Shown: positions 1 to 64,000 of the stretch, piece by piece | Position numbering within the stretch: the first letter of the stretch is position 1 | How the letters are laid out: each line of letters starts with the position of its first letter | IMG/VR virus record: IMGVR_UViG_3300031867_000032 | Span: 1 to 64,000 of that record | DNA length: 64,000 nucleotides | Strand: one strand, 5' to 3' | DNA from: a virus | Lineage: Duplodnaviria > Caudoviricetes | Translations under genes and position numbers: made by a program | The notes under the pieces: generated by a model | Seen by the model: the letters and a program-made list of their open reading frames with translations, nothing else | Told to the model about the DNA's origin: nothing | Databases searched by the model: none

Positions 1-160
1 ACGTGAGCAACCATTGCAGGTCTATCATGATATAGCCATAGTAGATACGGCCTGCAAGTTCGACCATGAGGAGCATCTTGTGAGTATATGCATATTCATC
101 ATAGTACTCGCAAAAGGTGTGGAACATAGGCGAACTGTTATCCTTGCGTGTGCGTGCCAT
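1..160 (-). CDS. Hypothetical protein, truncated by the window edge (MARTRKDNSSPMFHTFCEYYDEYAYTHKMLL...)
   Basis: ATG at 160 preceded by GGAG Shine-Dalgarno (169-172 on the minus strand); open to position 1; not in the supplied track. Confidence 0.6.
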   Translation of the reverse strand, partial: MARTRKDNSSPMFHTFCEYYDEYAYTHKMLLMVELAGRIYYGYIMIDLQWLLT

Positions 161-183
161 TTGATTGTCTCCAATCTTGTGAG

Positions 184-199
184 TGTTTCACGTGAAACA
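184..199. promoter_or_regulatory. parS: parS centromere-like site (ParB/Spo0J binding), perfect palindrome TGTTTCACGTGAAACA
   Basis: Exact match to the canonical bacterial parS consensus; the palindrome extends to 18 bp (183-200). Confidence 0.8.
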
Positions 200-601
200 C
201 GTTAGTCTGTTAGGTAGTAGGTAGTTTATGCCCTCTTACGCGTGTGTGTCGCATTTCCCCGCTCGCACATGTGTGCGCCTATTTTCTCCAATCCTATAGG
301 AATCCGCTAGGTCCTACGCGTGGGCTATCCGATTATCAGGGGCCTTGCACCCGCCCGGCGTTTGGTTTCCCTCTCGCTGTCTAGTAATATACGCTTATGC
401 GGCGCCGTTGTGGGCGAGGATGGCAAACTCGTCTCGTCTCCACAGTCCCTACACAATTGCACACACACGACGCTTGACATACGCCTAACGCATAGCACGG
501 TATCCCCGCCTGCGTTTTGGGCATAACCGCAGGTCAGAGGGGGGATCGCCTCCTGCCCCGTCCAAAAAATTCTCAAGAGCAATTTTGAGTTTTAAATTCG
601 G

Positions 602-721
602 CTATATCCTTGGCTTTCTAGGTCTTTTAATCCTCTGACTACAGTCTCCCGCAAACGTCTTCTTCGCAGCTGTAACTGCCGCAGCTTTCTTACTTCCAAT
701 ACTTTTCTTTATATTTTTCAT
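602..721 (-). CDS. Small basic protein, 39 aa (MKNIKKSIGSKKAAAVTAAKKTFAGDCSQRIKRPRKPRI)
   Basis: ATG at 721, AGAAAGG RBS, consensus promoter immediately upstream, TAG stop. Confidence 0.5.
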   Translation of the reverse strand: MKNIKKSIGSKKAAAVTAAKKTFAGDCSQRIKRPRKPRI

Positions 722-744
722 ATTTTTTCCTTTCTCTTGGTTAT

Positions 745-773
745 ATTATATCATAATAAATATTTTGGGTCAA
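745..773 (-). promoter_or_regulatory. Sigma70/SigA-type promoter, leftward
   Basis: TTGACC-17 nt-TATAAT with extended -10 TG on the minus strand. Confidence 0.75.
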
Positions 774-831
774 TTTATTTTATTTAATTTATGTTTTTAT
801 ATCTAATATATAAAATTTTTATATTTTCCCC

Positions 832-860
832 TTGACAGAAACAAAGAAGTATGTTAAAAT
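832..860 (+). promoter_or_regulatory. Sigma70/SigA-type promoter, rightward, upstream of the packaging/structural module
   Basis: TTGACA-17 nt-TAAAAT with extended -10 TG. Confidence 0.8.
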
Positions 861-895
861 TTAACTAAGTTAAAAATATTTTTAGTAAAGGAGGT

Positions 896-1996
896 TTGTT
901 AGTGGACTTAGACTACTCTCTATCTACTCCAGAAGAGCGAGTAGATTACGTTAAAACTCTTTTAGCTGATAATCCTCCTCTTAATAATAGCACTCTAACT
1001 ATATTAGCAGACTACATTTTATTTATTCGTGATCGTAACCAAACAAAGAAACAACGTGACGCAGACCATCCAATATTAACCCCTAACAGAGAGTTTACTA
1101 TTAACAAGAGGGAGACATCATACGAAGCTTTAGTAGACAAACTTGAAAATGGCGAAGATGGTCTATACAATATTATCCGCAATGATAAAACCCAAATTCT
1201 TGATCCAAAAGACCCAATCACAGAAGAAGATGTGAAAAATATCCCTGGCATTAAAGAATGCCTTGATGTAATTGCTTCTCTAAAAAAGCAATTAGAAACT
1301 GCATCAAAATATCGTCGCAAAGCTTTAACTCAAGCAATTATCGACACTTGAAAACAAGCTTACATTATTAAAGGCAACTATTCAATGATAGGACGTTTAA
1401 AATCAACGTCTCAAATCAAAACAATAGCATCACTCTCCATCCCTGAAGAAATTTACTTCGATGATAATATGATGCCGCACTCTGATAAACCTTTCTCCTT
1501 CCTCAATCCAGAACATGTTTCTTTCTTACTTTGTCACTACCAAGGTTTAAAGCAAGAATCTTGAGAAGATCTTCACTGTGACATGCGGTGACACCTAATC
1601 GACCTTGAAGATCTTACCGAGGAAGCATTGCGGGAAAAGTACCCCATGCTCTGAGATATAGTAGTTTGAAAAGTAGACGGTCTTACTAACGACCAAATCC
1701 GTGAAAGAGTTCTCCAAGAATATGGTGAAGATCATTCAGAACAATATTATTCATCTATTTGACGCAAACGTATTCCTAAACTCATTACTGAGCAATTTCA
1801 AAAGAACTATGTAGAATGATATTTTACAGAAAAAGAACGTGGTTACTGGAAAAAATGTAGTAAATGCGGGCAAATTAAATTAGGACACCCTCTTTTCTTT
1901 GCTAGAAATACTAGTAAAGATGGCTGATATAGTCAATGTAAAGAATGTAAAAACGCTTCAAGAACTATTTCTGTCAAAAAAGTCTCAGAAAAATAG
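896..1996 (+). CDS. Putative DNA-binding regulator, 366 aa (HTH-like region plus C-terminal CxxC...CxxC Zn finger)
   Basis: GGAGG RBS and TTG start; open through 8 in-frame TGA to TAG; C-terminus WKKCSKCGQ...DGWYSQCKECK. Confidence 0.55.
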
Positions 1997-2011
1997 AAAG
2001 AAGGTGACTTT

Positions 2012-3244
2012 ATGACAGTAGATGAAGGATATAAAACATGTTCAAAATGCGGACGTTCATTGAAAGCAAGTGCGGAGTTCTTCAAAATGAAATCTGGAGA
2101 ACGTTGCGATCTATGTAAAGATTGTTTAACTCAATATATCGACAATCGCAATCCAGAAACATTTATGTGAATCCTTGAAATGTTTGATGTTCCTTACATT
2201 GAAAAAAAATGAACGCAACTTACAAATGAACGTTATAAGAAGAACCCTGGTAAGTTTGGACCAAAATCAGTAATTGGTCTTTATTTACGGGCTATGAACA
2301 TGCTTCAATATCGTGATTTAACTTATGCGGACTCTGATTCAATTAATAATGTTGGTAAAGATATTAAAGTAGATGAAGATTATGAAGAACAATTAAAAGC
2401 AAAATTAGAAAGCGGCGAAATTTCTCAAGGTCAATATAATACTCTTACAAAAACAAATCGAGATGTTCAAAAAGAAGGCTATGATGCAAAAGGATTTTTA
2501 ATTCCTGAAGAAGAGACTCAGCCCGAAGAACCGCAAGAGCAGACGCCGCAATATCAAGTAGATCCTAACTACTGAACAGACCAATTAGATGAGTCAGATA
2601 TTAATTATCTAATGCTTAAATGAGGTACTATGTATACTCCTGAAGAGTGAGTAAAAATGGAAACTACTTACAATAAATATTCTCAGGAATATGACCTTAA
2701 CGTAGACCGCGAAGAAGTTCTTAAAAAAATGTGTAAAACTTCTCTTAAAATGGATGAAGCGTTAGACGCAGGTGACGTAACTGGCTACAAGAATCTTGCG
2801 GCCGTCTTTGACCAGCTCCGCAAGTCAGGCAAATTTACTGAAGCTCAAAATAAAGAAGATAGACAACAAGTTCTTTCTTCTATTGGAGAATTAGTAGCAC
2901 TTTGCGAGCAAGAAGGCGGTATTATACACGCTCTGCCGCAATATGATCCTGATCAGTATCCGCAAGATAAAATTGATTTTACACTTAAAGATCTTAAATC
3001 TTACACTTACAGCTTAGTAAGTAATGAACTTGGTCTTGGGGATCTTATTGAATCTTATATTGAGAAACTTGAACAAGCAGAAAGTGATTCTGTTGATATT
3101 AATGCGGGACTTGTAACATCTGCGGAAGAAGAAGCAAGTGACGAACTTACAGATGAAGAAGCAGAAGAATGGCAAGGATTCCTTGAAAATGAAGTTGAAG
3201 CAGAAGCTGAAATGCTTGAACGTTTCTTAGCAGGTGATTTATAA
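2012..3244 (+). CDS. Zn-finger protein upstream of the terminase, 410 aa (candidate packaging accessory/small terminase)
   Basis: Joins track fragments 2294 and 2657 in one frame with TGA=Trp; N-terminal CSKC...CDLCKDC; TAATG coupling to the terminase. Confidence 0.5.
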
Positions 3245-4989
3245 TGGCCTTAAAAGATATTCTTCAAACGACCAATAGACGAAAAGAATTAGATAGCGAT
3301 GCAATTAAAGAAGAAGTCCATAATCATTTAGATGAATATAGAGAATTAATTGCATATTGACGAGTTTATCCTGATAAACTTGTCGATTATTACTTGTCTC
3401 TTGGAAATCCTTACAATTTTAAATTTATTTTTTATCAAAGATTATTCTTGCGAGCACTGTTTCGGCATAAATATGTCTATGCCACTTTCGTTCGAGCTTG
3501 GTCTAAATCATTTATGTCAGTTATGGCTCTAATGTTAAAAGCTATTCTTTATCCTGGAGCTAAGCTATTCACTGTAGCAGGTGGTAAGCAACAGTCTGCG
3601 GAAATCCTTTCAGGTAAAGTATTAGAAATTTGTAAATTAATTCCCGCAATGGAGAGAGAAATTATCTGAGATACGCGAGGTACTCGAGCTCGAACTGCGC
3701 AGACTAAAGATAGTGTTATTTATACATTTAAAAATGGTTCAACATTAGAAAATGTTGCGGCGTCTGAGAAAACTCGTGGACGTCGTTTTAATAGTGGTTT
3801 AATGGAGGAATGTGTAGGTATTGACCAAGATATTCTTAATGAAGTTCTTATTCCTACACTTAACGTTGACCGTATGGTTCAAGGCCAAACTGATCCAAAT
3901 GAACAATTAAATAAAAGTCAAATTTTCGTGACTACTGCAGGTTATAAAAATACGTATAGTTATGAAAAATTAATTGAAATTCTTTGTCGTTCAGTGGTGC
4001 GACCAAAAGATGCAATTGTACTTGGCGGTAGTTGGCGAGTTCCTGTCATCTTCGGGCTCTTGGATAAAAACTTTGTGCGGGACCTCAAGATGGATGGCAC
4101 ATTTAATGAAGACTCATTTGAGCGAGAATATGAATCTAAATGGACTGGCGATATTGAATCTGCATTCTTTAACTCAGAGCGTTTTGATAAGAACCGCCGT
4201 ATTAATCAACCTGAATGAAAATATTCCAATAGAACAAGTAAAGATGGATATTATATTATGGGTGTTGACGTTGGACGATTTGGTTGTACAACTGAAGTAG
4301 TCATTATTAAAGTAACTCCAGGTGCGGGCGACATTCCTCGTAAACGTATTGTTAATATTTATTCATTTGATGAAGAGCACTTTGGTTTACAATCGCTTAA
4401 ATTAAAGCGTTTATTCCAACAATATAAATGTCGCGTCGCTGTAATCGACGGCAATGGCCTAGGTGCGGGACTTGTAGACATGCTGACAATGGATACAATT
4501 GATCCTGATACTGGAGAAACGCTTTACAATTGAGGTGTTATGAATGATGAAGATAATAAGTATCGCAATATGAAAACAGAAGATACAATAACTGATGCTA
4601 TGTATATTATGAAAGCTAATCAGGTATTAAATTCTGAAATGTATGCTTATTGTCAATCAGAAATTAATGCGGGTCGTGTAATATTTTTAGTAGATGAAGC
4701 TATTGCTAAAAACAAACTAATGGCTCAAGCTCAAGGTAAAAAAATGAGCCAATCTCAACGTGCGGATTACCTTATGCCATTTGTCCAGACAAGTATTCTT
4801 AAAGATCAAATGCTAAACTTAATTACAGAAAATGATGGTGCACATATTATTTTAAAACAAGCTTCAAAGAAAATTAAAAAAGATAAATTTTCTGCTTTAA
4901 TTTATGGTTTATATTATTGCAAATTACAAGAAGATGCACGTTCTAAAAAGCGTAAACGTGATATTTCAAAATTTATGTTCTTTAATTAA
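3244..4989 (+). CDS. terL: Terminase large subunit, 581 aa
   Basis: Four track fragments in one frame joined by 4 TGA; Walker A-like FVRAWSKS, RGRR motif, Walker B GLMEE, RNase H-like MGVDVGRFG and terminal KKDKFSALIYG. Confidence 0.9.
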
Positions 4990-5072
4990 AAACTTTGGGG
5001 CAAAAAATTATAATTAAGAAAGCAATAAAAGCATATACAATGAACAAGTAAGTCTTACGAAAGAGGAATATT

Positions 5073-5429
5073 ATGATGAGTTCAAAAATGGAAGTTAAGA
5101 TACATAATATCTTAACCGATTATGATGTTCCTTTTGAAGAAGAATATGAGTTTGACGACTTAATTGCATCAAGTGGTAGACACTTACGTTTTGATTTTGC
5201 CGTATTTACAGAGGATGGTGGGTTAGACTTCCTGATCGAAGCCCAAGGGAGACAACACTATACCGCAGTTAATAAGTTTGGTGGGAGCAAAGGTGTTGGA
5301 CGGCAAAAATATAACGATATGCAAAAACGAGAATATTGTTTAAAGCATAATATCAAGTTAATCTGTATTCCTTATTATGACGAACCCAGAATAACATATG
5401 ATTATATTATGCGGGCGGCTGGATATTAA
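5073..5429 (+). CDS. PD-(D/E)xK, Vsr/DUF559-like endonuclease domain protein, 118 aa
   Basis: LRFDFAVF...LIEAQGRQHY...KREYCLKHNIKLICIPY motif. Confidence 0.7.
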   Translation: MMSSKMEVKIHNILTDYDVPFEEEYEFDDLIASSGRHLRFDFAVFTEDGGLDFLIEAQGRQHYTAVNKFGGSKGVGRQKYNDMQKREYCLKHNIKLICIPYYDEPRITYDYIMRAAGY

Positions 5430-5442
5430 GGAGGTCGAGCAC

Positions 5443-7008
5443 TTGAGTACAAATGATTTTCGTTTAGTTGCTTCAAACGAACCTGCGCGTCCTTCTAAAG
5501 ACTTTAATAAAATGAGAATTGATGGTAAACTTTATAAAGATGATGTAACAATTAATACTTCTCCTTTCAATAAACTTTACCGTCGCCGTAGAATTCATAA
5601 GCATGATATATATGGTGCTTTAGAGCGAAGAGATTTAAAAGAATTGCGGGCAATTTCAAATTATTTCTTCCTTAAAAGTGGTATCTATTCTCGACTATGC
5701 CGTTATATGGCTTATCTTTATCGCTACGACTGGATGATAACTCCTGTTCGATACGATGATAAAATTAAAGATGAAAAAGTCATTGAAGGCTGGTTAAAGT
5801 CTACTGCCTATTTAGATAATTGTCGCTTAAAGAAAAATTTTGGCGAGATTGCTTTAAAGGTAGTTAAAAATGGTTGCTTTTATGGATATAAAATTGATCA
5901 AAAAACTGCGTGTGTTATCCAGGAGCTTCCAATTGACTATTGCCGCAGTCGTTTTAAGTTTAATAACTTACCAATCGTAGAATTTAATGTTAAATTCTTT
6001 GACGATAAATTTGCGGATACTGAATATCGCATTAAAGTGCTTAAAATGTTCCCAAAGGAATTCCAACAGGCTTATATTAAATATAAGCACAATACTTTAA
6101 AGAAAGACCATAATGGTGACGAAACAGGTTGGTTTGCACTAGATGCGGGTGCCGCATTTAAATTTAATCTTAATCACAGTGACATTCCTCTATTCCTTTC
6201 AATTATACCAAAATTAATTGATCTCGAGGATGCACAAGATTTAGATCAGAAGAAGATGGAGCAACAATTAATTCGTCTAATCATTCAAGAGATGCCAATT
6301 GATAAAAATGGTGATCTTATCTTTGATGTAGATGAAGCTCGAGAATTGCATAAGAATGCAGTTGGTATGTTAGGTGGTACTGTAGGAGTAGATGTTCTTA
6401 CTACATTTGCAGATGTTCATGTAGAAGACCTTTCTGATAAAGGAAATATGTCTGCCGCAGATCAATTAGACAAAGTTGAACGTACAGTTTATAATGAAGC
6501 TGGCGTTAGTCAAATGCAATTTAATACTAGTGGCAATTTAGCCTTAGAAAAATCAATTCTCAATGATGAAGCTACAATGACAAATCTTCTTCTTCAATTT
6601 GAGGAATTTGCTGAAAGTTTATTAAAGACTTTCAACAAAAATCCGAAGCGTCTAAAATATCAAGTACAGATGCTTCCTACAACTATTTATAATTACAAAG
6701 ATCTTTCCAAGCTTTACAAAGAGCAAACACAGATAGGCTTTTCTAAGCTTCTGCCTCAGATTGCTCTTGGAGAGTCTCCTAGTACCGTGCTCGCGACTGC
6801 GGTCTTTGAGAATCAGATGATGAAGCTTGATGAGATATTTACTCCTCCGCAAATGTCTTCTACTATTAGTAAAACTCAACAGTCTGGTGGCACTAATAAA
6901 CAGAACAATGACGCTGAGCCGTCCGCGGGAGAGCAAGGTGGCCGTCCAGAGCTACCCCAGGATGAAAAATCCGATAAAACAATCGCAAATGAGGAATCAC
7001 AGGGTTAA
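5443..7008 (+). CDS. Portal protein, 521 aa
   Basis: AAGGAGG RBS with TTG start; size and position between terminase and prohead protease; no in-frame TGA. Confidence 0.75.
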   Translation: MSTNDFRLVASNEPARPSKDFNKMRIDGKLYKDDVTINTSPFNKLYRRRRIHKHDIYGALERRDLKELRAISNYFFLKSGIYSRLCRYMAYLYRYDWMITPVRYDDKIKDEKVIEGWLKSTAYLDNCRLKKNFGEIALKVVKNGCFYGYKIDQKTACVIQELPIDYCRSRFKFNNLPIVEFNVKFFDDKFADTEYRIKVLKMFPKEFQQAYIKYKHNTLKKDHNGDETGWFALDAGAAFKFNLNHSDIPLFLSIIPKLIDLEDAQDLDQKKMEQQLIRLIIQEMPIDKNGDLIFDVDEARELHKNAVGMLGGTVGVDVLTTFADVHVEDLSDKGNMSAADQLDKVERTVYNEAGVSQMQFNTSGNLALEKSILNDEATMTNLLLQFEEFAESLLKTFNKNPKRLKYQVQMLPTTIYNYKDLSKLYKEQTQIGFSKLLPQIALGESPSTVLATAVFENQMMKLDEIFTPPQMSSTISKTQQSGGTNKQNNDAEPSAGEQGGRPELPQDEKSDKTIANEESQG

Positions 7009-7022
7009 CGAGAGGAGGGAAG

Positions 7023-8417
7023 ATGGCATTAAAGAATAAATCCGAGGTAAACATGATTCAAGGCCCCGAGTTCATCAATTTACAACCTCTTGATGTTAAC
7101 CCTTTGATGCAAAAATGCGAAATTAAAGTTTTTTATCTAGGTCACAATCGTAATGGTTCTTACATTAATCGTGAAACTGCTTTAGAAATGGCTAAGACAT
7201 TGCGGGGAACCCCAATTGTTGCAGCTTTTAATAAAGATAAAGGAGACTTTGGCGATCATGGACATGTAATGCATATCGAAGATGGCGAAGTAACTTTCAC
7301 TGTTAAAACCATTCCCTATGGTTTTGTCGCTCCAGATGCAGAGGTCTGGTTTCAAAACTTCACTGATACAGATGAATTTGACAATTCCGTAGAACGTACC
7401 TATTTAATGACAACGGGTTATCTCTGGTCTGGTCAATTTGAAGAACTCACTAAAGTAATTAATGAAGGTCAGCCGCAATCAATGGAGTTAGATTCTGACT
7501 CACTTCAAGGACATTGGGCGACTGATAATAATCTTGGTGTAGATTTCTTCATTATTAATGACGCAACTTTTAGTAAGTTGTGTATTCTTGGGGACAATGT
7601 TGAACCCTGCTATGAGGGAGCCTCTGTAACGTCTCCAGAGGTCAGTAAGAATTTCAGCAAGGATTCTGAATTCCAACAGACCTTATTTAGCATGATGAAT
7701 GACTTACAAATCGCTCTTAATAGCAAAGGAGGGTTGAACATGTCTGAGAATGAACTAATTAATGATTCTGTCGAAACTGCGGAAGAGCAGCCTGTACTTG
7801 AGAACGAGCTCGAACAAGATGAGGTTGTGGAATCCCCTTCAGTGGAGAATGAAGAATTTTCCAATGAGGAAGTAGAGGTCCAGGAAGCAGTTGAGACTGA
7901 TGATAATTCTGCAGCTGACGAATTTGTTGATAAAAAGAAAGATGAAGAAGATGCGGGATCCGAAGACAAGGACGAGGATGACGCAGATGATTCTAACGAC
8001 GATGCTGATGATGATTCCGATGATGATGATCAGAAAAAGCCTAAGAATCAACATTCATTAGAAGAGTTTGAAGCTTTACAGGCAGAAATTGATTCTCTTC
8101 GCGCAGAGAATGAAGAACTCCGCAACTTTAAACTCGCAGTTGAAAATCGACAGAAAGACGCTTTAATTGCTTCTTATCATATGCTATCCGATGAGGATAA
8201 AGCAGAAGTAATTGCTCACAAGTCTGAGTTTAGCCTTGATGAGATTAAAGCGAAGTTAGCTGTTATCTATGTTGAGAAGAATGTTAATTTCGACATGATT
8301 GATGGTCAAGAAGAGGTCGAGGATGATCCCGCACCTACAATGACTTTCTCTCTCGACGAAGAAGCATCTGAGGGCGTTCCTGCTTTCATCGAAGCGCTTC
8401 GTCACACAAGTAAATAA
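7023..8417 (+). CDS. Prohead protease/scaffold fusion, 464 aa
   Basis: N-terminal protease-like domain (GHNRNGSYI, QSMEL, LCILGDNVEPCYEGA) followed by an acidic coiled-coil scaffold; position before the capsid genes. Confidence 0.7.
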   Translation: MALKNKSEVNMIQGPEFINLQPLDVNPLMQKCEIKVFYLGHNRNGSYINRETALEMAKTLRGTPIVAAFNKDKGDFGDHGHVMHIEDGEVTFTVKTIPYGFVAPDAEVWFQNFTDTDEFDNSVERTYLMTTGYLWSGQFEELTKVINEGQPQSMELDSDSLQGHWATDNNLGVDFFIINDATFSKLCILGDNVEPCYEGASVTSPEVSKNFSKDSEFQQTLFSMMNDLQIALNSKGGLNMSENELINDSVETAEEQPVLENELEQDEVVESPSVENEEFSNEEVEVQEAVETDDNSAADEFVDKKKDEEDAGSEDKDEDDADDSNDDADDDSDDDDQKKPKNQHSLEEFEALQAEIDSLRAENEELRNFKLAVENRQKDALIASYHMLSDEDKAEVIAHKSEFSLDEIKAKLAVIYVEKNVNFDMIDGQEEVEDDPAPTMTFSLDEEASEGVPAFIEALRHTSK

Positions 8418-8434
8418 TTAAAGGAGGTTGTAAT

Positions 8435-8926
8435 ATGGCTATTACAATTAAGCGTGATGGTTATGGCCAAGTAGAGCCAAATCATCTCTCTGCTCCTCGT
8501 GATGGTCGCGTCTATGCGCAGCTTCCCGCCAATGAGGACATTAAAATCCTTGAGAATGGTATGTTTGTAAAATATGACTACGCTGCTGGTGAAGTTAATT
8601 TTACAGGCGATGGCGCTTGGATGCTCGTTTATAACGAGGAAAAGCTCTATGATGAGCGTTATCAGATGCACAAGCATTGGGCACAGAAAGTAGAGGATGC
8701 CTATGACGGCAAGATTTATCCTCGCGTTTTTGGTGTCGTTGCTGGTGATATCTTTACTACTAATATGTTCGCTGACGATACTGAGCTTTCTGTTGGTGAT
8801 ACCGTTACTCCTGGTACTGATGGTATCCTTGCAGCTGGTGAGGGCGACGTTACCTTCAAGGTTGTAAAAGAGTACACTCTTCCTGATGGTCAGCCTGCCG
8901 TTAAGCTACAGTGCATCAAGGCTTAA
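8435..8926 (+). CDS. Head decoration/capsid-associated protein, 163 aa
   Basis: Strong RBS, high-expression codon usage, lies between scaffold and major capsid gene. Confidence 0.6.
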   Translation: MAITIKRDGYGQVEPNHLSAPRDGRVYAQLPANEDIKILENGMFVKYDYAAGEVNFTGDGAWMLVYNEEKLYDERYQMHKHWAQKVEDAYDGKIYPRVFGVVAGDIFTTNMFADDTELSVGDTVTPGTDGILAAGEGDVTFKVVKEYTLPDGQPAVKLQCIKA

Positions 8927-8945
8927 TTGGAAAGGAGTGTAGAAT

Positions 8946-10043
8946 ATGGATTACAAAGATCTTAAAGAGCTAGCTCGCATTGCTATGCATGCGGATCCCA
9001 GCGCTCCTACTGCTTACTCCTTCGGTAATGAGTCTTATACCCTTGATCAGGTAAATCAGGCTCTACAGGTTGAGTTCCAGAAGTTAGCTGGTTCTTATAG
9101 AGATTATCGTGAGAACAAGAACACCATCTTCCGTCTAATTGAGGAAACAATTGATGAAGTTCTTCCTGCTCGCGTTGAACAGCAGTATGCTCAGTTCGCT
9201 GAGGTTCGTACTGTTGCTAATGGCGAGAAGGCTATTTTCCGTATGCGTGTTACTGAGGCTGCACGTAAGCGTGCTAAGACCTTCGTTACTCGCGTTGGTT
9301 TAGCTGGTCGTTATGAAGTCTTCATGCTTGATGGTAAGCAGCTTGAAATCGGTACCGCTGCTATCGGTGGAGCCGCTCGCATCGGCTTTGAGGAAGTTCT
9401 CGACGGCCGCATCCAGTTCTCTGAGCTTACCAGTCTTGTCATGGAGGGCATGGACGAATATATTTATCGTGAGATTGCTAAGGCTCTCGAAGCTGTAGTT
9501 AAGGACCTACCTGCTGTACAGAAGGCTGAGGTTGCTGGGTTCGATGAGGCTACAATGGACGAGTTACTCGCTATTGCTGATACTTATGGTCGTGCTGCTA
9601 TTTACTGCACCTTTGAATTTGCTTCTAAGATGCTTCCTGCTGAGGGATGGGTTTCTGATGATATGAAGAACCGTCTCTGGGCTGACGGTTGGCTAGGCAA
9701 TTATAAGGGCCATAATGTTATTATTCTTCCTCAGTCTGTCGTTGACGAGACTAATATGGAGAAGGTAATTGATCCTGCTCAGGCTTACATCTTCCCTGCT
9801 GGTCAGGACTCTAAGCCCGTTAAGATTGTCTTTGAGGGCCCAACTGCTGTCCGTACCGTTGAGGATAATGACGACTGGAGCACCGACTTCCAGACCTACA
9901 AGAAGTTTGGCGTTGCTACTTTCTTCACTAATTATATCTTCAGCTACCGTAATACTGAGTTAGTTAAGGCTACACGTCTCCACAACTTCGATGATGGTTC
10001 TGAATCTAGCACAGATGATGGTGGCAACAACGTCAAGCCTTAG
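8946..10043 (+). CDS. Major capsid protein, 365 aa
   Basis: Position, size, strongly biased codon usage (GCT/CGT/AAG/GAG), followed by a terminator. Confidence 0.8.
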   Translation: MDYKDLKELARIAMHADPSAPTAYSFGNESYTLDQVNQALQVEFQKLAGSYRDYRENKNTIFRLIEETIDEVLPARVEQQYAQFAEVRTVANGEKAIFRMRVTEAARKRAKTFVTRVGLAGRYEVFMLDGKQLEIGTAAIGGAARIGFEEVLDGRIQFSELTSLVMEGMDEYIYREIAKALEAVVKDLPAVQKAEVAGFDEATMDELLAIADTYGRAAIYCTFEFASKMLPAEGWVSDDMKNRLWADGWLGNYKGHNVIILPQSVVDETNMEKVIDPAQAYIFPAGQDSKPVKIVFEGPTAVRTVEDNDDWSTDFQTYKKFGVATFFTNYIFSYRNTELVKATRLHNFDDGSESSTDDGGNNVKP

Positions 10044-10143
10044 ACAGAGCCAAGCTCTAATTCCTCTGGGAACGGGGGAATAAATCCAGATAGCTTGTTC
10101 CTAGATCCATAGGATAGCGTCTGAACATTAATTTAATTAAGGA

Positions 10144-10172
10144 GGGAGAGGGTGCGGCCCTCTCCCTTTTAT
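10144..10172 (+). terminator. Intrinsic terminator after the major capsid gene
   Basis: GGGAGAGGG-TGCGG-CCCTCTCCC stem-loop followed by a T-tract. Confidence 0.85.
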
Positions 10173-10195
10173 TTTTTAGAGAAAAAAGGAGAAAA

Positions 10196-10753
10196 TTGAA
10201 TATGGCTATTATTAATGATACAACTCAAATACCTGTTCGTAATATGGTAGATCATAAAGTTGTTTATGTTATTCCAGAACTAAATCGCCGTGTTGTATTT
10301 GAGCCCTTCCAAGAGAAGAAGATTCAAGCAAGTGAACTTCGTGCTCTGAATTACAGTATTGGCGGAGAAGTTTTATTACATAATTATCTTTGCATTCTTA
10401 GTAAAGATTTACGAACAGAGTTTAATATTCCTGCGGATCAAGTTGAATATGATTGAACTCTTAAAGATATTCATCGTGTTCTTGAGGATTTAAGCACACC
10501 TATCGAAGAACTTGAGGATGCACTTGACTTTGCTCCTGAAGGTATTCGTGAATTAATTGTTGATTGTGCTGTTAAATGGAAAATTCCTGACTCTAATCGT
10601 CGTAAGGTAATTACACGAATGACAGGGTCTAATATAGATAAAATGATTGAGTTTGCGGAAGCTACTGAAGATACGGCTGACCAGCCTATACGTCGTGCTC
10701 GCCGTTTAAATAAGACAGAAGCTCCACGAACTGGACGTCGAATCCAAAACTAG
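10196..10753 (+). CDS. Head-tail region hypothetical protein, 185 aa
   Basis: AAAGGAG RBS; open through one TGA to TAG. Confidence 0.65.
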
Positions 10754-10774
10754 TTTTTAAGGAAGGAGGGCGAA

Positions 10775-11272
10775 ATGTCAGATAGCACTTCTTCCGTTAC
10801 TTCTTTTGAAGAAATGTATGATTTCTTCCTTGCGGGGATTACAGATGATATGTTTATGGAAATGACAAAAGAGGATACAGAAGCTCTTCTAGAAGAAATT
10901 CTTTTAGCGTCTCTTCCGCACTTTGAATTTCCTAGAAAAAATATCTTTGATTTAGATTTAACTGGCAAAAACTTTAGTGCTAAGTTAACTGAAGAAGAAA
11001 TGATGATAATTCGTCAATATATGATTAGTGAGTGAATTGGTTATCAGCTTGCTAATATTGATTTAGTAAAACAGAAATATAGCGGTAGTGATTTTAAATT
11101 TACTTCACAAGCTAGCCACATAAAGCAGTTAGTTACACTAAAGAAAGAATATGAAACTAAAGGTTTTCACTTACAGCGACTTTATAATCGCCGCAAGAAA
11201 CTAAGAACTGGAGGATATGGCTCTACTTTTGCACGAGTCATGGACGTATCTGATAAACATTATTATGATTAG
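10775..11272 (+). CDS. Putative head-tail connector/adaptor, 165 aa
   Basis: GGAGG RBS; one TGA; QQKY...DFKFTSQASH-type motif; position. Confidence 0.55.
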
Positions 11273-11573
11273 TGTTTATGATGTAGAGGTAGATAACGAA
11301 ACAATCTGCCGCAATTTAAATCGGCTTCAGTCTCAAATTTTTAAACTTTTGCCTATGCGCGAGGAAGATCAAGATTGAAGTAAGCCTTTAGAGACTATAA
11401 TTCTTGAGCTCTTGGGAATGCAAGGGCTTTTTTCTGAATTAGAACCTTTAGTTACATTAATTTGTAAATTACAAGGTTTAATTGAAACACAGGATGAAGA
11501 TAATTTTATGCTATATCGACGCACTATCTTTGAATGTTGCGGCTTAATAGATAAAGTTAAAAATTGTTTTTAA
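11265..11573 (+). CDS. Hypothetical structural-module protein, 102 aa
   Basis: Overlaps the previous stop; open with one TGA (QDWSKPLETI); missed by the track. Confidence 0.6.
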
Positions 11574-11587
11574 GATAGGAGCGGCCA

Positions 11588-12772
11588 ATGTCAATGAAAA
11601 CCTTAGCCGCAAGGCTCCAATATAATGGCGGTGACAGACTCGGCCGCATTAACAAACAAAAATTAAGAAGCTTGCAAGCTGCTTTAAGGGATGATTATCA
11701 ATCACGAATGATTAAAACCCCTTTACACGCGGCTTGACCTTGCTTAATTAATGATGATACTTCTGGTTTAAAACCTGATTATGATAAGAAGATTATATCT
11801 GTAGAATACGATGCGGGTCTTGAGCCAGGAGACGTTTTTGAGTGTCTTGATGATGGTACTCATTGGATGATATATCTTCCAAGATTAACAGAAACCGCAT
11901 ATCTACGTTCTTCAATTATTCGTTGTCGTTATACAATGACGATTGACGATGAAGAATATTGAATTTATTTTCAAGGTCCTACTGAAACAGATCTTCGTTG
12001 GTTCATTAAACGAGGAATTAATATTAATGAGTTAAATCTTTCTGGTACAATATATATTAAATTAAATGCTAGTACAAGGGCATTTTTTGAACGATTTACT
12101 CATATTAAAGTAGATGGGCATATCTGGGAAGTCCAAGTTACAGATAGCATTTCTGTTCCTGGGATTCTTGAAATTGAAGTTCAAGAGTACTATGATAATC
12201 CTGTCGCAGAGCTTCCTGAAATTAAAAAGAGTGAGAATGCGGCGGAGACAGATGTGATTGTTGGTGAAACAATAGTCCCGCAAGACACTACTATAGGTTA
12301 CTTTATTCCAAAAGAATACCTTAAAAAGAAGTATCAATGAGAAGTTCTTGGTAATCCAAGAGTCGAACTTATTGAAGTTATGAACAATGGTAATATGTGT
12401 AAGGTTAGAATCCACGATGGTGCCATTGGTTCTTATACTGTTAAATATGGTGATTATACTTTAAATGTAGAAATTGACTGGCGGCGAGAATATATTATTG
12501 GTCCCGCAAAAGTTTCACCATATGGATTTTATAAATATAGAGCAAAAGGTACAAATGTTACATTCTCTATTGATAATGCGGCAGTTGCAACGATTCTTAA
12601 ACAAGATGGGAAACAATGTGAAATTGAAATTACGACTGGCCGCAAGGGTAAATTTAATTTAACTTGCACTTTTAATGATGAAGATGGAGAACAGCAGACA
12701 GTTGTATTACCTGTTGCTATTGGATCATTTACAGGAGATAAAGATGAGAAAAGCATCGGCCTTGTTGGCTAA
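11588..12772 (+). CDS. Putative head closure/neck protein with beta-rich Ig-like C-terminus, 394 aa
   Basis: AGGAG RBS; single frame with TGA=Trp that includes track ORF 12380-12772. Confidence 0.55.
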
Positions 12773-13367
12773 GAATTTTAAATCAACATTCCTTTCCTGT
12801 GAAACGGATCAAGAGACTATTTGGCGGCGGCTCTTTGTTGAGAGTCGCCCTTATAGCGATAAATTGAAGAAATTATTAGTAATTAATACTGCGGATTGTC
12901 TTGATGAAGAACAAATTCAGTATCAAGAGATTATTGATAATTATAACCTTCAAGATTTAAAAGATAAGCAATATTTAAAAAATGTTCCTAAATTATCATT
13001 TGGTGAACATGAAGAAGTAAAAGCATATATTCTTTTAGAGTTTGATGATTTTATTCCAACTGGAAATCCGCATTATAGAGATTGTACAATTACATTTTCT
13101 ATTATTTGTCATCTTGACTATTGGGAATTAGATGATTATAAATTACGTCCATATCAGATTGCGGGTTACATTGATGGTATGTTAAATGAAACTAAGCTTT
13201 CTGGTATTGGTACACTTCAATTTATGGGTGCTAGTGAAATTGTAATGAACGAATATCTTGGCGGTATTGTGCTTCGTTATATTGCTACACATGGTCGTGG
13301 CGATGATAGCACTACAGTTGATCCTGAATTACCTGCCCCGCAAGATCTTGGCGGCGGTGCTTGGTAA
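12744..13367 (+). CDS. Putative tail completion/terminator protein, 207 aa
   Basis: GGAG RBS before ATG 12744; position upstream of the tail tube gene. Confidence 0.5.
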   Translation: MRKASALLAKNFKSTFLSCETDQETIWRRLFVESRPYSDKLKKLLVINTADCLDEEQIQYQEIIDNYNLQDLKDKQYLKNVPKLSFGEHEEVKAYILLEFDDFIPTGNPHYRDCTITFSIICHLDYWELDDYKLRPYQIAGYIDGMLNETKLSGIGTLQFMGASEIVMNEYLGGIVLRYIATHGRGDDSTTVDPELPAPQDLGGGAW

Positions 13368-13378
13368 GGTGATAGATC

Positions 13379-14152
13379 ATGGCGATAAAAGGAGATAAGA
13401 AAAGGCTTGGTTTAATATTATCTGGGCAGCCTTTGCCTGTCCTAGATGCGAATATATTTGTAACACAGCCTAAAATTAAAGATATTGTTTTGTTTGGCGA
13501 AGATGAATTTTTAATTGCCGTTCAAATGTTAGTAAGTATGGAACAGTTTGCAGAACAAGTCAAACGGGGCAATTCTGAATTAAATATAATATCAGATTTT
13601 CAACTTCTATTGATAATGGTGACAGAAGATCCTACAATTAAAAAGATGGTTTTAGATTTATTTTCTTTAATTTTTCCAGATTATAAAGTTGAGTTTACAG
13701 ATAACACAATAGATTTTTCTATCGTAGAAGAAGAACAAAAATTTATAGTTGGACGTATTCATCCTTTTAATTTTGAAAATCTTCAAAATACTTTGAATGA
13801 CGCATTTATTCCGCAAGGAGATAATGATAGAGAGCCAGATTATAATCCTGCAAATGATATGGCTTCTAAAATTGCGGAAAAGATTAAAAAGGGTCGAGAA
13901 AAAATTCATGCACAAAGAGCTGCAGAAGAAGGAGATCATTCTTTATTTGCAGATTACTGTTCCACTTTGTCTATTGGATTGCATGAAGATGTAAATATAT
14001 TTTTCAATTATACGCCATTTCAGTTATATGATGCATATAGAAGATTTTTTAGTAAAGAACAATCTGATTTTTATATGCGGGTTTCCTCAATGCCTATGAT
14101 GGATACTTCAAAAATGGAGACTCCACCTGAGTGAAACCGAAACTTATATTAA
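13379..14152 (+). CDS. Tail-module hypothetical protein, 257 aa
   Basis: Open through one TGA near the C-terminus to TAA. Confidence 0.6.
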
Positions 14153-14284
14153 TATTTCTCGCTGTGCCTTGACAGCGTTAAATATATAAAGAGATATTGC
14201 GGGGAGCGCGAACCCTAATATATCAAAAAAGAAAAGACTGTATACAATTTTTTCTATTCGTTTTAAGACAAAGGAGGTCCGCTT

Positions 14285-15625
14285 ATGCGCATGGGTGTAC
14301 GCGAGATCTGCGACGTTGTCTTTCGTCCTTTAACTGCTGTAGATATCGGAAATCAGCACTTTGATGCTGGTCAGCCTGTTCTTTATCTTGATACAGCTAA
14401 GACCAGTACTCTTGAGGGTGCTGCTACTACAGTTTATGCACAGGGCGGAAAAGGTAATCCTCGTCTAATTGGTTGGGACGGCGAGAAGACCTTAACATTC
14501 ACCGTCGAAGATGCTCTAATTTCTGCGGTTAGCTTCTCTATGTTATCTGGTGCTGGTATCGTCAAGGGCCGCAAGGCTGAGGGTGATACTCCTGCTACTA
14601 AGATTTATGCTCATCAAACTTATGATCTAGTTGTTGAAACTAAAAATGGTGGTCTTTATGCACAACTTCCTACAGATGTACGTAATGGCGCTACTCTAGT
14701 TGTTTCTCGTGAAGCTCCTGTTTATGCCACTGTTTTAGATAGTGCTGGTGCTCCTCGTACTTTCCTTTCTGCTGTTACTATGAAGGAGATTTTTACTGGC
14801 AATGATGCTTCAACTGTAGCAGAATATGACCCTGCTGCTCCTGGTGAAGTCAAGCTTGAAGCTGAAGATGTAGTTTGGTTTAAACTTAGCTCTAGTGAGC
14901 GTCCATATACTGAGGGCACTGTGCCTCCTGGGGTAAAAGCTGGTAATACTGTCCGTATTGACTGCTATACAGTTCATACCGAAGGTGCTCAAGAAATTCA
15001 GATTGACGCTGAAAACTTCGCTGGTTATTATTATATTGAAGCTGATACCCTCTTCCGTGACGAGGCTACTGGTCAAGACTTACCCGCTCAGTTTATTATT
15101 CCTCGTGGTAAGATTCAGTCTAACTTCACTTTTACAATGGCTAACTCCGGCGATCCTTCAACCTTTACCTTTACAATTGACGCTTTCCCAGCTTATACTA
15201 AGTTTAATAAGCGTAAGAAAGTAATGGCTGCTCTCCAGATTATTGATCCTACTGTTGCAGGACATAATTATGAGGATAAGAGCATTATTGGCCATAAAGA
15301 GCGTAATGCTGGCGTAGATATTTACGGTGAAGGTAATGAATATACCGAAGGCGGTAGCGATCAAGCTAAGCGTAATCGTATTTATGATACTAGCATTTTT
15401 GAGGAAGTTGGAACTTCTAATAACCAGCAGCAAGATGGTGGCACTGGTGACGGTGGTACTGGTGAAGGTGGATCTGGCACTACAACTGACACTTACGTTG
15501 ACGCACCTGCCGAGTTTAATGCAGATACAATTTATTACGTCAAGGATGGCGATAATTACGTCGCAGCAGATCCTCAGCCTACCGCTGATAACTTTAGTGA
15601 AGGAACTTATTTCATTAAAGGTTAA
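14285..15625 (+). CDS. Major tail (tube) protein with Gly-rich linker and small C-terminal extension, 446 aa
   Basis: AAAGGAGG RBS; GGKGNPRLIGWD and SGDPSTFTFTIDAFP motifs; high-expression codons; no TGA. Confidence 0.75.
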   Translation: MRMGVREICDVVFRPLTAVDIGNQHFDAGQPVLYLDTAKTSTLEGAATTVYAQGGKGNPRLIGWDGEKTLTFTVEDALISAVSFSMLSGAGIVKGRKAEGDTPATKIYAHQTYDLVVETKNGGLYAQLPTDVRNGATLVVSREAPVYATVLDSAGAPRTFLSAVTMKEIFTGNDASTVAEYDPAAPGEVKLEAEDVVWFKLSSSERPYTEGTVPPGVKAGNTVRIDCYTVHTEGAQEIQIDAENFAGYYYIEADTLFRDEATGQDLPAQFIIPRGKIQSNFTFTMANSGDPSTFTFTIDAFPAYTKFNKRKKVMAALQIIDPTVAGHNYEDKSIIGHKERNAGVDIYGEGNEYTEGGSDQAKRNRIYDTSIFEEVGTSNNQQQDGGTGDGGTGEGGSGTTTDTYVDAPAEFNADTIYYVKDGDNYVAADPQPTADNFSEGTYFIKG

Positions 15626-15662
15626 TTTGCTTAATACAGGAGACCCTTATAGTCTCCAATTT

Positions 15663-15693
15663 AGGGGTACTCTACGGAGTACCCCTCTTTTTT
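15663..15693 (+). terminator. Intrinsic terminator after the major tail gene
   Basis: AGGGGTACTC-TACG-GAGTACCCCT followed by a T-tract. Confidence 0.85.
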
Positions 15694-15718
15694 ATTAGAG
15701 ATTTTAGGGGGTGAAAAT

Positions 15719-17176
15719 TTGGTTCTTTATAATTATTTGCATTTATGATATGCTAACTTTGATCCTGAAGGAACTTTTATTGATACAATAAACAGTACAA
15801 AAGAGCAAATAAAAAATAATGCAATAAGTCGAATGAGGGATAAAGGTCAAACATCTGGGGCAATAGAGAAAGAATTTGAAAAATGATATCAGATTAAATC
15901 TCAAACAGATTTAGATGGACAAATTAATATTCCTCAAAATATGCATTCTCTTTTGGGTGAGTTAGATGCTGTTGCAAAAAGTTTTAAAAGTAATCTTAAT
16001 GAAGCTAAAACTTTAACAGCTAAACGTAAAGTTGTAAATGATGCTATAGTATTGATTGATAAAATATTAGGCCAAGGTGCTAATAGAGGTTATACAACAG
16101 AAGCTGCTTTAAGACAAATAGAAACAAACAGAGAGCAATTAGAAAAAGCACTAGATCATTTTTATAAATGAGCTGATTATAATAATGAAGGAAAAAATTT
16201 AATAGAAGAAGCAATAAAAACAATGGAAACTGGAACTGCGGGGTATACTTTTGAATTAGCTGATCAATTAGGGTTTTTAACAGCTAACCAAAAAGGATTA
16301 AAAGATGTTCATGATCTATATATTAATATTGGAGGCAGTACAGATTTTAAAACCGTAAAAGAAGATCCTGAGTTTGAAAGAGAATTAGAACTTTTAGCTG
16401 ATGCTATAAGTGAAAATAATGGGCAATTAGCTCAAGGTGACCAAGTATTATTTTATCATGCAAACGATGGTCAAGGGCATATGGATATGACTACCAAGTA
16501 TGCCGTATTTCAAGATAAAAATTATACTAATATTAGTAGAGTAAGTGTTATGCAAAAGAGTTGAGAGCAATTAGGAGTAATACCTTTATATGGAGCCAAT
16601 AATTTAGTAAATCTAGCAGCTGGTATGGGTAATGCAAATTTAAACAAGAAAACTACAGGTTATGCAAGACAAGTTCTTCAAAAACATAACGTAAGTGCAA
16701 CGGGAATGGGCTTTACAAGTACCGCGCCAACAGATTCTATTATATCTCAAACTGAGTTAGATCTTGCTTGAAGGACTGTAAGAGAAACAGTACGTTTAAA
16801 AGCTGTTGCAGATGCTTTGGCAAGTGATTTAAACACTAATTTTATTAATCAACCTAATTATTATGTCATTAGAAGTAGAGTTAGTGGAGAGGTTCATATT
16901 ATAGGAGCTTCTACTATATTAGATAGAATTAGTACGGACTTAGAACAAGGACTTAAAAGTTCCATGGGTATTGGATTTGATTATTCTCATGAATCTTGAC
17001 AAAATCGCACTAGAGAAAAATTTTGAATGTGAAATATTGGTTTCTTTAATCCAGGAAAAAATCCTGAAGCTCGTTTAACTCGTTCTAATTCAGCTTATTT
17101 TCCTATTTTAAATAAAATTCTTACACAAGAAGTACGAATTAGTTTGAATTTTAGTAATTATTTTACTAATTATTAA
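15719..17176 (+). CDS. Hypothetical protein, 485 aa
   Basis: TTG start after a GGGGG RBS-like run; three track fragments join in one frame with TGA=Trp. Confidence 0.65.
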
Positions 17177-17187
17177 AATATATAGTC

Positions 17188-17216
17188 TTGACAAAAATTG
17201 AAAATTATGCTATACT
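17188..17216 (+). promoter_or_regulatory. Sigma70/SigA-type promoter inside the tail module
   Basis: TTGACA-17 nt-TATACT with extended -10 TG. Confidence 0.8.
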
Positions 17217-17247
17217 ATAATAGTAAAAATATATGAGATAAAAGGAG

Positions 17248-17790
17248 TTGATTATGCTTAATATTGAACAAATTAAGAATTGTCCATTAACTTCTCAAGA
17301 AATCTATGATATGATTAATAGTTGTCTTGAAGAAGCTGAGGATAATGGTTTTCTAAATCGCTTTGTATTTGAACGTGCATTAGTTTGCCATGAAGTTCTT
17401 TTACTAATTGAAGATTTAGATGAATTAGATGGATCTATGGTTGCAGAGAACCCTCTTAAAGCATTTAATCATTTTATTGAAGTTGGTTATATCGATCAAT
17501 TAATTGAACATTTTGGGGATATAATTGAATATATTGGTGAAATTGCTACGCCATATTATGACGATTATGAGAAGTATCTACTTTCTGTAGGTGGAGTTTT
17601 AAATAAAGCTGAAATTTTCAGCTCAGAAGTTTTACAGAATATGGCAGGACAATTTAATGATTTAACTAAGAGTGGCGATATCCAAGAGACCCTCAAAATT
17701 GCAGATGAATGAGGTATGAATCGTAAGCCTGCACAAGTTGAAAATCCAGTCCCCGCAACTGAAATCTTAGATGGTTTATTCAAAGAATAA
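17248..17790 (+). CDS. Acidic helical protein, 180 aa (tail assembly chaperone position, or a moron)
   Basis: AAAGGAG RBS; one TGA; directly upstream of the tape measure gene; has its own promoter and terminator. Confidence 0.5.
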
Positions 17791-17794
17791 TATT

Positions 17795-17832
17795 AGAGCC
17801 TTATGACAGAGAGTTCATAAGGCTCTTTTTTT
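17795..17832 (+). terminator. Intrinsic terminator
   Basis: AGAGCCTTATGA-8 nt-TCATAAGGCTCT followed by a T-tract. Confidence 0.85.
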
Positions 17833-17930
17833 ATTAGAAAAATAGTATTTTTTTCATTTAATAGTAGATATTATTGCGGAGAAATTCCGCTTAGAGATAT
17901 AAGGACATTCCGAGAGGAAGGTGAAATACT

Positions 17931-20900
17931 TTGAAATATTCCAATACTATTGAATATAATATTAAAACTAGTTTAGATTCTAAAGGTTTAACTCAGTTAA
18001 GATCTGAGTTACAAAGTTTAGAATTAAAACTACAAAATATGGGTAATAAAGGTTTATTAGATGAAAAAACTTTTGTAGATGCCCGCAATCAAATTCAAGG
18101 TTTAGGACAGGCTTTAAGTGATGCCTTTAATCCTTCTCTTGGAATGTTAGATTTATCCAAGTTAAACCAAGAACTTAAAAATAATGATGTAACAGCCCAA
18201 GGATTAAAAACTGCTTTTACTTCTCTTGGAGCAGAAGGTCAAGTTGCTTTTAATAATTTAGTTGGTGAATTAGGTAAACTTGATACTGGTATTTTAAGAA
18301 CAAATTCCCAAATAGATAAGTTATTTACTACTTTTAGCAATACTTTTCGTTGGGGACTAGTATCTAGTTTCTTTAGTCAATTTATGAATGCAATTCATAG
18401 TTCTGTAGATTATGTAAAAGAACTTGATGATTCACTAACTCAGATTATGCTTGTTACAGATTATAATCGTGATTCAATGAATGAATTTGCAAGATCTGCT
18501 AACGAAGCAGCTAAAGCTGTTAGTATGACAACTACAGGTATGACTAATGCTTCATTAATTTTTGCTCAGCAAGGTTATGATCTTGGGCAATCTCAAGAAT
18601 TAGCTACATTATCTGCTAAAGTGGCTAATGCTTCTCAGCAAGATACTGCTACTACTTCAGATCAGATTACAGCATATATGAATGCTTATGGTCTTGAAAA
18701 TAGTATTGGTGAACTTACACAAGCAATGGATAACTGAGCATTAATTGCAAATATTTCTGCAGCAGATGTAGGTGAACTTGCACAAGCATCACAGCGAGCA
18801 GCTTCAATGGCAAACGCTGTAGGTGTTAGTGGTGAGCAACTTGCATCACAGATTGCTACGATTGAGTCAGTAACACGAGAAGCCCCAGAACAAATTGGTA
18901 ATGGTCTTAAAACTCTTTATGCTCGTTTCTCAGATATTGCTTCTGGAAAAGAAGATGAAGATGGTTTCACTCTTGGTAAAGTTACTTCAGAGTTAAATAA
19001 GATTGGTGTTCAAGTTCTTGATGAAATGGGTCAAATTCGTGATGTTGGCGATATCATGGAAGACCTTATGGTTATTTGAGATGATCTTGACCAGACAAGC
19101 AAAGTAGCCGCATCTCAGGCTTTAGCTGGTAAATATCAAGTTAATCGTTTTATGGCTTTAATGGATAATTCTGATATGTATGAAGAGTATAAAGGTGCAA
19201 CTGGAGCTAATGCGGCTGGTACTCTTGATATAATGAGTGAAGAATATGCTCAGTCTATTGAAGGACGAAGTGCTAAATTACAAGCTTCTTTAGAAGGATT
19301 ATTTAGTACAATATTTAATACTGATGATATTTATCCTTGAATGGATGCCGCACAAGGAGCTATAGATTTATTACAACAATTTTTTGATGCTCTTGGTGGA
19401 GGACAAACTGTTCTTTTAGGTATTGGTAGTTTATTAATGCAAATATTTAGTAAAAATATGGCACAAGAAATTAATAATGTCGCAACTAATAGAGCAGTTC
19501 AACAACAAAAACTTGAAAATTTACAAAATTCTCAAGCTACGTTAACAACTTTGGGTGCGGCTAATCCTAATCCAAATGATGCTAATTCACAGAATATTTT
19601 AAATTTTGCTCAATATATGCAAGCCAATGCTAAGAATTTTAATGCAGAACAAATGGATCAAGCTAATTCTATTTTACAAGAGTTAGTTCAAAATAGTAAT
19701 GCGGCTACAATGGCCGCAGATAAATTAAAAGAAAGCTTATCTGTTATTGGAATTGGTATTACAGCAACAACAGGTGAAAGTATTTTAGCTCCTTTCTTAG
19801 ATAGTGAAGGAGCAGTAAATGCAACTTTATTATCAGAAGCACTTCAAAATATGTCTCAAAGTGAAGTTGCTGAAATGTTTTCTCATATACAAGAAGATAT
19901 TAAACCGGCAAGAGAAGGCTTATTAGAATTTAATAAAGCTTTGCAAAATTATCAGCAAGAATTAAGAAATGCAAATAGCACCGATGATAGTTGAAGTCAA
20001 AGTCTTGCAAAATTACAAGCGGCACTAGATAATTTAGATGGTAAAATAGATCCTAGTACATATGAACGTTATGAACAAGCAGTTAAAGATATTGTAGAAG
20101 TAACTGAAAATGCAGGGGATCAAACAGCAGAAACTACTGCTGAAGTGGCTAAACTTGCAGATGGATTAGAAAAAGTTGCAGCAAAAGATTTAACTAATTT
20201 AAATCAATTAAATAATGATGCTTTTCAAGCTAAAAATACTCAAATGGCAGCAAAAGATTCCAATAAAGTTGCTGGAGCATTTCAAGAAGGTATGGGATCT
20301 CAAGCTCATATTCAAGAAATTTTAGATACCTTTAATGCAGTTCAACAATTAACTTTTGCTTGACAAGCATTTCAAAATCTTGGTAGTCTTTGAGCTAATG
20401 AAGATTTATCCACTGGAGAAAAAGTTCTTCAGACTATAATGAATCTTACAATGGCTATGCCGCAATTAATTGACGCTATAGACACTTTAAAAAGTGGAGG
20501 CTTAGCACAATCATTTCAAGAACTAAATGATGCTTTATCTAATATTCAAGCAGGAAATATAGATTTTTCTTCTGATGGAAGAATGGTAGAAATTAACGAA
20601 GAATTAAATTCTTTATTAGAAAAAAGAACTACTATTAATGATAAGATTAGTAAAGCACAGCAAGAAATTTATAATAGCACTAAAAAAGTAGCACAAGCTG
20701 AAAGTGAAAGCGGAAAAAATGCTATGACAGGGGCTCAACTAGCATTTAAAAAACTTTTAGCAAAAAAGACGGAAAAGGAACAAAATGAACTTATTTCCAT
20801 ATTAGAAAAAGAACAAATAGCCAATGAAGCAGCTATTACAACAGCAGAAACTACAAGAAGTGCTATTGGAAAAATAATAACTGCTGAGCTAGTTAAACAA

Positions 20901-23900
20901 GTTGCTTTACAGGCGGCTTTAACTTTTGGTATTCCTTTATTATTAGCTGGTTTAGGCGCTGCGGTTGGATATTATCAACAGCAACGAGAGGAAGCAGAAA
21001 AACTAAAGCAAGAACGTTTAGAAGCTTCAAATCAACAAACCGATGAGTTAAAGAAAAATGCAGCAAACATACAAGAGCTTTATAATAATTATAAAGAAAC
21101 AGGAGAAGCGGCTGATGGTTTAAGAGAAGCTCTTGAACAACAAGCTGAAGCTTTAGGTATAGTAGTAACGGCTGCAGATGATTATGATAGTTTAAAACAA
21201 AAAATAGATGAAGCAACAGCTTCTCAATTAGCATATAATGCAGCTTTAAGAGGAGAAGATTCTTCTATCTCAAAAACAACTGCTACCGATGCTGGATTAA
21301 CTTTTGAAGATAAAAAGGCACTAGGAATTGATACGACTTCAGCTTCTTATGTTAGCACGGCTACTGGTCAAATGCAATATCAAGCAGATGGAAGTGTTTC
21401 TGCAGATATAGCAAAAACAGTTGAAAAATCAAAAGAATTAATAGATCTTGAGCAGCAAAGTATTGCAAATCGTAATGCAGAATTGGCTATTTTAGATCGT
21501 GGTAATCCAAAAGAAGAAGAAAAATATCAGTTATTAAAACAGCAAAATACAGAAAGTCAAGATCGAATAGATCGTCTTACTAATTATGTTGAAGGAAATA
21601 AAGATTATTTAGATAATCAATATGCACAAGCTGAAAATAATGTATTATCAGTAGCTTTAAATACAGATCGTTTTAAGGGACAAGAAAATGCTGCTGGTAA
21701 TTTTGAAATAACTTCTTATGAGCAAGCTCTTCAATATGTAAAAAATATTACAGATGAATTAGAAATTACAGAACAACAACAGCAAGAATTAGCTGCAACT
21801 GCTTTAGAATATGCTGGTAATCTTGAAGGCGCCGCGCAAGCTCAATTAGAGATAGCTCAAAATCAAATTGAACAAAATCCTTATGTTTATTCTGGAGTCC
21901 ATGCAGGCGAATCCGGAATGAATAAAATCAATGAATTGGGTGAAAAATTTGATTTATCTAATCAAGCAAAAGCAAAAATATCAGATTTAATAGATTGGTC
22001 TGATACAAATGAGCTAGATGCAAGAATCGCAGATTTAGCTGAAGAAATTGAAGAAGGTTTAAGTCAAGGAATGTCTCTTGATGATATTCTTTCTAAAATG
22101 CAAGAAAATCAAGCGATCGAACTTACAGATGATGAAATTCTTAAGCAAGAACGTGATGATTATGGGTATAATGGAGAAGATTGAGACCGAGATGCAGAAG
22201 GAGTTAAAGATTATGCTGATTCTCTTCAAGAATTGGCAGAAATTTCTGATGAAGTTGCAGATTCATTAAAAGATAATAGAAAAGCTGCTATTAGTATCGC
22301 CGATGCAAATGCTCGATTAACAAAAGGAGTAAAATCTTTACAAGAAAATTGAGAAGATTGAAATGAAATTTTACAAGATAGTTCAAAAGAAGGAACCCAA
22401 GAGTACGCTGAAGCTTTAGAAGGAACTGAAGCAGCATTAAGTAATATTTTTGACTATGATATTAGCGATACTTTTGCAAATTCTACAGCATTTATTAAAG
22501 AACATTTAGACGATATTCAAGCGGCTGCAGATGGTGATGTTGAAGCAATTGATAGATTAAGAGTTGCTGCGGCGACTCAGATTGCTATAGATGCAGGAGT
22601 AGATTTCAGTAATTTAACTGCAGATCAACAACGTATTTGAGATGAAGTTATTAATTATCCTTATGATGATATAGAAATAGGTGCTGCTTTAGATACCACA
22701 GCAGTTTGACCAGTTTTGCAACAAATGCAAGATCAACTTGGGTTAACAACTCAAGAAATGCAGAAAATTTTAGATTCATTAGGATTTGAGCCAAAAATTG
22801 ACTATTTAGAGGTTCCAGCTGATGCTATTCAAAAAGATGAAGTTACAGATACTGGTACTTATACAGATGATAAAGGTCAAACTTATACCTTTGAATTAAG
22901 TTCTGTATTAAATGGAGATACAAATACTTCTGTAAAGATTCCAATAATTAGTGGTTCAAGAACAACTTATCAAGGTGGAGGAAGTGTTGCTCCGCCAAAC
23001 ATTTCTAGTAAAGGTGGTTCTTGTTTTGTGGCTGGTACTTTAATTACCACTTTAACTGGCTTCTCTCCGATAGAACAAATCAAACAAGGGGATATAGTTC
23101 TTTCTTATAATGAATCACTTCATCAACTTGAATATAGTACGGTAGTTCAGACTATGATCCATGATGTTATAGAACCTATTTATACTCTATATATTAAAAA
23201 TGAACAATTAAGAGTTACTAGTATTCACCGCTTCTTAATTTCTCGTGATATTTTCCATTCAGCTCCACAATGAGTACCTGCGACAGACCTCCAAATTGGT
23301 GATTGGATGTTCTTCGCAGATGGCACGTGACATTTAATTTATAACATTGAAGTTAATGTTGAACATCAAATTGTCTATAATTTTGAAGTAGCTGGAAATC
23401 ACAATTACTACGTTGGCCGCAACCAAATTCTTGCTCACAATAAGGGTGGAGGAAAATCCTGCTTTGTAGCTGGCACTTTAATCTCTACTTCTTTTGGATA
23501 TAAGCCTATTGAATTAATTAAACCTAATGATCTTGTACTTTCTTATAATGAATCATTATATCAAAATGAATATAGTAAAGCTGTTCAGACCATGATTCAT
23601 GATACTATAGAACCAATTTATACCTTATATATTAAGAATGAACAATTAAAAGTTACTGGTATCCACAGATTCTTAGTTTCTAAAGATATTAGTTTTGAAC
23701 CACAATGAATTGCCGCACAAGATTTACAAATTGGTGATTGAGTATTATTAGCTGATAGTACTTGACATTTAATTTGAAAGATTGAAGTTAATCTTGAACA
23801 TCAAATTGTTTATAATTTTGAGGTGGCGGGAAATCATAATTACTACGTTGGCCGCAATCAAATTCTTGCTCACAATAAAGGCGGAAGTGGCAAAAAAGGT

Positions 23901-26900
23901 GGCGGTAGTGGTAGTGGTCAAAAACCTAAAACTGCTAAGAAAAAAGAAGCAGAAAAAGCTGAAAAGAAATATTATGAAGAAGTAGATAAGCAATTAGAAC
24001 AAACAGAAAAAACACTTAAATCTTTAGAAAAAGTTACAGATAAATTAACAGGTACGCAAGCTAGAGCTAAACAAAATGAACAATTAAAATTACTTCAAAA
24101 AGAAAAAGATCTTCAAGAAAAGAAATTAAAAATTCTCCAAGAGCAAGAAAAAGTTGATGTATCAACCGCAATTAAAAAAGCTGATAAAGATTTTGAAGAT
24201 TTACTTAAAAAACAAGGTGTTAATTTTAATCTTTTAGACTTTACATTTGATGAAGAAGGCTTTATTGATAATCTTGATTCTGTTAGAGAATCTATAGCAA
24301 ATGGTATAAATAAATTAAATGACCAATATAATGCTATAATTGGCGATGATGGAGAAGTCACTGACGAAGAGCAAGAACGATTAAAAGCCCTTGACGAAGA
24401 AATTCAAAAACTTGAAAAATTAGGTAAAGAAGTAGAAAAAAATGGTACTCGTTATAATGAAATTGTTATAGAAGAACAAGAAATTCAAGATGAAATGCAA
24501 GAAATTCAAGACCAAATGCAAGATATTGCAATTGACGCCTATAAAGCTTCTCAAGAAGCAATCGATAACTTAAAAGATTTAAGAAAAGAATGGGCTAAAT
24601 TTAGTGCAGGTCTTTATGATTCTTCTAAAGGGGAATCTTTCTTATCTTTGGATAATCCAATTCGTCAATTAAAAGAAATAGAAAATGAAATAAGTTCTAT
24701 CTATACAGTTTCTGGGACTGAAGCTAGAAAATATTATGATGATGTTATCGCTCAGCAACAAAAATATTTAGAGAATGCAAAAACTGCGGATGAGCAGCAA
24801 GCTTATAAAGATGCTATCGAATATTATGAAAAATTAAGAGATAGCATTGATGATGGTGCAATTCTTAATAATGGTTTAATGCAAGTTGCCTTAAATGATC
24901 TTACTAGACTTCAAGAAATTTGAAATAATTGAAATGATGAAGGCGGCAATGGTTTCTTTGGAGACGATAAAGCTGCACTTGAAAAAGCTCTTGAAGATGC
25001 TCAAAAACGTGTAATGGAATTTGCTCAAGATTTTGAAGAACTGATTGAAGATTTAAAAGATGCAACATTAGATATTGTAGATCATACTATGGAGCAATGA
25101 GATCGGCAACTTGATAGATATGACAGAGTTATTGATCAATTAGATAGATATTCTGATACTTATTCATTAATTTATGGTGACGCTTCATATGATATGCAAG
25201 AAGCGGTTTTAAGTCAACAAGCTCAAACATTAAAGAGTGAGTTAGATGCAGCTCAAGAAGCTTATCTAGCAGCTAATACTTATTATCTAGAAGCTTATGA
25301 GAAATTCGTTGATAAGAGCACAGGCTTAGCCAAAGAAGGCTATGAAGACTATATGTACGAACTTGAAGAAGCTATGAATGATGCTGAGGATAAAGTTCGA
25401 GATATAGCTGCGGATGCCGCAGAAAAATTCTCAGAAGCTTTTGAAGCCGCAGTTATGGCTAGCACACAATATATTCTTCGTAACACAATAGGCGAAAATG
25501 ATTTTGAACATTCTGATCGTAATTGAGAATGAGACAAAGAATATATTGACAAGTATAAAGATGGCGTTGAAAAAGCATATGAAATGGACAAGCTCCGCAA
25601 TAGATATATTGATATGCTTAATAATGCACAAGGTGCTTCTTTACAAACTCAAAATAAAATTCGTGCACAAATGCAAGAACAACTTGATCTCTTGGATGGA
25701 CAAAAGACTGTTTCTGAATATGATGTTAAGCTTGCAAATGCTAAATTAGAAATTCTTCAAAAACAAATTGCTCTTGAAGATGCTCAACGTAATAAGAATA
25801 AGATGCAATTACGTAGAGATACACAAGGTAATTATAGATACGTCTATACAGCTGATAAAGATAATGTTGATCAAGCTCAACAAGAATTACTTGATTCTGA
25901 ATATGATGCTTATGAAATGAGTAAGCAACAACAGATGAATAATTATGATGACATGATTAATGCTTATAAACGTTATCTAAGTCAACGAGAAGAAATTTTA
26001 ACAAATAATAATTTATCTGAGGCTCAAAAGATGGAGCAGATTAAAGAACTTTGAGATAGATTCCAAAAATATGTTAATGCTGCACAAGAAGATTTTGGTG
26101 ATGCAACCGCAGGTACCGTAGATATTCTTCAATGATTAGTTGTAAATGGTACTGATTATACAGCAACAGCTGCTACAGATATGTTAAATCAGCTATTAGA
26201 TGCAGAAGGCAATGTAGCTGAACAATCTGGTGTTATTTGGATGGATTTAGCTAATAATATGGCGAATGAAGTTATTCCAAGTATTGCAGATGCTGTTACT
26301 ACAGCTGATGATGTTATTGAACAAAAATTAGTTCAAACTGGAATTGCACTTGTTGGAGAAGATGGTACTGGTGGAGTATTTGGTGAAGTTTCTAATGGAG
26401 CCAATGATTTCGGTGATCAATGTGAAATGGCTGCAAACCAAACAGCAATTTTAGCTGAGCAATCAAATAAATTAAAAGAAGCTTTATTAGGTGACTCTGA
26501 TGCTTTTGTAGAAACTCAAGGAAAATTAGCCTCTTATCAAAAACAGTTAGAGGATGTAGCAGAAGCTTCTTCTAATACGGCTAGAGCTTTGAGAGATACA
26601 CAAAATGCTTTAGACAAAGCAAATGCTGAAAAACTTAATTATAAAACTCAGATTGATAGATTACTTTCTGGTCAAGATATTATTGTTAATCATAAAATTG
26701 TTGATGCTGAAGAATACAGAAGACAACAAGAAGAAGAAAAAAGAAAACAGCAACAACGAAGTAGCGGTGGCGGCGGTGGCAGAAACGCTCTAGCAGATGC
26801 AAGAGCCATTTGATACCACGGTGCATGAGGTAATGGAGGAAACTGGTATACTCCATATTCTCGACAATTCGGAACAGCTGCGGCAAATAAAGTTCTTTGA

Positions 26901-27287
26901 TATTTCAATCATGGTTATGGATATAATTTTGATTTTGATACCGGTGGTTATACTGGCGAATGGAATCAAGGAGAAGGTGTAAGTAGTCATAAGAATGGTA
27001 AATTAGCTTTCTTACATCAAAAAGAACTTATTTTAAATGCACAAGACACAGAGAATATATTATCTGCTGTTTCTATGGTAAGAAGTCTTGCAAATTCAGC
27101 TCAAGCTTCTATGAACAATATTAATACTGCGGCCTCTGGCAATATTAATAGCATATATAATCCTGTTACAGAACAAAGAGTTGATATTCAAGCTTCATTC
27201 CCCAATGCGACAGATGCAGAAGATATACGTCAAGCTCTTATTGGTTTATCTGATAGAGCTTATCAGTATGCTCATCGTGTAATTTAG
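17931..27287 (+). CDS. Tape measure protein, 3118 aa, with two tandem Hint domains
   Basis: Eleven track fragments share one frame when TGA=Trp; N-terminal tape-measure-type helical region, long coiled coil, C-terminal FDTGGYTGEW...LAFLHQKELILN motif. Confidence 0.9.
23022..23441 (+). other. Hint (bacterial intein-like/PT-HINT type) domain 1 in the tape measure protein, 140 aa
   Basis: Starts CFVAGT, block B VTSIH, ends VYNFEVAGNHNYYVGRNQILAHN followed by Lys. Confidence 0.9.
23460..23876 (+). other. Hint domain 2 (tandem duplicate), 139 aa
   Basis: Starts CFVAGT, block B VTGIH, identical C-terminal VYNFEVAGNHNYYVGRNQILAHN followed by Lys; separated from Hint 1 by KGGGKS. Confidence 0.9.
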
Positions 27288-27354
27288 GGTGAAAATAAAT
27301 AAATCTTATATATTACTTTTGATTTAAAAAAGAGTGAGATATAAGGAAATTCCT

Positions 27355-27389
27355 ACGGGAGAGTTATATTTTAACTCTCCCGTTTTTTA
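27355..27389 (+). terminator. Intrinsic terminator after the tape measure gene
   Basis: ACGGGAGAGTTA/TAACTCTCCCGT stem followed by a T-tract. Confidence 0.8.
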
Positions 27390-27411
27390 TTTAGAGAAAA
27401 GGAGCGCATGT

Positions 27412-30400
27412 ATGGCGATAAATAGTTCTAGTTTACAAGAAACTATTCTTAAAGCAATTGACGCTGTTGTCACACAGCGCAATAATGAGTTAAAATTAGA
27501 TAAAACAGTTACCGGCACCATTAAAAAGAATGTTGGAATGAGAGACGGAAAACCCATTTATCAAGTTCAATATAGTGGTGGTATATTTAATGCAATCGCT
27601 CAAAGTACAAATGATTCTTATCTACCAAATCAATCTGTTTATGTAATGGTGCCTGAAAATAATTTTTCAAAAGAAAAAATTATTATAGGACGTGCATCTA
27701 AAATTCAAACAGACCGTTCACGAAGTGTTGTGGCAGCCGCAGTTAATAAATATTCTATTATAGGTGCAAATTTATTAAAATCTACAAATGATAATAATAT
27801 TTCTAATATACAATTTGGGTTAAGATCTTATCATCCATCTGCGTATGATAATCATGGGATTGATCATCGAGCTCAATTTTTATATCAAGCAAATTCTGAT
27901 TCTAATTTAATAGACTTTAGTAATGATAGGCTGAATGTCTATAAAGAAGATACAACTGCTATTATGATTAAAGCAGATTTTTTAACTAACCTTTCAGCTG
28001 AACAAAAAATGCAATCTGGTGCACGATATGGATTAATCTTTAATTTTGCTTTTGATAACTTAAATAAAAGTTTTGGTGAAACCAATAGAGAAATTTTAGA
28101 AAATGCCGCGAAGATTGTAATTGGACAATATGAACAAGTTACATATTTAGATGATAAAACATCTGTGGCAGAAACTAAAAGTTCTTCTCTATTGGATATA
28201 ATAGAAGATTTTGAAAATTCATTAGAATTAAATAATAGTATTAATTATTATACACAAGATAATACAGGTAAAATTGATCAAACTATTGAGTATATTCAAT
28301 CAATATATAATAATTTTCAAAATACTAGTCCTGAATTAGATAAAGATATTATTGGAAATATTATTTCAGCTTATTTAAATTTATTAAATGATTTAAAAAA
28401 ATATAAAACATTATTTAAAATAAATGAAGATTATCAACTTTGGTTAGCAGAAGTTGTAGGAGACGGTGATCAAAAATATGAACAGTTTGTCTTGACCTCT
28501 GATAATATGATTGGTAATCCTTTTAATTTTTCAGAATGAAATACTCAATATTCTGTCTTTAAAATTGATTTAGAAACTTTTAATCACTTAGAAAGTATTT
28601 TATTTTATAAAGAAGGCTTTATAGAAAACGTTGTCGAAGAGCAGCGTTGACCTATTGGTAGCAATGGCGGAGGGCCAGATATATTTGTAAAAAATTTACA
28701 GATATATGCTATGAATCCTTTAGATAATCAGTCTGGAGATTATGTTATTAAAGTAGAACCTTCTAATGGTCAAGATGCTATTATTTCTAATAGTAATCCT
28801 AATACACAATTTAGAGCCACTATTTTAAGAAAAATGTATGAAGATTTAAGTCGTAATGATAATATGCATTATCTTTGATTTAAAGAAGATTCTACTATTA
28901 TTTCTAGTAATTCTGAAGGATACCATTATTTAGGTGGAGCAGGATGAAGAAAATTAGAACATAATGAATCTGGTTGACTTTTTTCTGTAAATGAAAATAA
29001 AAAGAGTGGTGTATCTATACAAGATAATAAAGCCTATAAAAATAATTATAAATGTGTTGCAATTTATGAGCCAAATGCTGATGATAAAACAATATTATCT
29101 TGCATATTTTCTATTTACAATGAAGATGCCGCAATTGATTTAAAACTAATTTCTGACATAGGAACTCAATTTAGTTTTGATGCGGGAGCTCCTCTTATTA
29201 CTGTTTTAATTAATGAAAACAGAATGAAGAGCGAAGAGTTTAAAGAAGTAGGCTTTAATCCTGAAGCAGAAGGTAAAGATCGTTTATATAAATATGATTG
29301 AGCCATTGCAGATTCTGCAAACGAACAAGTTCTTTTCTTAGACGAAATTTTTAAAGAAGTTAAAATGCCAGAGGTAGAATCTGTTCAAGATGCTATCCTA
29401 ATTAGTGCAAGAAAAGACTTATTGAAAAAAATTAAATCATATGTTGCTTATATGAAAACAGGAGAGACAGAATTAACTGTTGAAGAAGTAATTGAAGCAT
29501 ATAAGGCAACAAGAATTGTATATCCTGTTTCAATAGGAAGCTCAGGATTTACTGTATATTGTTATTTAAAGAAATATGAAAACGGCTTTTATTACGATGT
29601 AGGCTCCACATCTCTAAGTTTTGTAAATCAAGATTCAGAAATTTTTTCTGACTACAGAATTGTAATTGAAAATGGAGATCAAGTTTTCCAATATGACGAG
29701 TATGGAAAAAGTCCTTGCTCGGAAAGTAAAAAAGATCCTGTAGTAGTTCAGCCATTAAAGGCAAAACTATTTACGCCATCTGGACTTGAAGTAGAAAACT
29801 CAAATTATACAGTTGAATGAATTTTTCCAATAGAAGATTCCATGTTATTAACTAGTAATACTTTAAGTTTAAATCCTGCAACAAAAATAGTTGAACTTCA
29901 TAAAGGATATGAATTAACTTTTAATATTGCTGATTTATATAACCCCGATGCATATAATAATCAAGTTACATGTCATATTGCTTTTAATGGAAAAGACTAT
30001 TATAAAGACACTAATCTTTACATTGGTAAACAAGGTAATAATGGAACGAATGGCACAGATGTTGTTGTAAAAATTGATCCTGCGGGAACTGATCCTTCAG
30101 GAATATTAACCGAACAACCACTAACACTTTATGTTCAAAAAACAAATCTTTCCGCGAATGCAATGTGGAATATTGATAGTTCTAGACGATTAAATCCAAC
30201 TGTTAATTTAATTGATGATATTTTAGGATTAAAATTAAACGTCTATCAAAAAGGAGTTTTATTAGGTCCTGATAGTTATAAAGCAGGGTATCCAAAATGA
30301 AATCTTGCAGGAAATCCTAGCGAAACATTGCAAAAAAATGGAAAGTTTTTTACAATTGGTGAACAATCTACACAATTACAATGAAATTATGATATCCAAA

Positions 30401-33400
30401 ATGATAATCAGCATTATCGTTTACAGAATATTCGTGCGGAAGTTGTTTTAAGCGAAGATCAAACTTATTATGGCTTTTTCTCATTACCAATTATTGAATA
30501 TGAAAATCTTGGTGGTTTAAATGTAGCAAGTTTATTATTAAAAAATAGAATTGCCATAGATAAAAAATATTATTTAAAAGAGATTATTTATAATCAAGAT
30601 GGCCGCAATCCTGTTTATAATCATAATCAAGGATTAAAATTAATTAATTTACCACCAAATATTAATAGAATAGTTTTTAAAGCTAAAGGTGGATGAGATG
30701 CTCAAAAAAATACTTCTGGTAGTATTTCTAAAGTAATAGAAGATACTCCTGATTTTCTTCTTCTTTTGGAGAAAGATAATAATGAAGTTGTAGCACAACA
30801 AGAAATAGAAATAACCAATATAAATAAAGAAGCAATGGTTTACGTCATTCCAAATGATACTTATAATGGAAGTCAAACTAACAATAGAATAGAAGCTAGA
30901 TTATATAATATTAATAATGATTTAGTAGCTACTGTTTATGCTCCTATCCATATGGCTTTAAATACTTTCGGATTAGCATCTCTTAATGCATGAGATGGTA
31001 ATACTGTAAAAATAGATGAAGATAATGGATACGTCATGGCTCCGCAAGTAGGTGCTGGTGAAAAAGACTCTAATAATCGTTTCACTGGTGTTTTAATGGG
31101 TAAAACAGAAACATATACTGGTGGTGCAGATAATGAAAAAGAAGTAGGATTATTTGGATATACTCATGGTATTCAATCAATTTTCTTAGATTCTGAAACA
31201 GGAGACGCTACTTTTGGATTGCCAGATGGATATACTTTTAATGAAGAAAGTGGAACACCAGTTCCAACTTTAGAAGGAGATACCTACAATGAGGGTCGCA
31301 TTGAATTGCGTCCTGGAGCTGTTAGTAAAATAGGTGGTTGGCGATTAGGTCGCCGCAGCATTTATTATACGATGACCCCAGATCCAAAAGAAGATAAATC
31401 TAAATACATAAATGGTATAAAAACTATAACTAATTTTGGATATAAGTATTCAGGAGAAATTGGCCCTAAATATGAAGGAGATATGGGAACTCCTGGTAAA
31501 AAAAATTATGCTGCTCATCATGAAAAAGATATTAAAACATCAGATGGAGGATTGTTACTTTCTGCAAATCCAGCTTATATCTCTATTAAAGGTAAAAAAT
31601 TAGGCTATGATGATATTAATACTGGATTGAATAGTAATTTGTATATTGGAGATTCATTAGAAATGCAATTAGACCCTCAAACTCCAACTCTTTTTACTAT
31701 TTTTAGACATAATGGTCCATCAAGAGCTTATCCTGGAAAACGTTTTTATTTAGCTGGTATCAACGATAAAGGAGAATTAATTGCCAATGGTACCGCGACA
31801 GATGATGGTTCTGGAACAGGTACTAAATCTGGTGTAAATACTTTAAAAGCATTTAAGGATAATTTAAATTCTGACGCTTCTTACGTAGGATCAATGTTTG
31901 AAGCTGGACATAACGCTGCAAGTACAAAAGTATTTCTTCAAATGTTTAGAGAGCGACCTACAGATGATGCAGATTCAAAAGGTGCTTCTACTCAAGTATA
32001 TATAACAGGAGGTCAACAGACTACTTCTGGAGACTTTACGAGCAATTCAGTTTCAGGCGATGAATATGGTAGACCGATTAGTATTCATGGTCAAAGTCTT
32101 ATTTTATATGCCAGAACAAGTGAAGATGATTCTAAACAATATATTACCGTAGGAGACGATCCTATAAGAGGCGAGTATATTAAAACATCTGATGGTAAAT
32201 ATGAGGCAATAATTAGAGATCCGGATACAAATGAAATAATGAATCCAGCAGATGAATATTATGTTATGAAAGGTTTTAATTATCCTGAGACAGACGCAAA
32301 CATTAAAATTTCTACTAATGAAGCTCAAATTAATTTAGGTCCAAGTACTCAATTATATTTAAAGCGTAAGCAAGAAGATGCAGATAAAGGAGATGGCTCA
32401 AAAGAAAAAGTTGGACCTAGTATACTAAAAACAACAGGTGCCTTCAATTGAGAAATTGGAACTGAGGGTAGAAAAGCTAATTTAAATATAAACGCTGCGG
32501 AGTTAACTGAAAATTATACTGAAATCATTCAAAATGTTAATGGACCAACAGAAATTAATAATAGTAAATTATATCAAATTAATGGTAAAGATGATATTAA
32601 ATTATTTAGAGGAACTACAGTTGATGCTGGAGATGATGATAATAAGAATACCATTTATTCTCAATTAACATTGACTAATAATGAAGCTACTTTTGGATTA
32701 AATGCAAAAAGTTTCATAACTTTAAAAGATGAAGCTGATGAAGAAAGCAAATGAGAAACAATCGGAAAACTTTCTTTAATTTCAACTAGAAATAGTGATA
32801 AAACCGGTGCCAATATATTTATTCATTCAAATCAAATAGGTTCTGGAACAGCTCATAATGAAGATACATTACCTCAAATTCAGTTATCAGCAGGAGCAAT
32901 CAATTCTAGTATAGTTAATGATGAAACTATTTATAATGGAAATCAAGTATCTATTTATTTAAATAGTAGCAATAATAATTGATCAAATTCTGAACCAATA
33001 GGAAATGAAAAAAATAATTCTCAAATTGGGGGAAGCGAAAAAATAGATGGAGTTCCTTTTGAGATTCGAGTTCAAAATTATAATTATAATAATAAAGAAA
33101 AAAAATATAGCTCAGCTCAAAACAGAACTATTTCCATTAGAACAAATAAAATTTATGATCATCAAAATCATACAGCTACTCAATTATATACTTTTAGAGT
33201 AGGTATGTCTGCAAAAGTTGTAGGTGGTATTGAATTAACCGATGGTTATGCTGGTGTATCAGGAGGAAGTAATTTTAGTATTTGAGCGGCTAGAGGTATC
33301 CATACAGAATGACAAGCTGATTGAATTAATTTTGGTTTAACTAATTTTTCTGGTTTTAGAAGAGGACCTATTTATCATAATAACGATGGAGGATATTATT

Positions 33401-33822
33401 CTGTTGATGGTATAACAACATTAAAAGAAGCTATCGACAATTGTCTTAAAGCTGCGGGAGCAGCAAAAAGTGCAGCAGACGCTGCTCAGTCTACAGCAAA
33501 TAGTGCTCTTAGTATTGCTACTAATCATAAACATACTTTTACAGTCTCTCATAGCACAAAAACTATGAAAACAATTAAAGATATTGATTATAAAACAAAA
33601 ACTTTTTCAGCGGTAAAAGATGGCGATAATGTAACATTAAATTCTGTTGTAAGTAGTATTGGAAATGTTGTAGCATTAAGAGATTTTACTTTATCTGCAG
33701 ATAATCAAGGATATTCTCAAGTCAAAATAAATGAAAAAGAAGAGTCTTTTGAGAAATTAGACCCCAATCCCGCTACTGGAACATATGAATGAACTTCGAG
33801 TGGTCCTAGTTGATCATCTTAA
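27412..33822 (+). CDS. Very large tail tip/baseplate protein, 2136 aa
   Basis: AAAGGAG RBS; continuous frame with TGA=Trp, gaps between track fragments read by hand; beta-rich; APQVGAGEKD...TGVLMG and IGGWRLG motifs seen in siphophage tail-tip proteins. Confidence 0.65.
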
Positions 33823-33853
33823 CTGGTAAAAAATAAAAAGGAGATAAAAGGAT

Positions 33854-34087
33854 ATGAATTTACAAACACGTTTAGAGCTTCAAGGCTCATTACAAAATTG
33901 AGTTGATTCTACTATGAATCAATTTAATATTTCAGCAGCTCAAATGGAAGATGCTATGTCAAAAGTAATATTAAATCTCAAAGATAAAGTTTTGCAAGAT
34001 TATCTTTTAGAACAACAACAAGCTTATCAAGAAGCCATGGCATCTTCTTCTATTCCAGAAGAACAGGAGGAAGATGTAGATGGCTAG
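33854..34087 (+). CDS. Hypothetical protein, 77 aa
   Basis: GGAG RBS; one TGA; overlaps the next start. Confidence 0.6.
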
Positions 34088-34361
34088 AATTACTGATATT
34101 ATATATCATAGAACAGAAGAACAAAATACTAATAATGATATTGAATATAATATTGGAACAACTTTTGATCAAGTTCACGTTGCGAAAGATAATAATTTTA
34201 CATTAGCTGGAGTAGTAAACTATCTTAAAACTTTTTTCAATAAGCAAATGCATATGATTTATCAAGGAGCAGAGCCTCAAAACTTAAAAGTAATGGAATG
34301 GTATGCTGTTGGCGGAGATATTGAAACAGATGATGCTCCAACAGCTGCTGCAAATAATTAA
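34080..34361 (+). CDS. Hypothetical tail-module protein, 93 aa
   Basis: GGAGG RBS within the upstream gene; intact ORF. Confidence 0.65.
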   Translation: MARITDIIYHRTEEQNTNNDIEYNIGTTFDQVHVAKDNNFTLAGVVNYLKTFFNKQMHMIYQGAEPQNLKVMEWYAVGGDIETDDAPTAAANN

Positions 34362-34379
34362 AAGAAAGGAGGATAAAAT

Positions 34380-37300
34380 ATGGCTACCATATTAAGTACA
34401 CTTTATCCTCCTCTCATTGATACTTTTATGCCAGCTTTTCCTAATACAGATAGTGCGGTGGCACATTTTACTGTGTCACCGTATAATTCTACTTATGATA
34501 TTCAATATTTGCATGTAACATTAGTAAATCAAAAAACTAATAAGAACGCTTTTTCAACAGAAGCAAATATTGAAACACCAGAGGGAACGGCTTTAATCAA
34601 TGGGATTTGAATTCTACCTTTTTCTGAGTCTCTTAATGGAGATATTAATCCTTATCTCGAAATGAACAGAGCAAATAATTATTTTACACTATATATTCCA
34701 AGAGCTCTACTAAAGGCTAATGAAGATGGGTCAAATACTTTTAATGTAAACAGCTATTATAAATTACAATTAAGATTTGACAAATATGTTTCAACTGATA
34801 ATAGTTGATCTATTACTCAAGCTAATAGTAATTATATTTCTGAAAAGCGAGCTTATTTTTCAGAATGGTCTAGTGTTTGTTTATTAAAAGCTATTCCAGA
34901 AATTACTGTCCATTTTAATAATTTTACATATGAACCTACTGAAAATTATGGAGCTAGCTCTACTACTGCGGTCACTAATTTACCTTCTACAACTGTTGTT
35001 CCATCAAGAGTCCCGCAATATATGCCTGGTATTATTCCTTTTGCAGGAAATCTTACTTTTGCGGGGAATAATGATAATTCTATTAGTAAGAGTGCAAATT
35101 CAGAATATTATCAAAGAGATATTCGCACTACTTCTAATGATGAATATTTAATGTCTTATCGAATAATTGTTCAAGATCAATTAGGTAATCTTATTAAAGA
35201 CAGTAAAATTCAATATCCATCTAAAGATGAAAAGACAAATACTTTTTATTGATTATGTGATATGACAGAGGTTGCTCCTGGCGCAGACTATAATGTAACT
35301 CTTAATTTTACAACAAATAATCAATATACTTTTTCTAAAACTTTTACTTTTACTTTAATGGAACCAACTGTTACTAATTTTGAGCCAAAGATTAGTTTTA
35401 ATAAAATTCCTTTGAAAGCATATGGAATTGAAGAACAAGTTTTAGTTACTTCAGAAGATGGATGAGTAGACGTTACAGTTCAATGAAATGGTAGTTTTGA
35501 TAATGGTTATTTATTTATTAAAAGAGCTACTTCGTTGACAAACTTTAAAGAATGAGAGTTATTAGATTGTTATTACAATGATGATAATACAAATTTAACT
35601 AGAACTATTACTGATAAAACTATTAGTAGTCTTGTTGGTTATAAATATGCTTGTCAATATTTAACTGTTAAAGGTTCTTGGTCTCAAACTGTAATAAGCC
35701 CTGAAATTGTTTATCCTGATTTTCATGATATTTTATTAAGTCGTGGAGATAAACAATTAGCAGTTAGATATAATCCACAAATTGCAAGTTTAACACCAGT
35801 AGTAAGTCGTGTAAAAATTGATACTTTAGGTGGCCGTTACCCTAAATTTGCGGAAAATGCTAAACTTCATTATAAGCAATTCCAATTATCCGGTTTAATA
35901 ACTGCGGAAAGTGATTTCAACCGTACTTTCTTAAATGATTTAGACTATAACGATGATATGGATTTATATAATGATAAAATGAATGGACAATATCAAATTC
36001 GTAATGATACTGTCCAAGAGACAGAAATAATGTACGGAATAGACTCAGACGGGAATGTTATTCCTAAATATAATGGTACTTATAGTGCGGAAATTGAGTC
36101 TGCGGATACTGACACTGAAATTCTTTTAAGAGATACACAAAAGAATACCAGACATGATCTTTATCCTAAAGATAATTGATGGTGAGAAAGAAAATTCCGT
36201 GAAGAAGTTATGGAATGACTCAATGATGGAGAACCTAAATTATATCGCTCTATGACTGAAGGTAATTTAATTGTAATGTTAGATTCTATCAGCTTAACAC
36301 CTAATGCACAATTGGGTCGCCGCATCTGGAATTTTTCTTGTACCGTTTATGAAGTTGGGGATGGTAATTCGCTAGAACAACTTGATGCTCTTGGAATTTA
36401 TCCAGTAGTAAATAGTTATAGTATAAATTTAACATCTGATCAAGGAATAACCACAGAAAATACAAATACATTATTGGGTCAAACTTATAGAATAAAAGCA
36501 AGTCCTAATGGTACAAATTTAATTCATACCGGTGAGTATGGAGACGATTATGGATATGTTTCTATCATTAATAGTAATGGTGAATTAGATGATAAAGTAA
36601 AAGCTCTTTCTATTGGAGATCAGATAGGTAATCTTTATACAGGATTGTATCAGAATTTTGATTTTGATACTTCAACAATTCGATTAAAAGATGTTAAAAT
36701 TCAATTTGAATCATTGCCGCAATGATATGATTTAGATTCTATGTCTCCTTCAAATCATGCTATTGGCGGGCTATATTTGACTATTCAAAGAAATGATGAA
36801 TTAGTTGATATAGTAGTAGATGAAAATTATCGAATCGTTGAAGTAAAGAATAATGCTCCTTTATGAGTTCAAGAAGGAATGACTATTACAGATTTCTTGT
36901 CTGATTGAGAAACTAAATCAGGAAATACATATTATAAAATTGAAGATGAAGATCAGTATATATATACAACTATTTCTTCCGATGATTATGAGTCAGAAAC
37001 TTTTAATTATTATAAATTTAAAGAACCTTATACTAAAGATGGAAGAAATTATATTAGCAAAGCTGAATTAAAAGGAAAAAGATTTATTTTAAAAGATTCT
37101 AATATACAAGATGCTTCTACTGATTATGCTACTTATACAGCAGTAAGTCCAACTACTTCTTTGCCAGAAACAGAAGAGGAATGAGGAACTTATTATGTTT
37201 TAGTTGATAAAATTGCAGAAGATGGATCAACAGAAAATTCTGAATATTATGATTATATACAGATTCCAAAGAAAGAATATAAACCTGATTCTAAACAGTA

Positions 37301-40300
37301 TAAAAAAGTACAACTAAATGATAAAAATTATTTTATTGAAGTCTTTGATGAAGAAGAAAAAGATAAATATTTAAAGGGAAAAACTGACGCCGATTCTGAA
37401 GAATATAATGAATATTTTAATGAAAAGTATGTTGGCACAGATGAATATAAAAAGATTTCTTGAAATGATTCTTTGGAGTTTAATTTTTATCTAGCAGAAA
37501 AATTAGATGAAGTTATTTATCAAAGAATTAATAATCCTGCATCTACCGATTATGAAGAAAATAGAGAGCTTTTAAAAGAAAGCATAGATAGCTTAAATAA
37601 CACTATCGAAGATCTATATCTTCAATTAGAAGAAACTTTAAAACAATTTGAGCCATCTGAAGAAGAAGACATTGACCCTAATTCTTTAACACCAGAACAG
37701 CAAGAAAAGTATGATCTTTATAAGAATATTGTTAAACAAATTGATGAAATTTGAGCAATATATATAGATTTTCAAAATATTAAATCATATTTTGACAAAC
37801 CAGGTTGAGGACAAAAATTAGAAGATTGAATTAATGCATATAATATTATTAGCGAGGAAGAGAAAAAAGAATTAGTACATACTATAAAAGAGAATATTAC
37901 AATACAGCGGGATGAAGATTATATTAAATATGTTTCTCTCTTTGAGCCTAAAATAACAGCTTATATATTATATAAATTACGCGAAGAGTCTTTAGATTAT
38001 AGTGACGTTGGATATGACGAATCTATACATTTAATTGATATAGCTAATAAAATAGCTAATGAATTAATGCCTATAAAGGATTTACAGACAAAAGTTTATA
38101 ATTATACGATTATCTATGATAATGAAAATAATATTTATTCTCTTAGAAAATGAAATCCTACTACAGAAGAGCTTAATGCAGAGATAGAACGAATTAATAG
38201 ATGAATATCTTTAATAGAAACAGATATTGCTTCACTAGAGGAAATTATTAGAAATAAAGAATGAGAAGAAGATTCTGAATTATCAGATGAACAAAAATTT
38301 GAAATATTAAATGGATATGAAGAAAATTTAAAAAATGTAAAAGAAAAATTGGCAGAATATCAACGAGAATTAGCATGATGCAATAATAAATTACAAGAAA
38401 TAACCGATAGCAATTCTACAGATAGTGGTTCTACAGATGATAGTTCTACAGATGATAGTTCTACAGATAGTGGTTCTACAGATAGTGGTTCTACAGATAG
38501 TGGGTCTACAGGTAGTGACTCTACAGATAATGATTCTATAGATAGTAGTAATACTACAAATATAATTGGTGAAGATGAAGTAAATAATATCAAAAATACT
38601 GCTAATTTATTTAAAGCTATTTTTGAAAAAATTGATGAAAGAAATTCACAAGAAGAAAATTGAAAGATATTGAATGAAAAACTATCTGAGGCAAATGAAA
38701 ATAGTGTTTATCATTATGCACGAGCAGAAATTAAGGATATTTTAAAAGGTAATAAGCTTAATTCAAGTAATAATACAATAATAAAGTTTAATGCTAATAC
38801 TTTATTATTAGAAAACTTACCAGAAGATCTTGACGATGACAATATTTATAATTATTTCAAATATACCGTAGAAGAAGAGCTTATAGACCAATTAGAAGAA
38901 GAGAATGATGATGAAGAAAAAGTCGTAACAAAGCTTCTCATTACTTATAAACCAATTACTAATGAAAAAGATATTAAAGAAGAGGATTATGATTTTATTT
39001 ATATTTGAAATGATTATTTTAAATATCTTATAAGTCTTTCAACTTTAAAAAATATATTAGATGATAATAATCAATATGTTTATATAGGAGATGATTCTTC
39101 TATATCTTTTGAAGAAGAAAATCTTTTTAAGCAAATTACAGAAATTTCAACTGAAAATTTCTTCTTATATTCTGAAACCGAACCATCTAAATACATTATT
39201 TATAATACCGAAGATGAAACGAGATATTATAAAATTTTAGATGAGAACTTTTTATCAGTTGCCGATTGAAAAAATAATACTATTTACTATTATCTCATTG
39301 ATACAGATGGTATTCCAAGCGAAGAAGACTATTGAGAAATAGGTACTGATATAGACGAAGGTTCAATATCAACTTTCTATGAAAAAATAAATAAAAAATA
39401 TAAAGAAGAATCTTCAGAAGAAGAAGAAAAAGATATTAGCGAAATCACTTATCCGCATTATGTTGTAATAAATACAGAAAAGAAATATGAATATCCTGTT
39501 TACATTAGATTAAAAAGAAAAAATCCCAATATAGATGACGATTATACTAATTATGAATTTAAACCATTAACAGAAGTCCTAGACTATATAAATGAATTCA
39601 TTTATGTTAATAGTTATAATTCTTATGTTTCTAAAGAAGATACTGATAAGATAAAAATAACGACAGTATTAGGACCTGGAAATCAATTAATTAGAGTTAA
39701 TACTGATACTGGGGAAGATTTAAGTTTTACAAATCTTAAAGATACAGATTCTGGTATTATAAGTGCTCAAATAACTGATTTCATCGACAATCAAATTAAA
39801 CGAAAAAATTATGGATTAGGATATAAACTACAATTAAAGTTAGCATCGCCGCATAATCCAGGTGCTATTCTAACTCGTACAATTTTTGTTAATGAAAGAG
39901 GATATTATCAAGTACCTTCTAATATGATTGTAAAAGAAATTAAGCTATTTGATGAAGCTGTTGCAACACTTGATTATATTCTAGAATATGATTTAACTTA
40001 TAATGATGTAACTGAGCCAAATTCTTATGAGGTTAGTGAATCTATAGTTGGTCAAATTTCTGGTGAATGGGATCATAACACTTCTATTGCACCTATTATT
40101 TCTAAAAAATATTGAGCCTATGATCAAAATAATTCAACTATAAACCAACAGATGGTTGACTATTGGAAAGCTATCAGTTTTGATGGAACTCCTTATACAA
40201 TTCTTGATATTCAGCCTACTGGTACTCAGAATTCAATGCGGTATATAGTTGGTCGTTCAGGTGTATTAAATCTCCAAACAGATTATCCTACTTTAAATAT

Positions 40301-40847
40301 GTATATCGCAGGAAAGCGTATGATACAAGCACCTATTACACGTCAACCGTATTTAGATGAATGAGAGTATGTTATTGATGAATCTGTTTATACAGGTAAA
40401 CAAGATTCTGAATCAGAGGATGGTTTCTACTGATGAGTTGTTTATAATAATCAAACTACAGAAGAAACAGATGTTATTGTAAAAGTTCATTTAGAAACAC
40501 CAAAAACTTATGAAGAAACAATTCAAGTAGATGAAGATTCTTCTTTGACGGTAGATGTTTTAGAATTTGATGCTGAGGAAGCTAAGGTTGTAGCAGATAC
40601 TTGGTATAGCTTAGAAGATACTCATTATGCGTCAACAGAAATTTTGGATCCAAAGCCAAATACTATTTATGGAATTGTTAATACTTTAGGTGTTATCGAG
40701 TATAAGATATATTATCTTGACCGAGGTTGATTTAACGTGACATTCCCAAATATTGCGGATAATGACTACTCCATTGCATATGCTCAAGTGCCTGTTTATG
40801 GAATGATAGATTATCGTGCTAATATTATAAAGAAACTATGGAGTTAA
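34380..40847 (+). CDS. Large distal-tail/baseplate-like protein, 2155 aa, with a long acidic insertion
   Basis: AAAGGAGG RBS; one frame with TGA=Trp; MATILSTLYPPLIDTFMPAF start, LGGRYPKF and WWWERKFREEVMEWLNDGEPKLYRSMTEGN motifs. Confidence 0.65.
38415..38549 (+). repeat. Nine tandem 15-bp units (TCTACAGATAGTGGT consensus) encoding STDSG/STDDS
   Basis: Direct reading of the sequence; in frame with the 34380 gene. Confidence 0.9.
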
Positions 40848-40864
40848 TAAGGAGTTGATAACAA

Positions 40865-43333
40865 ATGAGAAAAACTTACCCTTATCTTGAAGAATCTTAT
40901 ACTGCTCATTTAAAAGACAATCCTTATCTTGAAAATCCATATGTTTATAATGTAAACACAGAGCAAAGAAAAAGAAATTTTCTTTCTCAAATTGATAATT
41001 TTATTAATCAAAAACAATATATCAACATGACCTTATTAGATTGACAAGAGAGACCTCTCAAAGAAATTGATGGTGTTATTACTTCTGGTTCAATCACTAA
41101 AGATGGAAGCAGTTCTGTCCGCAGGACTGCTTCCCTTTCTTGCTCTTTAGATGGCGGCGTTTATGATGTTGATGATTTAAGAATGGATTTTGCCTTAAAT
41201 AAAAAAATCTTTATAGAAATTGGTGTTAAAAATAAAACCAATAGATATGAAGATTGACCTATTTTGTGATTCCCGCAAGGAGTTTTCTATATTAATTCAA
41301 TAAGCTTTAACTCAGCTACTTCTTCTGCAGTTAATCTAAGTTTACAGCTAAAAGATAAAATGTGCCTATTAAATGGGGACGTTGGCGGAAAATTACCTGC
41401 AACTGTTCCATTTGATACTATGACAACTCAATTAGCTGATGGTACAATTACTGAACAAAAAGTATTATATTATAATATTATTACTGAATTAGTCCATCAT
41501 TGGGGAGAAGAAGATTTAAATAACATCATTATCCAAGATGTTCCTTTACGAATCCGCAAAGTAATGGCTTGAAATGGTGAAAATGCTGTTTACCTAAGTG
41601 AAAGTCAGGATACGGTTGTTGATAATTCTTATCAATTTTCAATAGAAGCTCAAGAAGGATATAACAAGTATGAACAAGGCGATGATATCGGATATGTTTA
41701 TGCTGACTTTGTTCCTACATCTGAAATTACTGGGTCTGTTGGGGATTCAGTTTGTACTATTCTCGATACTATAAAAAACCAATTAGGTAATTATGAATAC
41801 TTTTATGATGTATTTGGAATCTTTCACTTCAGAGAAATAAAAAATTATTTAAATATCACACAATCAAATATTCTTCTCCAAGAGATGGGAAATGCGGGAA
41901 GACACATTAATTTAGAAGAGGGCCAATTCCAATTAGATACCGGCTCTGAAATACAATATTTAGTAGAAACGACTAGTGAAAAAACAGTTTATTCTTTTAC
42001 AGATGCTACTAATATTACTTCAATTACAGTAACTCCAAATTATGATAACATAAAAAATGATTTTATCATAAATGGAATTAGACAAAATACATCATCGGAT
42101 GTACAATATCCTATTCGTTATAGATGTGTTATAGATGAAAAACCTGAAATTGAGTTTTATGTTAATGCAGATACCGCTAATCGTTATAGTCGTAAAATGA
42201 CTTGAACAGAATTAGAAAATCCAAATGCTTCTTATGTAGGAGCCTATGGAGAATTTGATAATATTCTTTTTTATACTCACCCAGATTATTCTGATGGTCG
42301 AGTCGTATTAGAAACGAATCAACTAGGTAAATGAATTGAATATCAAGTCCCGCAAACTGATGCGGATGGAAACCAGATTACAGATGAAGATGGTAATATT
42401 CAATATATGTTTTATATTCCTGAAATAGGAAATATGGATCAGATATATCGTTCTGGCGAAACAGAATTTCAAATTTGAAATGGTTCAGAATACACTAAAG
42501 TTTACTTAAAAGATAACCCTAGTGATCGAGATGCGGAAGAAAAAGATCCTATAATTTATAGCTCTATGGTTGGTGGATTGGGGCCGTATTATCCAATAGA
42601 TTGAAGAACTTTTATGTATCTTTATGGATTAGAAGCAAATGCCAATGGCACAGATCCAGGACCGTATTTTCAAGATTTATATAATTTTTGACCAAATGAA
42701 TACAATCTCCGCAGGGATAAACAATGTTTCTTTGGAGAAGAAGCAGATGGTAGTATTCATTTTAAAACTTTAGCTCAGGGGAATTTTTTCTTTGATATTA
42801 TTGATGCTAGTTCTTCTTCTCTTGGAGAATATAGCGTCCAAAATATTGGTCGTAGAATAGATAGTTACAATGAAGATGATGTTAATTGTTTATTTAGACC
42901 AGAAATTCCTAATGTAGTTTTCTTAAATAAGGATGATCCAAGTCAAAATTGATCTGAAAATACTACAATAACAGAACTTAGAAATGTTTCAAGTACAATA
43001 GAAATGCTTGAAGCTCAAAGACAAGAATGTATTTTAAATAATCAACCTTGAGTTCAAGTTCCTAATGACGTTTATGCTAATTTGATTACTGGTGGCTATT
43101 TAAATAGTGCGTATGAAGCTTTAAGATATGAATTGTTTGCACATACAAAATATCAAAAAGTTGTTTCAATTACAGCTTTGCCCGCATTTTATCTTGAACC
43201 TAATAGCAGAGTAGAAGTTTCAGAAAGAACAACTAATACTTATGGTGACTTTATGATTCAAAATATAAGTTTAACATTGGGGCCTGGAGCAAATATGTCT
43301 GTTAGCTTAAATGAAGTTTCTGAAAGATTATAA
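40865..43333 (+). CDS. Baseplate hub/tail protein (DUF5048-like), 822 aa
   Basis: LLDWQERPLKEIDGVITSGSITKDGSSSVRRT N-terminal motif and C-terminal ITALPAFYLEPNSRV; one frame with TGA=Trp. Confidence 0.65.
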
Positions 43334-43345
43334 GGAGGTGTGTAT

Positions 43346-44458
43346 ATGGCTCGTACAACTAATTATGGATTGGGGCAATATCGTTTTAATAAAGAATATT
43401 CTTATATAGGAGAATTACAGAACTCCACTATAGAATATTATAGTAATGAGAGTTATGGTTCTACAAAATATCAAGATATTCTTGTTACACTTCCTGTTGC
43501 GGAAAATACTAGTACTCCATTAATTCAATATGGAAAAACTTATTATATAGAATTAACAGTACCTCAAAATCAAGAATATACAACAACAATTGATTTAAAA
43601 TTATGTGCTGCAACAACTATTAATCAAAATAGTGCACCTGACCTCAATCGTTTTCAGAATATAAAAAGATTAATAGTTCCGCCAACTCCTAACCCAGATG
43701 ATAAAATCCATAGTCCTGTCTTATTATTTGAGTCTCCTGAGACACAAAATATAAAAGATAATCCTGAGACGCCAGAAAAAGAAGAGGAAAAAGAGACAAT
43801 TTTAGCCGCAGTTATTGAAGATTGTATTGAAGGTATGGGTTTATCTCCGTATCACGTTTATAAATATAAAAATCAATATTTTTATTGTTATAAGAATCTT
43901 AATTCTAGTGAGATATGAAATTCAATAAGTGGAGAAAATGGAGGAGAAAAATCTCCATATTTTATAAAAAATAAAAATGTTAGTACATTGATACAAACTT
44001 GAAAAGTTTCAGAAGGAAAAGAGTCTACTGTAACATATAAGTTTGCATTTTCACCTAAATATAATCTTGAAGGTGGTTATAAATATTTGTTAATTGAAAC
44101 AAATCGAGAAAATGGTTGAAGTCAAACTATGCAATGAATTAATGATAATGGCGAAACTTATTATGGCACTACTTTAGATATAGCTAGTGTTAATTTTAAA
44201 ATATACAGTGTTTCTAATCTTTTGGAAAGAAATGCACTTGGTCAATCACAAATTCAATCTAGTACAGGGCAACTTACTCACATTGGAATTTGGGGCCACC
44301 CAGAACAAGCATTTACTATTAATGGCGAAGAAATTAAAATTGGTCAAAGTGGCTTCTATGAGCTAAATGATTACATTATTAATAATATAGGTGTAATTGT
44401 TACAGATAAACAAGTTGATCGATTTACAATCGATTATGAATATAAAGTGGTTAATTAG
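43346..44458 (+). CDS. Baseplate/tail hypothetical protein, 370 aa
   Basis: AAGGAGG RBS; joins track fragments 43340 and 44222; ends FTINGEEIKIGQSGFYEL...FTIDYEY. Confidence 0.6.
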
Positions 44459-44477
44459 ACAAAGGGGGAAACGATTT

Positions 44478-47183
44478 ATGAGTTTAGAAAGTTTCTACGG
44501 TGGAAAGCAGGGTGTTTCCCCCGTTATTAAAAATAGATTTAAATATATCAATGTTGATGATGAAGCTTACAAGGACCGTATTAATCAAGAAACAAGATTA
44601 ACTTATGATGAATATTTATGTTTAAGAGATAATAAAATTGAACCTTATTGATCTACAAAATGAGAAGATTTATTAGAAAAAGATGAACAAGATAAAAATA
44701 AAACTAAACCTCCTTTAATAGAATGAACTACTACAAAATTAAAGCCATTTACTATGGACGAGTGTTTAAAAGACGTTAATTATACAGATGTTTGGTATGG
44801 AGAACTTTGTATAATTGATACAGATAGTAAATATAATCCTAATAATGGTAAACTTTATCGTCGTACTTTAAAACAAGTTGATAATAAAAATGCTAAAACT
44901 GAGGATACTGCTTATGCAGAATATATAGGGCAAATTGTTGGTCCTATGGGCGGCGTATCTAAATTTGTATTTGGTTCTGTAGATGATGCCCGTAAGATGG
45001 CAGTTGGCGAATCACCAACTTATCCAAGCGATGTTGGTGCTACACCTTTAAATATAGCAAATTGAGATTATTTTTATCAAGATGCCGAAGGAAAAATGTC
45101 TGCCACCCCTCCCACTGGAGAATTGGGTAATGGCACTGTAAAATATGATGATATTGCCGTTTTAACATCAAATAATATTGTCTCAAGCGAAGGAAGTTCA
45201 AATAATTTTAATATTAGAACTGTCCCTGGAGTTGATCTTGATGGAAATGGTGTTCCTATAAGAGAAGATCCTAATAAAGAAGATAGTTTAATATATAATG
45301 ATAGAATTGAATATACTTGATGCAATGTTGTTAGAAAAGATGATGATAAAAATTTAGACGCATGAGTATATATGGGATTTGATATTCCTTATACTGTTTA
45401 TGAATCTAAAGCGGTTAATATTCCCTATTGGTTAAATCTTGATAGCGTTGGATATTCAAAAGATACTCATAATCCAGAGCATCCTTTTTATCACAATTTA
45501 CATTTTTATATTCCAAGAGGAACTAGAGGTATTGGTCCTGAAGAAATTATGGTGGTAGGAGAAGATTTTAATTCCTTACCCAAAAATACCAATCTTTATT
45601 CTTTGGGCGATATAATCTATAATTCTAAAATAGATAAATATAGTTTAAAACCAAATGTTCAATCTATAACACCACAAACAATTCAATGGGAAAAAGATGA
45701 AAATGGCAATGATATAGAAACTACTATAAATAGTACTTCATATTGAGTTGCTAAATGAACTCTTTATAATCCTAAACAGGTAAAAGGTAATGTTGGGCTC
45801 AGAGATGCTCCTGGAGAAGATTCTACTACATACGAAACAGTTTATGTTTATCTTGGTAATTATCGAGATATTCATAGTATTAATTTAGAAAAAGATGGTA
45901 CTTTTTCTATCAATTATTCTGATGGAACTTCTAAAACTTATAATAAAATTATTACTTGAGTTACTGGCGTATCTCTTAATACTACAGATAAAGAAAATGC
46001 TAACTATGGTCAATTCCAAATAACTTTTAATAATAATAAAATACCTGAAATCAATGAGAATTTACATTTAATTAAAAATGTAAATTATGACGACTCTACA
46101 GGCAAAATAACTTTTACTTACAGTGAGCAACAAAATGATAATGCTGAAGGTATTGAAGTTTGAGATATATTAACTGGAAATATTGTTTATCCAAAACAAA
46201 TTGACATAGATACAAATAAAGCTAGTAATAATTATGGTAAAGTAACTTATTATAACAATACTGATTTTAATAATGGTAACTTAAAGCAAAATGCTCAATC
46301 CAAAGATATTGCTACACTTCCTTTAATTAAAAGTAATAATTACAACCCTGATACTGGTATTATTACTTTTACTTATGCAGGAAATTCTAATGATATAACT
46401 GTTCCAACAGATAATGCAATAGAGTATATATCTGTAATGAAAATAGATCCAAACACAGGTGAACTTCAGTATAAATTTAATACAGATAAAGCAACTGATC
46501 CTTGAAGAAATCTTACTGACAATGAGAATAATAATTTTATACTTCGAGATATAGTAGATCTTAAGATTAGTGATGGCGTTGCTCCTGCTTCAGTTTATAA
46601 TTTAGTCAATGGAACGCTAGATACAACAACGGCAAACCAAACTCCTTATTTTGGTCATTTATATGTCTTATATCGTGGTGATAATCATTATAAAGATTTA
46701 GGTCAAGTTAAAGTTAGACCTAATATTGGTAGCTTTTTAACGATCAAAAATACCAAGGATGACTCAACTGATTCTTTTGCTTCTGCCGCAGATGCAATGG
46801 ATTTGTTAAATAACGATGGTTATATTAAAGATGATGTGACATATGCTTCTAATACTGGTGAAATTAAATTTGAAGGAGCAGATCAAACAGGTAGCTTTGT
46901 TATTTTCACTATAGGAGAAGAAAATAACTTAGAAACTCATTTAGCATATTATGATGCAATTTCTAATCCAAAACAATGGAAAGATGCGGGTACCGTTGGT
47001 GGTTCAGGTTCTGGAGGAGCCGCGAGTAATATTCAAAGTCCTAATCCTTTTTATAATCCAGCTCAATCAGATAGTGAAGAATATCTTAAATGAGATAATG
47101 AAGTTGAAATAACTTTCAAAGAAGTTTCTTCAACCAATGGTAGTAATCCATTAATTCTTGGTGACTATTCTATTTGACAGTAA
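44478..47183 (+). CDS. Tail/baseplate fibre-like protein, 901 aa
   Basis: MSLESFYGGKQG start; single frame with TGA=Trp; beta-rich repeats (DSTGKITFTY, PDTGIITFTY). Confidence 0.55.
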
Positions 47184-47195
47184 AAGAGGATCAAT

Positions 47196-47543
47196 ATGAT
47201 ATTAGAACAATGAGTTGGTCCTTTTACAGAAGACCCAGAAAAAGTTACTTTTTCAAAAGAAAATGTAACTTATTTACAATTAGGGGTGGAGTATCCACAC
47301 TCCATCCCTCTTTCTGAAATAGAATTAAAAGATGGTGATGAAGGAACTGAAAATACTAGTTGACCAATTAAAATTTCTATCAATAAAGGTGAAGGTCAAT
47401 ATTGAAGAGACTTTGTTATTACGGATAAAGACATACTAGAATTAAAATTAAAAGAGTCAAAAATAGAAGTTATTGTACACGGAAATGATGACCCTCGCAA
47501 TAAATATTTAATTATTAATGCCGCATATGAGACTGCGAGCTAG
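47196..47543 (+). CDS. Hypothetical protein, 115 aa
   Basis: GAGG RBS; open with three TGA; missed by the track. Confidence 0.6.
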
Positions 47544-47557
47544 AAAGGAGAAGTAGA

Positions 47558-48523
47558 ATGGCTGATACAACACTTACCAATAAAGTTCGCAATCCTCGAG
47601 ATTTAAATCAATGGATGAATATTTGGACAGCTACTGTTAAAGATGATATGTCTTATATAATTAGTCCATCTGAAAATTGAAATATCTCTGCGGACAACTT
47701 AGGTCAAATTCCTGCGGACAAACTAGGCCAAATTCCTGTTGATAAAATTTCTCCTGTAAACTTTCAAGATAATGTTGAAGGAACAGAAAAAAATTATACT
47801 ACAACCAATGTTACTATCACAACTGAACCTACAAGTGATAACTTAGGATTAAGTGGCGGCGTTGCCCTTACTAAGACAGATGGTAGTATTAGTGAAAAAC
47901 CATTTGATAATGAATCAGATTCATATTTAAATGGAAAAGGAGAATTTGTATCATTACCTAAATACTCTTTAATAGGTGCTAAAGATGATTCTAATGTTAA
48001 ACTTGCTTTAAATAAAGATACTAACGCAGTTTCAAATATAATTATCAATGGTAGTGGAAAGATTACTACTACTTATAGTAATACTACAATTACACTTAAT
48101 CTTGCTAAAAATAGTGTAGGGACAAATGAGATTGCAGATGAATCTGTTACTATAAATAAGATAGATTGAGATTCTGTAGATCCAAATGATTCTAATAACA
48201 CTATGGCTAAAATTATCAAAGATACTATTGATATTAATTCTTCAGCTAATAGCGGTATAGTGCCCGCAACGGGTGGAAATACTGCCGCAGGTAAAATTTG
48301 AGCAGCTGATTCTACTGGTGAGCCAGGTTGAAATAATTTTTCCAATACTCAATGAAATAATGCAGAAGAAAATACATTAACTCCAAGTAAACTTAATACT
48401 AAATTATTAGGTGCTTGAATAAGTAAAGATTTTCCTATTCATGATGAAAGTAGAAGCAATTCTACGAATAATTATTTAAATGATTGAGACTGAGATCGTT
48501 TTGCAATTTGAATTGAAATTTAA
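47558..48523 (+). CDS. Fibre-like protein, 321 aa
   Basis: AAAGGAG RBS; open with TGA=Trp; NSVGTNEIADESVT fibre repeat; ends AIWIEI. Confidence 0.55.
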
Positions 48524-48532
48524 GGAGGTAAT

Positions 48533-48727
48533 ATGGCGGCAGTTAGTTTTTCAGATTTAATTCATCCTGTTGATTCAATTTATCTCCATAGAGAAGGTTC
48601 TGCTCCTTACAATTTTAATGGGAGTGACAATGAAGGACCGGCCGCATGTTTTGGTGGAACTTGAGTTGATTTAGGACTTACAACAATTGGCTCTGTAACT
48701 TATAGAGTTTGATATAGACAAGGTTAA
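48533..48727 (+). CDS. Small tail-fibre C-terminal-type domain protein, 64 aa
   Basis: HPVDSIY...FGGTW...VWYRQG, the (Y/W)PVGSIY...GGTW...WxRTA pattern; both Trp are TGA. Confidence 0.6.
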
Positions 48728-48739
48728 AGGAGGTTTAAA

Positions 48740-48925
48740 ATGAATACGAACGCAAATACCTGAGTTAATATTTTAGATATTCTTTGGCCTGTTGGATCGT
48801 TATATTATGTTCTTCAAGGTTCAGATAATACTCCTGACACAGTTCTTGGTGGTACTTGAGTCCAACAGAATGTATCTATCCCTATCGGTACTCTCACTTT
48901 TAACGCTTGATATCGCACAGCATAA
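48740..48925 (+). CDS. Small tail-fibre C-terminal-type domain protein, 61 aa (paralogue of the previous gene)
   Basis: WPVGSLY...LGGTW...AWYRTA. Confidence 0.6.
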
Positions 48926-48986
48926 GGGTCAAATATCATTAAAAAAATTAAATAAAAACTATATATAAATGACAGAAAGGAGTAGG

Positions 48987-49523
48987 ATGAGTGAATTAAA
49001 TAATTTATTATCATCCTACCCTCTATCAGAATTATTAATATTGGTTGTGGGTATACTTGCCGCAGGAAAAGTTGTTTGATCTTTAGTGGAATATTGATTA
49101 GGAAAAATTGATATTCGTGTTGGCGAAAAATATAAACGCGAAGAACGTTGAAATAATCTTGATAAAAAGATAGATGAACTAACACATAATCTTGACAAAC
49201 ATATAGATAGTCTTGCGGAAAAAGTAGATGGACTTAAAGTTCAAAACGATCAAACTCATGAGCATCAAATACAATTAGATAAATCTTTAGCTCTTGTCCA
49301 AGAACGACTCCAAGAGACTTCAAGAAGTTATTTAATTGACGCTCACCATAAATTTTGTTATGAGTATGGACAGATTGATGATTTAAGTCTACAATCAATA
49401 GAAAGACGTTATTTATATTATAAAACTGCGGGCGGTGATACTTTCATTGATCATTTAATGGAAGAAATCAGAGAGTTACGCCGAGTTGGCTATTATGAAA
49501 AACCGTCGCTAGATAATGAATAG
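48987..49523 (+). CDS. Membrane-anchored coiled-coil protein (holin/haemolysin-like accessory), 178 aa
   Basis: One N-terminal hydrophobic helix, coiled coil, C-terminal YKTAGGDTFIDHLMEEI; three TGA. Confidence 0.5.
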
Positions 49524-49539
49524 AGGGGAGGATATCAGG

Positions 49540-50589
49540 ATGGCTAATGAGCTAAAGGCAACAGTAATTAATATGAAAACCCTTAGCCAAGATATTACAG
49601 ACCCTGTAGTAGTTGGCGCCGGTGAAGGTGCGGGGCGTGCTTTGCGTATTATCTTTACGCAAGAAGCTGCCGCGCAATTCACAGAAAATACTAAAGTTTA
49701 TCTCTCTTGGCATCACCAAGAGATGGATATTAAAGGTTACAACGTTTTTACAGAAATTAAAAATGAGGATGATGAGGATTGACCTCCTACTTGAGAAATC
49801 AAATATCCTAAGTCAATGTTATATGAAGGTAATGTTGTAGCTTGTATTCAAATCGTAGATAATGTTAGTATTTCTACATCAGTTAATTTTACAATTCATG
49901 TATTAATTGATCCAAATGATGGTTCTAAGTTTACAGCAACAGATGATTTTACTGAGTTCCAAAAAGCAGTTATTAGTTTAGCAACCGCGGAAACCGAAGC
50001 TCGAGAACAAATGGAAGAGCAGGCTGCTCAATTTGAAGAAATGCAAATTGAATTTAATAATGTGAAAGAACTTGCAAAAAATGCTCAGAATATTTCACAA
50101 GCTGCGCAAGAAATTGCAGAAGCCGCACTTGCCACTTCTAATGAAGCTCTTGAAACAATTGTGGATTTCACATCCCTAGCAAAAGAAATCCAAACTAAAG
50201 AGCAAGAAAATTCAACTAAAATTGAAGAACTTGAAGAAACTGTTTCTGATGCTTTAAACCGTACTGAAGCAATCACAGAAAATGTCGCTGATGTAGCAGC
50301 CGCAGTTAGAGAGGTGGCCGCCAAAATTGGTGATATTAAATGTGAATGCGGATTAAAAGAAGAAGAAGTAGTTGAGTTAATTGAACAAGAATTAGCTAAT
50401 TATATTTCTCAAGATGATTTAGCTAACTATGCTACGATCGAACAATTAGCTAACTATGTTACACAGGATCAAGTTAAAGACTTTGCTACTCTTGGAGAAG
50501 TTGATGAAAAATTAAGTGTAGCAGTCGAAGAAGCTCAAGGTGAACATCAAGCCATTTGAGATGCGCTACAATTTTCAGAGGAGGATTAA
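49540..50589 (+). CDS. BppU-like baseplate upper/fibre-attachment protein with coiled coil, 349 aa
   Basis: Beta-rich N-terminal domain ending DDFTEFQKAV, then a long heptad-rich stalk; TGA=Trp joins the fragments. Confidence 0.55.
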
Positions 50590-50594
50590 GTTTT

Positions 50595-51017
50595 ATGGCT
50601 CAGATGAAGTTAGTTTATACAACTGCAGCAAAATTAAATTCTCTTTCAGTTGTAGATGGACAAATTATTTATTTAGCAGATGAAAATCAAATCTGTTTAG
50701 ATATGAAAGGTAAGCGTTTAACTTACCGTTCAATTAAAACTTTTGATACAGATGCAGAACGTCTTGCCACTCAGCCTATTCCTAAAACATTTTATTTTGT
50801 TTTTGAAACAAATGTTATGTGGCAGTACAATAATGGATGACAACAAATTACTGCTTCTGGATTAACTCCTATTTTACATTTCGATACAGAAGATGACCTC
50901 CCCGAAATAGGTGAAGTTGATAAACTGTATTACACAGATAGTGGTATTTATAACTGGCGAGAGTCAGATAATAAATATAATCTAATTGCAAATGCAAATA
51001 GATGAGGTTCTATTTAA
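50595..51017 (+). CDS. Fibre-module protein, 140 aa
   Basis: GGAGG RBS; two TGA; ends NRWGSI. Confidence 0.6.
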
Positions 51018-51038
51018 TGCAAAGGAAAGGAAGATTGC

Positions 51039-52613
51039 ATGGCTAATAATTTAGTTAAGTTTGTTTACGTTCCTGGTACCGTTACTGCGGAACAAATTGC
51101 AGCTTTTGATGCCAACACAGTCTATTTTATTGCTGGTTCTCACCAAATTTATAAGGGCTCTGTCCTTTATGATGGTGGTTCTTCAACTGCTGCTGCAGAT
51201 CTAGCTCTACTTCGTGAGCAGATTGGCTCCTTACCTGTAAGCCAAGAGTACACCGATCTTATTGACTATATCGATAAGCAGATTGCGGCTGGCGATACTG
51301 CTAATTCCGCAGAAGTAACTGCTCTTGATAATAGTCTTGCGGCCGTTGCTAAGAGTGGTGCAGCTGAGGATGTTTCCGTAGAAGATGCTAACGGTCACTT
51401 TACCGCAACCGATGTTGAAGGTGCCCTAGAAGAGCTTTATACTGCTATTGGTACTGGTGGAACAAATGCTGCTGTTACTGTTACTAAGACTATTGGTGGA
51501 GCAAACGATAGCTTCATTTCTAAGTATACCTTTAGTCAAGGTGGAACTCCTATCGCTAATGGTGAAATTGAGATTGGTAAAGACTTAGTTGCTACCAATG
51601 GCGAATTAGTTGAGGAAGATGGCAATGGTAATTCTGGTACATTTATTAAGATGACCATTGCAAATGGTACTCCATTCTATATTAACGTTGCTGATCTAAT
51701 TGAGTATAACTCTGTTGAGTCTACTAATGAAATTACACTAACAGACACCAATCATAAAATTACTGCTACCGTTGGTGAGATCGCAGCTTCTAAGATTATT
51801 TATCAGGCCGCAGAAGGTGCAACTCCTGCTAAGACAGTTGCTCAGGCTATCAATGCTTTAGAGTCTGCTGTTGGTAGTGGTGGTAGCGTTGATCAGAAGA
51901 TCGCAGATGCTATTGCTGGACTTGATTCTAGTGCAACTGCTACAGCTGGTTCTGCTCTAACTAGCGTTACTGTTACTGACGGTAAGATTACTGGTTCTAC
52001 TGAAGTTGCTCTTACCGCGGACAATATTACTTATGGTTCTGGTACCGCTAAGGCTGCTCTTGATACCATTGGTACAATTCCTGCTACTTCTGCCGCAACT
52101 ACTGTTGTTGGTTACATCGACGAGAAAGTTGGTGCTGGTGTAAGTGCTCTTGATGCAGATGTTGATGCTGCTCTTGGTGCTGGCGATACCGATGCAGAAG
52201 CTATTGCTGTTGTAACTGGTGTTACTGAGGTTGACGGTGTCATCACCGGTGTTGACAGTGCTGCCGCAGACGCCGCTGGTGCTGCTACTCGTGCCAAGGC
52301 CGCCGTTATTGGTCAAGCTGGCGATCTTGCTACTGCTGATACCATTCATGGTGCTAAGCAGTATGCAGATGATGCTGTTGCCGCAGCCCTGTCTGATGTT
52401 AATGATGACATTGCCGCTCTTGATGCTGACCTTGACGCATCTGGTACTGCACAGCATGCCGGCGTATTTGTCATGTCTGGTGTAACTCAGGTTGATGGTA
52501 AGATTACTGCAGTTGATAGCGTTGAAGTTGATCCTGCTGGTGCTGCCGCAACCGCAGAGCAAAATGCTAAAGATTACACCGATGCTGCTCTTACTTGGGG
52601 AAGCCTTGCTTAA
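51039..52613 (+). CDS. Abundant Ala/Gly/Thr-rich fibre or shaft protein, 524 aa
   Basis: Intact ORF, no TGA, capsid-like codon bias; internal repeats (V/M)(T/S)GVT(E/Q)VDG(V/K)IT; ends LTWGSLA. Confidence 0.6.
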   Translation: MANNLVKFVYVPGTVTAEQIAAFDANTVYFIAGSHQIYKGSVLYDGGSSTAAADLALLREQIGSLPVSQEYTDLIDYIDKQIAAGDTANSAEVTALDNSLAAVAKSGAAEDVSVEDANGHFTATDVEGALEELYTAIGTGGTNAAVTVTKTIGGANDSFISKYTFSQGGTPIANGEIEIGKDLVATNGELVEEDGNGNSGTFIKMTIANGTPFYINVADLIEYNSVESTNEITLTDTNHKITATVGEIAASKIIYQAAEGATPAKTVAQAINALESAVGSGGSVDQKIADAIAGLDSSATATAGSALTSVTVTDGKITGSTEVALTADNITYGSGTAKAALDTIGTIPATSAATTVVGYIDEKVGAGVSALDADVDAALGAGDTDAEAIAVVTGVTEVDGVITGVDSAAADAAGAATRAKAAVIGQAGDLATADTIHGAKQYADDAVAAALSDVNDDIAALDADLDASGTAQHAGVFVMSGVTQVDGKITAVDSVEVDPAGAAATAEQNAKDYTDAALTWGSLA

Positions 52614-52634
52614 TTAATTTTCATTGTAAAACAT

Positions 52635-52666
52635 AAGAGGGGAATTTAATTCCCCTCTTTCTTTTC
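52635..52666 (+). terminator. Intrinsic terminator
   Basis: AAGAGGGGAAT-TTA-ATTCCCCTCTT followed by a T-rich run. Confidence 0.8.
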
Positions 52667-52685
52667 GTGTCTAAAGGAGGGCCGC

Positions 52686-53198
52686 ATGGCTGGAAAAGTT
52701 AGATTTTATCGTGGAGAGCAAGGGACCTCCTTACCTGCAACTCGCCAAAATGGAGCTATATTTATTATAGAACGCTTTGGTTCTGATAGTAATGGATATA
52801 GCGTTGGCGATATGTATGTTGATATGGACAATGGAAACCGACTTCATATAATCCCCGATAAAGAGATAATAAAATATAATAGTTCTACAATGAGTAATGT
52901 TATATCTCAAAAAGGACAAACATATATCTTTCAAGAAGAAAATCCTCAAAAAATTGGTATAGCTGTTGGAGATGGAAGCAGTTATATTGGCGATTTACCT
53001 GTTTGAGGATATGAAGTAAAAGAAAAAATTAAACAAGCAATAAAACAAAAAGTTAACGCTTATTTAGGGACTGAATACCTCGGTTTAGGTTCTGAAAAAT
53101 TGACAGCTGATACTATAGATATAAGTCAGTTAAATAAAGATCCAGAAGGCCCAGCTGAGACCTTAGTCCTTACTCGAGAATTGTGATTAGATTTTTAA
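52686..53198 (+). CDS. Fibre-module protein, 170 aa
   Basis: AAAGGAGG RBS; two TGA; ends ELWLDF. Confidence 0.6.
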
Positions 53199-53221
53199 AG
53201 AGAGGAAGGTGAAGTCCTTAA

Positions 53222-54877
53222 ATGGCCGATATTTCTAAGATTACGTTACCTAATGGTAATACTTATGATATCAAAGACTCAGTAGCTCGTTCATCTATTG
53301 AAGCTATGCTTGGTGGAGATGCTATTACTTTTGGTGGAGTAACTACGACAGATCTTACTGACGGTGGTACTCAGAAGCCTACTGTCGATGGCACTCAAGT
53401 AACTCCCGTTAAAGGACAGCTATTCTTTAAAGGAACTAAAGAGTTCTTATGGGATGGTGCAAAGTGAATTGAACTTGGTACCTTAGATGCATTAGGAGAT
53501 TTAGCTTATAAAGATAGTATCTCTTACGATAAAACTACTAGTGCAACATATGCAAGCACTAATTCTAGTAAAACTGTAAATGTTTCTGGTTCAAGTGCTG
53601 CTGTTACAATTACTGCAACCGCAAACACTAATGGTAATTATACTCCTGCGGGAACTGTTTCTCAGCCTACTTTTAGTAATGGTACAGTAGAAGCAAGTGG
53701 GTCTTATACCCCAGCTGGTACAGTTAGCGTTAGCACTAAGAGTACAAGCAATAAGACTGCTACAGTTTCTCCTGCATCTAGCGGAACTGCGACATACACT
53801 CCTGCTGGTACAATTTCTGCTCCTACTTTTAGTGATGGTGCAGTTGAAGCAAGTGGTTCTTATACTCCTGCTGGCACAGTTGCCGCACCCACATTTACAG
53901 GTACGGGTGTCCGTTTAGTAACTGGCAATATTCCAGTTCCTACCTCTGCAAGCTTTACTGGTACTGCTGCAACAATTGATGTTACTGGTACTGCCACAGG
54001 TACAGTTTCTAAACCTACATTCACAGGCACAAAAGCTACTGGTTTAACTGTAAGTGCAGCTTCTACCGGAACTGCTACTTACACTCCTGCAGGAACTGTT
54101 TCAGCTCCTACTATTTCAGTTGGAACTGCTGGTTCTACAACTACAATTAAAAATCCAACAGCAGTAAGTGTTGTTAATGCATTAGCCGCAGCCGCACCTG
54201 GAGCAACTGCTCCTGCAAATGCAATTACTTATTATAGTGTTGCAGATGAAACATTAAGTTTATATCAAATTGGTGCAACAAAAACTAATTCAATTACAAC
54301 TTCTAATGTTACAGTTAAGACTGGCGATGCTGCATATACTGCAAGTGCTCCTACCTTTACTGGTACTGGAAAACGCCTTGTCTTACAAGACTACACACCT
54401 GCGGGTACAGTATCTCAGCCCACATTCTCTAATGGTGCAATTGATGGTACTGCTTCCTACACTCCTGCTGGTACAATCGGTCTTACTAATAGCAATAAGA
54501 CCACTACCGTTTCTGCTGCTACAAGCGGTGAAGCTACTTACACTCCTGCTGGTACAAACAGCGCACCTGCATTCACTGGTACCGCTAAGAGCGTTAGTGT
54601 TACTGGTACTGCAACTGGTACAGTTTCCGCACCTACCTTCACTGGTACTGGTGTTCGTCTCGTTACCGGCAATATCGCTGTGCCTAGTGCTTATACTGCA
54701 ACATTTACTGGTACCGCAGCTACAATCGATGTTGAAGGTACCGCTACAGGTACGGTATCTCAGCCTACCTTTACAGGAACTAAGGTTCAACTTGCGGGCA
54801 CTACAACTGCCGCAGGCACAGTTACCTTACCTAACATCACTCTTGGACATACTAGCACTACTGCTACAGCATCTTAA
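53222..54877 (+). CDS. Thr/Ala/Gly-rich repetitive fibre protein, 551 aa
   Basis: One TGA near the N-terminus; many YTPAGTV(S/A)xPTF(T/S)G repeats and two GTGVRLVTGNI(P/A)VP units. Confidence 0.7.
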
Positions 54878-54890
54878 TTTAAGAAGCTCT

Positions 54891-54930
54891 AAAGGGCAAC
54901 TTTGTGCAAATACAGAGTTGCCCTTTTTAT
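54891..54930 (+). terminator. Intrinsic terminator
   Basis: AAAGGGCAACTTTGT/ACAGAGTTGCCCTTT stem followed by a T-tract. Confidence 0.8.
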
Positions 54931-54970
54931 TTTATATGAAATACAATGAATAAAACTTAGGAGGGCGTAA

Positions 54971-55738
54971 ATGGCACAAATTTCTAACATTACGCTGCCC
55001 AATGGAAATAATTATGATTTAAAAGGCAGCATGTATACCGTTATTGGTACTCAGACTGCTAATACGGCAAGCTGAACTGGAGTTTTAGATACAATAGACG
55101 CCCTTTATGATGGCTTAACAATTGCATACTATCTTCCTCGGACGTCTGCAAGTAATGTTACTTTAAATTTAACTTTAAAAGGTAATGTTACTACAGGTGC
55201 AATTCCTGTTTATTATAAAACAAATACTCGCTTGGGTACTCACTATGCCGCAGGTGATATGGTTATTTTAACTTATTGAGGGGCTAATTCTATTAATGTT
55301 AGTGGTACAGTTAGAACTTCTGCAAGTTGAATTGCTCATGGCCAATATGTAGATGGTAATTCAAATACAGTCCCCGCAGTTTACATTGGTACTGCTGCAG
55401 CAACAGCTGCAAAAGTAGGCACTCTTACTGCGGCAAGCTGATCTGGACTTACTGGTAGTCGATATGCTTTTGTTGACAATCATTATGATAATACCTATAA
55501 TGGAGCAATTACTTTAAATGTAAATAGCCAAGGGGCTAAACCAGTTTATATTAATGGAAAAGCATCTAGTTCATCTAATAAAACTTTACCAAGAGGAACC
55601 TATATTGCTTATTATGATGGTACTAATTGGTATTTTAATACAGATGGTAGCATTCCTGGCCCAAGTGGAGAAGAAGTAATTATTTCTGAATCAAGTTCAG
55701 ATCCCGGTCCATATCATAAAATTTGAATAGAAATTTAG
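54971..55738 (+). CDS. Tail fibre/adhesin-type protein, 255 aa
   Basis: GGAGG RBS; TLNVNSQGAKPVY fibre motif; several TGA; missed by the track; ends KIWIEI. Confidence 0.65.
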
Positions 55739-55767
55739 TTGACTTTTTCTTAGTTTTATGATATAAT
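55739..55767 (+). promoter_or_regulatory. Sigma70/SigA-type promoter
   Basis: TTGACT-17 nt-TATAAT with extended -10 TG. Confidence 0.75.
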
Positions 55768-55814
55768 TTATATAAGAAATTTAATTTGAAAAATCTCTCT
55801 AGGAAAGGAGAATC

Positions 55815-56387
55815 ATGGCTTCACCAGCTACACCTTATAGCCCGCAGGGCAGTTTAGCCTTGCCTAGAGTTCATATACCTACATGATATGGTTCACTTGA
55901 AAGTTCTAGTAATGGAGATGCAAGACTTAATTTAAACGTCATTACTCAAATTACTCCTACTGTTGCTGCAAGTGGAACTGATAATCTTATAGAAGATTCT
56001 ACTGATTATATTATGACTATTGCAAATGGAACAAATATTTCTAATACAGAGTCCCGCAAGCATAATAGGATTACAATTGGTAGTACGGTACCTTCTCTTG
56101 GAACAATAGAAGCATATAGCGATGATAGTGAAATTTTATTGTCTAATGCTAAATCTGCACATGTTTTGTTTTTAGAACATGCTGTAGTTAAATCTTTTAA
56201 TTTTAAAATCCCACACAATCATGTAATTGATCGAATTGAGAAATGATATAGAGCTGAAAATGGGACTTCTAATCAAACGTTAAGTACCGTATCAGGGAAT
56301 TTATTAATAATACATGGGACAAATGAAAATGATGCCACAGTATTACAAAATACTGAGGTTTTGAATTTAGTTGAAGGAGGTCATTAA
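55815..56387 (+). CDS. Hypothetical protein, 190 aa
   Basis: AAAGGAG RBS; two TGA; includes track ORF 56013. Confidence 0.6.
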
Positions 56388-56388
56388 T

Positions 56389-56808
56389 ATGGCTAATATT
56401 TCTCAAGTTCAAGTTGGTGGGACCACATATGATATTTGCGATGGTATAGCACGGGATTCAATATCCTCTTTTCAAATAATAATGGTAGCAAATAAAAATA
56501 GTTTTTCTATAAATGCAAATGAATCATTTATATATTCATATTCGCTAGATAATTTAAATTTTGATTCTTCATATTTTATTATGAGCCTTATGGGTATAGT
56601 TAATAATCATCCAGATGAGACAACAATTGTTGGATGAGGTGTGAATTTAGTTACTAGACGCGTTGTACATATAGATATTAGAAATATGTATTCTAATTCT
56701 TTTACATTTGGAGCACAAAATTTAATAGTTCATTTATTAATTTCTAATAATAACCTGTTCAAACCAAGTCAAGATACAACTGTTTACTCTGTTGCAAATG
56801 ACGGATAA
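56389..56808 (+). CDS. Small adhesin-cassette protein, 139 aa
   Basis: GGAGG RBS; N-terminus MANISQVQVGGTTYDICDGIAR shared with paralogues. Confidence 0.6.
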
Positions 56809-56998
56809 TTTCTTAAATAAATACCTATGTTATTTTAGTACAAAAATTATTAGAGGATACTAAATTTTAATATTCAGAATACTTTTAAATTTAGTATCCT
56901 CTTAAATTAATTTTATATAATGGCATTAAAAACTTTCAATACTATTATATAAAATTAATTTGTCTACTATATAAGCCTTTGATTAGAAAGGAAAATAA

Positions 56999-57694
56999 AT
57001 GGCAAATCCAACAATTTCTCAAATTACAATAGGCAGTAATACTTATGATGTTTGTGATGCTACTGCCCGAAATTTGGCCACTCCTAAATTACTTTTTATA
57101 AACCTCGATTGATGTCATCGAAGTCAATTAAGTCATACATATTGATGTGGAAATCAATTAATTAAAGAAGGTAACTGACGCGGAAAATTATGACTCTTTT
57201 TTCAAGGACACGTTGATTTTAATGATGTAAATGGAAATGGCACCACTGAAACATGAGGTCAAATTCATGCTTTTATTAGTCATAGTAAGGGCCCTGCTGG
57301 AAATAACTATCATATTTTTCCAAATACACACGTTAGCAGTGATGACATAACTGAAGCTCCATACGTCGAATGATCATCTCAAAGAATAACTGTTCCAAAA
57401 AGTACAGGAGCATATCCAGCATTGCGTTTACAGACTGAATCTGTTTCTATTTATTCAAATCAAACTAATTTTTCATCTAGAATGACCACTTGTGCGTATG
57501 CCGCTTCTGGCGGAACCCGTGTATGAAGTATAAGTTATCATTCTAATGCTACTTTCTTCTATTTTCCTGCAAGTATTGAAGATAACACCACTATATCTCA
57601 AGGAGCAACTACAATAAGTAGCTCTGCTTCAGAAGATGGTTCTAATGGCAATCCAGAAACTAATTTAGTCCATTTTATAGCTAGTTATTCATAA
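56999..57694 (+). CDS. Adhesin-cassette protein, 231 aa
   Basis: AGAAAGG RBS; N-terminus MANPTISQITIGSNTYDVCDATAR; multiple TGA; missed by the track. Confidence 0.6.
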
Positions 57695-57827
57695 TAAGAG
57701 GGTATTTTCTATTTAATTAAATAAATAAAATTTTATCTATTTTAGATTGAAAGAATTAAATCTTCATTAAAATTTAATCTGAAATAAAAACCTTTTTTAA
57801 AAATAGTATGAAAGAAGGTGTTGCTCT

Positions 57828-58076
57828 ATGGATATATCTCCTTATCTAGGAACTATTATATCAGTAATTATTACTGCTGGAGCAACATATGCGGCTTTTG
57901 CTTCAAGACTTGCTCGCATTGAAACTCTTTTAGATAAATTAGAAAAAGGTATTGATCGAGATAATACTCAAGTTATATCAATAGTCGAAAGGACATATAA
58001 ATTAGAAAGTGATACTAAAACTATGTGAAATCGCATTGATGAATTAAGACTTGATTTAAAACAAATTAGAAATTAA
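57828..58076 (+). CDS. Single-TM coiled-coil protein (holin/XhlA-like), 82 aa
   Basis: Hydrophobic N-terminal helix followed by RLARIETLLDKLE coiled coil; one TGA. Confidence 0.5.
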
Positions 58077-58090
58077 GAAAGGAGTAAAGC

Positions 58091-58930
58091 ATGGATGAAG
58101 AAATTCTAACCCCTTCTGAAGAAGAAATCACTCCTTCTGAGGAAGAAACCGTTCCTTCTAATGAAGAAACTGTTCCTACCGAAGAAGAAACTCCTGTTGA
58201 TGAAACTCCAACAGAAGAAGAAAATGTCCCTGCGGAAGGTGAGTCAGAGGAAGACTATGTTGAACCTCCTTATTACGCAGGATACCGAATTTTTGCTGAA
58301 AATGGTCGCGAAATTACAGATCCAGATTTAACTTTAGGTTATCTTGTAAAAGATCATTTAACTATTAACCATCCCGCAATTCCAGCAAAATATCATTATA
58401 AAGTTCGACATGTAACTTTAACCGATGGAACAGATTTTTATCCAGAGGATAATGATCCCCGCATCAACATGCCAGATAATCAGGTTCCTAGTTGGAGTTA
58501 TGTTGCTCCCGAACCGGAATCTATTATCGAACAATACGTTGATGAAGATGGTCAAATTCAAGATCGAGTAATAACTATACCTGCTCCAACAGTAAAGAAT
58601 GCTTCTGTTGCTTATATCATTGACGCTCCTGCTGTTGAAGCTTATGATGAAATTGAAACAATTTATCATTATATTCTTTATACAGAAAAAGAATTAGCTA
58701 ATAATGCTTTCTTAGCAGAAGGCCCTGTTCGCTTAGATGGCGCAGAAGAGTCTATTAATGATATTACTGAAGTTGTAGCTGACCTTGCAGGTAGCGATAT
58801 TGAAGATCGCGTTGATAATGCAGAAGAACGTCTTACTACAAATAAAGAAGCTTTAGATGAACTTCTATTAGTAGTAGCTGATATTCTTGGTGGCGCGACC
58901 GAAGAAGAAGAAGAAGAAGAACCAGTTTAA
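58091..58930 (+). CDS. Acidic tail-fibre-assembly-like (XkdW-like) protein, 279 aa
   Basis: N-terminal EE(I/T)(T/V)P(S/T) repeats; C-terminal ESINDITEVVADL helix; followed by a small XkdX-like gene. Confidence 0.45.
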   Translation: MDEEILTPSEEEITPSEEETVPSNEETVPTEEETPVDETPTEEENVPAEGESEEDYVEPPYYAGYRIFAENGREITDPDLTLGYLVKDHLTINHPAIPAKYHYKVRHVTLTDGTDFYPEDNDPRINMPDNQVPSWSYVAPEPESIIEQYVDEDGQIQDRVITIPAPTVKNASVAYIIDAPAVEAYDEIETIYHYILYTEKELANNAFLAEGPVRLDGAEESINDITEVVADLAGSDIEDRVDNAEERLTTNKEALDELLLVVADILGGATEEEEEEEPV

Positions 58931-58950
58931 AGGAAAGGTAGGTAATTATT

Positions 58951-59118
58951 ATGGTTACACGTAGTGCTTATAAAATTATCAAACGTGCTGTTATCCTTCG
59001 CATTAATCGTGGCGAGGATCCTATTGAGGTAATCGATTCTTATCCTAAGCTTTCTGACACTCAGCGTGCACAGATGCTAGTCGAGCTTCAGGAAGAGGGC
59101 ATTATTGCCGGTGAGTAA
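58951..59118 (+). CDS. Small XkdX-like protein, 55 aa
   Basis: AGGT RBS; MVTRSAYKIIKRAVILRINRGED...; typical position before holin. Confidence 0.5.
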   Translation: MVTRSAYKIIKRAVILRINRGEDPIEVIDSYPKLSDTQRAQMLVELQEEGIIAGE

Positions 59119-59120
59119 TT

Positions 59121-59477
59121 ATGGATTTATCCGCAGTAACTAGCTATATCTCTCCTATCATTTTAATAGCATGCTTAGGAGTTGGATATACACTTCATAC
59201 TTTAAATAATAAAATATTAAATAGTTTTATTCCTGTTATTTCTGCTTCTCTTGGAATAACTGCCGCTGTTTGAAGTCTTGGAATGTTTGACCTTCCCACT
59301 ATCGTAACTGGTATGATTAGTGGACTTGCGGCGACTGGTATGTATGAAGCCTTTAAAAATATTTTAGGTTTACCGCAAACATATGCGGCTGCTATGGCAT
59401 TACCAGAAATTCCTTACGGAGAAGTCTTAGAAGATACTGATGATTCTCCTCGTGGAGAACACTTCGCAAAGGAGTAA
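59121..59477 (+). CDS. Holin, 118 aa
   Basis: Three hydrophobic segments, GMISGLAATGMYEAFK holin motif, directly upstream of the endolysin; one TGA. Confidence 0.8.
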
Positions 59478-59479
59478 AT

Positions 59480-61009
59480 GTGAAAGAACCCGTCATTGAT
59501 GTTTCACATTGAGACGGTACAGTAGATTACGCCTCATGGATTGCTAAACACAATCTATGGGGCGTTATTGTCAAATGTGGCGGCAATGAAACAAAATTAG
59601 GTCGCTATACTGACTCTCAATATGAAAATAATTACAAACGTGCAAAGGCCGCAGGTCTTCATGTTGGTGCGTATTATTATACTGTTTGCACTTCTGTAGC
59701 AGAAGCTAAGAAGGACGCAGAGCATGTTATTGGACTATTACAAGGTCATGATTTTGATATGCCAATTTATATGGATGTAGAAGATCCTCGTCAGTTTAAA
59801 CTTTCAAAACGTGAATTAACTGACGTAATTAAAACTTTTTGTGATGCTTTAATTGATGCTGGATATTATGCAGGTCTTTATACTGGTGGGTATGCTTGAT
59901 TAAATAATATGTATAAAGATGAATTAGATGATTATGCTAATTGAATTGCTTGATGGCGAGCATCTTGGCCTACAGAAGCTGGCCCTATCGGTTTATGGCA
60001 ACAAGGTACAAGACGTTTAAGTACTGGTGAAATTTATTATGATGATGTATCTGGTGCTACCGATTTTAGTTGATGCGTAATTGATTATCCTGCCCGCATT
60101 AAAGCTAATCAAAAGAAAGAAACTAACGAAAATAGTGATTCTAAGGAGTCAACAGTGGCAGATAACAGACTTACAAAATTCTGTAATATAATGTATACTG
60201 CATGTGCTGAATGATCTCTTGGTTATGATCAATACAATCGTTGAGATATTCGCGATGGTGGTGAATGCGACTGTAGCTCATTAGTTATTTGAGCAGCACA
60301 ACAAGCTGGATTTGATACAGGTTCCGCATCATATACTGGAAATATGTCTAGTAATTTTACAGCTCGTGGATGACAACGCATTCCCGCAGATTTATCTCAA
60401 GCTAGACCTGGCGATATTTTATTAAATGATACTTACCATACTGCCGCAGTAATTTCTGGTTATGGTTGGGATGCTAAAATTGCACAAGCGTCTATTGATG
60501 AACGTGGTCGTGCAACTGGCGGCTCTGAAGGGGATCAAACTGGAAATGAAACTAATGTAAAAGGTATTTATACCTACGGTCGTGGTTGAGATTGTATTCT
60601 TCGTTTTACTGGAGAATCAACTTCCGGTGCAGATACAGACAATTATATCATTAAATTAGATGTTGACGGGGCGGGCGGCCCTGCGACAGTTAGAGCTTGA
60701 CAAATTTCTCTAGGCACAGAAACTGATGGAGTTATTTCCGGTCAAGTTTATGATAGTAGAGATTATTTCTGAGCAATGAACGCAGTAACTTTTGAGCATA
60801 GTGGCTCTGCTTTAGTACGTGCTGTTCAACGTAAAGTTGGTGCAGACGTTGATGGTTACTGAGGTCCTGCGACTTCAAGAGCAATTCAAAACTTCTTAAT
60901 TGAACATGGTTTTGATGTAGGCGACGCAGGAGCAGACGGTTACTTTGGAACTGATTCTGTAAAAGCTTTGCAACGTTCTCTTAATAGCTCTAATAATCCT
61001 TGAAAATAA
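59480..61009 (+). CDS. Endolysin, 509 aa: GH25 muramidase, CHAP/NlpC-P60-like domain and peptidoglycan-binding repeats
   Basis: GGAG RBS and GTG start; IDVSHWDG, VGAYYY, MDVED; CDCSSLV...PGDILLNDTYHTA; VDGxxGPAT repeats; about 14 in-frame TGA, so absent from the track. Confidence 0.9.
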
Positions 61010-61010
61010 A

Positions 61011-61050
61011 ATAAAGGGGTATACTCTTGTGAGTATACCCCTCTTTTTTT
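61011..61050. terminator. Bidirectional intrinsic terminator between convergent modules
   Basis: AGGGGTATACTC-TTGT-GAGTATACCCCT flanked by an A-rich run upstream and a T-tract downstream. Confidence 0.85.
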
Positions 61051-61701
61051 TTATCAATATTTTCCATAAATAAAAGCGTAACTGCCGCATTTTTCTCATG
61101 CTTTTTTAAATGTTTCTTTTGTAATACCTACTCTACTATTGGAGTTAATTAAATAAAAATATTCTAAATCTGATTTATAAATAACATAACACTCTCCATC
61201 ATATCAATGTTCACCAATCCAAACAATAATAGGATAATTATTTTCAGAACATTGACATAGATAAGTAAAACCTTTGTTACTAATATCTTGAGCAGATATA
61301 GGCCATTGTTCACCTGCTATATAAGCCATTGAAAAATTATAAAGCCACTCAGGTCTAATTTTACCTTCTTTTGGAACATCAGGATCATCTTCTTGTTCTA
61401 ACATATCTCAATAAAATTGATCAATATCTACATCATATCCTAACATTTTCATTGCCATAAAGAAACAACTTGTACTATCTGTATCAGTAAAATGGCCTTG
61501 AATATCTCGTTCTAAATTTTGCGGTTGAAGCTCAGGCTGTTTTACTGTGCTTCAATCTACAGGCATTTCATAAACAATAGGTTCTTCTACATTTTCAATA
61601 GTAGGTTCTGTAGGTCTAAAAAGGTATCATCTAGCAAAAAGAATATAAATTATAGCGACAATAATAATACTTAAACTAAAACGCAGATTTCAATTTTTCA
61701 T
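61051..61701 (-). CDS. Membrane-anchored protein with a possible degenerate C39-like peptidase fold, 216 aa
   Basis: N-terminal TM helix; TSCFFMAMKMLGYDVDI and YPIIVWI motifs; open with TGA=Trp. Confidence 0.4.
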
Positions 61702-62170
61702 CTTCTAAAATCCCTGCATATCCTAGACATATTGCATCCGCTTCATCCTCAGATGCAAATGATTTAAAATTATCTTCTACAAATTGTTTTGATTTTGCTT
61801 TTTGTTCAGCTCTAGTCCTACCAAATTTGATTCCATGTTTATTTTTAATTATACTACGTCAATGTGACGGAGTTAATTCTAAATTTTCAATTTGTTTTTG
61901 ACGAGATCAATAAATAACCATTGCTTGAATCATTGCTAATTTTTTATATGTTTCTGCATTGTTTTGATATTGAATCCCTTCAAAATAAATTTTCTCAGGA
62001 TGATAGGTTTCAATTAAAACATTAAATTCTCTGACAAAAGAATCTAATCTTTCCCCCATTGATTTATTGGCGGAGATTGAAAAATGACCAAACCCAATTA
62101 ATTTTTTGTTATCAAAAACTGCTCAACCAGTTGTACGGCTAGCTTGGTCAAGTGCTAACGTCCGCCGCAC
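61676..62170 (-). CDS. RuvC-like Holliday junction resolvase, 164 aa
   Basis: LALDQASRTTGWAVFD, IYFEGIQ and DEADAICLG catalytic motifs; three TGA; GTG start. Confidence 0.8.
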
Positions 62171-62172
62171 AA

Positions 62173-62649
62173 CTATGCACCTGTACTACCTAGGCCGCCA
62201 CGAGCCTCATTTCCAAGAGAAGGAACAGAAATAAAATTAATCTTAGGTTGTTCCTCTTGGATGCGGAATTGACAAAGTCGAGTTCCTTTAGGAATTGTAA
62301 CATCACGTGTTGCTAATACAGGCATCATCCATTGATCATCATCACCATTGTATGTAGAGTCAATAACTCCAATACTATTGGTTTGAAGAATACCCCAACG
62401 TTTAAAAGTAGAACTGCGGGGAGCTAAAATAGCTTCATAACCAAGTGGCAATTCCATTGCAAATCCTAGAGGAACGTAATCTCGCGTTCCAGCTTTTAAG
62501 CACATTTCTTCTGCTGTATAGCAATCAATCCAACTACCCCAGCCTTCTTGAGAAAGTTCTGGAGTAGTACCATAATATTTAACTTTAATTGGAACACTTC
62601 CAACATTATGTAGCATATTTAAAAAATTATCAGCTTCTTCTTTACTCAT
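62173..62649 (-). CDS. dut: Trimeric dUTPase, 158 aa
   Basis: Motifs LAPRSS, GVIDSTYNG, RLCQFRI, ARGGLGSTG; ATG coupled to the upstream stop. Confidence 0.9.
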   Translation of the reverse strand: MSKEEADNFLNMLHNVGSVPIKVKYYGTTPELSQEGWGSWIDCYTAEEMCLKAGTRDYVPLGFAMELPLGYEAILAPRSSTFKRWGILQTNSIGVIDSTYNGDDDQWMMPVLATRDVTIPKGTRLCQFRIQEEQPKINFISVPSLGNEARGGLGSTGA

Positions 62650-62948
62650 TAATCTTCCTCCCAAGGTGATAGCATATCTACAGAAACAACTTTCTGCATA
62701 TTAAATTCAATGTTATCAAGAGGAATATCAGGAGCTTTAGCATCATTAAATACTAGTACTACTTTGCAAATAAACCAAGATTCAACAATTTCTCCTTGAC
62801 TTTTTCTCGTTCTTAGAGTCTGAGTCCAAGAATTTAAAATATAATCATTGTCATGAGCAAATTTTTCGTAAAAACGATGTAGTTCATTAGCATCATTTTC
62901 ATCTTCTACTCTAATTTCATTTGTTGATTTAATAAGATATTTAATCAT
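62649..62948 (-). CDS. Hypothetical protein, 99 aa
   Basis: Intact ORF overlapping both neighbours. Confidence 0.65.
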   Translation of the reverse strand: MIKYLIKSTNEIRVEDENDANELHRFYEKFAHDNDYILNSWTQTLRTRKSQGEIVESWFICKVVLVFNDAKAPDIPLDNIEFNMQKVVSVDMLSPWEED

Positions 62949-63669
62949 TAATAATCCCTTCTATAAGATTTTGTATATAAGAAATATTTATTTTTTCTTT
63001 TTCAGTATAAGGTATCCTTATTAAAAGAATATTATTATTTTGACAATAATTATTTTTAACCTTATCTCAATATTGATTATTCTTTAAAGACTGTGGATCA
63101 TTCTGTCAACCAAAGAAATGCTGCTCTCCATCGTATTCAATAATTAAATTATATTGAGGTAAATAAAAATCAAATCTTAAAGGAACGTTATTATCAGAAA
63201 CTAATCCTGGAAAAGTTTTTTCTTTAATAAAAGGAATTTTTAATTCTTCTAAAGATTGTTTTATTTTAAATTCACCCAACGATTGTAAACATCCACAAGA
63301 TTTTTTATTACCAAATAACAATTGATAAGCTGAAACTTGTATGATAGATCCGCAATCACATTCACATTCTCATATTCCACCTATGCCTTGTCCTCCAGAT
63401 GAAATAAATTTTTTTACAGTTAATTTTCCAAAACGTTGTCCTGATAAATTATGACGATGTTCACCTAATTTATTTTTATGAAAAATACAATTATTTTCCC
63501 CACAAGTAGTTACTTTTCCAGAGGTTAAATCACCACCTCTTTTTAACACTTTATTTCCACAATCACATTGTAATTCTCATACAATTTTATTATTTCATCG
63601 TTCATCTGTTTTTCTTAAACAAAGTAAATGACCGAACCTTTGTCCAGTTAAATCTTTAAATCGGCCCAT
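62941..63669 (-). CDS. Putative homing-type endonuclease, 242 aa: two DL(T/S)GQRFG...W...CDCG repeats plus a Vsr/DUF559-like nuclease domain
   Basis: Single frame with TGA=Trp; LRFDFYLPQYNLIIEYDGEQHF and LLIRIPY motifs. Confidence 0.75.
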
Positions 63670-63671
63670 TT

Positions 63672-63923
63672 TTACTCGCTGTTCATTTTTGCTTTTACAA
63701 ACTCAAGTTGATTAGCCTGAGTTACAAAATGCTTAATATAATCCGCAGGTCCTCGATAATCAACTTCTACTTTTTCCTGCACACTATTAGAATAATTTTT
63801 TATAAATTCAATAGACTCTTGCGGAATACTAAGTTGAGAAATTTTATGCATATCTCCATTATCAAGTACCTCAAAAATTTGAGTAAAATCAACTGGATTA
63901 GTTAGAACAATTAATTTATGCAT
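63672..63923 (-). CDS. Hypothetical protein, 83 aa
   Basis: Intact ORF, start overlaps the upstream stop. Confidence 0.6.
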   Translation of the reverse strand: MHKLIVLTNPVDFTQIFEVLDNGDMHKISQLSIPQESIEFIKNYSNSVQEKVEVDYRGPADYIKHFVTQANQLEFVKAKMNSE

Positions 63924-64000
63924 TGCTAATCACCTTCTTTATATTTTCTACGTTTAAAACGGTATGATCTCAAAACGGAATTTGATAAAGTTTTAATCCA
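63916..64000 (-). CDS. C-terminal end of a gene truncated by the window edge (GLKLYQIPFWD..., Vsr/DUF559-like tail)
   Basis: Reads GLKLYQIPFWDHTVLNVENIKKVISNA* with TGA=Trp; resembles the C-termini of the 5073 and 62941 nucleases. Confidence 0.4.

Follow-up and report, generated by a model that had tools for sequence, protein, structure and literature searches.

The window analysed here, the first 64,000 nt of an 81.5-kb contig (IMG/VR record IMGVR_UViG_3300031867_000032), belongs to an SPbeta-like rumen phage that reads TGA as tryptophan. Coding coverage reached 93% under this code (code 4), and gene calls made with code 11 were dropped since they covered only 67%. TGA recoding is confined to structural and lysis genes and spares the core replication genes, a feature matching the Agate clade of alternatively coded phages, for which bidirectional GC skew has been reported (Borges et al., bioRxiv 10.1101/2021.08.26.457843); the word pair described below was not seen in the available part of that paper. 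The window includes a sigma-like protein gene (896-1996), the major capsid and tape-measure genes and a TGA-recoded structural ORF of 2155 amino acids (34380..40847, plus strand). Beyond it, at 68435-81207, lies an SPbeta-like yorF-yorL operon encoding SSB-like, Sak4, YorH, DnaB, DnaG-type primase, RecJ and DnaE. The primase, encoded at 75643-76710 of the contig, has ZBD and TOPRIM domains and its fold matched the Aquifex primase 2AU3 in Foldseek (E 8.8e-17). Foldseek gave no match for YorH at E ≤ 0.001, and in VIA the DnaD C-terminal domain (2zc2; Z 5.1, rmsd 3.1, 68 aligned) and SPP1 G39P (Z 4.0) came up as weak matches below trust level. Recombination genes of the phage comprise a Sak4-like ATPase, an SSB-like gene, RecJ and RuvC. 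A host search by CRISPR spacers gave no spacer-like match in 400 Lachnospiraceae genomes, and MAG assignments of related contigs were too mixed to be trusted.

We identified 196 copies of TGCGG/CCGCA dispersed over positions 398..64000 of the window (91 plus, 105 minus) where 34 were expected, and 257 in the whole contig; the extended, one-sided form of the word is TGCGG followed by S or not-T, not-T, not-T, N, N, S, S. A sequence-only reading of this DNA had proposed that the word is a genome-wide iterated signal beyond codon usage, with a hand count of 20 copies in 601-4000 and about 9 in 59000-61000; we counted 21 (1.95 expected from base composition) and 9. A maximal-order Markov model ranks TGCGG/CCGCA first among 5-mers (z 10.5). 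Synonymous shuffling within genes of the code-4 set (200 shuffles) left the excess in place, with 250 copies in coding DNA against 68 (z 23.6; shuffle maximum 93), and a null that also keeps codon-junction dinucleotides halved the excess without removing it (247 against 125, maximum 146). Both nulls bear out the proposed signal, and the loss of enrichment under a synonymous shuffle that was to refute it did not occur. As had also been claimed, it occurs on both strands and in all codon phases, the six frames holding 19/21/80 and 33/64/33 copies against 7/3/30 and 8/16/3 expected, and in non-coding DNA, where the intergenic regions of six genomes contain 131 against 33. The leading T is required for enrichment, GCGG lacking it standing at O/E 1.00. 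Extension to TGCGGA and to TGCGGG is enriched while TGCGGT is the least enriched (O/E 1.4). An origin of the word as a side effect of codon pairs, of Ala-rich proteins or of avoiding restriction sites (GCWGC among them) is refuted by the enrichment in six frames and intergenic DNA, in both TGCGGA and TGCGGG, and by its T-specificity, even though GCWGC is depleted (0.74), the junction null takes half the excess, and the GCGGC word of phage PMBT24 looks derived in this way.

Individual copies highlighted in the sequence-only reading stood in part. The copy at 10153 does lie in a non-coding, intrinsic-terminator-like hairpin 3′ of the major capsid gene (10143..10170, plus strand), although TGCGG runs across both the loop and the end of the stem. 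The GCGGA/TCCGC hairpin is present as an inverted repeat preceding the tape-measure gene (17875..17890, plus strand), with TGCGG itself contributed by the left arm only, at 17875. The supposed AT-rich insertion at 36800-39400 holds no copy but is no insertion, being the acidic middle of the 2155-residue ORF, in which the motif gap runs from 36722 to 39452. This gap is little informative since the null expects only 0.55 copies there, and a longer copy-free gap occurs at 43806-46786.

Within a strain population, word-making alleles were found at a frequency of 0.69 against 0.47, which favours selection or biased conversion over mutation bias as the force that maintains the word. Word gains were up 2.1-2.7x over background and losses down to 0.3-0.66x, with the first T of TGCGG conserved no better than background. 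A phage methyltransferase or repair bias had been suggested as a source of the word. It is very improbable, and largely refuted, that a methylation-linked repair or mutational bias (HIP1- or Vsr-like) makes or protects the word without benefit. Depletion of the deamination neighbours TGTGG (O/E 0.68) and TGCAG (0.76) and the raised gains would suit such a bias, but the lowered losses, the rise of word-making alleles and the non-palindromic form of the word argue against it. Methyltransferases of the two families sought are rare and do not co-occur with the word among 16 relatives (C5-MTase PF00145 in 1, N6/N4-MTase PF01555 in 2-3), and neither the 11-nt profile nor the coupling to a word 100 nt off, both described below, can be explained in this way. 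Whichever of the priming and recombination readings discussed below holds, synonymous sites in these gut phages are selected for DNA-level signals, which bears on how codon use is read and on laboratory recoding of these common phages.

The flanking preferences of TGCGG are one-sided, lying mostly on its 3′ side and finishing at +6/+7, about 11 nt from the first G. G at +5 reached z +13 when six genomes were pooled, and the G/C preference at +5 recurs in four genomes carrying variant words (G022, G024, G028 and G030), while T is avoided 3′ of the word. The accompanying rise in GC is limited in whole genomes to +0 to +9 (1.11x, then ≤ 1.03x); a long GC-rich tract was rejected, its weak tail being an artefact of overlapping homologous loci. 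Copy numbers are near equal between the coding and the non-coding strand (119 and 128; O/E 3.2 and 4.6); in most genomes CCGCA has only a modestly raised O/E on the coding strand, and along whole genomes the strands are equal with no end or strand polarity. TGCGG is not self-complementary and showed no palindromic extension. Other words iterated genome-wide and independently of frame are HIP1 of cyanobacteria, USS/DUS and KOPS, and the Pasteurellaceae USS core contains TGCGG. TGCGG shares this mode of iteration but, unlike HIP1, is non-palindromic and has no cognate methyltransferase (PF00145, PF01555) among relatives; unlike the Pasteurellaceae USS, with its 9-nt core ending in TGCGGT and its T-rich flanks, it is only 1.4x enriched as TGCGGT and is followed by few Ts; and unlike KOPS it is not polarised towards a terminus.

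The signal consists of two words, of which TGCGG is one. The other, CCAAGAG/CTCTTGG (consensus (T)CCAADAG, with G>T>A at the variable position), occurs 34 times on both strands between 734 and 62260 and reaches 46 copies against 8 expected in the coding DNA of the contig. In this genome and five distant ones the stretch 20-150 nt 3′ of CCAAGAG is enriched about 2-3x for TGCGG, solely on the same strand, with a sharp onset at 20 nt and a level of 2-2.8x up to 125 nt, restricted to the downstream side. The coupling stood at 29 against 9.4 in the phage itself (p 0.0025, corrected for window choice) and at 332/179 in the other genomes. A de novo search 3′ of the anchor word returned each genome's own variant as top word in six genomes (G000, G003, G005, G010, G019 and G022). 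An intergenic example lies on the minus strand at 649..740, where TGCGG (683-679 and 653-649) lies 57 and 87 nt beyond CCAAGAG (740-734), and a coding example on the plus strand at 36014..36105, with CCAAGAG at 36014 and TGCGG at 36086 and 36101. Neither this second word nor the polarity of the signal nor the recoding of TGA figured in the sequence-only reading. Regular spacing of anchors was rejected, short-range depletion being mild and nothing more. TGCGG..CCGCA pairs in convergent orientation, spaced 25-100 nt, are in excess (343/223; divergent pairs 235/222). The four-part arrangement CCAAGAG > TGCGG > < CCGCA < CTHTTGG on both strands of an Ala-rich fibre gene (51242..51496) may be a chance event.

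The earlier suggestions of a nucleoid protein, packaging or a self-recognition mark leave the one-sided 3′ profile and the same-strand coupling at 20-150 nt unexplained. More generally, we regard it as improbable that the words have another DNA-tracking or DNA-binding phage protein as their reader, be it the sigma-like protein, terminase or a nucleoid protein. The sigma-like gene is present in Enterococcus phage EF1 and the motif-bearing genomes and was not found in phAss-1, no gene has diverged more in the lineage using TGCCG, and intergenic CCAAGAG copies of relatives often overlap sigma70-type promoters. Against this, 46 of 47 anchors lie within genes, half of them antisense, and the variable spacing of 20-150 nt misfits a promoter element. 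Packaging is one-directional whereas the signal is strand-symmetric.

The signal is shared across the phage clade, relatives carrying the word or the variants TGCCG, CGCGG, GGCGG and BGCGC, and cultured EF1 carrying [TG]GCG. These forms have nothing invariant but the GC at positions 2-3, the first base being variable, and most variant-bearing relatives keep the pairing with CCAAGAG. In EF1 the anchor stands at 48/12 and [TG]GCG at 20/3.0 at 20-50 nt, and the occurrence of this anchor word in a phage of Enterococcus points to a phage-encoded reader. Both words were absent from the tested stretches of SPbeta, a Staphylococcus SPbeta-like phage, Clostridioides, Kirov and GVE3; SPbeta has the same yorF-yorL operon, yet neither word in the 50 kb examined. 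Three relatives of 61% GC lack the TGCGG excess. Two phages with GCGGC words were not counted as carriers, namely phAss-1, where GCGGC is the top word but has no polarity, and PMBT24, where it probably derives from GCWGC avoidance (GCAGC 0/44). A literature search on both words found nothing relevant.

We give about even odds to the reading that the phage's DnaG-type primase starts at CCGCA in the template, with CCAAGAG/CTCTTGG serving the primosome as a loading or pause signal. In the proposed scheme, whose enzymes, primer and mode of replication are all conjectural, the primase would read 5′-CCGCA-3′ on single-stranded template, with 5′-GCA-3′ as core and A as cryptic base, and synthesise there an RNA primer, about 11 nt long, that begins with pppGCGG and preferably ends in G/C. 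A 5′-to-3′ helicase would reach CTCTTGG 20-150 nt further on the same strand and be loaded or paused there, perhaps by YorH or DnaB as candidate readers, so placing the trailing primase over CCGCA. DnaG primers are 10-12 nt long, which the 3′ preference ending at +6/+7 matches. The invariant GC and variable first base fit, as a statistical pattern, a primase trinucleotide made of a purine-initiated dinucleotide and a cryptic 3′ base; the convergent-pair excess has the geometry of bidirectional initiation; and a signal on both strands would require forks to cross each region both ways, by recombination-dependent or multi-site initiation.

Known primase sites include 5′-(G/T)2GTC-3′ in T7, CTG in E. 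coli, CTA in S. aureus and GC(G/C) in M. tuberculosis, and loading signal and priming site cooperate on one strand at phiX n′-pas and plasmid ssi, which are single structured loci. The phage SP6 site is 5′-GCA-3′ (PMC5737085), and T7 primase extends GTC to a pentamer (PMC12839067). The putative site here resembles that of SP6 in its GCA core and that of T7 in its pentamer extension, with a first base that varies as a cryptic base would, and the phage encodes a ZBD and TOPRIM primase. It would resemble n′-pas and ssi if loading and priming act jointly on the same strand but differs in its dozens to hundreds of unstructured copies inside genes. In the literature we found no report of primase sites selected 3-4x genome-wide on both strands, or of a second word setting their position. 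It is a tentative possibility that a large gut phage clade and EF1 possess a sequence-programmed primosome, in which the helicase is loaded or halted at a 7-nt word and priming starts from a primase site close by. Selection would then maintain copies within genes all along both strands, some of them facing each other in pairs, replication could start or restart almost anywhere, and the genome would spell out primer positions. How replisomes choose among many trinucleotides is an open question, as stated for T7 (PMC12839067); here the choice seems legible in the genome from two selected words at a defined spacing, and the natural variants and cultured EF1 make direct testing possible.

Several observations count against the priming reading. 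There is no strong lagging-strand bias, despite the bidirectional GC skew reported for Agate-type phages; SPbeta shares the operon but not the words; the primase of G022 has lost its Zn ligands while its first T stays strict; and the first T is conserved only at background level. In favour of the reading, among 32 core genes the primase ranked second and RecJ third (AUC 0.98) in tracking the motif class, and Sak4, DnaE and topoisomerase trees did not recover the motif-sharing clade. Primase co-variation, however, amounts to about two independent events, with a head protein tracking the motif equally well. On whether residues of the ZBD would set the cryptic base, strict-T genomes form one primase clade, mostly from kinship, into which G022 and G027 do not fit simply. 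Accelerated primase evolution in the TGCCG lineage was discarded as proof of co-evolution as the primase is not uniquely accelerated.

It is rather unlikely that the pair instead steers phage recombination or end-processing, with RecJ resecting the CCGCA/CTCTTGG strand 5′ to 3′ and stopping or handing over to Sak4/SSB as a phage-encoded Chi analogue. Any enzyme moving 5′ to 3′ along that strand would fit the polarity, RecJ follows the motif class nearly as well as the primase, both strands would be required, and biased conversion predicts the same shift in allele frequency. However, AddB/RecB-type nuclease families gave 0/16 matches among relatives, the Sak4 tree departs from the motif clade, the invariant GC with a variable first base is left without reason, and RecJ proteins are not known to be sequence readers. 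Should a recombination reading hold, the pair would be a Chi-like system whose second signal is so far undescribed.

The main rival to the priming reading is a Chi-like recombination signal, of which 3′ context and convergent pairs are also expected. The comparison with Chi made from sequence holds in that the word is over-represented and non-palindromic, and fails in that it has no orientation to replication or DNA ends. Like Chi of RecBCD/AddAB in the Chi-rich phages P1, LLS and MD8, TGCGG is a short G-rich word selected in a phage against codon usage; its GCGG core is shared by Firmicute 'Chi' words (B. subtilis AGCGG, S. aureus GAAGCGG), and Chi activity in E. coli depends on bases 4-7 3′ of the site (PMC5041463), close to the +5 to +7 preference seen here, which would also be compatible with a nuclease cut a few nt 3′ of the word. 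It is nevertheless unlikely that TGCGG is a site for host AddAB that recruits host recombination or survives resection, with CCAAGAG separate or accessory. Break repair is compatible with the convergent pairs, but the signal is strand-symmetric without end clustering and differs between phage lineages, it is coupled to a second word, none having been found described for Chi, and the partner word in EF1 is only 3-4 nt. Chi-rich lambdoid phages have no Rec module (PMC12315714), unlike this phage with its Sak4, SSB-like, RecJ and RuvC genes. In sampled Firmicute contigs the bacterial TGCGG excess is frame-dependent and without 3′ profile or CCAAGAG; Lachnospiraceae chromosomes carry a mild 1.4x excess on the coding strand.

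TGCGG enrichment is a genuine feature that is under selection, extends across the clade and has more structure than the sequence-only reading had described. Recounting TGCGG and its reverse complement CCGCA gave 196 copies in the window, with 21 in 601-4000, 9 in 59000-61000 and none in 36800-39400, in line with the earlier hand counts. The excess was present in 6/6 frames of coding DNA and, as first inferred, codon usage is insufficient to explain it, with 250 coding copies compared to 68 under synonymous shuffling (247 compared to 125 when shuffling also preserved junction dinucleotides), while intergenic DNA of six genomes contained 131 copies compared to 33. The supposed AT-rich insertion at 36800-39400 instead belongs to the central part of a recoded gene of 2155 aa, and the null predicts 0.55 copies in this stretch. 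The enriched word is exactly TGCGG, the remaining NGCGG words together having an observed/expected ratio of 1.00, and TGCGGT is enriched a mere 1.4-fold. A literature search found no published description of the feature. The longest stretch of the window free of the motif (43806-46786, 2980 nt) falls in tail genes.

With TGCGG held fixed, CCAAGAG (reverse complement CTCTTGG) was the top remaining word (46 copies vs 8 expected); it was also listed among the enriched words in plain k-mer scans and has the consensus CCAADAG. In this genome a same-strand TGCGG lay 20-150 nt downstream of this anchor 29 times vs 9.4 expected (p 0.0025, allowing for choice of the distance interval), TGCGG being about as frequent as expected upstream and on the opposite strand. 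The coupling was repeated in five distant genomes (observed/expected 25/10, 69/29, 45/20, 74/37 and 54/25). It had a sharp onset at 20 nt, reached a 2-2.8-fold excess up to 125 nt, faded by ~400 nt, and was greater for strong TGCGG sites than for weak ones (2.6 vs 1.4). About half of the anchors were followed by TGCGG on their own strand within 150 nt, and ~1/5 were preceded by one. Facing TGCGG..CCGCA pairs at 25-100 nt were in excess (343/223, back-to-back pairs 235/222), although one control word was likewise in excess, more weakly. Within intergenic DNA of three relatives (G003, G010 and G013) the ratio for CCAAGAG was 44/3.2; there it frequently lies just 3′ of a TATAAT box, and CTCTTGG frequently overlaps a TTGA -35 box.

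Flank preferences measured with amino acids held constant were one-sided. Counting 3′ of TGCGG, G/C was favoured at +0, T disfavoured from +0 to +2 and G/C favoured at +5 and +6, the profile being over by +7, while effects on the 5′ side were weaker and confined to the nearest three bases. The 3′ profile was identical on coding and non-coding strands, the full extended form of TGCGG was 7.4-fold enriched, and no longer GC-rich tract 3′ of the word was found in whole genomes. A Chi signal would account for the GCGG core and, as described for E. coli Chi (PMC5041463), the 3′ context, yet it sits less well with a phage carrying its own recombination genes, with the missing polarity and with the existence of a second word. 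The 3′ profile is also absent from the sampled Firmicute chromosomes, which may not include the host's. No AddB/RecB-type nuclease was found in 16 relatives. A recombination signal, whether of host or phage, is a less likely reading than the primosome signal described below.

A relative sharing 84 % nucleotide identity has retained 56 % of the TGCGG copies vs 31 % for control words, and outgroup-polarised changes showed, on small counts, gains of TGCGG at 2.1-2.7 times background and losses at 0.3-0.66 times. Among synonymous SNPs segregating within ~15 clustered strains from the human gut, alleles creating TGCGG had a mean frequency of 0.69 vs 0.47 for matched alleles (73 SNPs; 0/5000 draws as high) and those creating CCAAGAG 0.91 vs 0.54 (8 SNPs), six control words showing no frequency excess. 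Such a shift would be expected of weak selection and equally of biased gene conversion. These data point to selection rather than mutation; that the word is an artefact of mutation or codon usage is scarcely credible. A suggested link to a phage methyltransferase was not borne out, such genes being sporadic among the 16 relatives searched.

TGCGG was the top 5-mer in most of ~120 related loci (capsid identity 48-90 %; codes 4, 11 and 15), and some lineages have the variant words TGCCG, CGCGG, GGCGG or BGCGC. Most variant genomes (G022, G024, G028 and G019) keep the coupling to CAAGAG, which in G027, G030 and G004 is weak or missing; when words downstream of the anchor were ranked de novo, the genome's own variant came first in six genomes. 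In the cultured Enterococcus phage EF1, CCAAGAG stands at 48/12 and [TG]GCG at 20/3.0 within 20-50 nt downstream of it, TGCGG itself showing no enrichment. Neither word was found in the stretches examined of SPbeta or of four further SPbeta-like phages, likewise distant. Three loci of 61 % GC and 62 % capsid identity (L058-L060) had no excess of TGCGG or CCAAGAG. TGACC/GGTCA was additionally enriched in G005, G010 and G013 (z 8-10), possibly as a secondary site or a by-product of GATC avoidance. Two primases of the TGCCG lineage (L158 and L159, from G022 and G021) have lost the ZBD zinc ligands, ICH having become VSH and both later Cys being replaced.

We infer, at about even confidence, that TGCGG and CCAAGAG form a primosome signal. 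The geometry of the two words requires a machine tracking one strand, which would meet CCGCA first and then CTCTTGG, 5′ to 3′, as a DnaB helicase with primase trailing does. Priming would begin with the invariant GC as its dinucleotide, the variable first base would act as the cryptic base, and the 3′ profile would reflect the primer. A GCA core is likewise used by SP6 primase (PMC5737085) and the T7 primase site extends to five bases (PMC12839067). On the right arm, beyond the window, lies an operon that shares synteny with SPbeta yorF-yorL and encodes an SSB-like protein, a Sak4-like ATPase, YorH, DnaB, primase, RecJ and DnaE; both its sequence profile and its fold make the primase DnaG-type. 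When genes were compared one by one with motif class, on few independent events, primase and RecJ stayed in contention and Sak4, DnaE and topoisomerase were disfavoured; a head protein scores equal to primase and RecJ. The sole grounds for YorH as a candidate reader of the anchor are where its gene lies and a weak DnaD-like fold match. The main difficulty for the primosome signal is its strand symmetry, which means that forks in both directions are needed. Some other reader of the words is unlikely.

The window covers the first 64 kb of a phage contig of 81,495 bases with TGA encoding Trp; calling genes this way gives a coding coverage of 93 % vs 67 % with code 11. TGA codons are mostly in structural and lysis genes (window 896-61701; contig 64000-81495), the portal, protease, capsid, tail tube and core replication genes being TGA-free, and the window has no tRNA genes. 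The same placement in structural and lysis genes is described for the Agate clade (10.1101/2021.08.26.457843), of which this phage may be a member. The head genes match SPbeta-like PHROGs. The tape measure protein (3118 aa; window 17931-27287) contains two tandem Hint-like segments (CFVAGT ... HN) near residues 1700-1980. Between dnaE and recJ lies a gene with a GmrSD N-terminal (DUF262) domain (contig 72341-73363; 10345-11364 of locus L023), of 25 % GC and with zero TGCGG. Type II topoisomerase is present in the gut clade and not in EF1; on sequence inspection, the relative G037 has its subunits and a probable DNA ligase at 55310-61289, a region missing from the contig. A perfect parS palindrome (TGTTTCACGTGAAACA) at window 184-199 has one copy each in the relatives G010 and G039 and was not seen in the sequence examined from 15 other relatives. 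Across the whole contig the palindromes or near-palindromes TTCGAA, GAATTC, GATATC, GCGC and GCWGC are depleted, which suggests restriction-site avoidance.

Follow-up and report, generated by a model that had tools for sequence, protein, structure and literature searches.

Does this phage read TGA as tryptophan throughout its genome, as a preliminary description claimed, and how could such a codon be decoded in a host that probably still uses it as a stop? We addressed these questions in the window, i.e., the whole 64,000-nt stretch analyzed here, together with the remaining 17.5 kb of its contig (81.5 kb in total, 57% complete) and with related phage genomes. Features of the window are collected in Table 1. 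Pfam searches with 35 proteins had hardly any success other than with the tape measure protein, the lysin, the holin, RuvC, and dUTPase, and the PHROGs families were more productive.

Table 1. Features of the window and their tryptophan-associated codons
Feature	Position	Strand	Family match	TGA	TGG	Remark
Sigma-factor-like protein, 366 aa	896..1996	+	phrog_5767, E 1.8e-38	8	1	C-terminal zinc-ribbon/HNH-like tail
Large terminase subunit	3169..4989	+	phrog_2 and other families			
Head block	5073..10043	+		0	12	Small ORF, portal, phrog_3313 protein, 163-aa protein, putative major capsid protein
Virion structural protein	14285..15625	+	phrog_2729	0	2	Possibly major tail protein
Tape measure protein, 3118 aa	17931..27287	+	PF10145, PF07591	27	7	Two tandem Hint domains
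Hint copy 1	23301..23306	+				GAT-TGG (Asp-Trp)
Hint copy 2	23736..23741	+				GAT-TGA, homologous LQIGDW position
Giant tail/baseplate/fibre genes, 2162, 2155, 822, 372, 928 aa	27334..47183	+	phrog_32343 (822-aa protein only)	19, 30, 11, 4, 13		
Late gene, 524 aa	51039..52613	+	No match in family searches	0	1	Among TGA-rich fibre-like genes
TGA-free gene	58091-58930			0		
Holin	59121..59477	+	PF16079	1		
Endolysin	59480..61009	+		14	6	GH25, ELLD, and peptidoglycan-binding domains; first TGA at codon 11
RuvC-like resolvase	61676..62170	-	PF02075	3	0	Codon 16 TGA in TGWAVFD
dUTPase	62173..62664	-	PF00692	0	4	
HNH-type homing endonuclease	62941..63669	-	phrog_559, phrog_9084, phrog_7140	5	0	

Reading of TGA in the window

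Under the standard code the phage breaks up into ~114 short ORFs, among which the genes for the tape measure, fibres, terminase, and lysin cannot be recognized; all of these are regained once TGA is read as Trp. Table 11 gives a total of 15,701 aa in stop-to-stop ORFs of at least 100 aa in the window, and a sense TGA raises this total to 27,458 aa. The longest ORF grows from 581-596 aa to 3118-3130 aa, and the genes recovered by readthrough include those for products of 3118, 2162, and 2155 aa (the longest stop-to-stop ORFs being 3130, 2164, and 2156 aa, against a table 11 maximum of 596 aa). A comparison of coding density, suggested in the preliminary description, gave a greedy, non-overlapping ORF coverage of 67.5% for table 11, 96.9% for table 4, and 75.7% for table 15, with tables 4 and 25 producing the same ORFs; the standard-code fragments noticed there do fuse into full-length genes, and only with TGA as sense. 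All 54 window genes terminate in TAA (41) or TAG (13), as had been stated, and so do the 71 genes of the contig (53 TAA and 18 TAG), a TGA stop being absent even among the 30 genes free of in-frame TGA. The total number of in-frame TGA codons in the window is ~212. Table 15, in which TAG is a sense codon, was rejected, since it does not restore the genes, which can be read without any in-frame TAG. We also rejected selenocysteine, pseudogenisation, and assembly error, given this number of TGA codons, their maintenance as TGA or TGG in relatives, and their location at Trp or aromatic columns.

Alignments with related genes strongly support the preliminary assignment of TGA to tryptophan. Across 46 related phage loci, the codons aligned to the window TGA sites are TGG (325) and TGA (232), followed by the Phe and Tyr codons TTT (36) and TAT (34); TGG and TGA together constitute 69% and Gly codons ~2%, and the codon spectrum is alike at the TGG sites of the window. 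Orthologues from a close relative, G002 (TerL 98% and polymerase 97% identical), demonstrate 28 TGA/TGG swaps vs. ~4 swaps with any other codon. In standard-code bacterial GH25 genes, the 307 codons at the TGA sites include 73 TGG and 75 aromatic codons, any single Gly codon being found at most twice. The frequency of Trp in late genes drops from 1.35% to 0.36% when TGA is left out of the count, and TGG alone gives 1.29% in the replication arm. Table 25, the code with TGA for glycine that is used by Absconditabacteria and Gracilibacteria phages, would produce the same ORF structure as table 4, but it is contradicted by these codon counts and by the invariant Trp columns, such as W155 of the endolysin, that fall on TGA sites, and we regard its probability as negligible. 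For a code 25 phage, in-frame TGA would be expected in ~90% of genes and in alignment with Gly; the respective values here are 58% of genes and ~2% Gly.

Individual genes provide further detail. The tandem Hint domains of the tape measure gene are 77% identical at the amino acid level, and the internal control pointed out in the preliminary description is exact: at homologous, in-frame positions the first copy has GATTGG and the second GATTGA. Likewise, TGA occupies the Trp position of the IDVSHW motif of GH25 (codon 11) and of TGWAVFD in RuvC, where it had been noted. With the endolysin TGA sites masked as X and aligned to 120 homologues, Trp is the commonest residue at 12/14 sites among close and 9/14 among distant homologues. 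The W155 column is invariant, W140, W198, and W461 are nearly invariant, and at the endolysin TGA sites the bacterial genes in standard code have TGG or codons for aromatic residues. A sequence search of the PDB aligned one GH25 TGA site to a Trp of 2ww5, which is weak support, and returned no match for RuvC; codon 104 of the latter is TGA here and TGG in G002. Relatives of the sigma-factor-like gene have TGG (94) or TGA (66) at its TGA sites, then TAT or TTT. The conserved body of the terminase contains four TGA (codons 64, 167, 350, and 455), and five cultured standard-code phages have Phe, Tyr, or Trp at three of these four sites, codon 167 being mostly gapped. The first 25 terminase codons, which hold six of the ten counted TGA and overlap the upstream gene, are probably non-coding.

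Distribution of TGA among gene modules

The recoding is stratified by module rather than genome-wide: the original claim stands for most late genes, whereas 17/54 window genes contain no TGA and the replication arm, located mostly beyond the window (64.8-81.5 kb), has 2 TGA vs. 66 TGG. In-frame TGA is present in 58% of genes. Most late genes use TGA for 0.79 of their Trp codons, which matches the expectation from AT mutational bias (other A/G-ending codon pairs are 0.83-0.92 A-ending in these genes). The corresponding share in the replication arm is 0.03 (2/68), with other A/G-ending pairs 0.72-0.93 A-ending, and the difference in TGA use between the two sets is highly significant (Fisher p = 5e-24). 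High-copy virion genes contain no TGA among 16 Trp codons. Three tiers of codon policy may be distinguished, namely TGA-free replication genes, highest-copy virion genes that are TGA-free and GC3-rich, and the remaining, TGA-rich late genes; GC3 is 0.19 in the replication arm, 0.30 in the TGA-free virion genes, and 0.16 in the recoded genes. The head block, with a GC content of ~0.40, differs from the other late genes in its TGA use (Fisher p = 6e-8); its relatives have TGA in the portal gene and none at the four Trp sites of the capsid gene.

Identified functions on the replication side include the polymerase, NrdD/G, RecJ, primase, DnaB, and Sak4. Since TGA also occurs on this side, in RuvC, in the homing endonuclease, and once each in Gmk and RecJ, early and late genes are not cleanly divided by its use. 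That the avoidance of TGA by replication genes reflects selection and not composition is supported with unusual clarity by the codon statistics; the proposal of the genetic code as a lysis timer depends chiefly on this premise.

Decoding machinery, host, and a proposed translational gate

No tRNA was found in the window by ARAGORN, and Rfam at gathering thresholds gave no RNA family there (tRNA, ribozyme, or SECIS-like), in agreement with the reported absence of a suppressor tRNA-Trp(UCA). Beyond the window, the other 17.5 kb of contig hold tRNA-Ser(AGA) as their sole tRNA, and tRNA(UCA) was not found in the 81.5-kb contig as a whole, which is 57% complete. Both G002 and a second relative, G003, possess a tRNA(UCA) within a tRNA array; in G002 the array sits in a largely TGA-free early region, in the segment that the contig lacks. 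The expectation that the decoding machinery lies elsewhere in the genome is therefore supported by proxy, the search suggested for it yielding tRNA(UCA) in the two relatives and neither tRNA(UCA), TrpRS, nor release factors in the contig. Because the available 81.5 kb contain no such tRNA, we infer the phage's own suppressor from its relatives. Neither a TrpRS gene (PF00579) nor a release factor gene (PF00472) was found in the contig or in G002, G003, G005 (complete), and G006, so that charging must rely on the host enzyme.

The suppressor of the G002/G003 type may be a 93-100-nt tRNA-Trp that has two anticodon stem-loops. The loop of arm 1, CUUCAAA, would read UGA, and arm 2, a hairpin in the place of the variable arm, has the loop N-U-CCA-A-A, which is the normal Trp anticodon context. 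This architecture was observed in G002, G003, and 14 other distinct tRNA(UCA) sequences from IMG/VR, six of the 14 having been retrieved without specifying the loop. It may represent an unpublished kind of suppressor in which, with no phage TrpRS at hand, arm 2 would let the TrpRS of the standard-code host, an enzyme that needs C34, still charge the tRNA, a suggestion that we put forward tentatively and at somewhat less than even odds; no description of a two-arm tRNA was encountered in the literature searched, the coverage of which was incomplete.

The host is indirectly supported as a walled, standard-code member of Bacillota. A walled host, as already proposed, is indicated by the combination of GH25 and peptidoglycan-binding domains in the endolysin. 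Retention of TGA as a host stop, also proposed, is suggested indirectly by the 2/68 TGA of the replication arm, by the cultured relatives, all of which infect standard-code Bacillota, and by the mixture of codes within the clade. An endolysin-only scan of genome-collection contigs found nothing, and a profile-based scan returned mostly distant Clostridia GH25 genes and two recoded phage contigs binned into MAGs, thus naming no firm host; the closest matches were recoded phage contigs in Bacillales and Clostridium MAGs. The phage is one of the gut or rumen.

With a probability of roughly 80%, we consider the window to be the late-gene arm of a large siphovirus (genome probably ~135-140 kb), in which early and replication genes are written for reading by the unmodified host ribosome. 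An opal suppressor tRNA-Trp(UCA), encoded in the early region missing from the contig and charged by host TrpRS, would build up and allow translation of the sigma-like factor, terminase, tail proteins, holin, endolysin, RuvC, and homing endonuclease. Because the late genes would be readable only after the suppressor accumulates, the recoding is proposed to act as a translational gate on late genes and lysis, with its timing deduced only from gene function and codon pattern. The very abundant capsid and tail-tube proteins probably do without TGA because suppression, in competition with host RF2, is incomplete.

A suppressor might also operate without any regulation, the TGA-free modules reflecting recent mosaicism or expression-level codon bias. 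The head block fits this alternative, since its divergence from G002 (portal 78% identical), which exceeds that of its neighbours (TerL 98%), and its higher GC content (0.40 vs. 0.33) suggest recombination, and the distinct GC3 of the TGA-free virion genes points the same way. The replication arm, however, shares the AT-rich codon usage of the recoded genes and is therefore compositionally at home, yet still avoids TGA; the replication genes of G002 avoid it too, and the pattern is repeated in independent recoded phage clades, which makes an unregulated suppressor unlikely. Even less probable is a host that itself uses code 4, with the phage simply matching it and neither code switch nor gating. 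Such a host would account for the absence of TGA stops, for the 73-79% share that TGA takes among the Trp codons of most late genes, and for the suppressor tRNA not being found in the contig. It would impose no avoidance, however, on a replication arm whose AT bias resembles that of the late genes. The target of the endolysin is peptidoglycan, which is missing from the known Mycoplasma-type bacteria with code 4. Close relatives, furthermore, have their own tRNA(UCA), and the clade includes standard-code and TAG-recoded members. In-frame TGA was reported in ~90% of genes in phages on recoded hosts and in 26-71% on standard-code hosts (Borges et al., 10.1101/2021.08.26.457843), and the 58% observed here falls within the latter range.

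Relation to known recoded phages

TGA-recoded gut phages with recoding limited to structural and lysis genes were described previously (Borges et al., bioRxiv 10.1101/2021.08.26.457843; later Nat Microbiol 2022). The present phage resembles those of the Agate clade (~127 kb, Firmicutes) in its large genome, TGA at Trp, recoded structural and lysis genes, standard-code replication genes, strongly TGA-biased homing endonuclease, and phage-encoded suppressor tRNA(UCA), seen here in relatives, a likeness that rests on size, code, host phylum, and homing-endonuclease bias only. In the present phage the highest-copy virion genes (the capsid block and a tail protein) are TGA-free as well, a tier on which Borges et al. 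put no emphasis. The phage is clearly one more case of a strategy already described, and no new kind of system; its value is therefore in annotation and corroboration, not discovery. Insertion of Trp by 13 phage tRNAs(UCA) was demonstrated experimentally (Seki et al. 2025, PMC12636597). The TrpRS:tRNA-Trp(UCA) 'code change' pairs, namely those of Jade phages (Borges et al.) and the AP1/HF2 pairs (Seki et al. 2025), similarly convert UGA to Trp via a phage tRNA(UCA), but neither a TrpRS nor an RF1 gene was found in the contig and four relatives (one complete).

The phage is close in kind to phAss-1 (OQ749652; PMC10607447), whose portal is 39.7% identical. The genomes are of the same type, with a size of ~136 kb, a tRNA array, a tape measure protein of ~3150 aa, virion genes that are recoded, hosts predicted among Clostridia/Bacillota, and no phage aminoacyl-tRNA synthetase; in phAss-1, however, tRNA(CUA) serves to recode TAG as Gln, the recoding here being TGA to Trp. 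Only TAG recoding or the standard code was described for phAss-1 and the proposed Phassvirus group (Babkin et al. 2023, PMC10607447), whose members have 80-86% nucleotide identity (PMC10607447); the likeness here is at the protein level only (<60%), which places the phage in a different genus. Relatives are also found among the large standard-code siphoviruses of Bacillota, i.e., Enterococcus EF1/VRE9, Geobacillus E3, Brevibacillus Sundance, Lactococcus 949-like, and SPbeta-like (YonF terminase) phages, with 23-43% identity in the terminase and 26-32% in the portal, the same terminase-portal order, and the same genome size class; they carry Phe, Tyr, or Trp at the window TGA sites. With this phage, the large Bacillota siphoviruses of the phAss-1/EF1-like group gain a lineage in which TGA is recoded. 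Among the portal relatives of one set, standard, TGA-recoded, and TAG-recoded genomes stand side by side, which supports the view of fast genetic-code change in phages.

Meaning of TGA

Long genes are recovered from the window only when TGA is treated as a sense codon. The summed length of stop-to-stop ORFs of at least 100 aa rises from 15,701 aa under the standard code (table 11) to 27,458 aa once TGA counts as sense, and the longest ORFs then reach 3130, 2164, and 2156 aa, compared with a maximum of 596 aa in table 11. In the coding-density comparison suggested by the preliminary description, greedy non-overlapping ORFs cover 67.5% of the window under table 11 and 96.9% with TGA as sense; TAG as sense yields only 75.7% and does not restore the long genes. 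The stop codon of every called gene is TAA or TAG, as that description had claimed, and TGA is never a terminator.

Five independent tests converge on tryptophan as the meaning of TGA. When the TGA sites of the endolysin are masked as X, Trp is the commonest residue in 120 homologues at 12 of 14 sites (close homologues) and 9 of 14 sites (distant ones); across an alignment of 26 endolysins W155 never varies, and W140, W198, and W461 hardly do. The window TGA sites are occupied in 46 related IMG/VR loci by TGG (325), TGA (232), TTT (36), and TAT (34), the same spectrum as at the window TGG sites (TGG 516, TGA 135, TAT 66, TTT 40). Comparison with the close relative G002 revealed 28 swaps between TGA and TGG, and approximately four between TGA and any other codon. 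In bacterial GH25 genes of standard code (from genomes and MAGs, and free of in-frame TGA), the same sites (n = 307) contain 73 TGG and 75 aromatic codons. Finally, the conserved terminase body has four TGA sites; in five cultured standard-code phages three of these hold Phe, Tyr, or Trp, and the fourth is mostly gapped.

The alternative reading of TGA as glycine (table 25) is contradicted by the same comparisons and was rejected. Sites in the 46 related loci are mainly TGG or TGA, and GGA, the sole Gly codon among the fifteen commonest, accounts for 12 of 813; no single Gly codon occurs more than twice among the 307 bacterial GH25 positions. Assignment to Trp, proposed from the sequence earlier, is thus borne out. 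The sites on which that proposal relied are also present: TGA encodes the W of IDVSHW (endolysin codon 11) and of TGWAVFD (RuvC codon 16), and, at the shared LQIGDW position, the two Hint copies read GATTGG and GATTGA in frame. Trp constitutes 1.35% of residues in the late genes (structural, packaging, and lysis) when TGA is counted and 0.36% when it is not, versus 1.29% from TGG alone in the replication arm; these frequencies are plausible only with TGA included.

Distribution of TGA among gene modules

The window covers the initial 64 kb of a viral contig from IMG/VR (81,495 bp; completeness 57%, CheckV) and is AT-rich (GC content 0.34). The plus-strand genes follow in the order sigma-factor-like gene, phrog_3314 gene, large terminase, portal, scaffold-like gene, putative capsid genes, head-tail genes, tape measure protein (3118 aa, two Hint domains), several giant tail/fibre genes, holin, and endolysin (GH25, ELLD, and peptidoglycan-binding domains). 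From 61 kb onward, minus-strand genes encode RuvC, dUTPase, and the homing endonuclease within the window, and NrdG/NrdD, guanylate kinase, DNA polymerase (1274 aa), RecJ, primase, DnaB, and Sak4 beyond it.

Coordinates of features in the window, the full contig, and relatives
Feature	Position (strand)	Locus	Observation
Sigma-factor-like gene (phrog_5767)	window 896-1996 (+)		directly upstream of packaging genes; 8 TGA, 1 TGG
Start of long terminase ORF	window 3169-3243 (+)		first 25 codons; six TGA; overlaps upstream gene
TGA-free late genes, head block	window 5073-10043
Other TGA-free late genes	window 14285-15625; 51039-52613; 58091-58930
Tandem Hint/PT-HINT domains	window 23022-23876 (+)		within tape measure gene; 77% identical
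GATTGG, Hint copy	window 23301-23306
GATTGA, Hint copy	window 23736-23741
Homing endonuclease	window 62941-63669 (-)		5 TGA, 0 TGG
tRNA-Ser(AGA)	contig 78915-79005 (-)	L002 14915-15005	91 nt; sole tRNA of contig
tRNA(UCA) of G002	G002 76722-76818	L084 1069-1165 (+)
tRNA(UCA) of G003		L076 1557-1650 (-)
tmRNA-scoring stretch	G002 79234-79313	L204 19234-19313	80 nt; within tRNA array

Recoding had been described as genome-wide, a claim that fails in an informative way, since recoding follows gene modules. The TGA-containing late genes use 190 TGA and 52 TGG codons (TGA share of Trp 0.79), with A-ending shares of 0.83-0.92 in other A/G pairs and a GC3 of 0.16; here TGA is used like any other synonymous codon subject to AT pressure. 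The replication arm contains 2 TGA and 66 TGG codons (share 0.03; Fisher p = 5e-24), with A-ending shares of 0.72-0.93 and a GC3 of 0.19. As composition cannot account for this scarcity, the avoidance of TGA must be selected, and the stratified codon pattern is shaped by selection. The remaining late genes have no TGA, all 16 of their Trp codons being TGG (share 0.00); their A-ending shares are 0.46-0.59 for AAA, GAA, and CAA, 0.89 for TTA, and 1.00 for AGA.

A host that itself uses code 4 is contradicted by the replication arm, which avoids TGA despite an AT bias like that of the late genes. Mosaicism without a regulatory role was weighed as a rival explanation for the TGA-free modules; the TGA-free late genes differ from the recoded ones in general codon usage too (GC3 0.30 vs. 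0.16; AAA/AAG 0.46 vs. 0.83). Under the staged-translation scheme that we favor, the host would take TGA as a stop, and early and replication genes would be translated first; once a suppressor was present, the genes for the sigma-like factor, terminase, tail, lysis, RuvC, and homing endonuclease could be translated as well. Incomplete suppression would presumably explain why high-copy virion genes lack TGA. If the sigma-like protein drives late transcription, its own translation would need the suppressor, resulting in a two-step gate.

Genes with TGA constitute 58% of those across the contig. For comparison, 26-71% of genes have an in-frame stop where recoded phages infect standard-code hosts, and about 90% where the phage matches a recoded host (Borges et al., bioRxiv 10.1101/2021.08.26.457843). 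The TGA-only homing endonuclease resembles the intron endonuclease of Agate phages, a recoded gut phage clade, which is among their most TGA-biased genes (Borges et al., bioRxiv 10.1101/2021.08.26.457843).

Several observations concern individual genes. The four Trp sites of the capsid gene carry TGA in no relative, and relatives do have recoded portal genes. Recombination is suggested by the head block, which diverges from G002 far more (portal 78% identity) than does the terminase beside it (98%). The N-terminal 25-codon stretch of the terminase has no counterpart in cultured-phage terminases; the true start is probably downstream, and TGA totals per gene can be too high because of such extensions. 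Both tape measure Hint domains start with Cys and end with His-Asn followed by Lys, not by Cys, Ser, or Thr; they are probably self-cleaving modules rather than true inteins.

Suppressor tRNA and decoding machinery

The window had been reported to lack a suppressor tRNA, and tRNA searches detected no tRNA in it at all. In the 17.5 kb of contig beyond the window the only tRNA is a tRNA-Ser with the unusual anticodon AGA, and no tRNA(UCA) was found in the 81,495-bp contig, which is 57% complete. The same tRNA-Ser gene occurs in G002 (125 kb, 83% complete), where it adjoins tRNA-Ser(GCU). G002 is 98, 97, and 97% identical to this phage in TerL, polymerase, and the sigma-like protein, respectively, and its TGA is stratified by module in the same way. 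Its 12 tRNAs, including tRNA(UCA), lie at 76-80.5 kb within a long run of small, mostly TGA-free genes; tRNA(UCA) was also found in a second relative, G003. If the two genomes are aligned on the tRNA-Ser and portal that they share, simple arithmetic puts a G002-type array approximately 24 kb past the contig end. The contig lacks roughly 55 kb of the genome, located between the replication arm and the sigma-like gene, and a tRNA(UCA) would be expected there. The stretch of this array that scores as tmRNA (Rfam, 64 bits; model of 374 positions) may be a tRNA-like fragment. Genes for TrpRS and release factors were absent from the contig, G002, G003, the complete 135.8-kb genome G005, and G006; as none of these encodes TrpRS, the suppressor is presumably charged by the host enzyme.

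The tRNA(UCA) genes of G002 and G003 are 94-97 nt long, and their "variable arm" is a hairpin with a loop like the anticodon loop of normal tRNA-Trp. Further two-arm genes occur in relatives (loci L075-L086, L092, L100, L110, L121, L158, and L161); here the form was seen only in relatives and is absent from the window. A pattern scan constrained only by the loop with the UCA anticodon and by the T loop identified, among the matches listed, 23 tRNA(UCA) genes; 18 of these, representing 16 distinct sequences, measure 93-100 nt. Each of these 16 long sequences has UCCAA in its second arm, 6 of them having been collected without selection for this motif, and isolated folding of the variable region places the motif within a hairpin loop in 15 of the 16. 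The second-arm stem shows covariation, and the loop (U-CCA-A) is invariant. Several copies adjoin a normal 74-76-nt tRNA-Trp(CCA). Given that no phage TrpRS was found, the second arm is a plausible handle for host TrpRS. No description of such a tRNA was found in the literature searched.

Related phages and their codes

The named phages that come closest in portal and terminase, i.e., phAss-1 (portal identity 39.7%), Enterococcus EF1/VRE9, Geobacillus E3, Brevibacillus Sundance, and Lactococcus 949-like and SPbeta-like phages, are all large siphoviruses with known or predicted Bacillota hosts. The 46 portal relatives differ in code. In-frame TGA is frequent in those nearest to this phage (at least 74% identity) and in a second group at about 59-64%. 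It is rare or missing in many others at 60-66%, which thus use the standard code; one group at 48.7% has 18-40 in-frame TAG, and two relatives at 48% have neither in-frame TGA nor TAG. Whereas this phage recodes TGA to Trp, phAss-1 recodes TAG to Gln, and only TAG recoding or the standard code was described for its group (Babkin et al. 2023, PMC10607447). Together, the portal relatives and phAss-1 place all three codes within one family-level group. Three codes within one clade were reported for 4 of 8 clades (Borges et al., bioRxiv 10.1101/2021.08.26.457843), and the phage itself is a further example of a published kind of recoding.

Two MAG-binned contigs, CAMPBT010000008.1 (L213; 55 kb, "Bacillales") and CAMNND010000001.1 (L214; 105 kb, "Clostridium"), encode endolysins that are 67-69% identical to that of the window and hold 14-19 TGA in frame. 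Most likely, both contigs come from TGA-recoded phages and were placed in bacterial MAGs by a binning error.

What the first reader, a model, noticed from the sequence alone, without database searches (positions are those of the whole stretch)
23022..23876. Tandem self-cleaving Hint domains embedded in the tape measure protein
Seen: residues 1698-1837 and 1844-1982 of the 3118-aa tape measure protein are duplicated Hint domains. Each has Cys1 (CFVAGT), block B TxxH and a terminal His-Asn, and they are flanked by Gly/Lys linkers (SSKGGS, KGGGKS, KGGSGKKGGGSGSG). The residue after each Asn is Lys, not Cys/Ser/Thr, and there is no homing endonuclease. Established: this is the signature of bacterial intein-like/pretoxin Hint domains, which autoproteolyse (as in polymorphic toxins) rather than splice canonically. 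Inference: the tail ruler processes itself without a protease into a 1697-aa N-fragment and a 1136-aa C-fragment, perhaps triggered at tail maturation or ejection. The duplication may give redundant or two-step cleavage. Both domains also contain TGA codons (2 and 4). I do not know of a described tandem-Hint tape measure protein; this is the best candidate for a new system here.
Basis: partly seen in the sequence, partly recalled or inferred. Interest (0 to 1): 0.92.

Follow-up and report, generated by a model that had tools for sequence, protein, structure and literature searches.

The report
Tandem intein-like domains in tape-measure protein
A ruminant-gut phage's tail-length ruler protein carries two copies of a small self-cutting, intein-like domain at a flexible hinge where related phages carry none to three. 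It is therefore an optional self-removing insert, common in metagenomes but not described in the papers I could search, and the lysine that always follows it hints at an unusual way of re-joining the protein.

Summary
Read with TGA=Trp, ORF 17931-27287 is a 3118-aa TP901-type tape measure protein (TMP). Residues 1698-1837 and 1844-1982 are two PT-HINT / type-A bacterial intein-like (BIL) domains. Each has Cys1, TxxH, a terminal His-Asn and Lys at +1.

- The arrangement is not unique. At least 681 TMP-sized metagenomic proteins carry this Hint, and this scan noted the family before on other DNA (e1-5687477).
- Of 121 TMPs analysed (120 retrieved relatives plus the window's own), 86 have one unit, 30 two and 5 three, all at the same Gly/Lys hinge.
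- Seventy-five close relatives have no unit and are single unbroken chains with the hinge intact, so this is an intein-like presence/absence insert.
- In all 157 units Cys1, Thr/His, His-Asn and +1 Lys are invariant, and Arg never replaces that Lys. dN/dS is 0.05-0.23.
- The best sequence and fold match is the C. thermocellum BIL (2LWY). The second is Tetrahymena BIL2, which forms Lys isopeptides.

Most likely each unit excises itself. Whether the halves are re-joined through the +1 Lys amine (my lean, 0.45) or stay cut (0.35) needs biochemistry. I rate it a new variant of a known kind.

The parts
17931..27287 (+). Tape measure protein gene, 3118 aa when TGA is read as Trp (27 TGA codons)
   Evidence: PF10145, TIGR01760 and tape-measure PHROGs match.
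18387..19424 (+). Conserved TP901-type TMP core (aa 153-498)
   Evidence: TIGR01760, 111 bits against a cut-off of 28.8. It is 95% identical to P0035 (one Hint) and 89% to P0262 (no Hint).
23004..23021 (+). Upstream hinge linker SSKGGS; residue -1 is Ser1697
   Evidence: Across 157 units residue -1 is Ser in 77 and Gly in 73.
23022..23441 (+). Hint unit 1 (aa 1698-1837): Cys1 at 23022-23024, block B Thr at 23217 and His at 23226, His-Asn at 23436-23441
   Evidence: PT-HINT match. 2LWY E 2e-16. AF2 pLDDT 91; Foldseek 2LWY TM 0.79/0.91. Nearest unit is P0006 unit 1, 89% identical with dN/dS 0.09.
23442..23459 (+). Inter-unit linker KGGGKS; Lys1838 is +1 of unit 1 and Ser1843 is -1 of unit 2
   Evidence: Other arrays have linkers of only KG, KGG or KGGG.
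23460..23876 (+). Hint unit 2 (aa 1844-1982): Cys1 at 23460-23462, block B Thr at 23655 and His at 23664, His-Asn at 23871-23876
   Evidence: PT-HINT match. It is 97% identical to the single unit of P0022, with dN/dS 0.045. Contigs of three other runs match from 23448 onwards and have Gly codons upstream.
23877..23918 (+). Downstream hinge linker KGGSGKKGGGSGSG; Lys1983 is +1 of unit 2
   Evidence: +1 is Lys in 157 of 157 units and never Arg, while K:R elsewhere in the flanks is 256:184.
14285..15625 (+). Tail tube protein (context: non-contractile, SPbeta/YomU-type tail module); no TGA codons
   Evidence: 71% identical to the gene called PF27173 YomU_Tube in relative L007. 37-39% identical to proteins of 134-142-kb Enterococcus phages.

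Best explanation
The two domains are active type-A bacterial intein-like (PT-HINT) units. They sit as an optional, copy-number-variable insert in the conserved Gly/Lys-rich hinge of a giant tape measure protein from an uncultured, TGA=Trp-recoded phage with an SPbeta/YomU-type tail.

After translation each unit removes itself. Cys1 converts the peptide bond to residue -1 (Ser or Gly) into a thioester, helped by the block-B Thr/His. The terminal Asn, helped by the penultimate His, cyclises and cuts the bond to Lys +1.

I think the two flanks are then most likely re-joined by an amine of the invariant +1 Lys attacking the thioester. This could be the alpha-amine freed by Asn cyclisation, as proposed for type-A BILs. 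It could also be the epsilon-amine, as in the Tetrahymena BUBL BIL2 domain. The mature ruler would then be one chain of about 2839 aa, equivalent to the Hint-less alleles.

The element persists as a hitch-hiker. It is gained, lost, duplicated and shuffled by recombination in the Gly-codon repeats that flank it, and purifying selection keeps every unit able to remove itself.

Shown: the anatomy, the family membership, the presence/absence and copy-number polymorphism, and the selection. Inferred: that the units are active, when they act, and above all that the halves are re-joined.
For: Family:
- PT-HINT scores 98.9 bits.
- The best PDB sequence hit is 2LWY, 'bacterial intein-like domain', E 2e-16. 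The alignment shows the shared block-F VYNF where the NpuDnaB intein has VFDL.
- The AF2 model (pLDDT 91) matches 2LWY best (E 2.8e-12, TM 0.79/0.91) and BIL2 of T. thermophila second.

Optional insert:
- The 121 TMPs analysed (120 relatives plus the window's own) carry 1, 2 or 3 units (86, 30 and 5 proteins) at the same hinge.
- Seventy-five relatives lack it, are contiguous and keep the G/K hinge.
- The DNA alignment of an empty and an occupied allele is a clean indel.
- On a tree of the TMP core, presence/absence needs at least 12 changes and copy number at least 30.
- Units move between single and array contexts: window unit 2 is 97% identical to the lone unit of P0022, and unit 1 groups with P0006 unit 1.

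Activity is maintained:
- Cys1, Phe2, Thr and His of block B, His-Asn and +1 Lys are each present in 157 of 157 units. This includes all 40 internal junctions of arrays whose units are only 54-78% identical.
- dN/dS is 0.05-0.23 at dS 0.34-1.0.

Re-joining:
- Hint-less alleles are one chain.
- +1 is always Lys and never Arg, although Arg makes up 42% of K+R at the other flank positions.
- Type-A BILs can splice by aminolysis without a +1 nucleophile (PMC4031507).
- BIL2 forms a Lys-epsilon isopeptide (PMC8616854).
Against: - No biochemical or proteomic data exist for any member.
- For the type-A BILs studied in vitro, cleavage products dominate over spliced product (PMC4031507, PMC7664689).
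- A nick in a flexible hinge of a protein threaded inside the tail tube might be tolerated, so one-chain Hint-less alleles do not prove that ligation is needed.
- Frequent shuffling of units between phages could by itself keep every unit fully autonomous.
- In more distant non-TMP members of the subfamily, +1 can be Arg, Thr, Asn, Ser, Asp or Ala.
- The sample of relatives is biased, because it consists of the best hits of two searches.
Confidence: 0.45

Rival explanations
1. Cleavage only. Each unit hydrolyses its N-terminal thioester and cuts at its Asn. The ruler then matures into two chains, 1-1697 and 1983-3118, plus free Hint domains and a KGGGKS peptide. The halves stay together non-covalently inside the tail tube, or act separately after ejection.
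For: - There is no +1 Cys/Ser/Thr.
- BIL domains give predominantly cleaved products in vitro (PMC4031507, PMC7664689).
- PT-HINT is the release module of polymorphic toxins (established knowledge).
- The insert lies in a disordered, variable Gly/Lys hinge where a break may be harmless.
Against: - Seventy-five close relatives make the same ruler as one chain, so cleavage is not needed by this tail type.
- If only the outermost junctions mattered, the internal junction residues of arrays should decay. All 40 internal junctions are intact at 54-78% unit identity.
- The strict choice of Lys over Arg at +1 has no obvious role in simple cleavage.
Confidence: 0.35
2. Hedgehog/BUBL-like transfer. The thioester at the end of the N-fragment is attacked by a nucleophile in trans, such as a Lys of another TMP chain, another tail protein or a host envelope molecule. 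This would covalently anchor or cross-link the N-terminal 1697-aa fragment.
For: - The second-best structural match is BIL2 of the Tetrahymena BUBL locus, which transfers its N-flank onto lysines of other proteins (PMC8616854).
- The hinge flanks are Lys-rich.
- Residue -1 is small (Ser or Gly), as in ubiquitin-like donors.
Against: - No conserved acceptor has been identified.
- Hint-less relatives manage without such a link.
- It does not explain why +1 of the same chain must be Lys.
- The terminal Asn, which this mechanism does not need, is invariant.
Confidence: 0.07
3. The domains are retained, unprocessed structural modules of the ruler (inactive Hint folds), or the tandem arrangement is an assembly or translation-table artefact.
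For: - Some TMPs carry folded enzymatic domains (established knowledge).
- No activity data exist for these units.
Against: - All catalytic residues are invariant in 157 units, whereas the rest of the unit diverges to 54% identity.
- dN/dS is 0.05-0.23.
- A second assembly of the source run reproduces the tandem with 0 differences.
- The two units differ at about 20% of bases, so they are not a collapsed or expanded repeat.
- TGG aligns with TGA between the units, which supports TGA=Trp.
Confidence: 0.05

Closest known systems
Type-A bacterial intein-like (BIL) domain of Clostridium thermocellum (PDB 2LWY; Amitai 2003, Dassa 2004 and Aranko 2013, as cited in PMC4031507 and PMC7765530)
   Same: - Best sequence match (E 2e-16) and best fold match (TM 0.79/0.91).
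- About 140 aa with no endonuclease.
- Cys1, TxxH, terminal His-Asn and block-F VYNF.
- No +1 nucleophile.
- Sits in a variable region of its host protein.
   Different: - The host protein is a phage tape measure protein rather than a bacterial secreted or surface protein.
- +1 is an invariant Lys followed by Gly.
- It occurs as 0-3 tandem units at one hinge, with empty alleles in close relatives.
- Only 33% identical to 2LWY.
BIL2 of the Tetrahymena thermophila BUBL1 polyubiquitin-like locus (PDB 6Y75/6TMM; Chiarini 2021 as described in PMC8616854)
   Same: - Second-best structural match (E 6e-11, TM about 0.75).
- A BIL whose thioester is resolved by a lysine amine, giving an isopeptide. This is a precedent for Lys-based ligation.
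   Different: - Eukaryotic and flanked by ubiquitin-like domains.
- The acceptor Lys lies in the downstream domain or in other proteins, not at +1.
- Only 23% identical.
- Zn-regulated.
Canonical inteins in tape measure proteins of actinobacteriophages (bioRxiv 10.1101/2025.01.02.630785)
   Same: A Hint-fold self-removing element inserted in a TMP, with intein-free alleles in relatives.
   Different: As I understand that survey, those are class 1/3 inteins that have a +1 nucleophile and sit in conserved extein sites. The units here lack the nucleophile and the endonuclease, sit in a low-complexity hinge and form arrays.
Pretoxin-Hint (PF07591) of polymorphic toxins (Rhs, CdiA, MafB)
   Same: The same Pfam family, with autoproteolytic release as the expected chemistry.
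   Different: No toxin domain follows the units. The C-fragment is the ordinary distal half of the ruler, with a conserved TMP C-terminus. No toxin-immunity gene layout was seen; downstream lie two giant ORFs without family matches.
Proteolytic maturation of tape measure proteins (lambda gpH to H*, T5 pb2; own knowledge)
   Same: The ruler protein is processed after translation.
   Different: As I recall, those cuts are near the C-terminus and are tied to tail assembly or infection rather than made by an embedded Hint domain. Here the processing would be autocatalytic, mid-protein and dispensable in relatives.

Membership tests
PT-HINT / type-A BIL domain | Match to PF07591 above the gathering score | tested here: met
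   98.9 bits against 27.7 for the whole protein; 109.5 bits for the 365-aa segment, in two stretches. 59.6 and 51.1 bits in the six-frame genome search.
PT-HINT / type-A BIL domain | Hint (Hedgehog/intein) fold | tested here: met
   AF2 model with pLDDT 91.1, all-beta. Top Foldseek hits are 2LWY, BIL2, mini-inteins and Hedgehog 1AT0.
PT-HINT / type-A BIL domain | N-terminal Cys nucleophile and block-B Thr-x-x-His | tested here: met
   CFVAGT and VTSIH/VTGIH in both units. Invariant in 157 of 157 related units.
PT-HINT / type-A BIL domain | C-terminal His-Asn (distinguishes type A from type B) | tested here: met
   ILAHN in both units. Present in 157 of 157 units.
PT-HINT / type-A BIL domain | No nucleophilic residue at +1 | tested here: met
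   Lys1838 and Lys1983. Lys in 157 of 157 units.
PT-HINT / type-A BIL domain | Autocatalytic N- and C-terminal processing | not testable with these tools
   Needs expression and mass spectrometry. Only conservation and dN/dS 0.05-0.23 argue for activity.
Canonical (class 1) intein | Cys/Ser/Thr at +1 for transesterification | tested here: not met
   +1 is Lys in every unit. The nearest Ser or Cys lies at +4 to +7.
Canonical (class 1) intein | Precise insertion, with empty alleles in close homologues | tested here: met
   Protein and DNA alignments of Hint-less P0262 against P0035 and the window.
Canonical (class 1) intein | Insertion in a conserved functional site of the host protein; homing endonuclease in mobile forms | tested here: not met
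   The site is a low-complexity Gly/Lys hinge next to a variable region. The unit is 140 aa and aligns end to end with the 138-aa 2LWY.
TP901-type phage tail tape measure protein | TIGR01760 / PF10145 core, position in the tail module, great length with coiled-coil character | tested here: met
   The gene follows a YomU-type tube gene and two small ORFs.
Polymorphic toxin (pretoxin-Hint plus C-terminal toxin) | Toxin domain downstream of the Hint and an adjacent immunity gene | tested here: not met
   No toxin family matched P0001 in Pfam, NCBIfam or PHROGs. The C-fragment is homologous to the distal half of Hint-less TMPs.
BUBL-type BIL (Lys isopeptide-forming) | Thioester resolved by a lysine epsilon-amine | tested here: inconclusive
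   Fold similarity and an invariant +1 Lys, never Arg, fit this chemistry. There are no ubiquitin-like flanks and no chemical evidence.

The most novel reading that the evidence does not exclude
These units carry out a natural form of protein splicing that uses a lysine amine instead of a Cys/Ser/Thr side chain at +1. The invariant Lys attacks the Cys1 thioester, possibly through its epsilon-amine, which would leave an isopeptide 'stitch' in the mature ruler. Asn cyclisation then releases the Hint. This would be a distinct mechanistic class of self-splicing element. It would be widespread in large gut phages and in many non-TMP proteins that carry arrays of up to 7 such HN|KG units, and it could serve as a cysteine-free ligation tool.
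Probability: 0.22. Interest if true: 0.85.

Novelty: new variant of a known kind. Interest (0 to 1): 0.6.

Why it matters
- If the units only cut, a large clade of uncultured phages with about 140-kb genomes (contigs of 130-190 kb) builds its tail ruler from a self-nicked two-chain protein. That would bear on how rulers set tail length and leave the tube.
- If the units re-join the chain through the +1 lysine, this is a natural nucleophile-free (or isopeptide-forming) splicing system. It would have hundreds of sequence variants to mine for protein-ligation tools, and it would extend the known repertoire of Hint chemistry.
- Either way, the family is a clean natural experiment, because closely related proteins carry 0, 1, 2 or 3 units at one site. 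It can show how intein-like elements without homing endonucleases spread and persist.
- It also shows that recoded (TGA=Trp) phage genes hide whole domain architectures from standard annotation.

Tried and rejected
- Megablast of the TMP gene against 50,697 deposited phages gave no match.
- tblastn of the Hint pair against the same collection found only 4 distant hits (30-34% identity). They lie in non-TMP hypothetical proteins of Ruminococcus phages and one fecal contig.
- tblastn of the first 508 aa of the C-fragment gave no match.
- The pattern-based IMG/VR scan with the Hint pair returned one weak locus only. That method is too insensitive for this family.
- I searched for naturally split TMPs (C-fragment query, 'shorter' lengths). 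It returned 4 uninformative hits because low-complexity words saturated the candidate list. This is no evidence for or against split genes.
- Pfam and PHROGs on the neighbouring ORFs and on the two downstream giant ORFs gave nothing useful. The local Pfam copy did not return PF27173, so the tube assignment rests on 71% identity to a relative's gene that carries that annotation.
- The literature search for 'BIL domain / aminolysis' returned only polymer chemistry.
- dN/dS values for the C-terminal 400 codons (0.37-0.66) come from poorly alignable coiled-coil sequence, so I did not use them.
- Runs X2-X4 give no cover over Hint1. I do not count this as absence. I use only the positive observation that their contigs continue upstream of 23448 into Gly codons.
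- The relative contig binned in an 'uncultured Clostridium sp.' MAG is too weak to name a host.
- I did not run a second structure job on the tandem pair or a complex prediction, because neither could tell ligation from cleavage.
Full report
**What is there**

Under the standard code the region is a string of short ORFs. With TGA read as Trp it becomes one ORF, 17931-27287, of 3118 aa with 27 in-frame TGA codons.

The protein is a tape measure protein (TMP). TIGR01760 tape_meas_TP901 matches residues 153-498, PF10145 matches residues 191-400, and several tape-measure PHROGs match.

Residues 1698-1837 (23022-23441) and 1844-1982 (23460-23876) are two Hint domains. PT-HINT scores 98.9 bits against a cut-off of 27.7, and Hint_2, Intein_splicing and intein_Cterm also match.

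The units are 77% identical in protein and about 80% in DNA. GD-TGG in unit 1 aligns with GD-TGA in unit 2, an internal control for TGA=Trp.

A second assembly of the probable source run, labelled a bovine gut metagenome, reproduces the stretch with 0 differences.

**Context**

The window is part of an 81.5-kb virus record that CheckV estimates at 57% complete.

The gene three ORFs upstream (14285-15625) is 71% identical to a relative's gene annotated YomU_Tube. It is 37-39% identical to proteins of 134-142-kb Enterococcus phages, and has weaker matches in Lactococcus and Bacillus phages. This points to a large phage with a non-contractile tail of the SPbeta/YomU type.

The nearest deposited TMP is at most 33% identical in the core, and none has the Hint. 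Relatives fetched from ENA and Logan also need TGA=Trp.

**What kind of Hint**

By sequence the best solved relative is 2LWY, the C. thermocellum 'bacterial intein-like domain' (E 2e-16).

An AlphaFold2 model of unit 1 (pLDDT 91) matches several structures:
- 2LWY is the best match (Foldseek E 2.8e-12, TM 0.79/0.91).
- BIL2 of the Tetrahymena BUBL1 locus comes second.
- Mini-inteins and the Hedgehog autoprocessing domain follow.

The unit is about 140 aa with no endonuclease. It shares VYNF in block F with 2LWY, where the NpuDnaB intein has VFDL. With Cys1, TxxH, His-Asn and no +1 nucleophile it meets the sequence definition of a type-A BIL, and it fails the +1 Cys/Ser/Thr requirement of a canonical intein.

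**The family**

A search restricted to TMP-sized proteins found 681 proteins with this Hint. Nearly all of the 120 listed also carry PF10145.

I analysed 121 TMPs, the 120 retrieved plus the window's own protein:
- 86 have one unit, 30 have two and 5 have three.
- Every unit reads [Gly/Ser/Lys/Arg-rich]|CF.AGT ... (I/V)L(A/V)HN|KG[Gly-rich].
- Triple arrays have linkers of only KGG and KG.

The site is always the same hinge, 20-40 residues upstream of the start of the distal coiled coil.

A second search with the TMP core found 75 close relatives with no Hint at all. They are up to 89% identical in the core and 2689-2959 aa long. All are single chains, and every one in which I could locate the site by a sequence anchor keeps the Gly/Lys hinge unbroken. 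At the DNA level, empty and occupied alleles differ by a clean indel.

On a tree of the core domain (186 TMPs), presence/absence needs at least 12 changes and copy number at least 30. The sample is biased towards best hits.

The Hint tree shows position-specific clades in several lineages, so those arrays are old. It also shows shuffling:
- Window unit 2 is 97% identical to the lone unit of P0022.
- Window unit 1 groups with unit 1 of P0006 and P0009.
- Unit 2 of those two proteins belongs to another clade.

Contigs from three other metagenome runs match from 23448 (unit 2) onwards at about 94% identity and continue upstream into Gly codons rather than into a unit-1 end. This fits single-copy relatives.

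**Selection**

In 157 of 157 units, Cys1, Phe2, the block-B Thr and His, the penultimate His, the terminal Asn and the +1 Lys are all invariant. Residue -1 is Ser (77) or Gly (73). Units within one array are only 54-78% identical, with a median of 61%.

dN/dS between units is 0.05-0.23 at dS 0.34-1.0, and dS between the window's two units is 0.82. The copies are therefore old, and each is kept functional at both junctions, including the 40 internal junctions of arrays.

Lys and Arg are nearly interchangeable elsewhere in the flanks (256 K to 184 R), yet +1 is never Arg.

**Mechanism**

The chemistry expected from the family is an N-S acyl shift at Cys1 and Asn cyclisation at the C-terminus. 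The fate of the thioester is open.

Reviews state that type-A BILs can splice by aminolysis after C-terminal cleavage, although cleavage products dominate (PMC4031507; PMC7664689). BIL2 of Tetrahymena resolves its thioester with a lysine epsilon-amine to form an isopeptide (PMC8616854).

Three observations make me lean towards re-joining through the +1 Lys amine (0.45) over cleavage only (0.35):
- The Hint-less alleles are single chains.
- Both junction chemistries are kept in every array unit.
- Lys is strictly required at +1.

None of these is decisive. A nick in a hinge may be tolerated, shuffling can keep units autonomous, and in more distant non-TMP relatives +1 varies.

If both units are excised and the flanks joined, the mature ruler is 2839 aa, close to the 2689-2959 aa of the Hint-less relatives.

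The Gly-codon repeats on both sides give a simple route for gain, loss, duplication and exchange by recombination without a homing endonuclease. This is my inference.

**Comparison and novelty**

The domain type and its possible chemistries are known. I found none of the following in the literature I could search:
- A phage tape measure protein as the host of a BIL/PT-HINT domain.
- A single hinge site with 0-3 units.
- An invariant +1 Lys-Gly.

Canonical inteins in actinophage TMPs are listed in a 2025 preprint.

The arrangement is common in metagenomes, and this scan has already noted the same family on other DNA with the same reading (e1-5687477, and similarly e1-3262578). I therefore rate it a new variant of a known kind, of moderate-to-good interest.

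Noticed in passing
proteins P0131, P0134, P0138, P0150, P0181, P0185, P0207 and others: Many non-TMP metagenomic proteins carry arrays of 2-7 units of the same Hint subfamily, joined by K, KG, KGG or KC linkers (...VHNKGGCF...). The arrays often lie near the called N-terminus and are followed by Gly/Ser-rich sequence. I do not know what these proteins are, and some may be gene calls truncated at recoded TGA codons.
   Followed up: partly
P0058 residues 3117-3272 and P0060 residues 3132-3287: Two related TMPs have a second, divergent Hint-like stretch (CFDAGT...) near their C-terminus. It lacks the His-Asn-Lys ending.
   Followed up: no
window 5073-10043 and 14285-15625, compared with 17931-47183: The portal-to-head gene block and the tube gene contain no in-frame TGA. 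The TMP (27), the next giant ORFs (19 and 30) and other tail genes are full of them. Earlier notes of this scan on this genome say the same.
   Followed up: no
window 27334-33822 and 34380-40847: Two giant ORFs (2162 and 2155 aa, read with code 4) lie directly downstream of the TMP. Neither has a Pfam or PHROG match.
   Followed up: partly
L001 (PV036440.1) and L002 (PV036441.1): Ruminococcus 'Heliusvirales' phages hold distant Hint domains (30-34% identical) in small hypothetical proteins outside any TMP. Two of the three records have three matching places each.
   Followed up: no
L011 9821-18805 (contig of a MAG labelled uncultured Clostridium sp.): A 104.7-kb contig binned into a 1.3-Mb Clostridium MAG encodes a 2994-aa TGA-recoded TMP, 78% identical in the core and carrying one Hint unit. 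It is probably a phage contig, and at best a weak hint to the host.
   Followed up: partly
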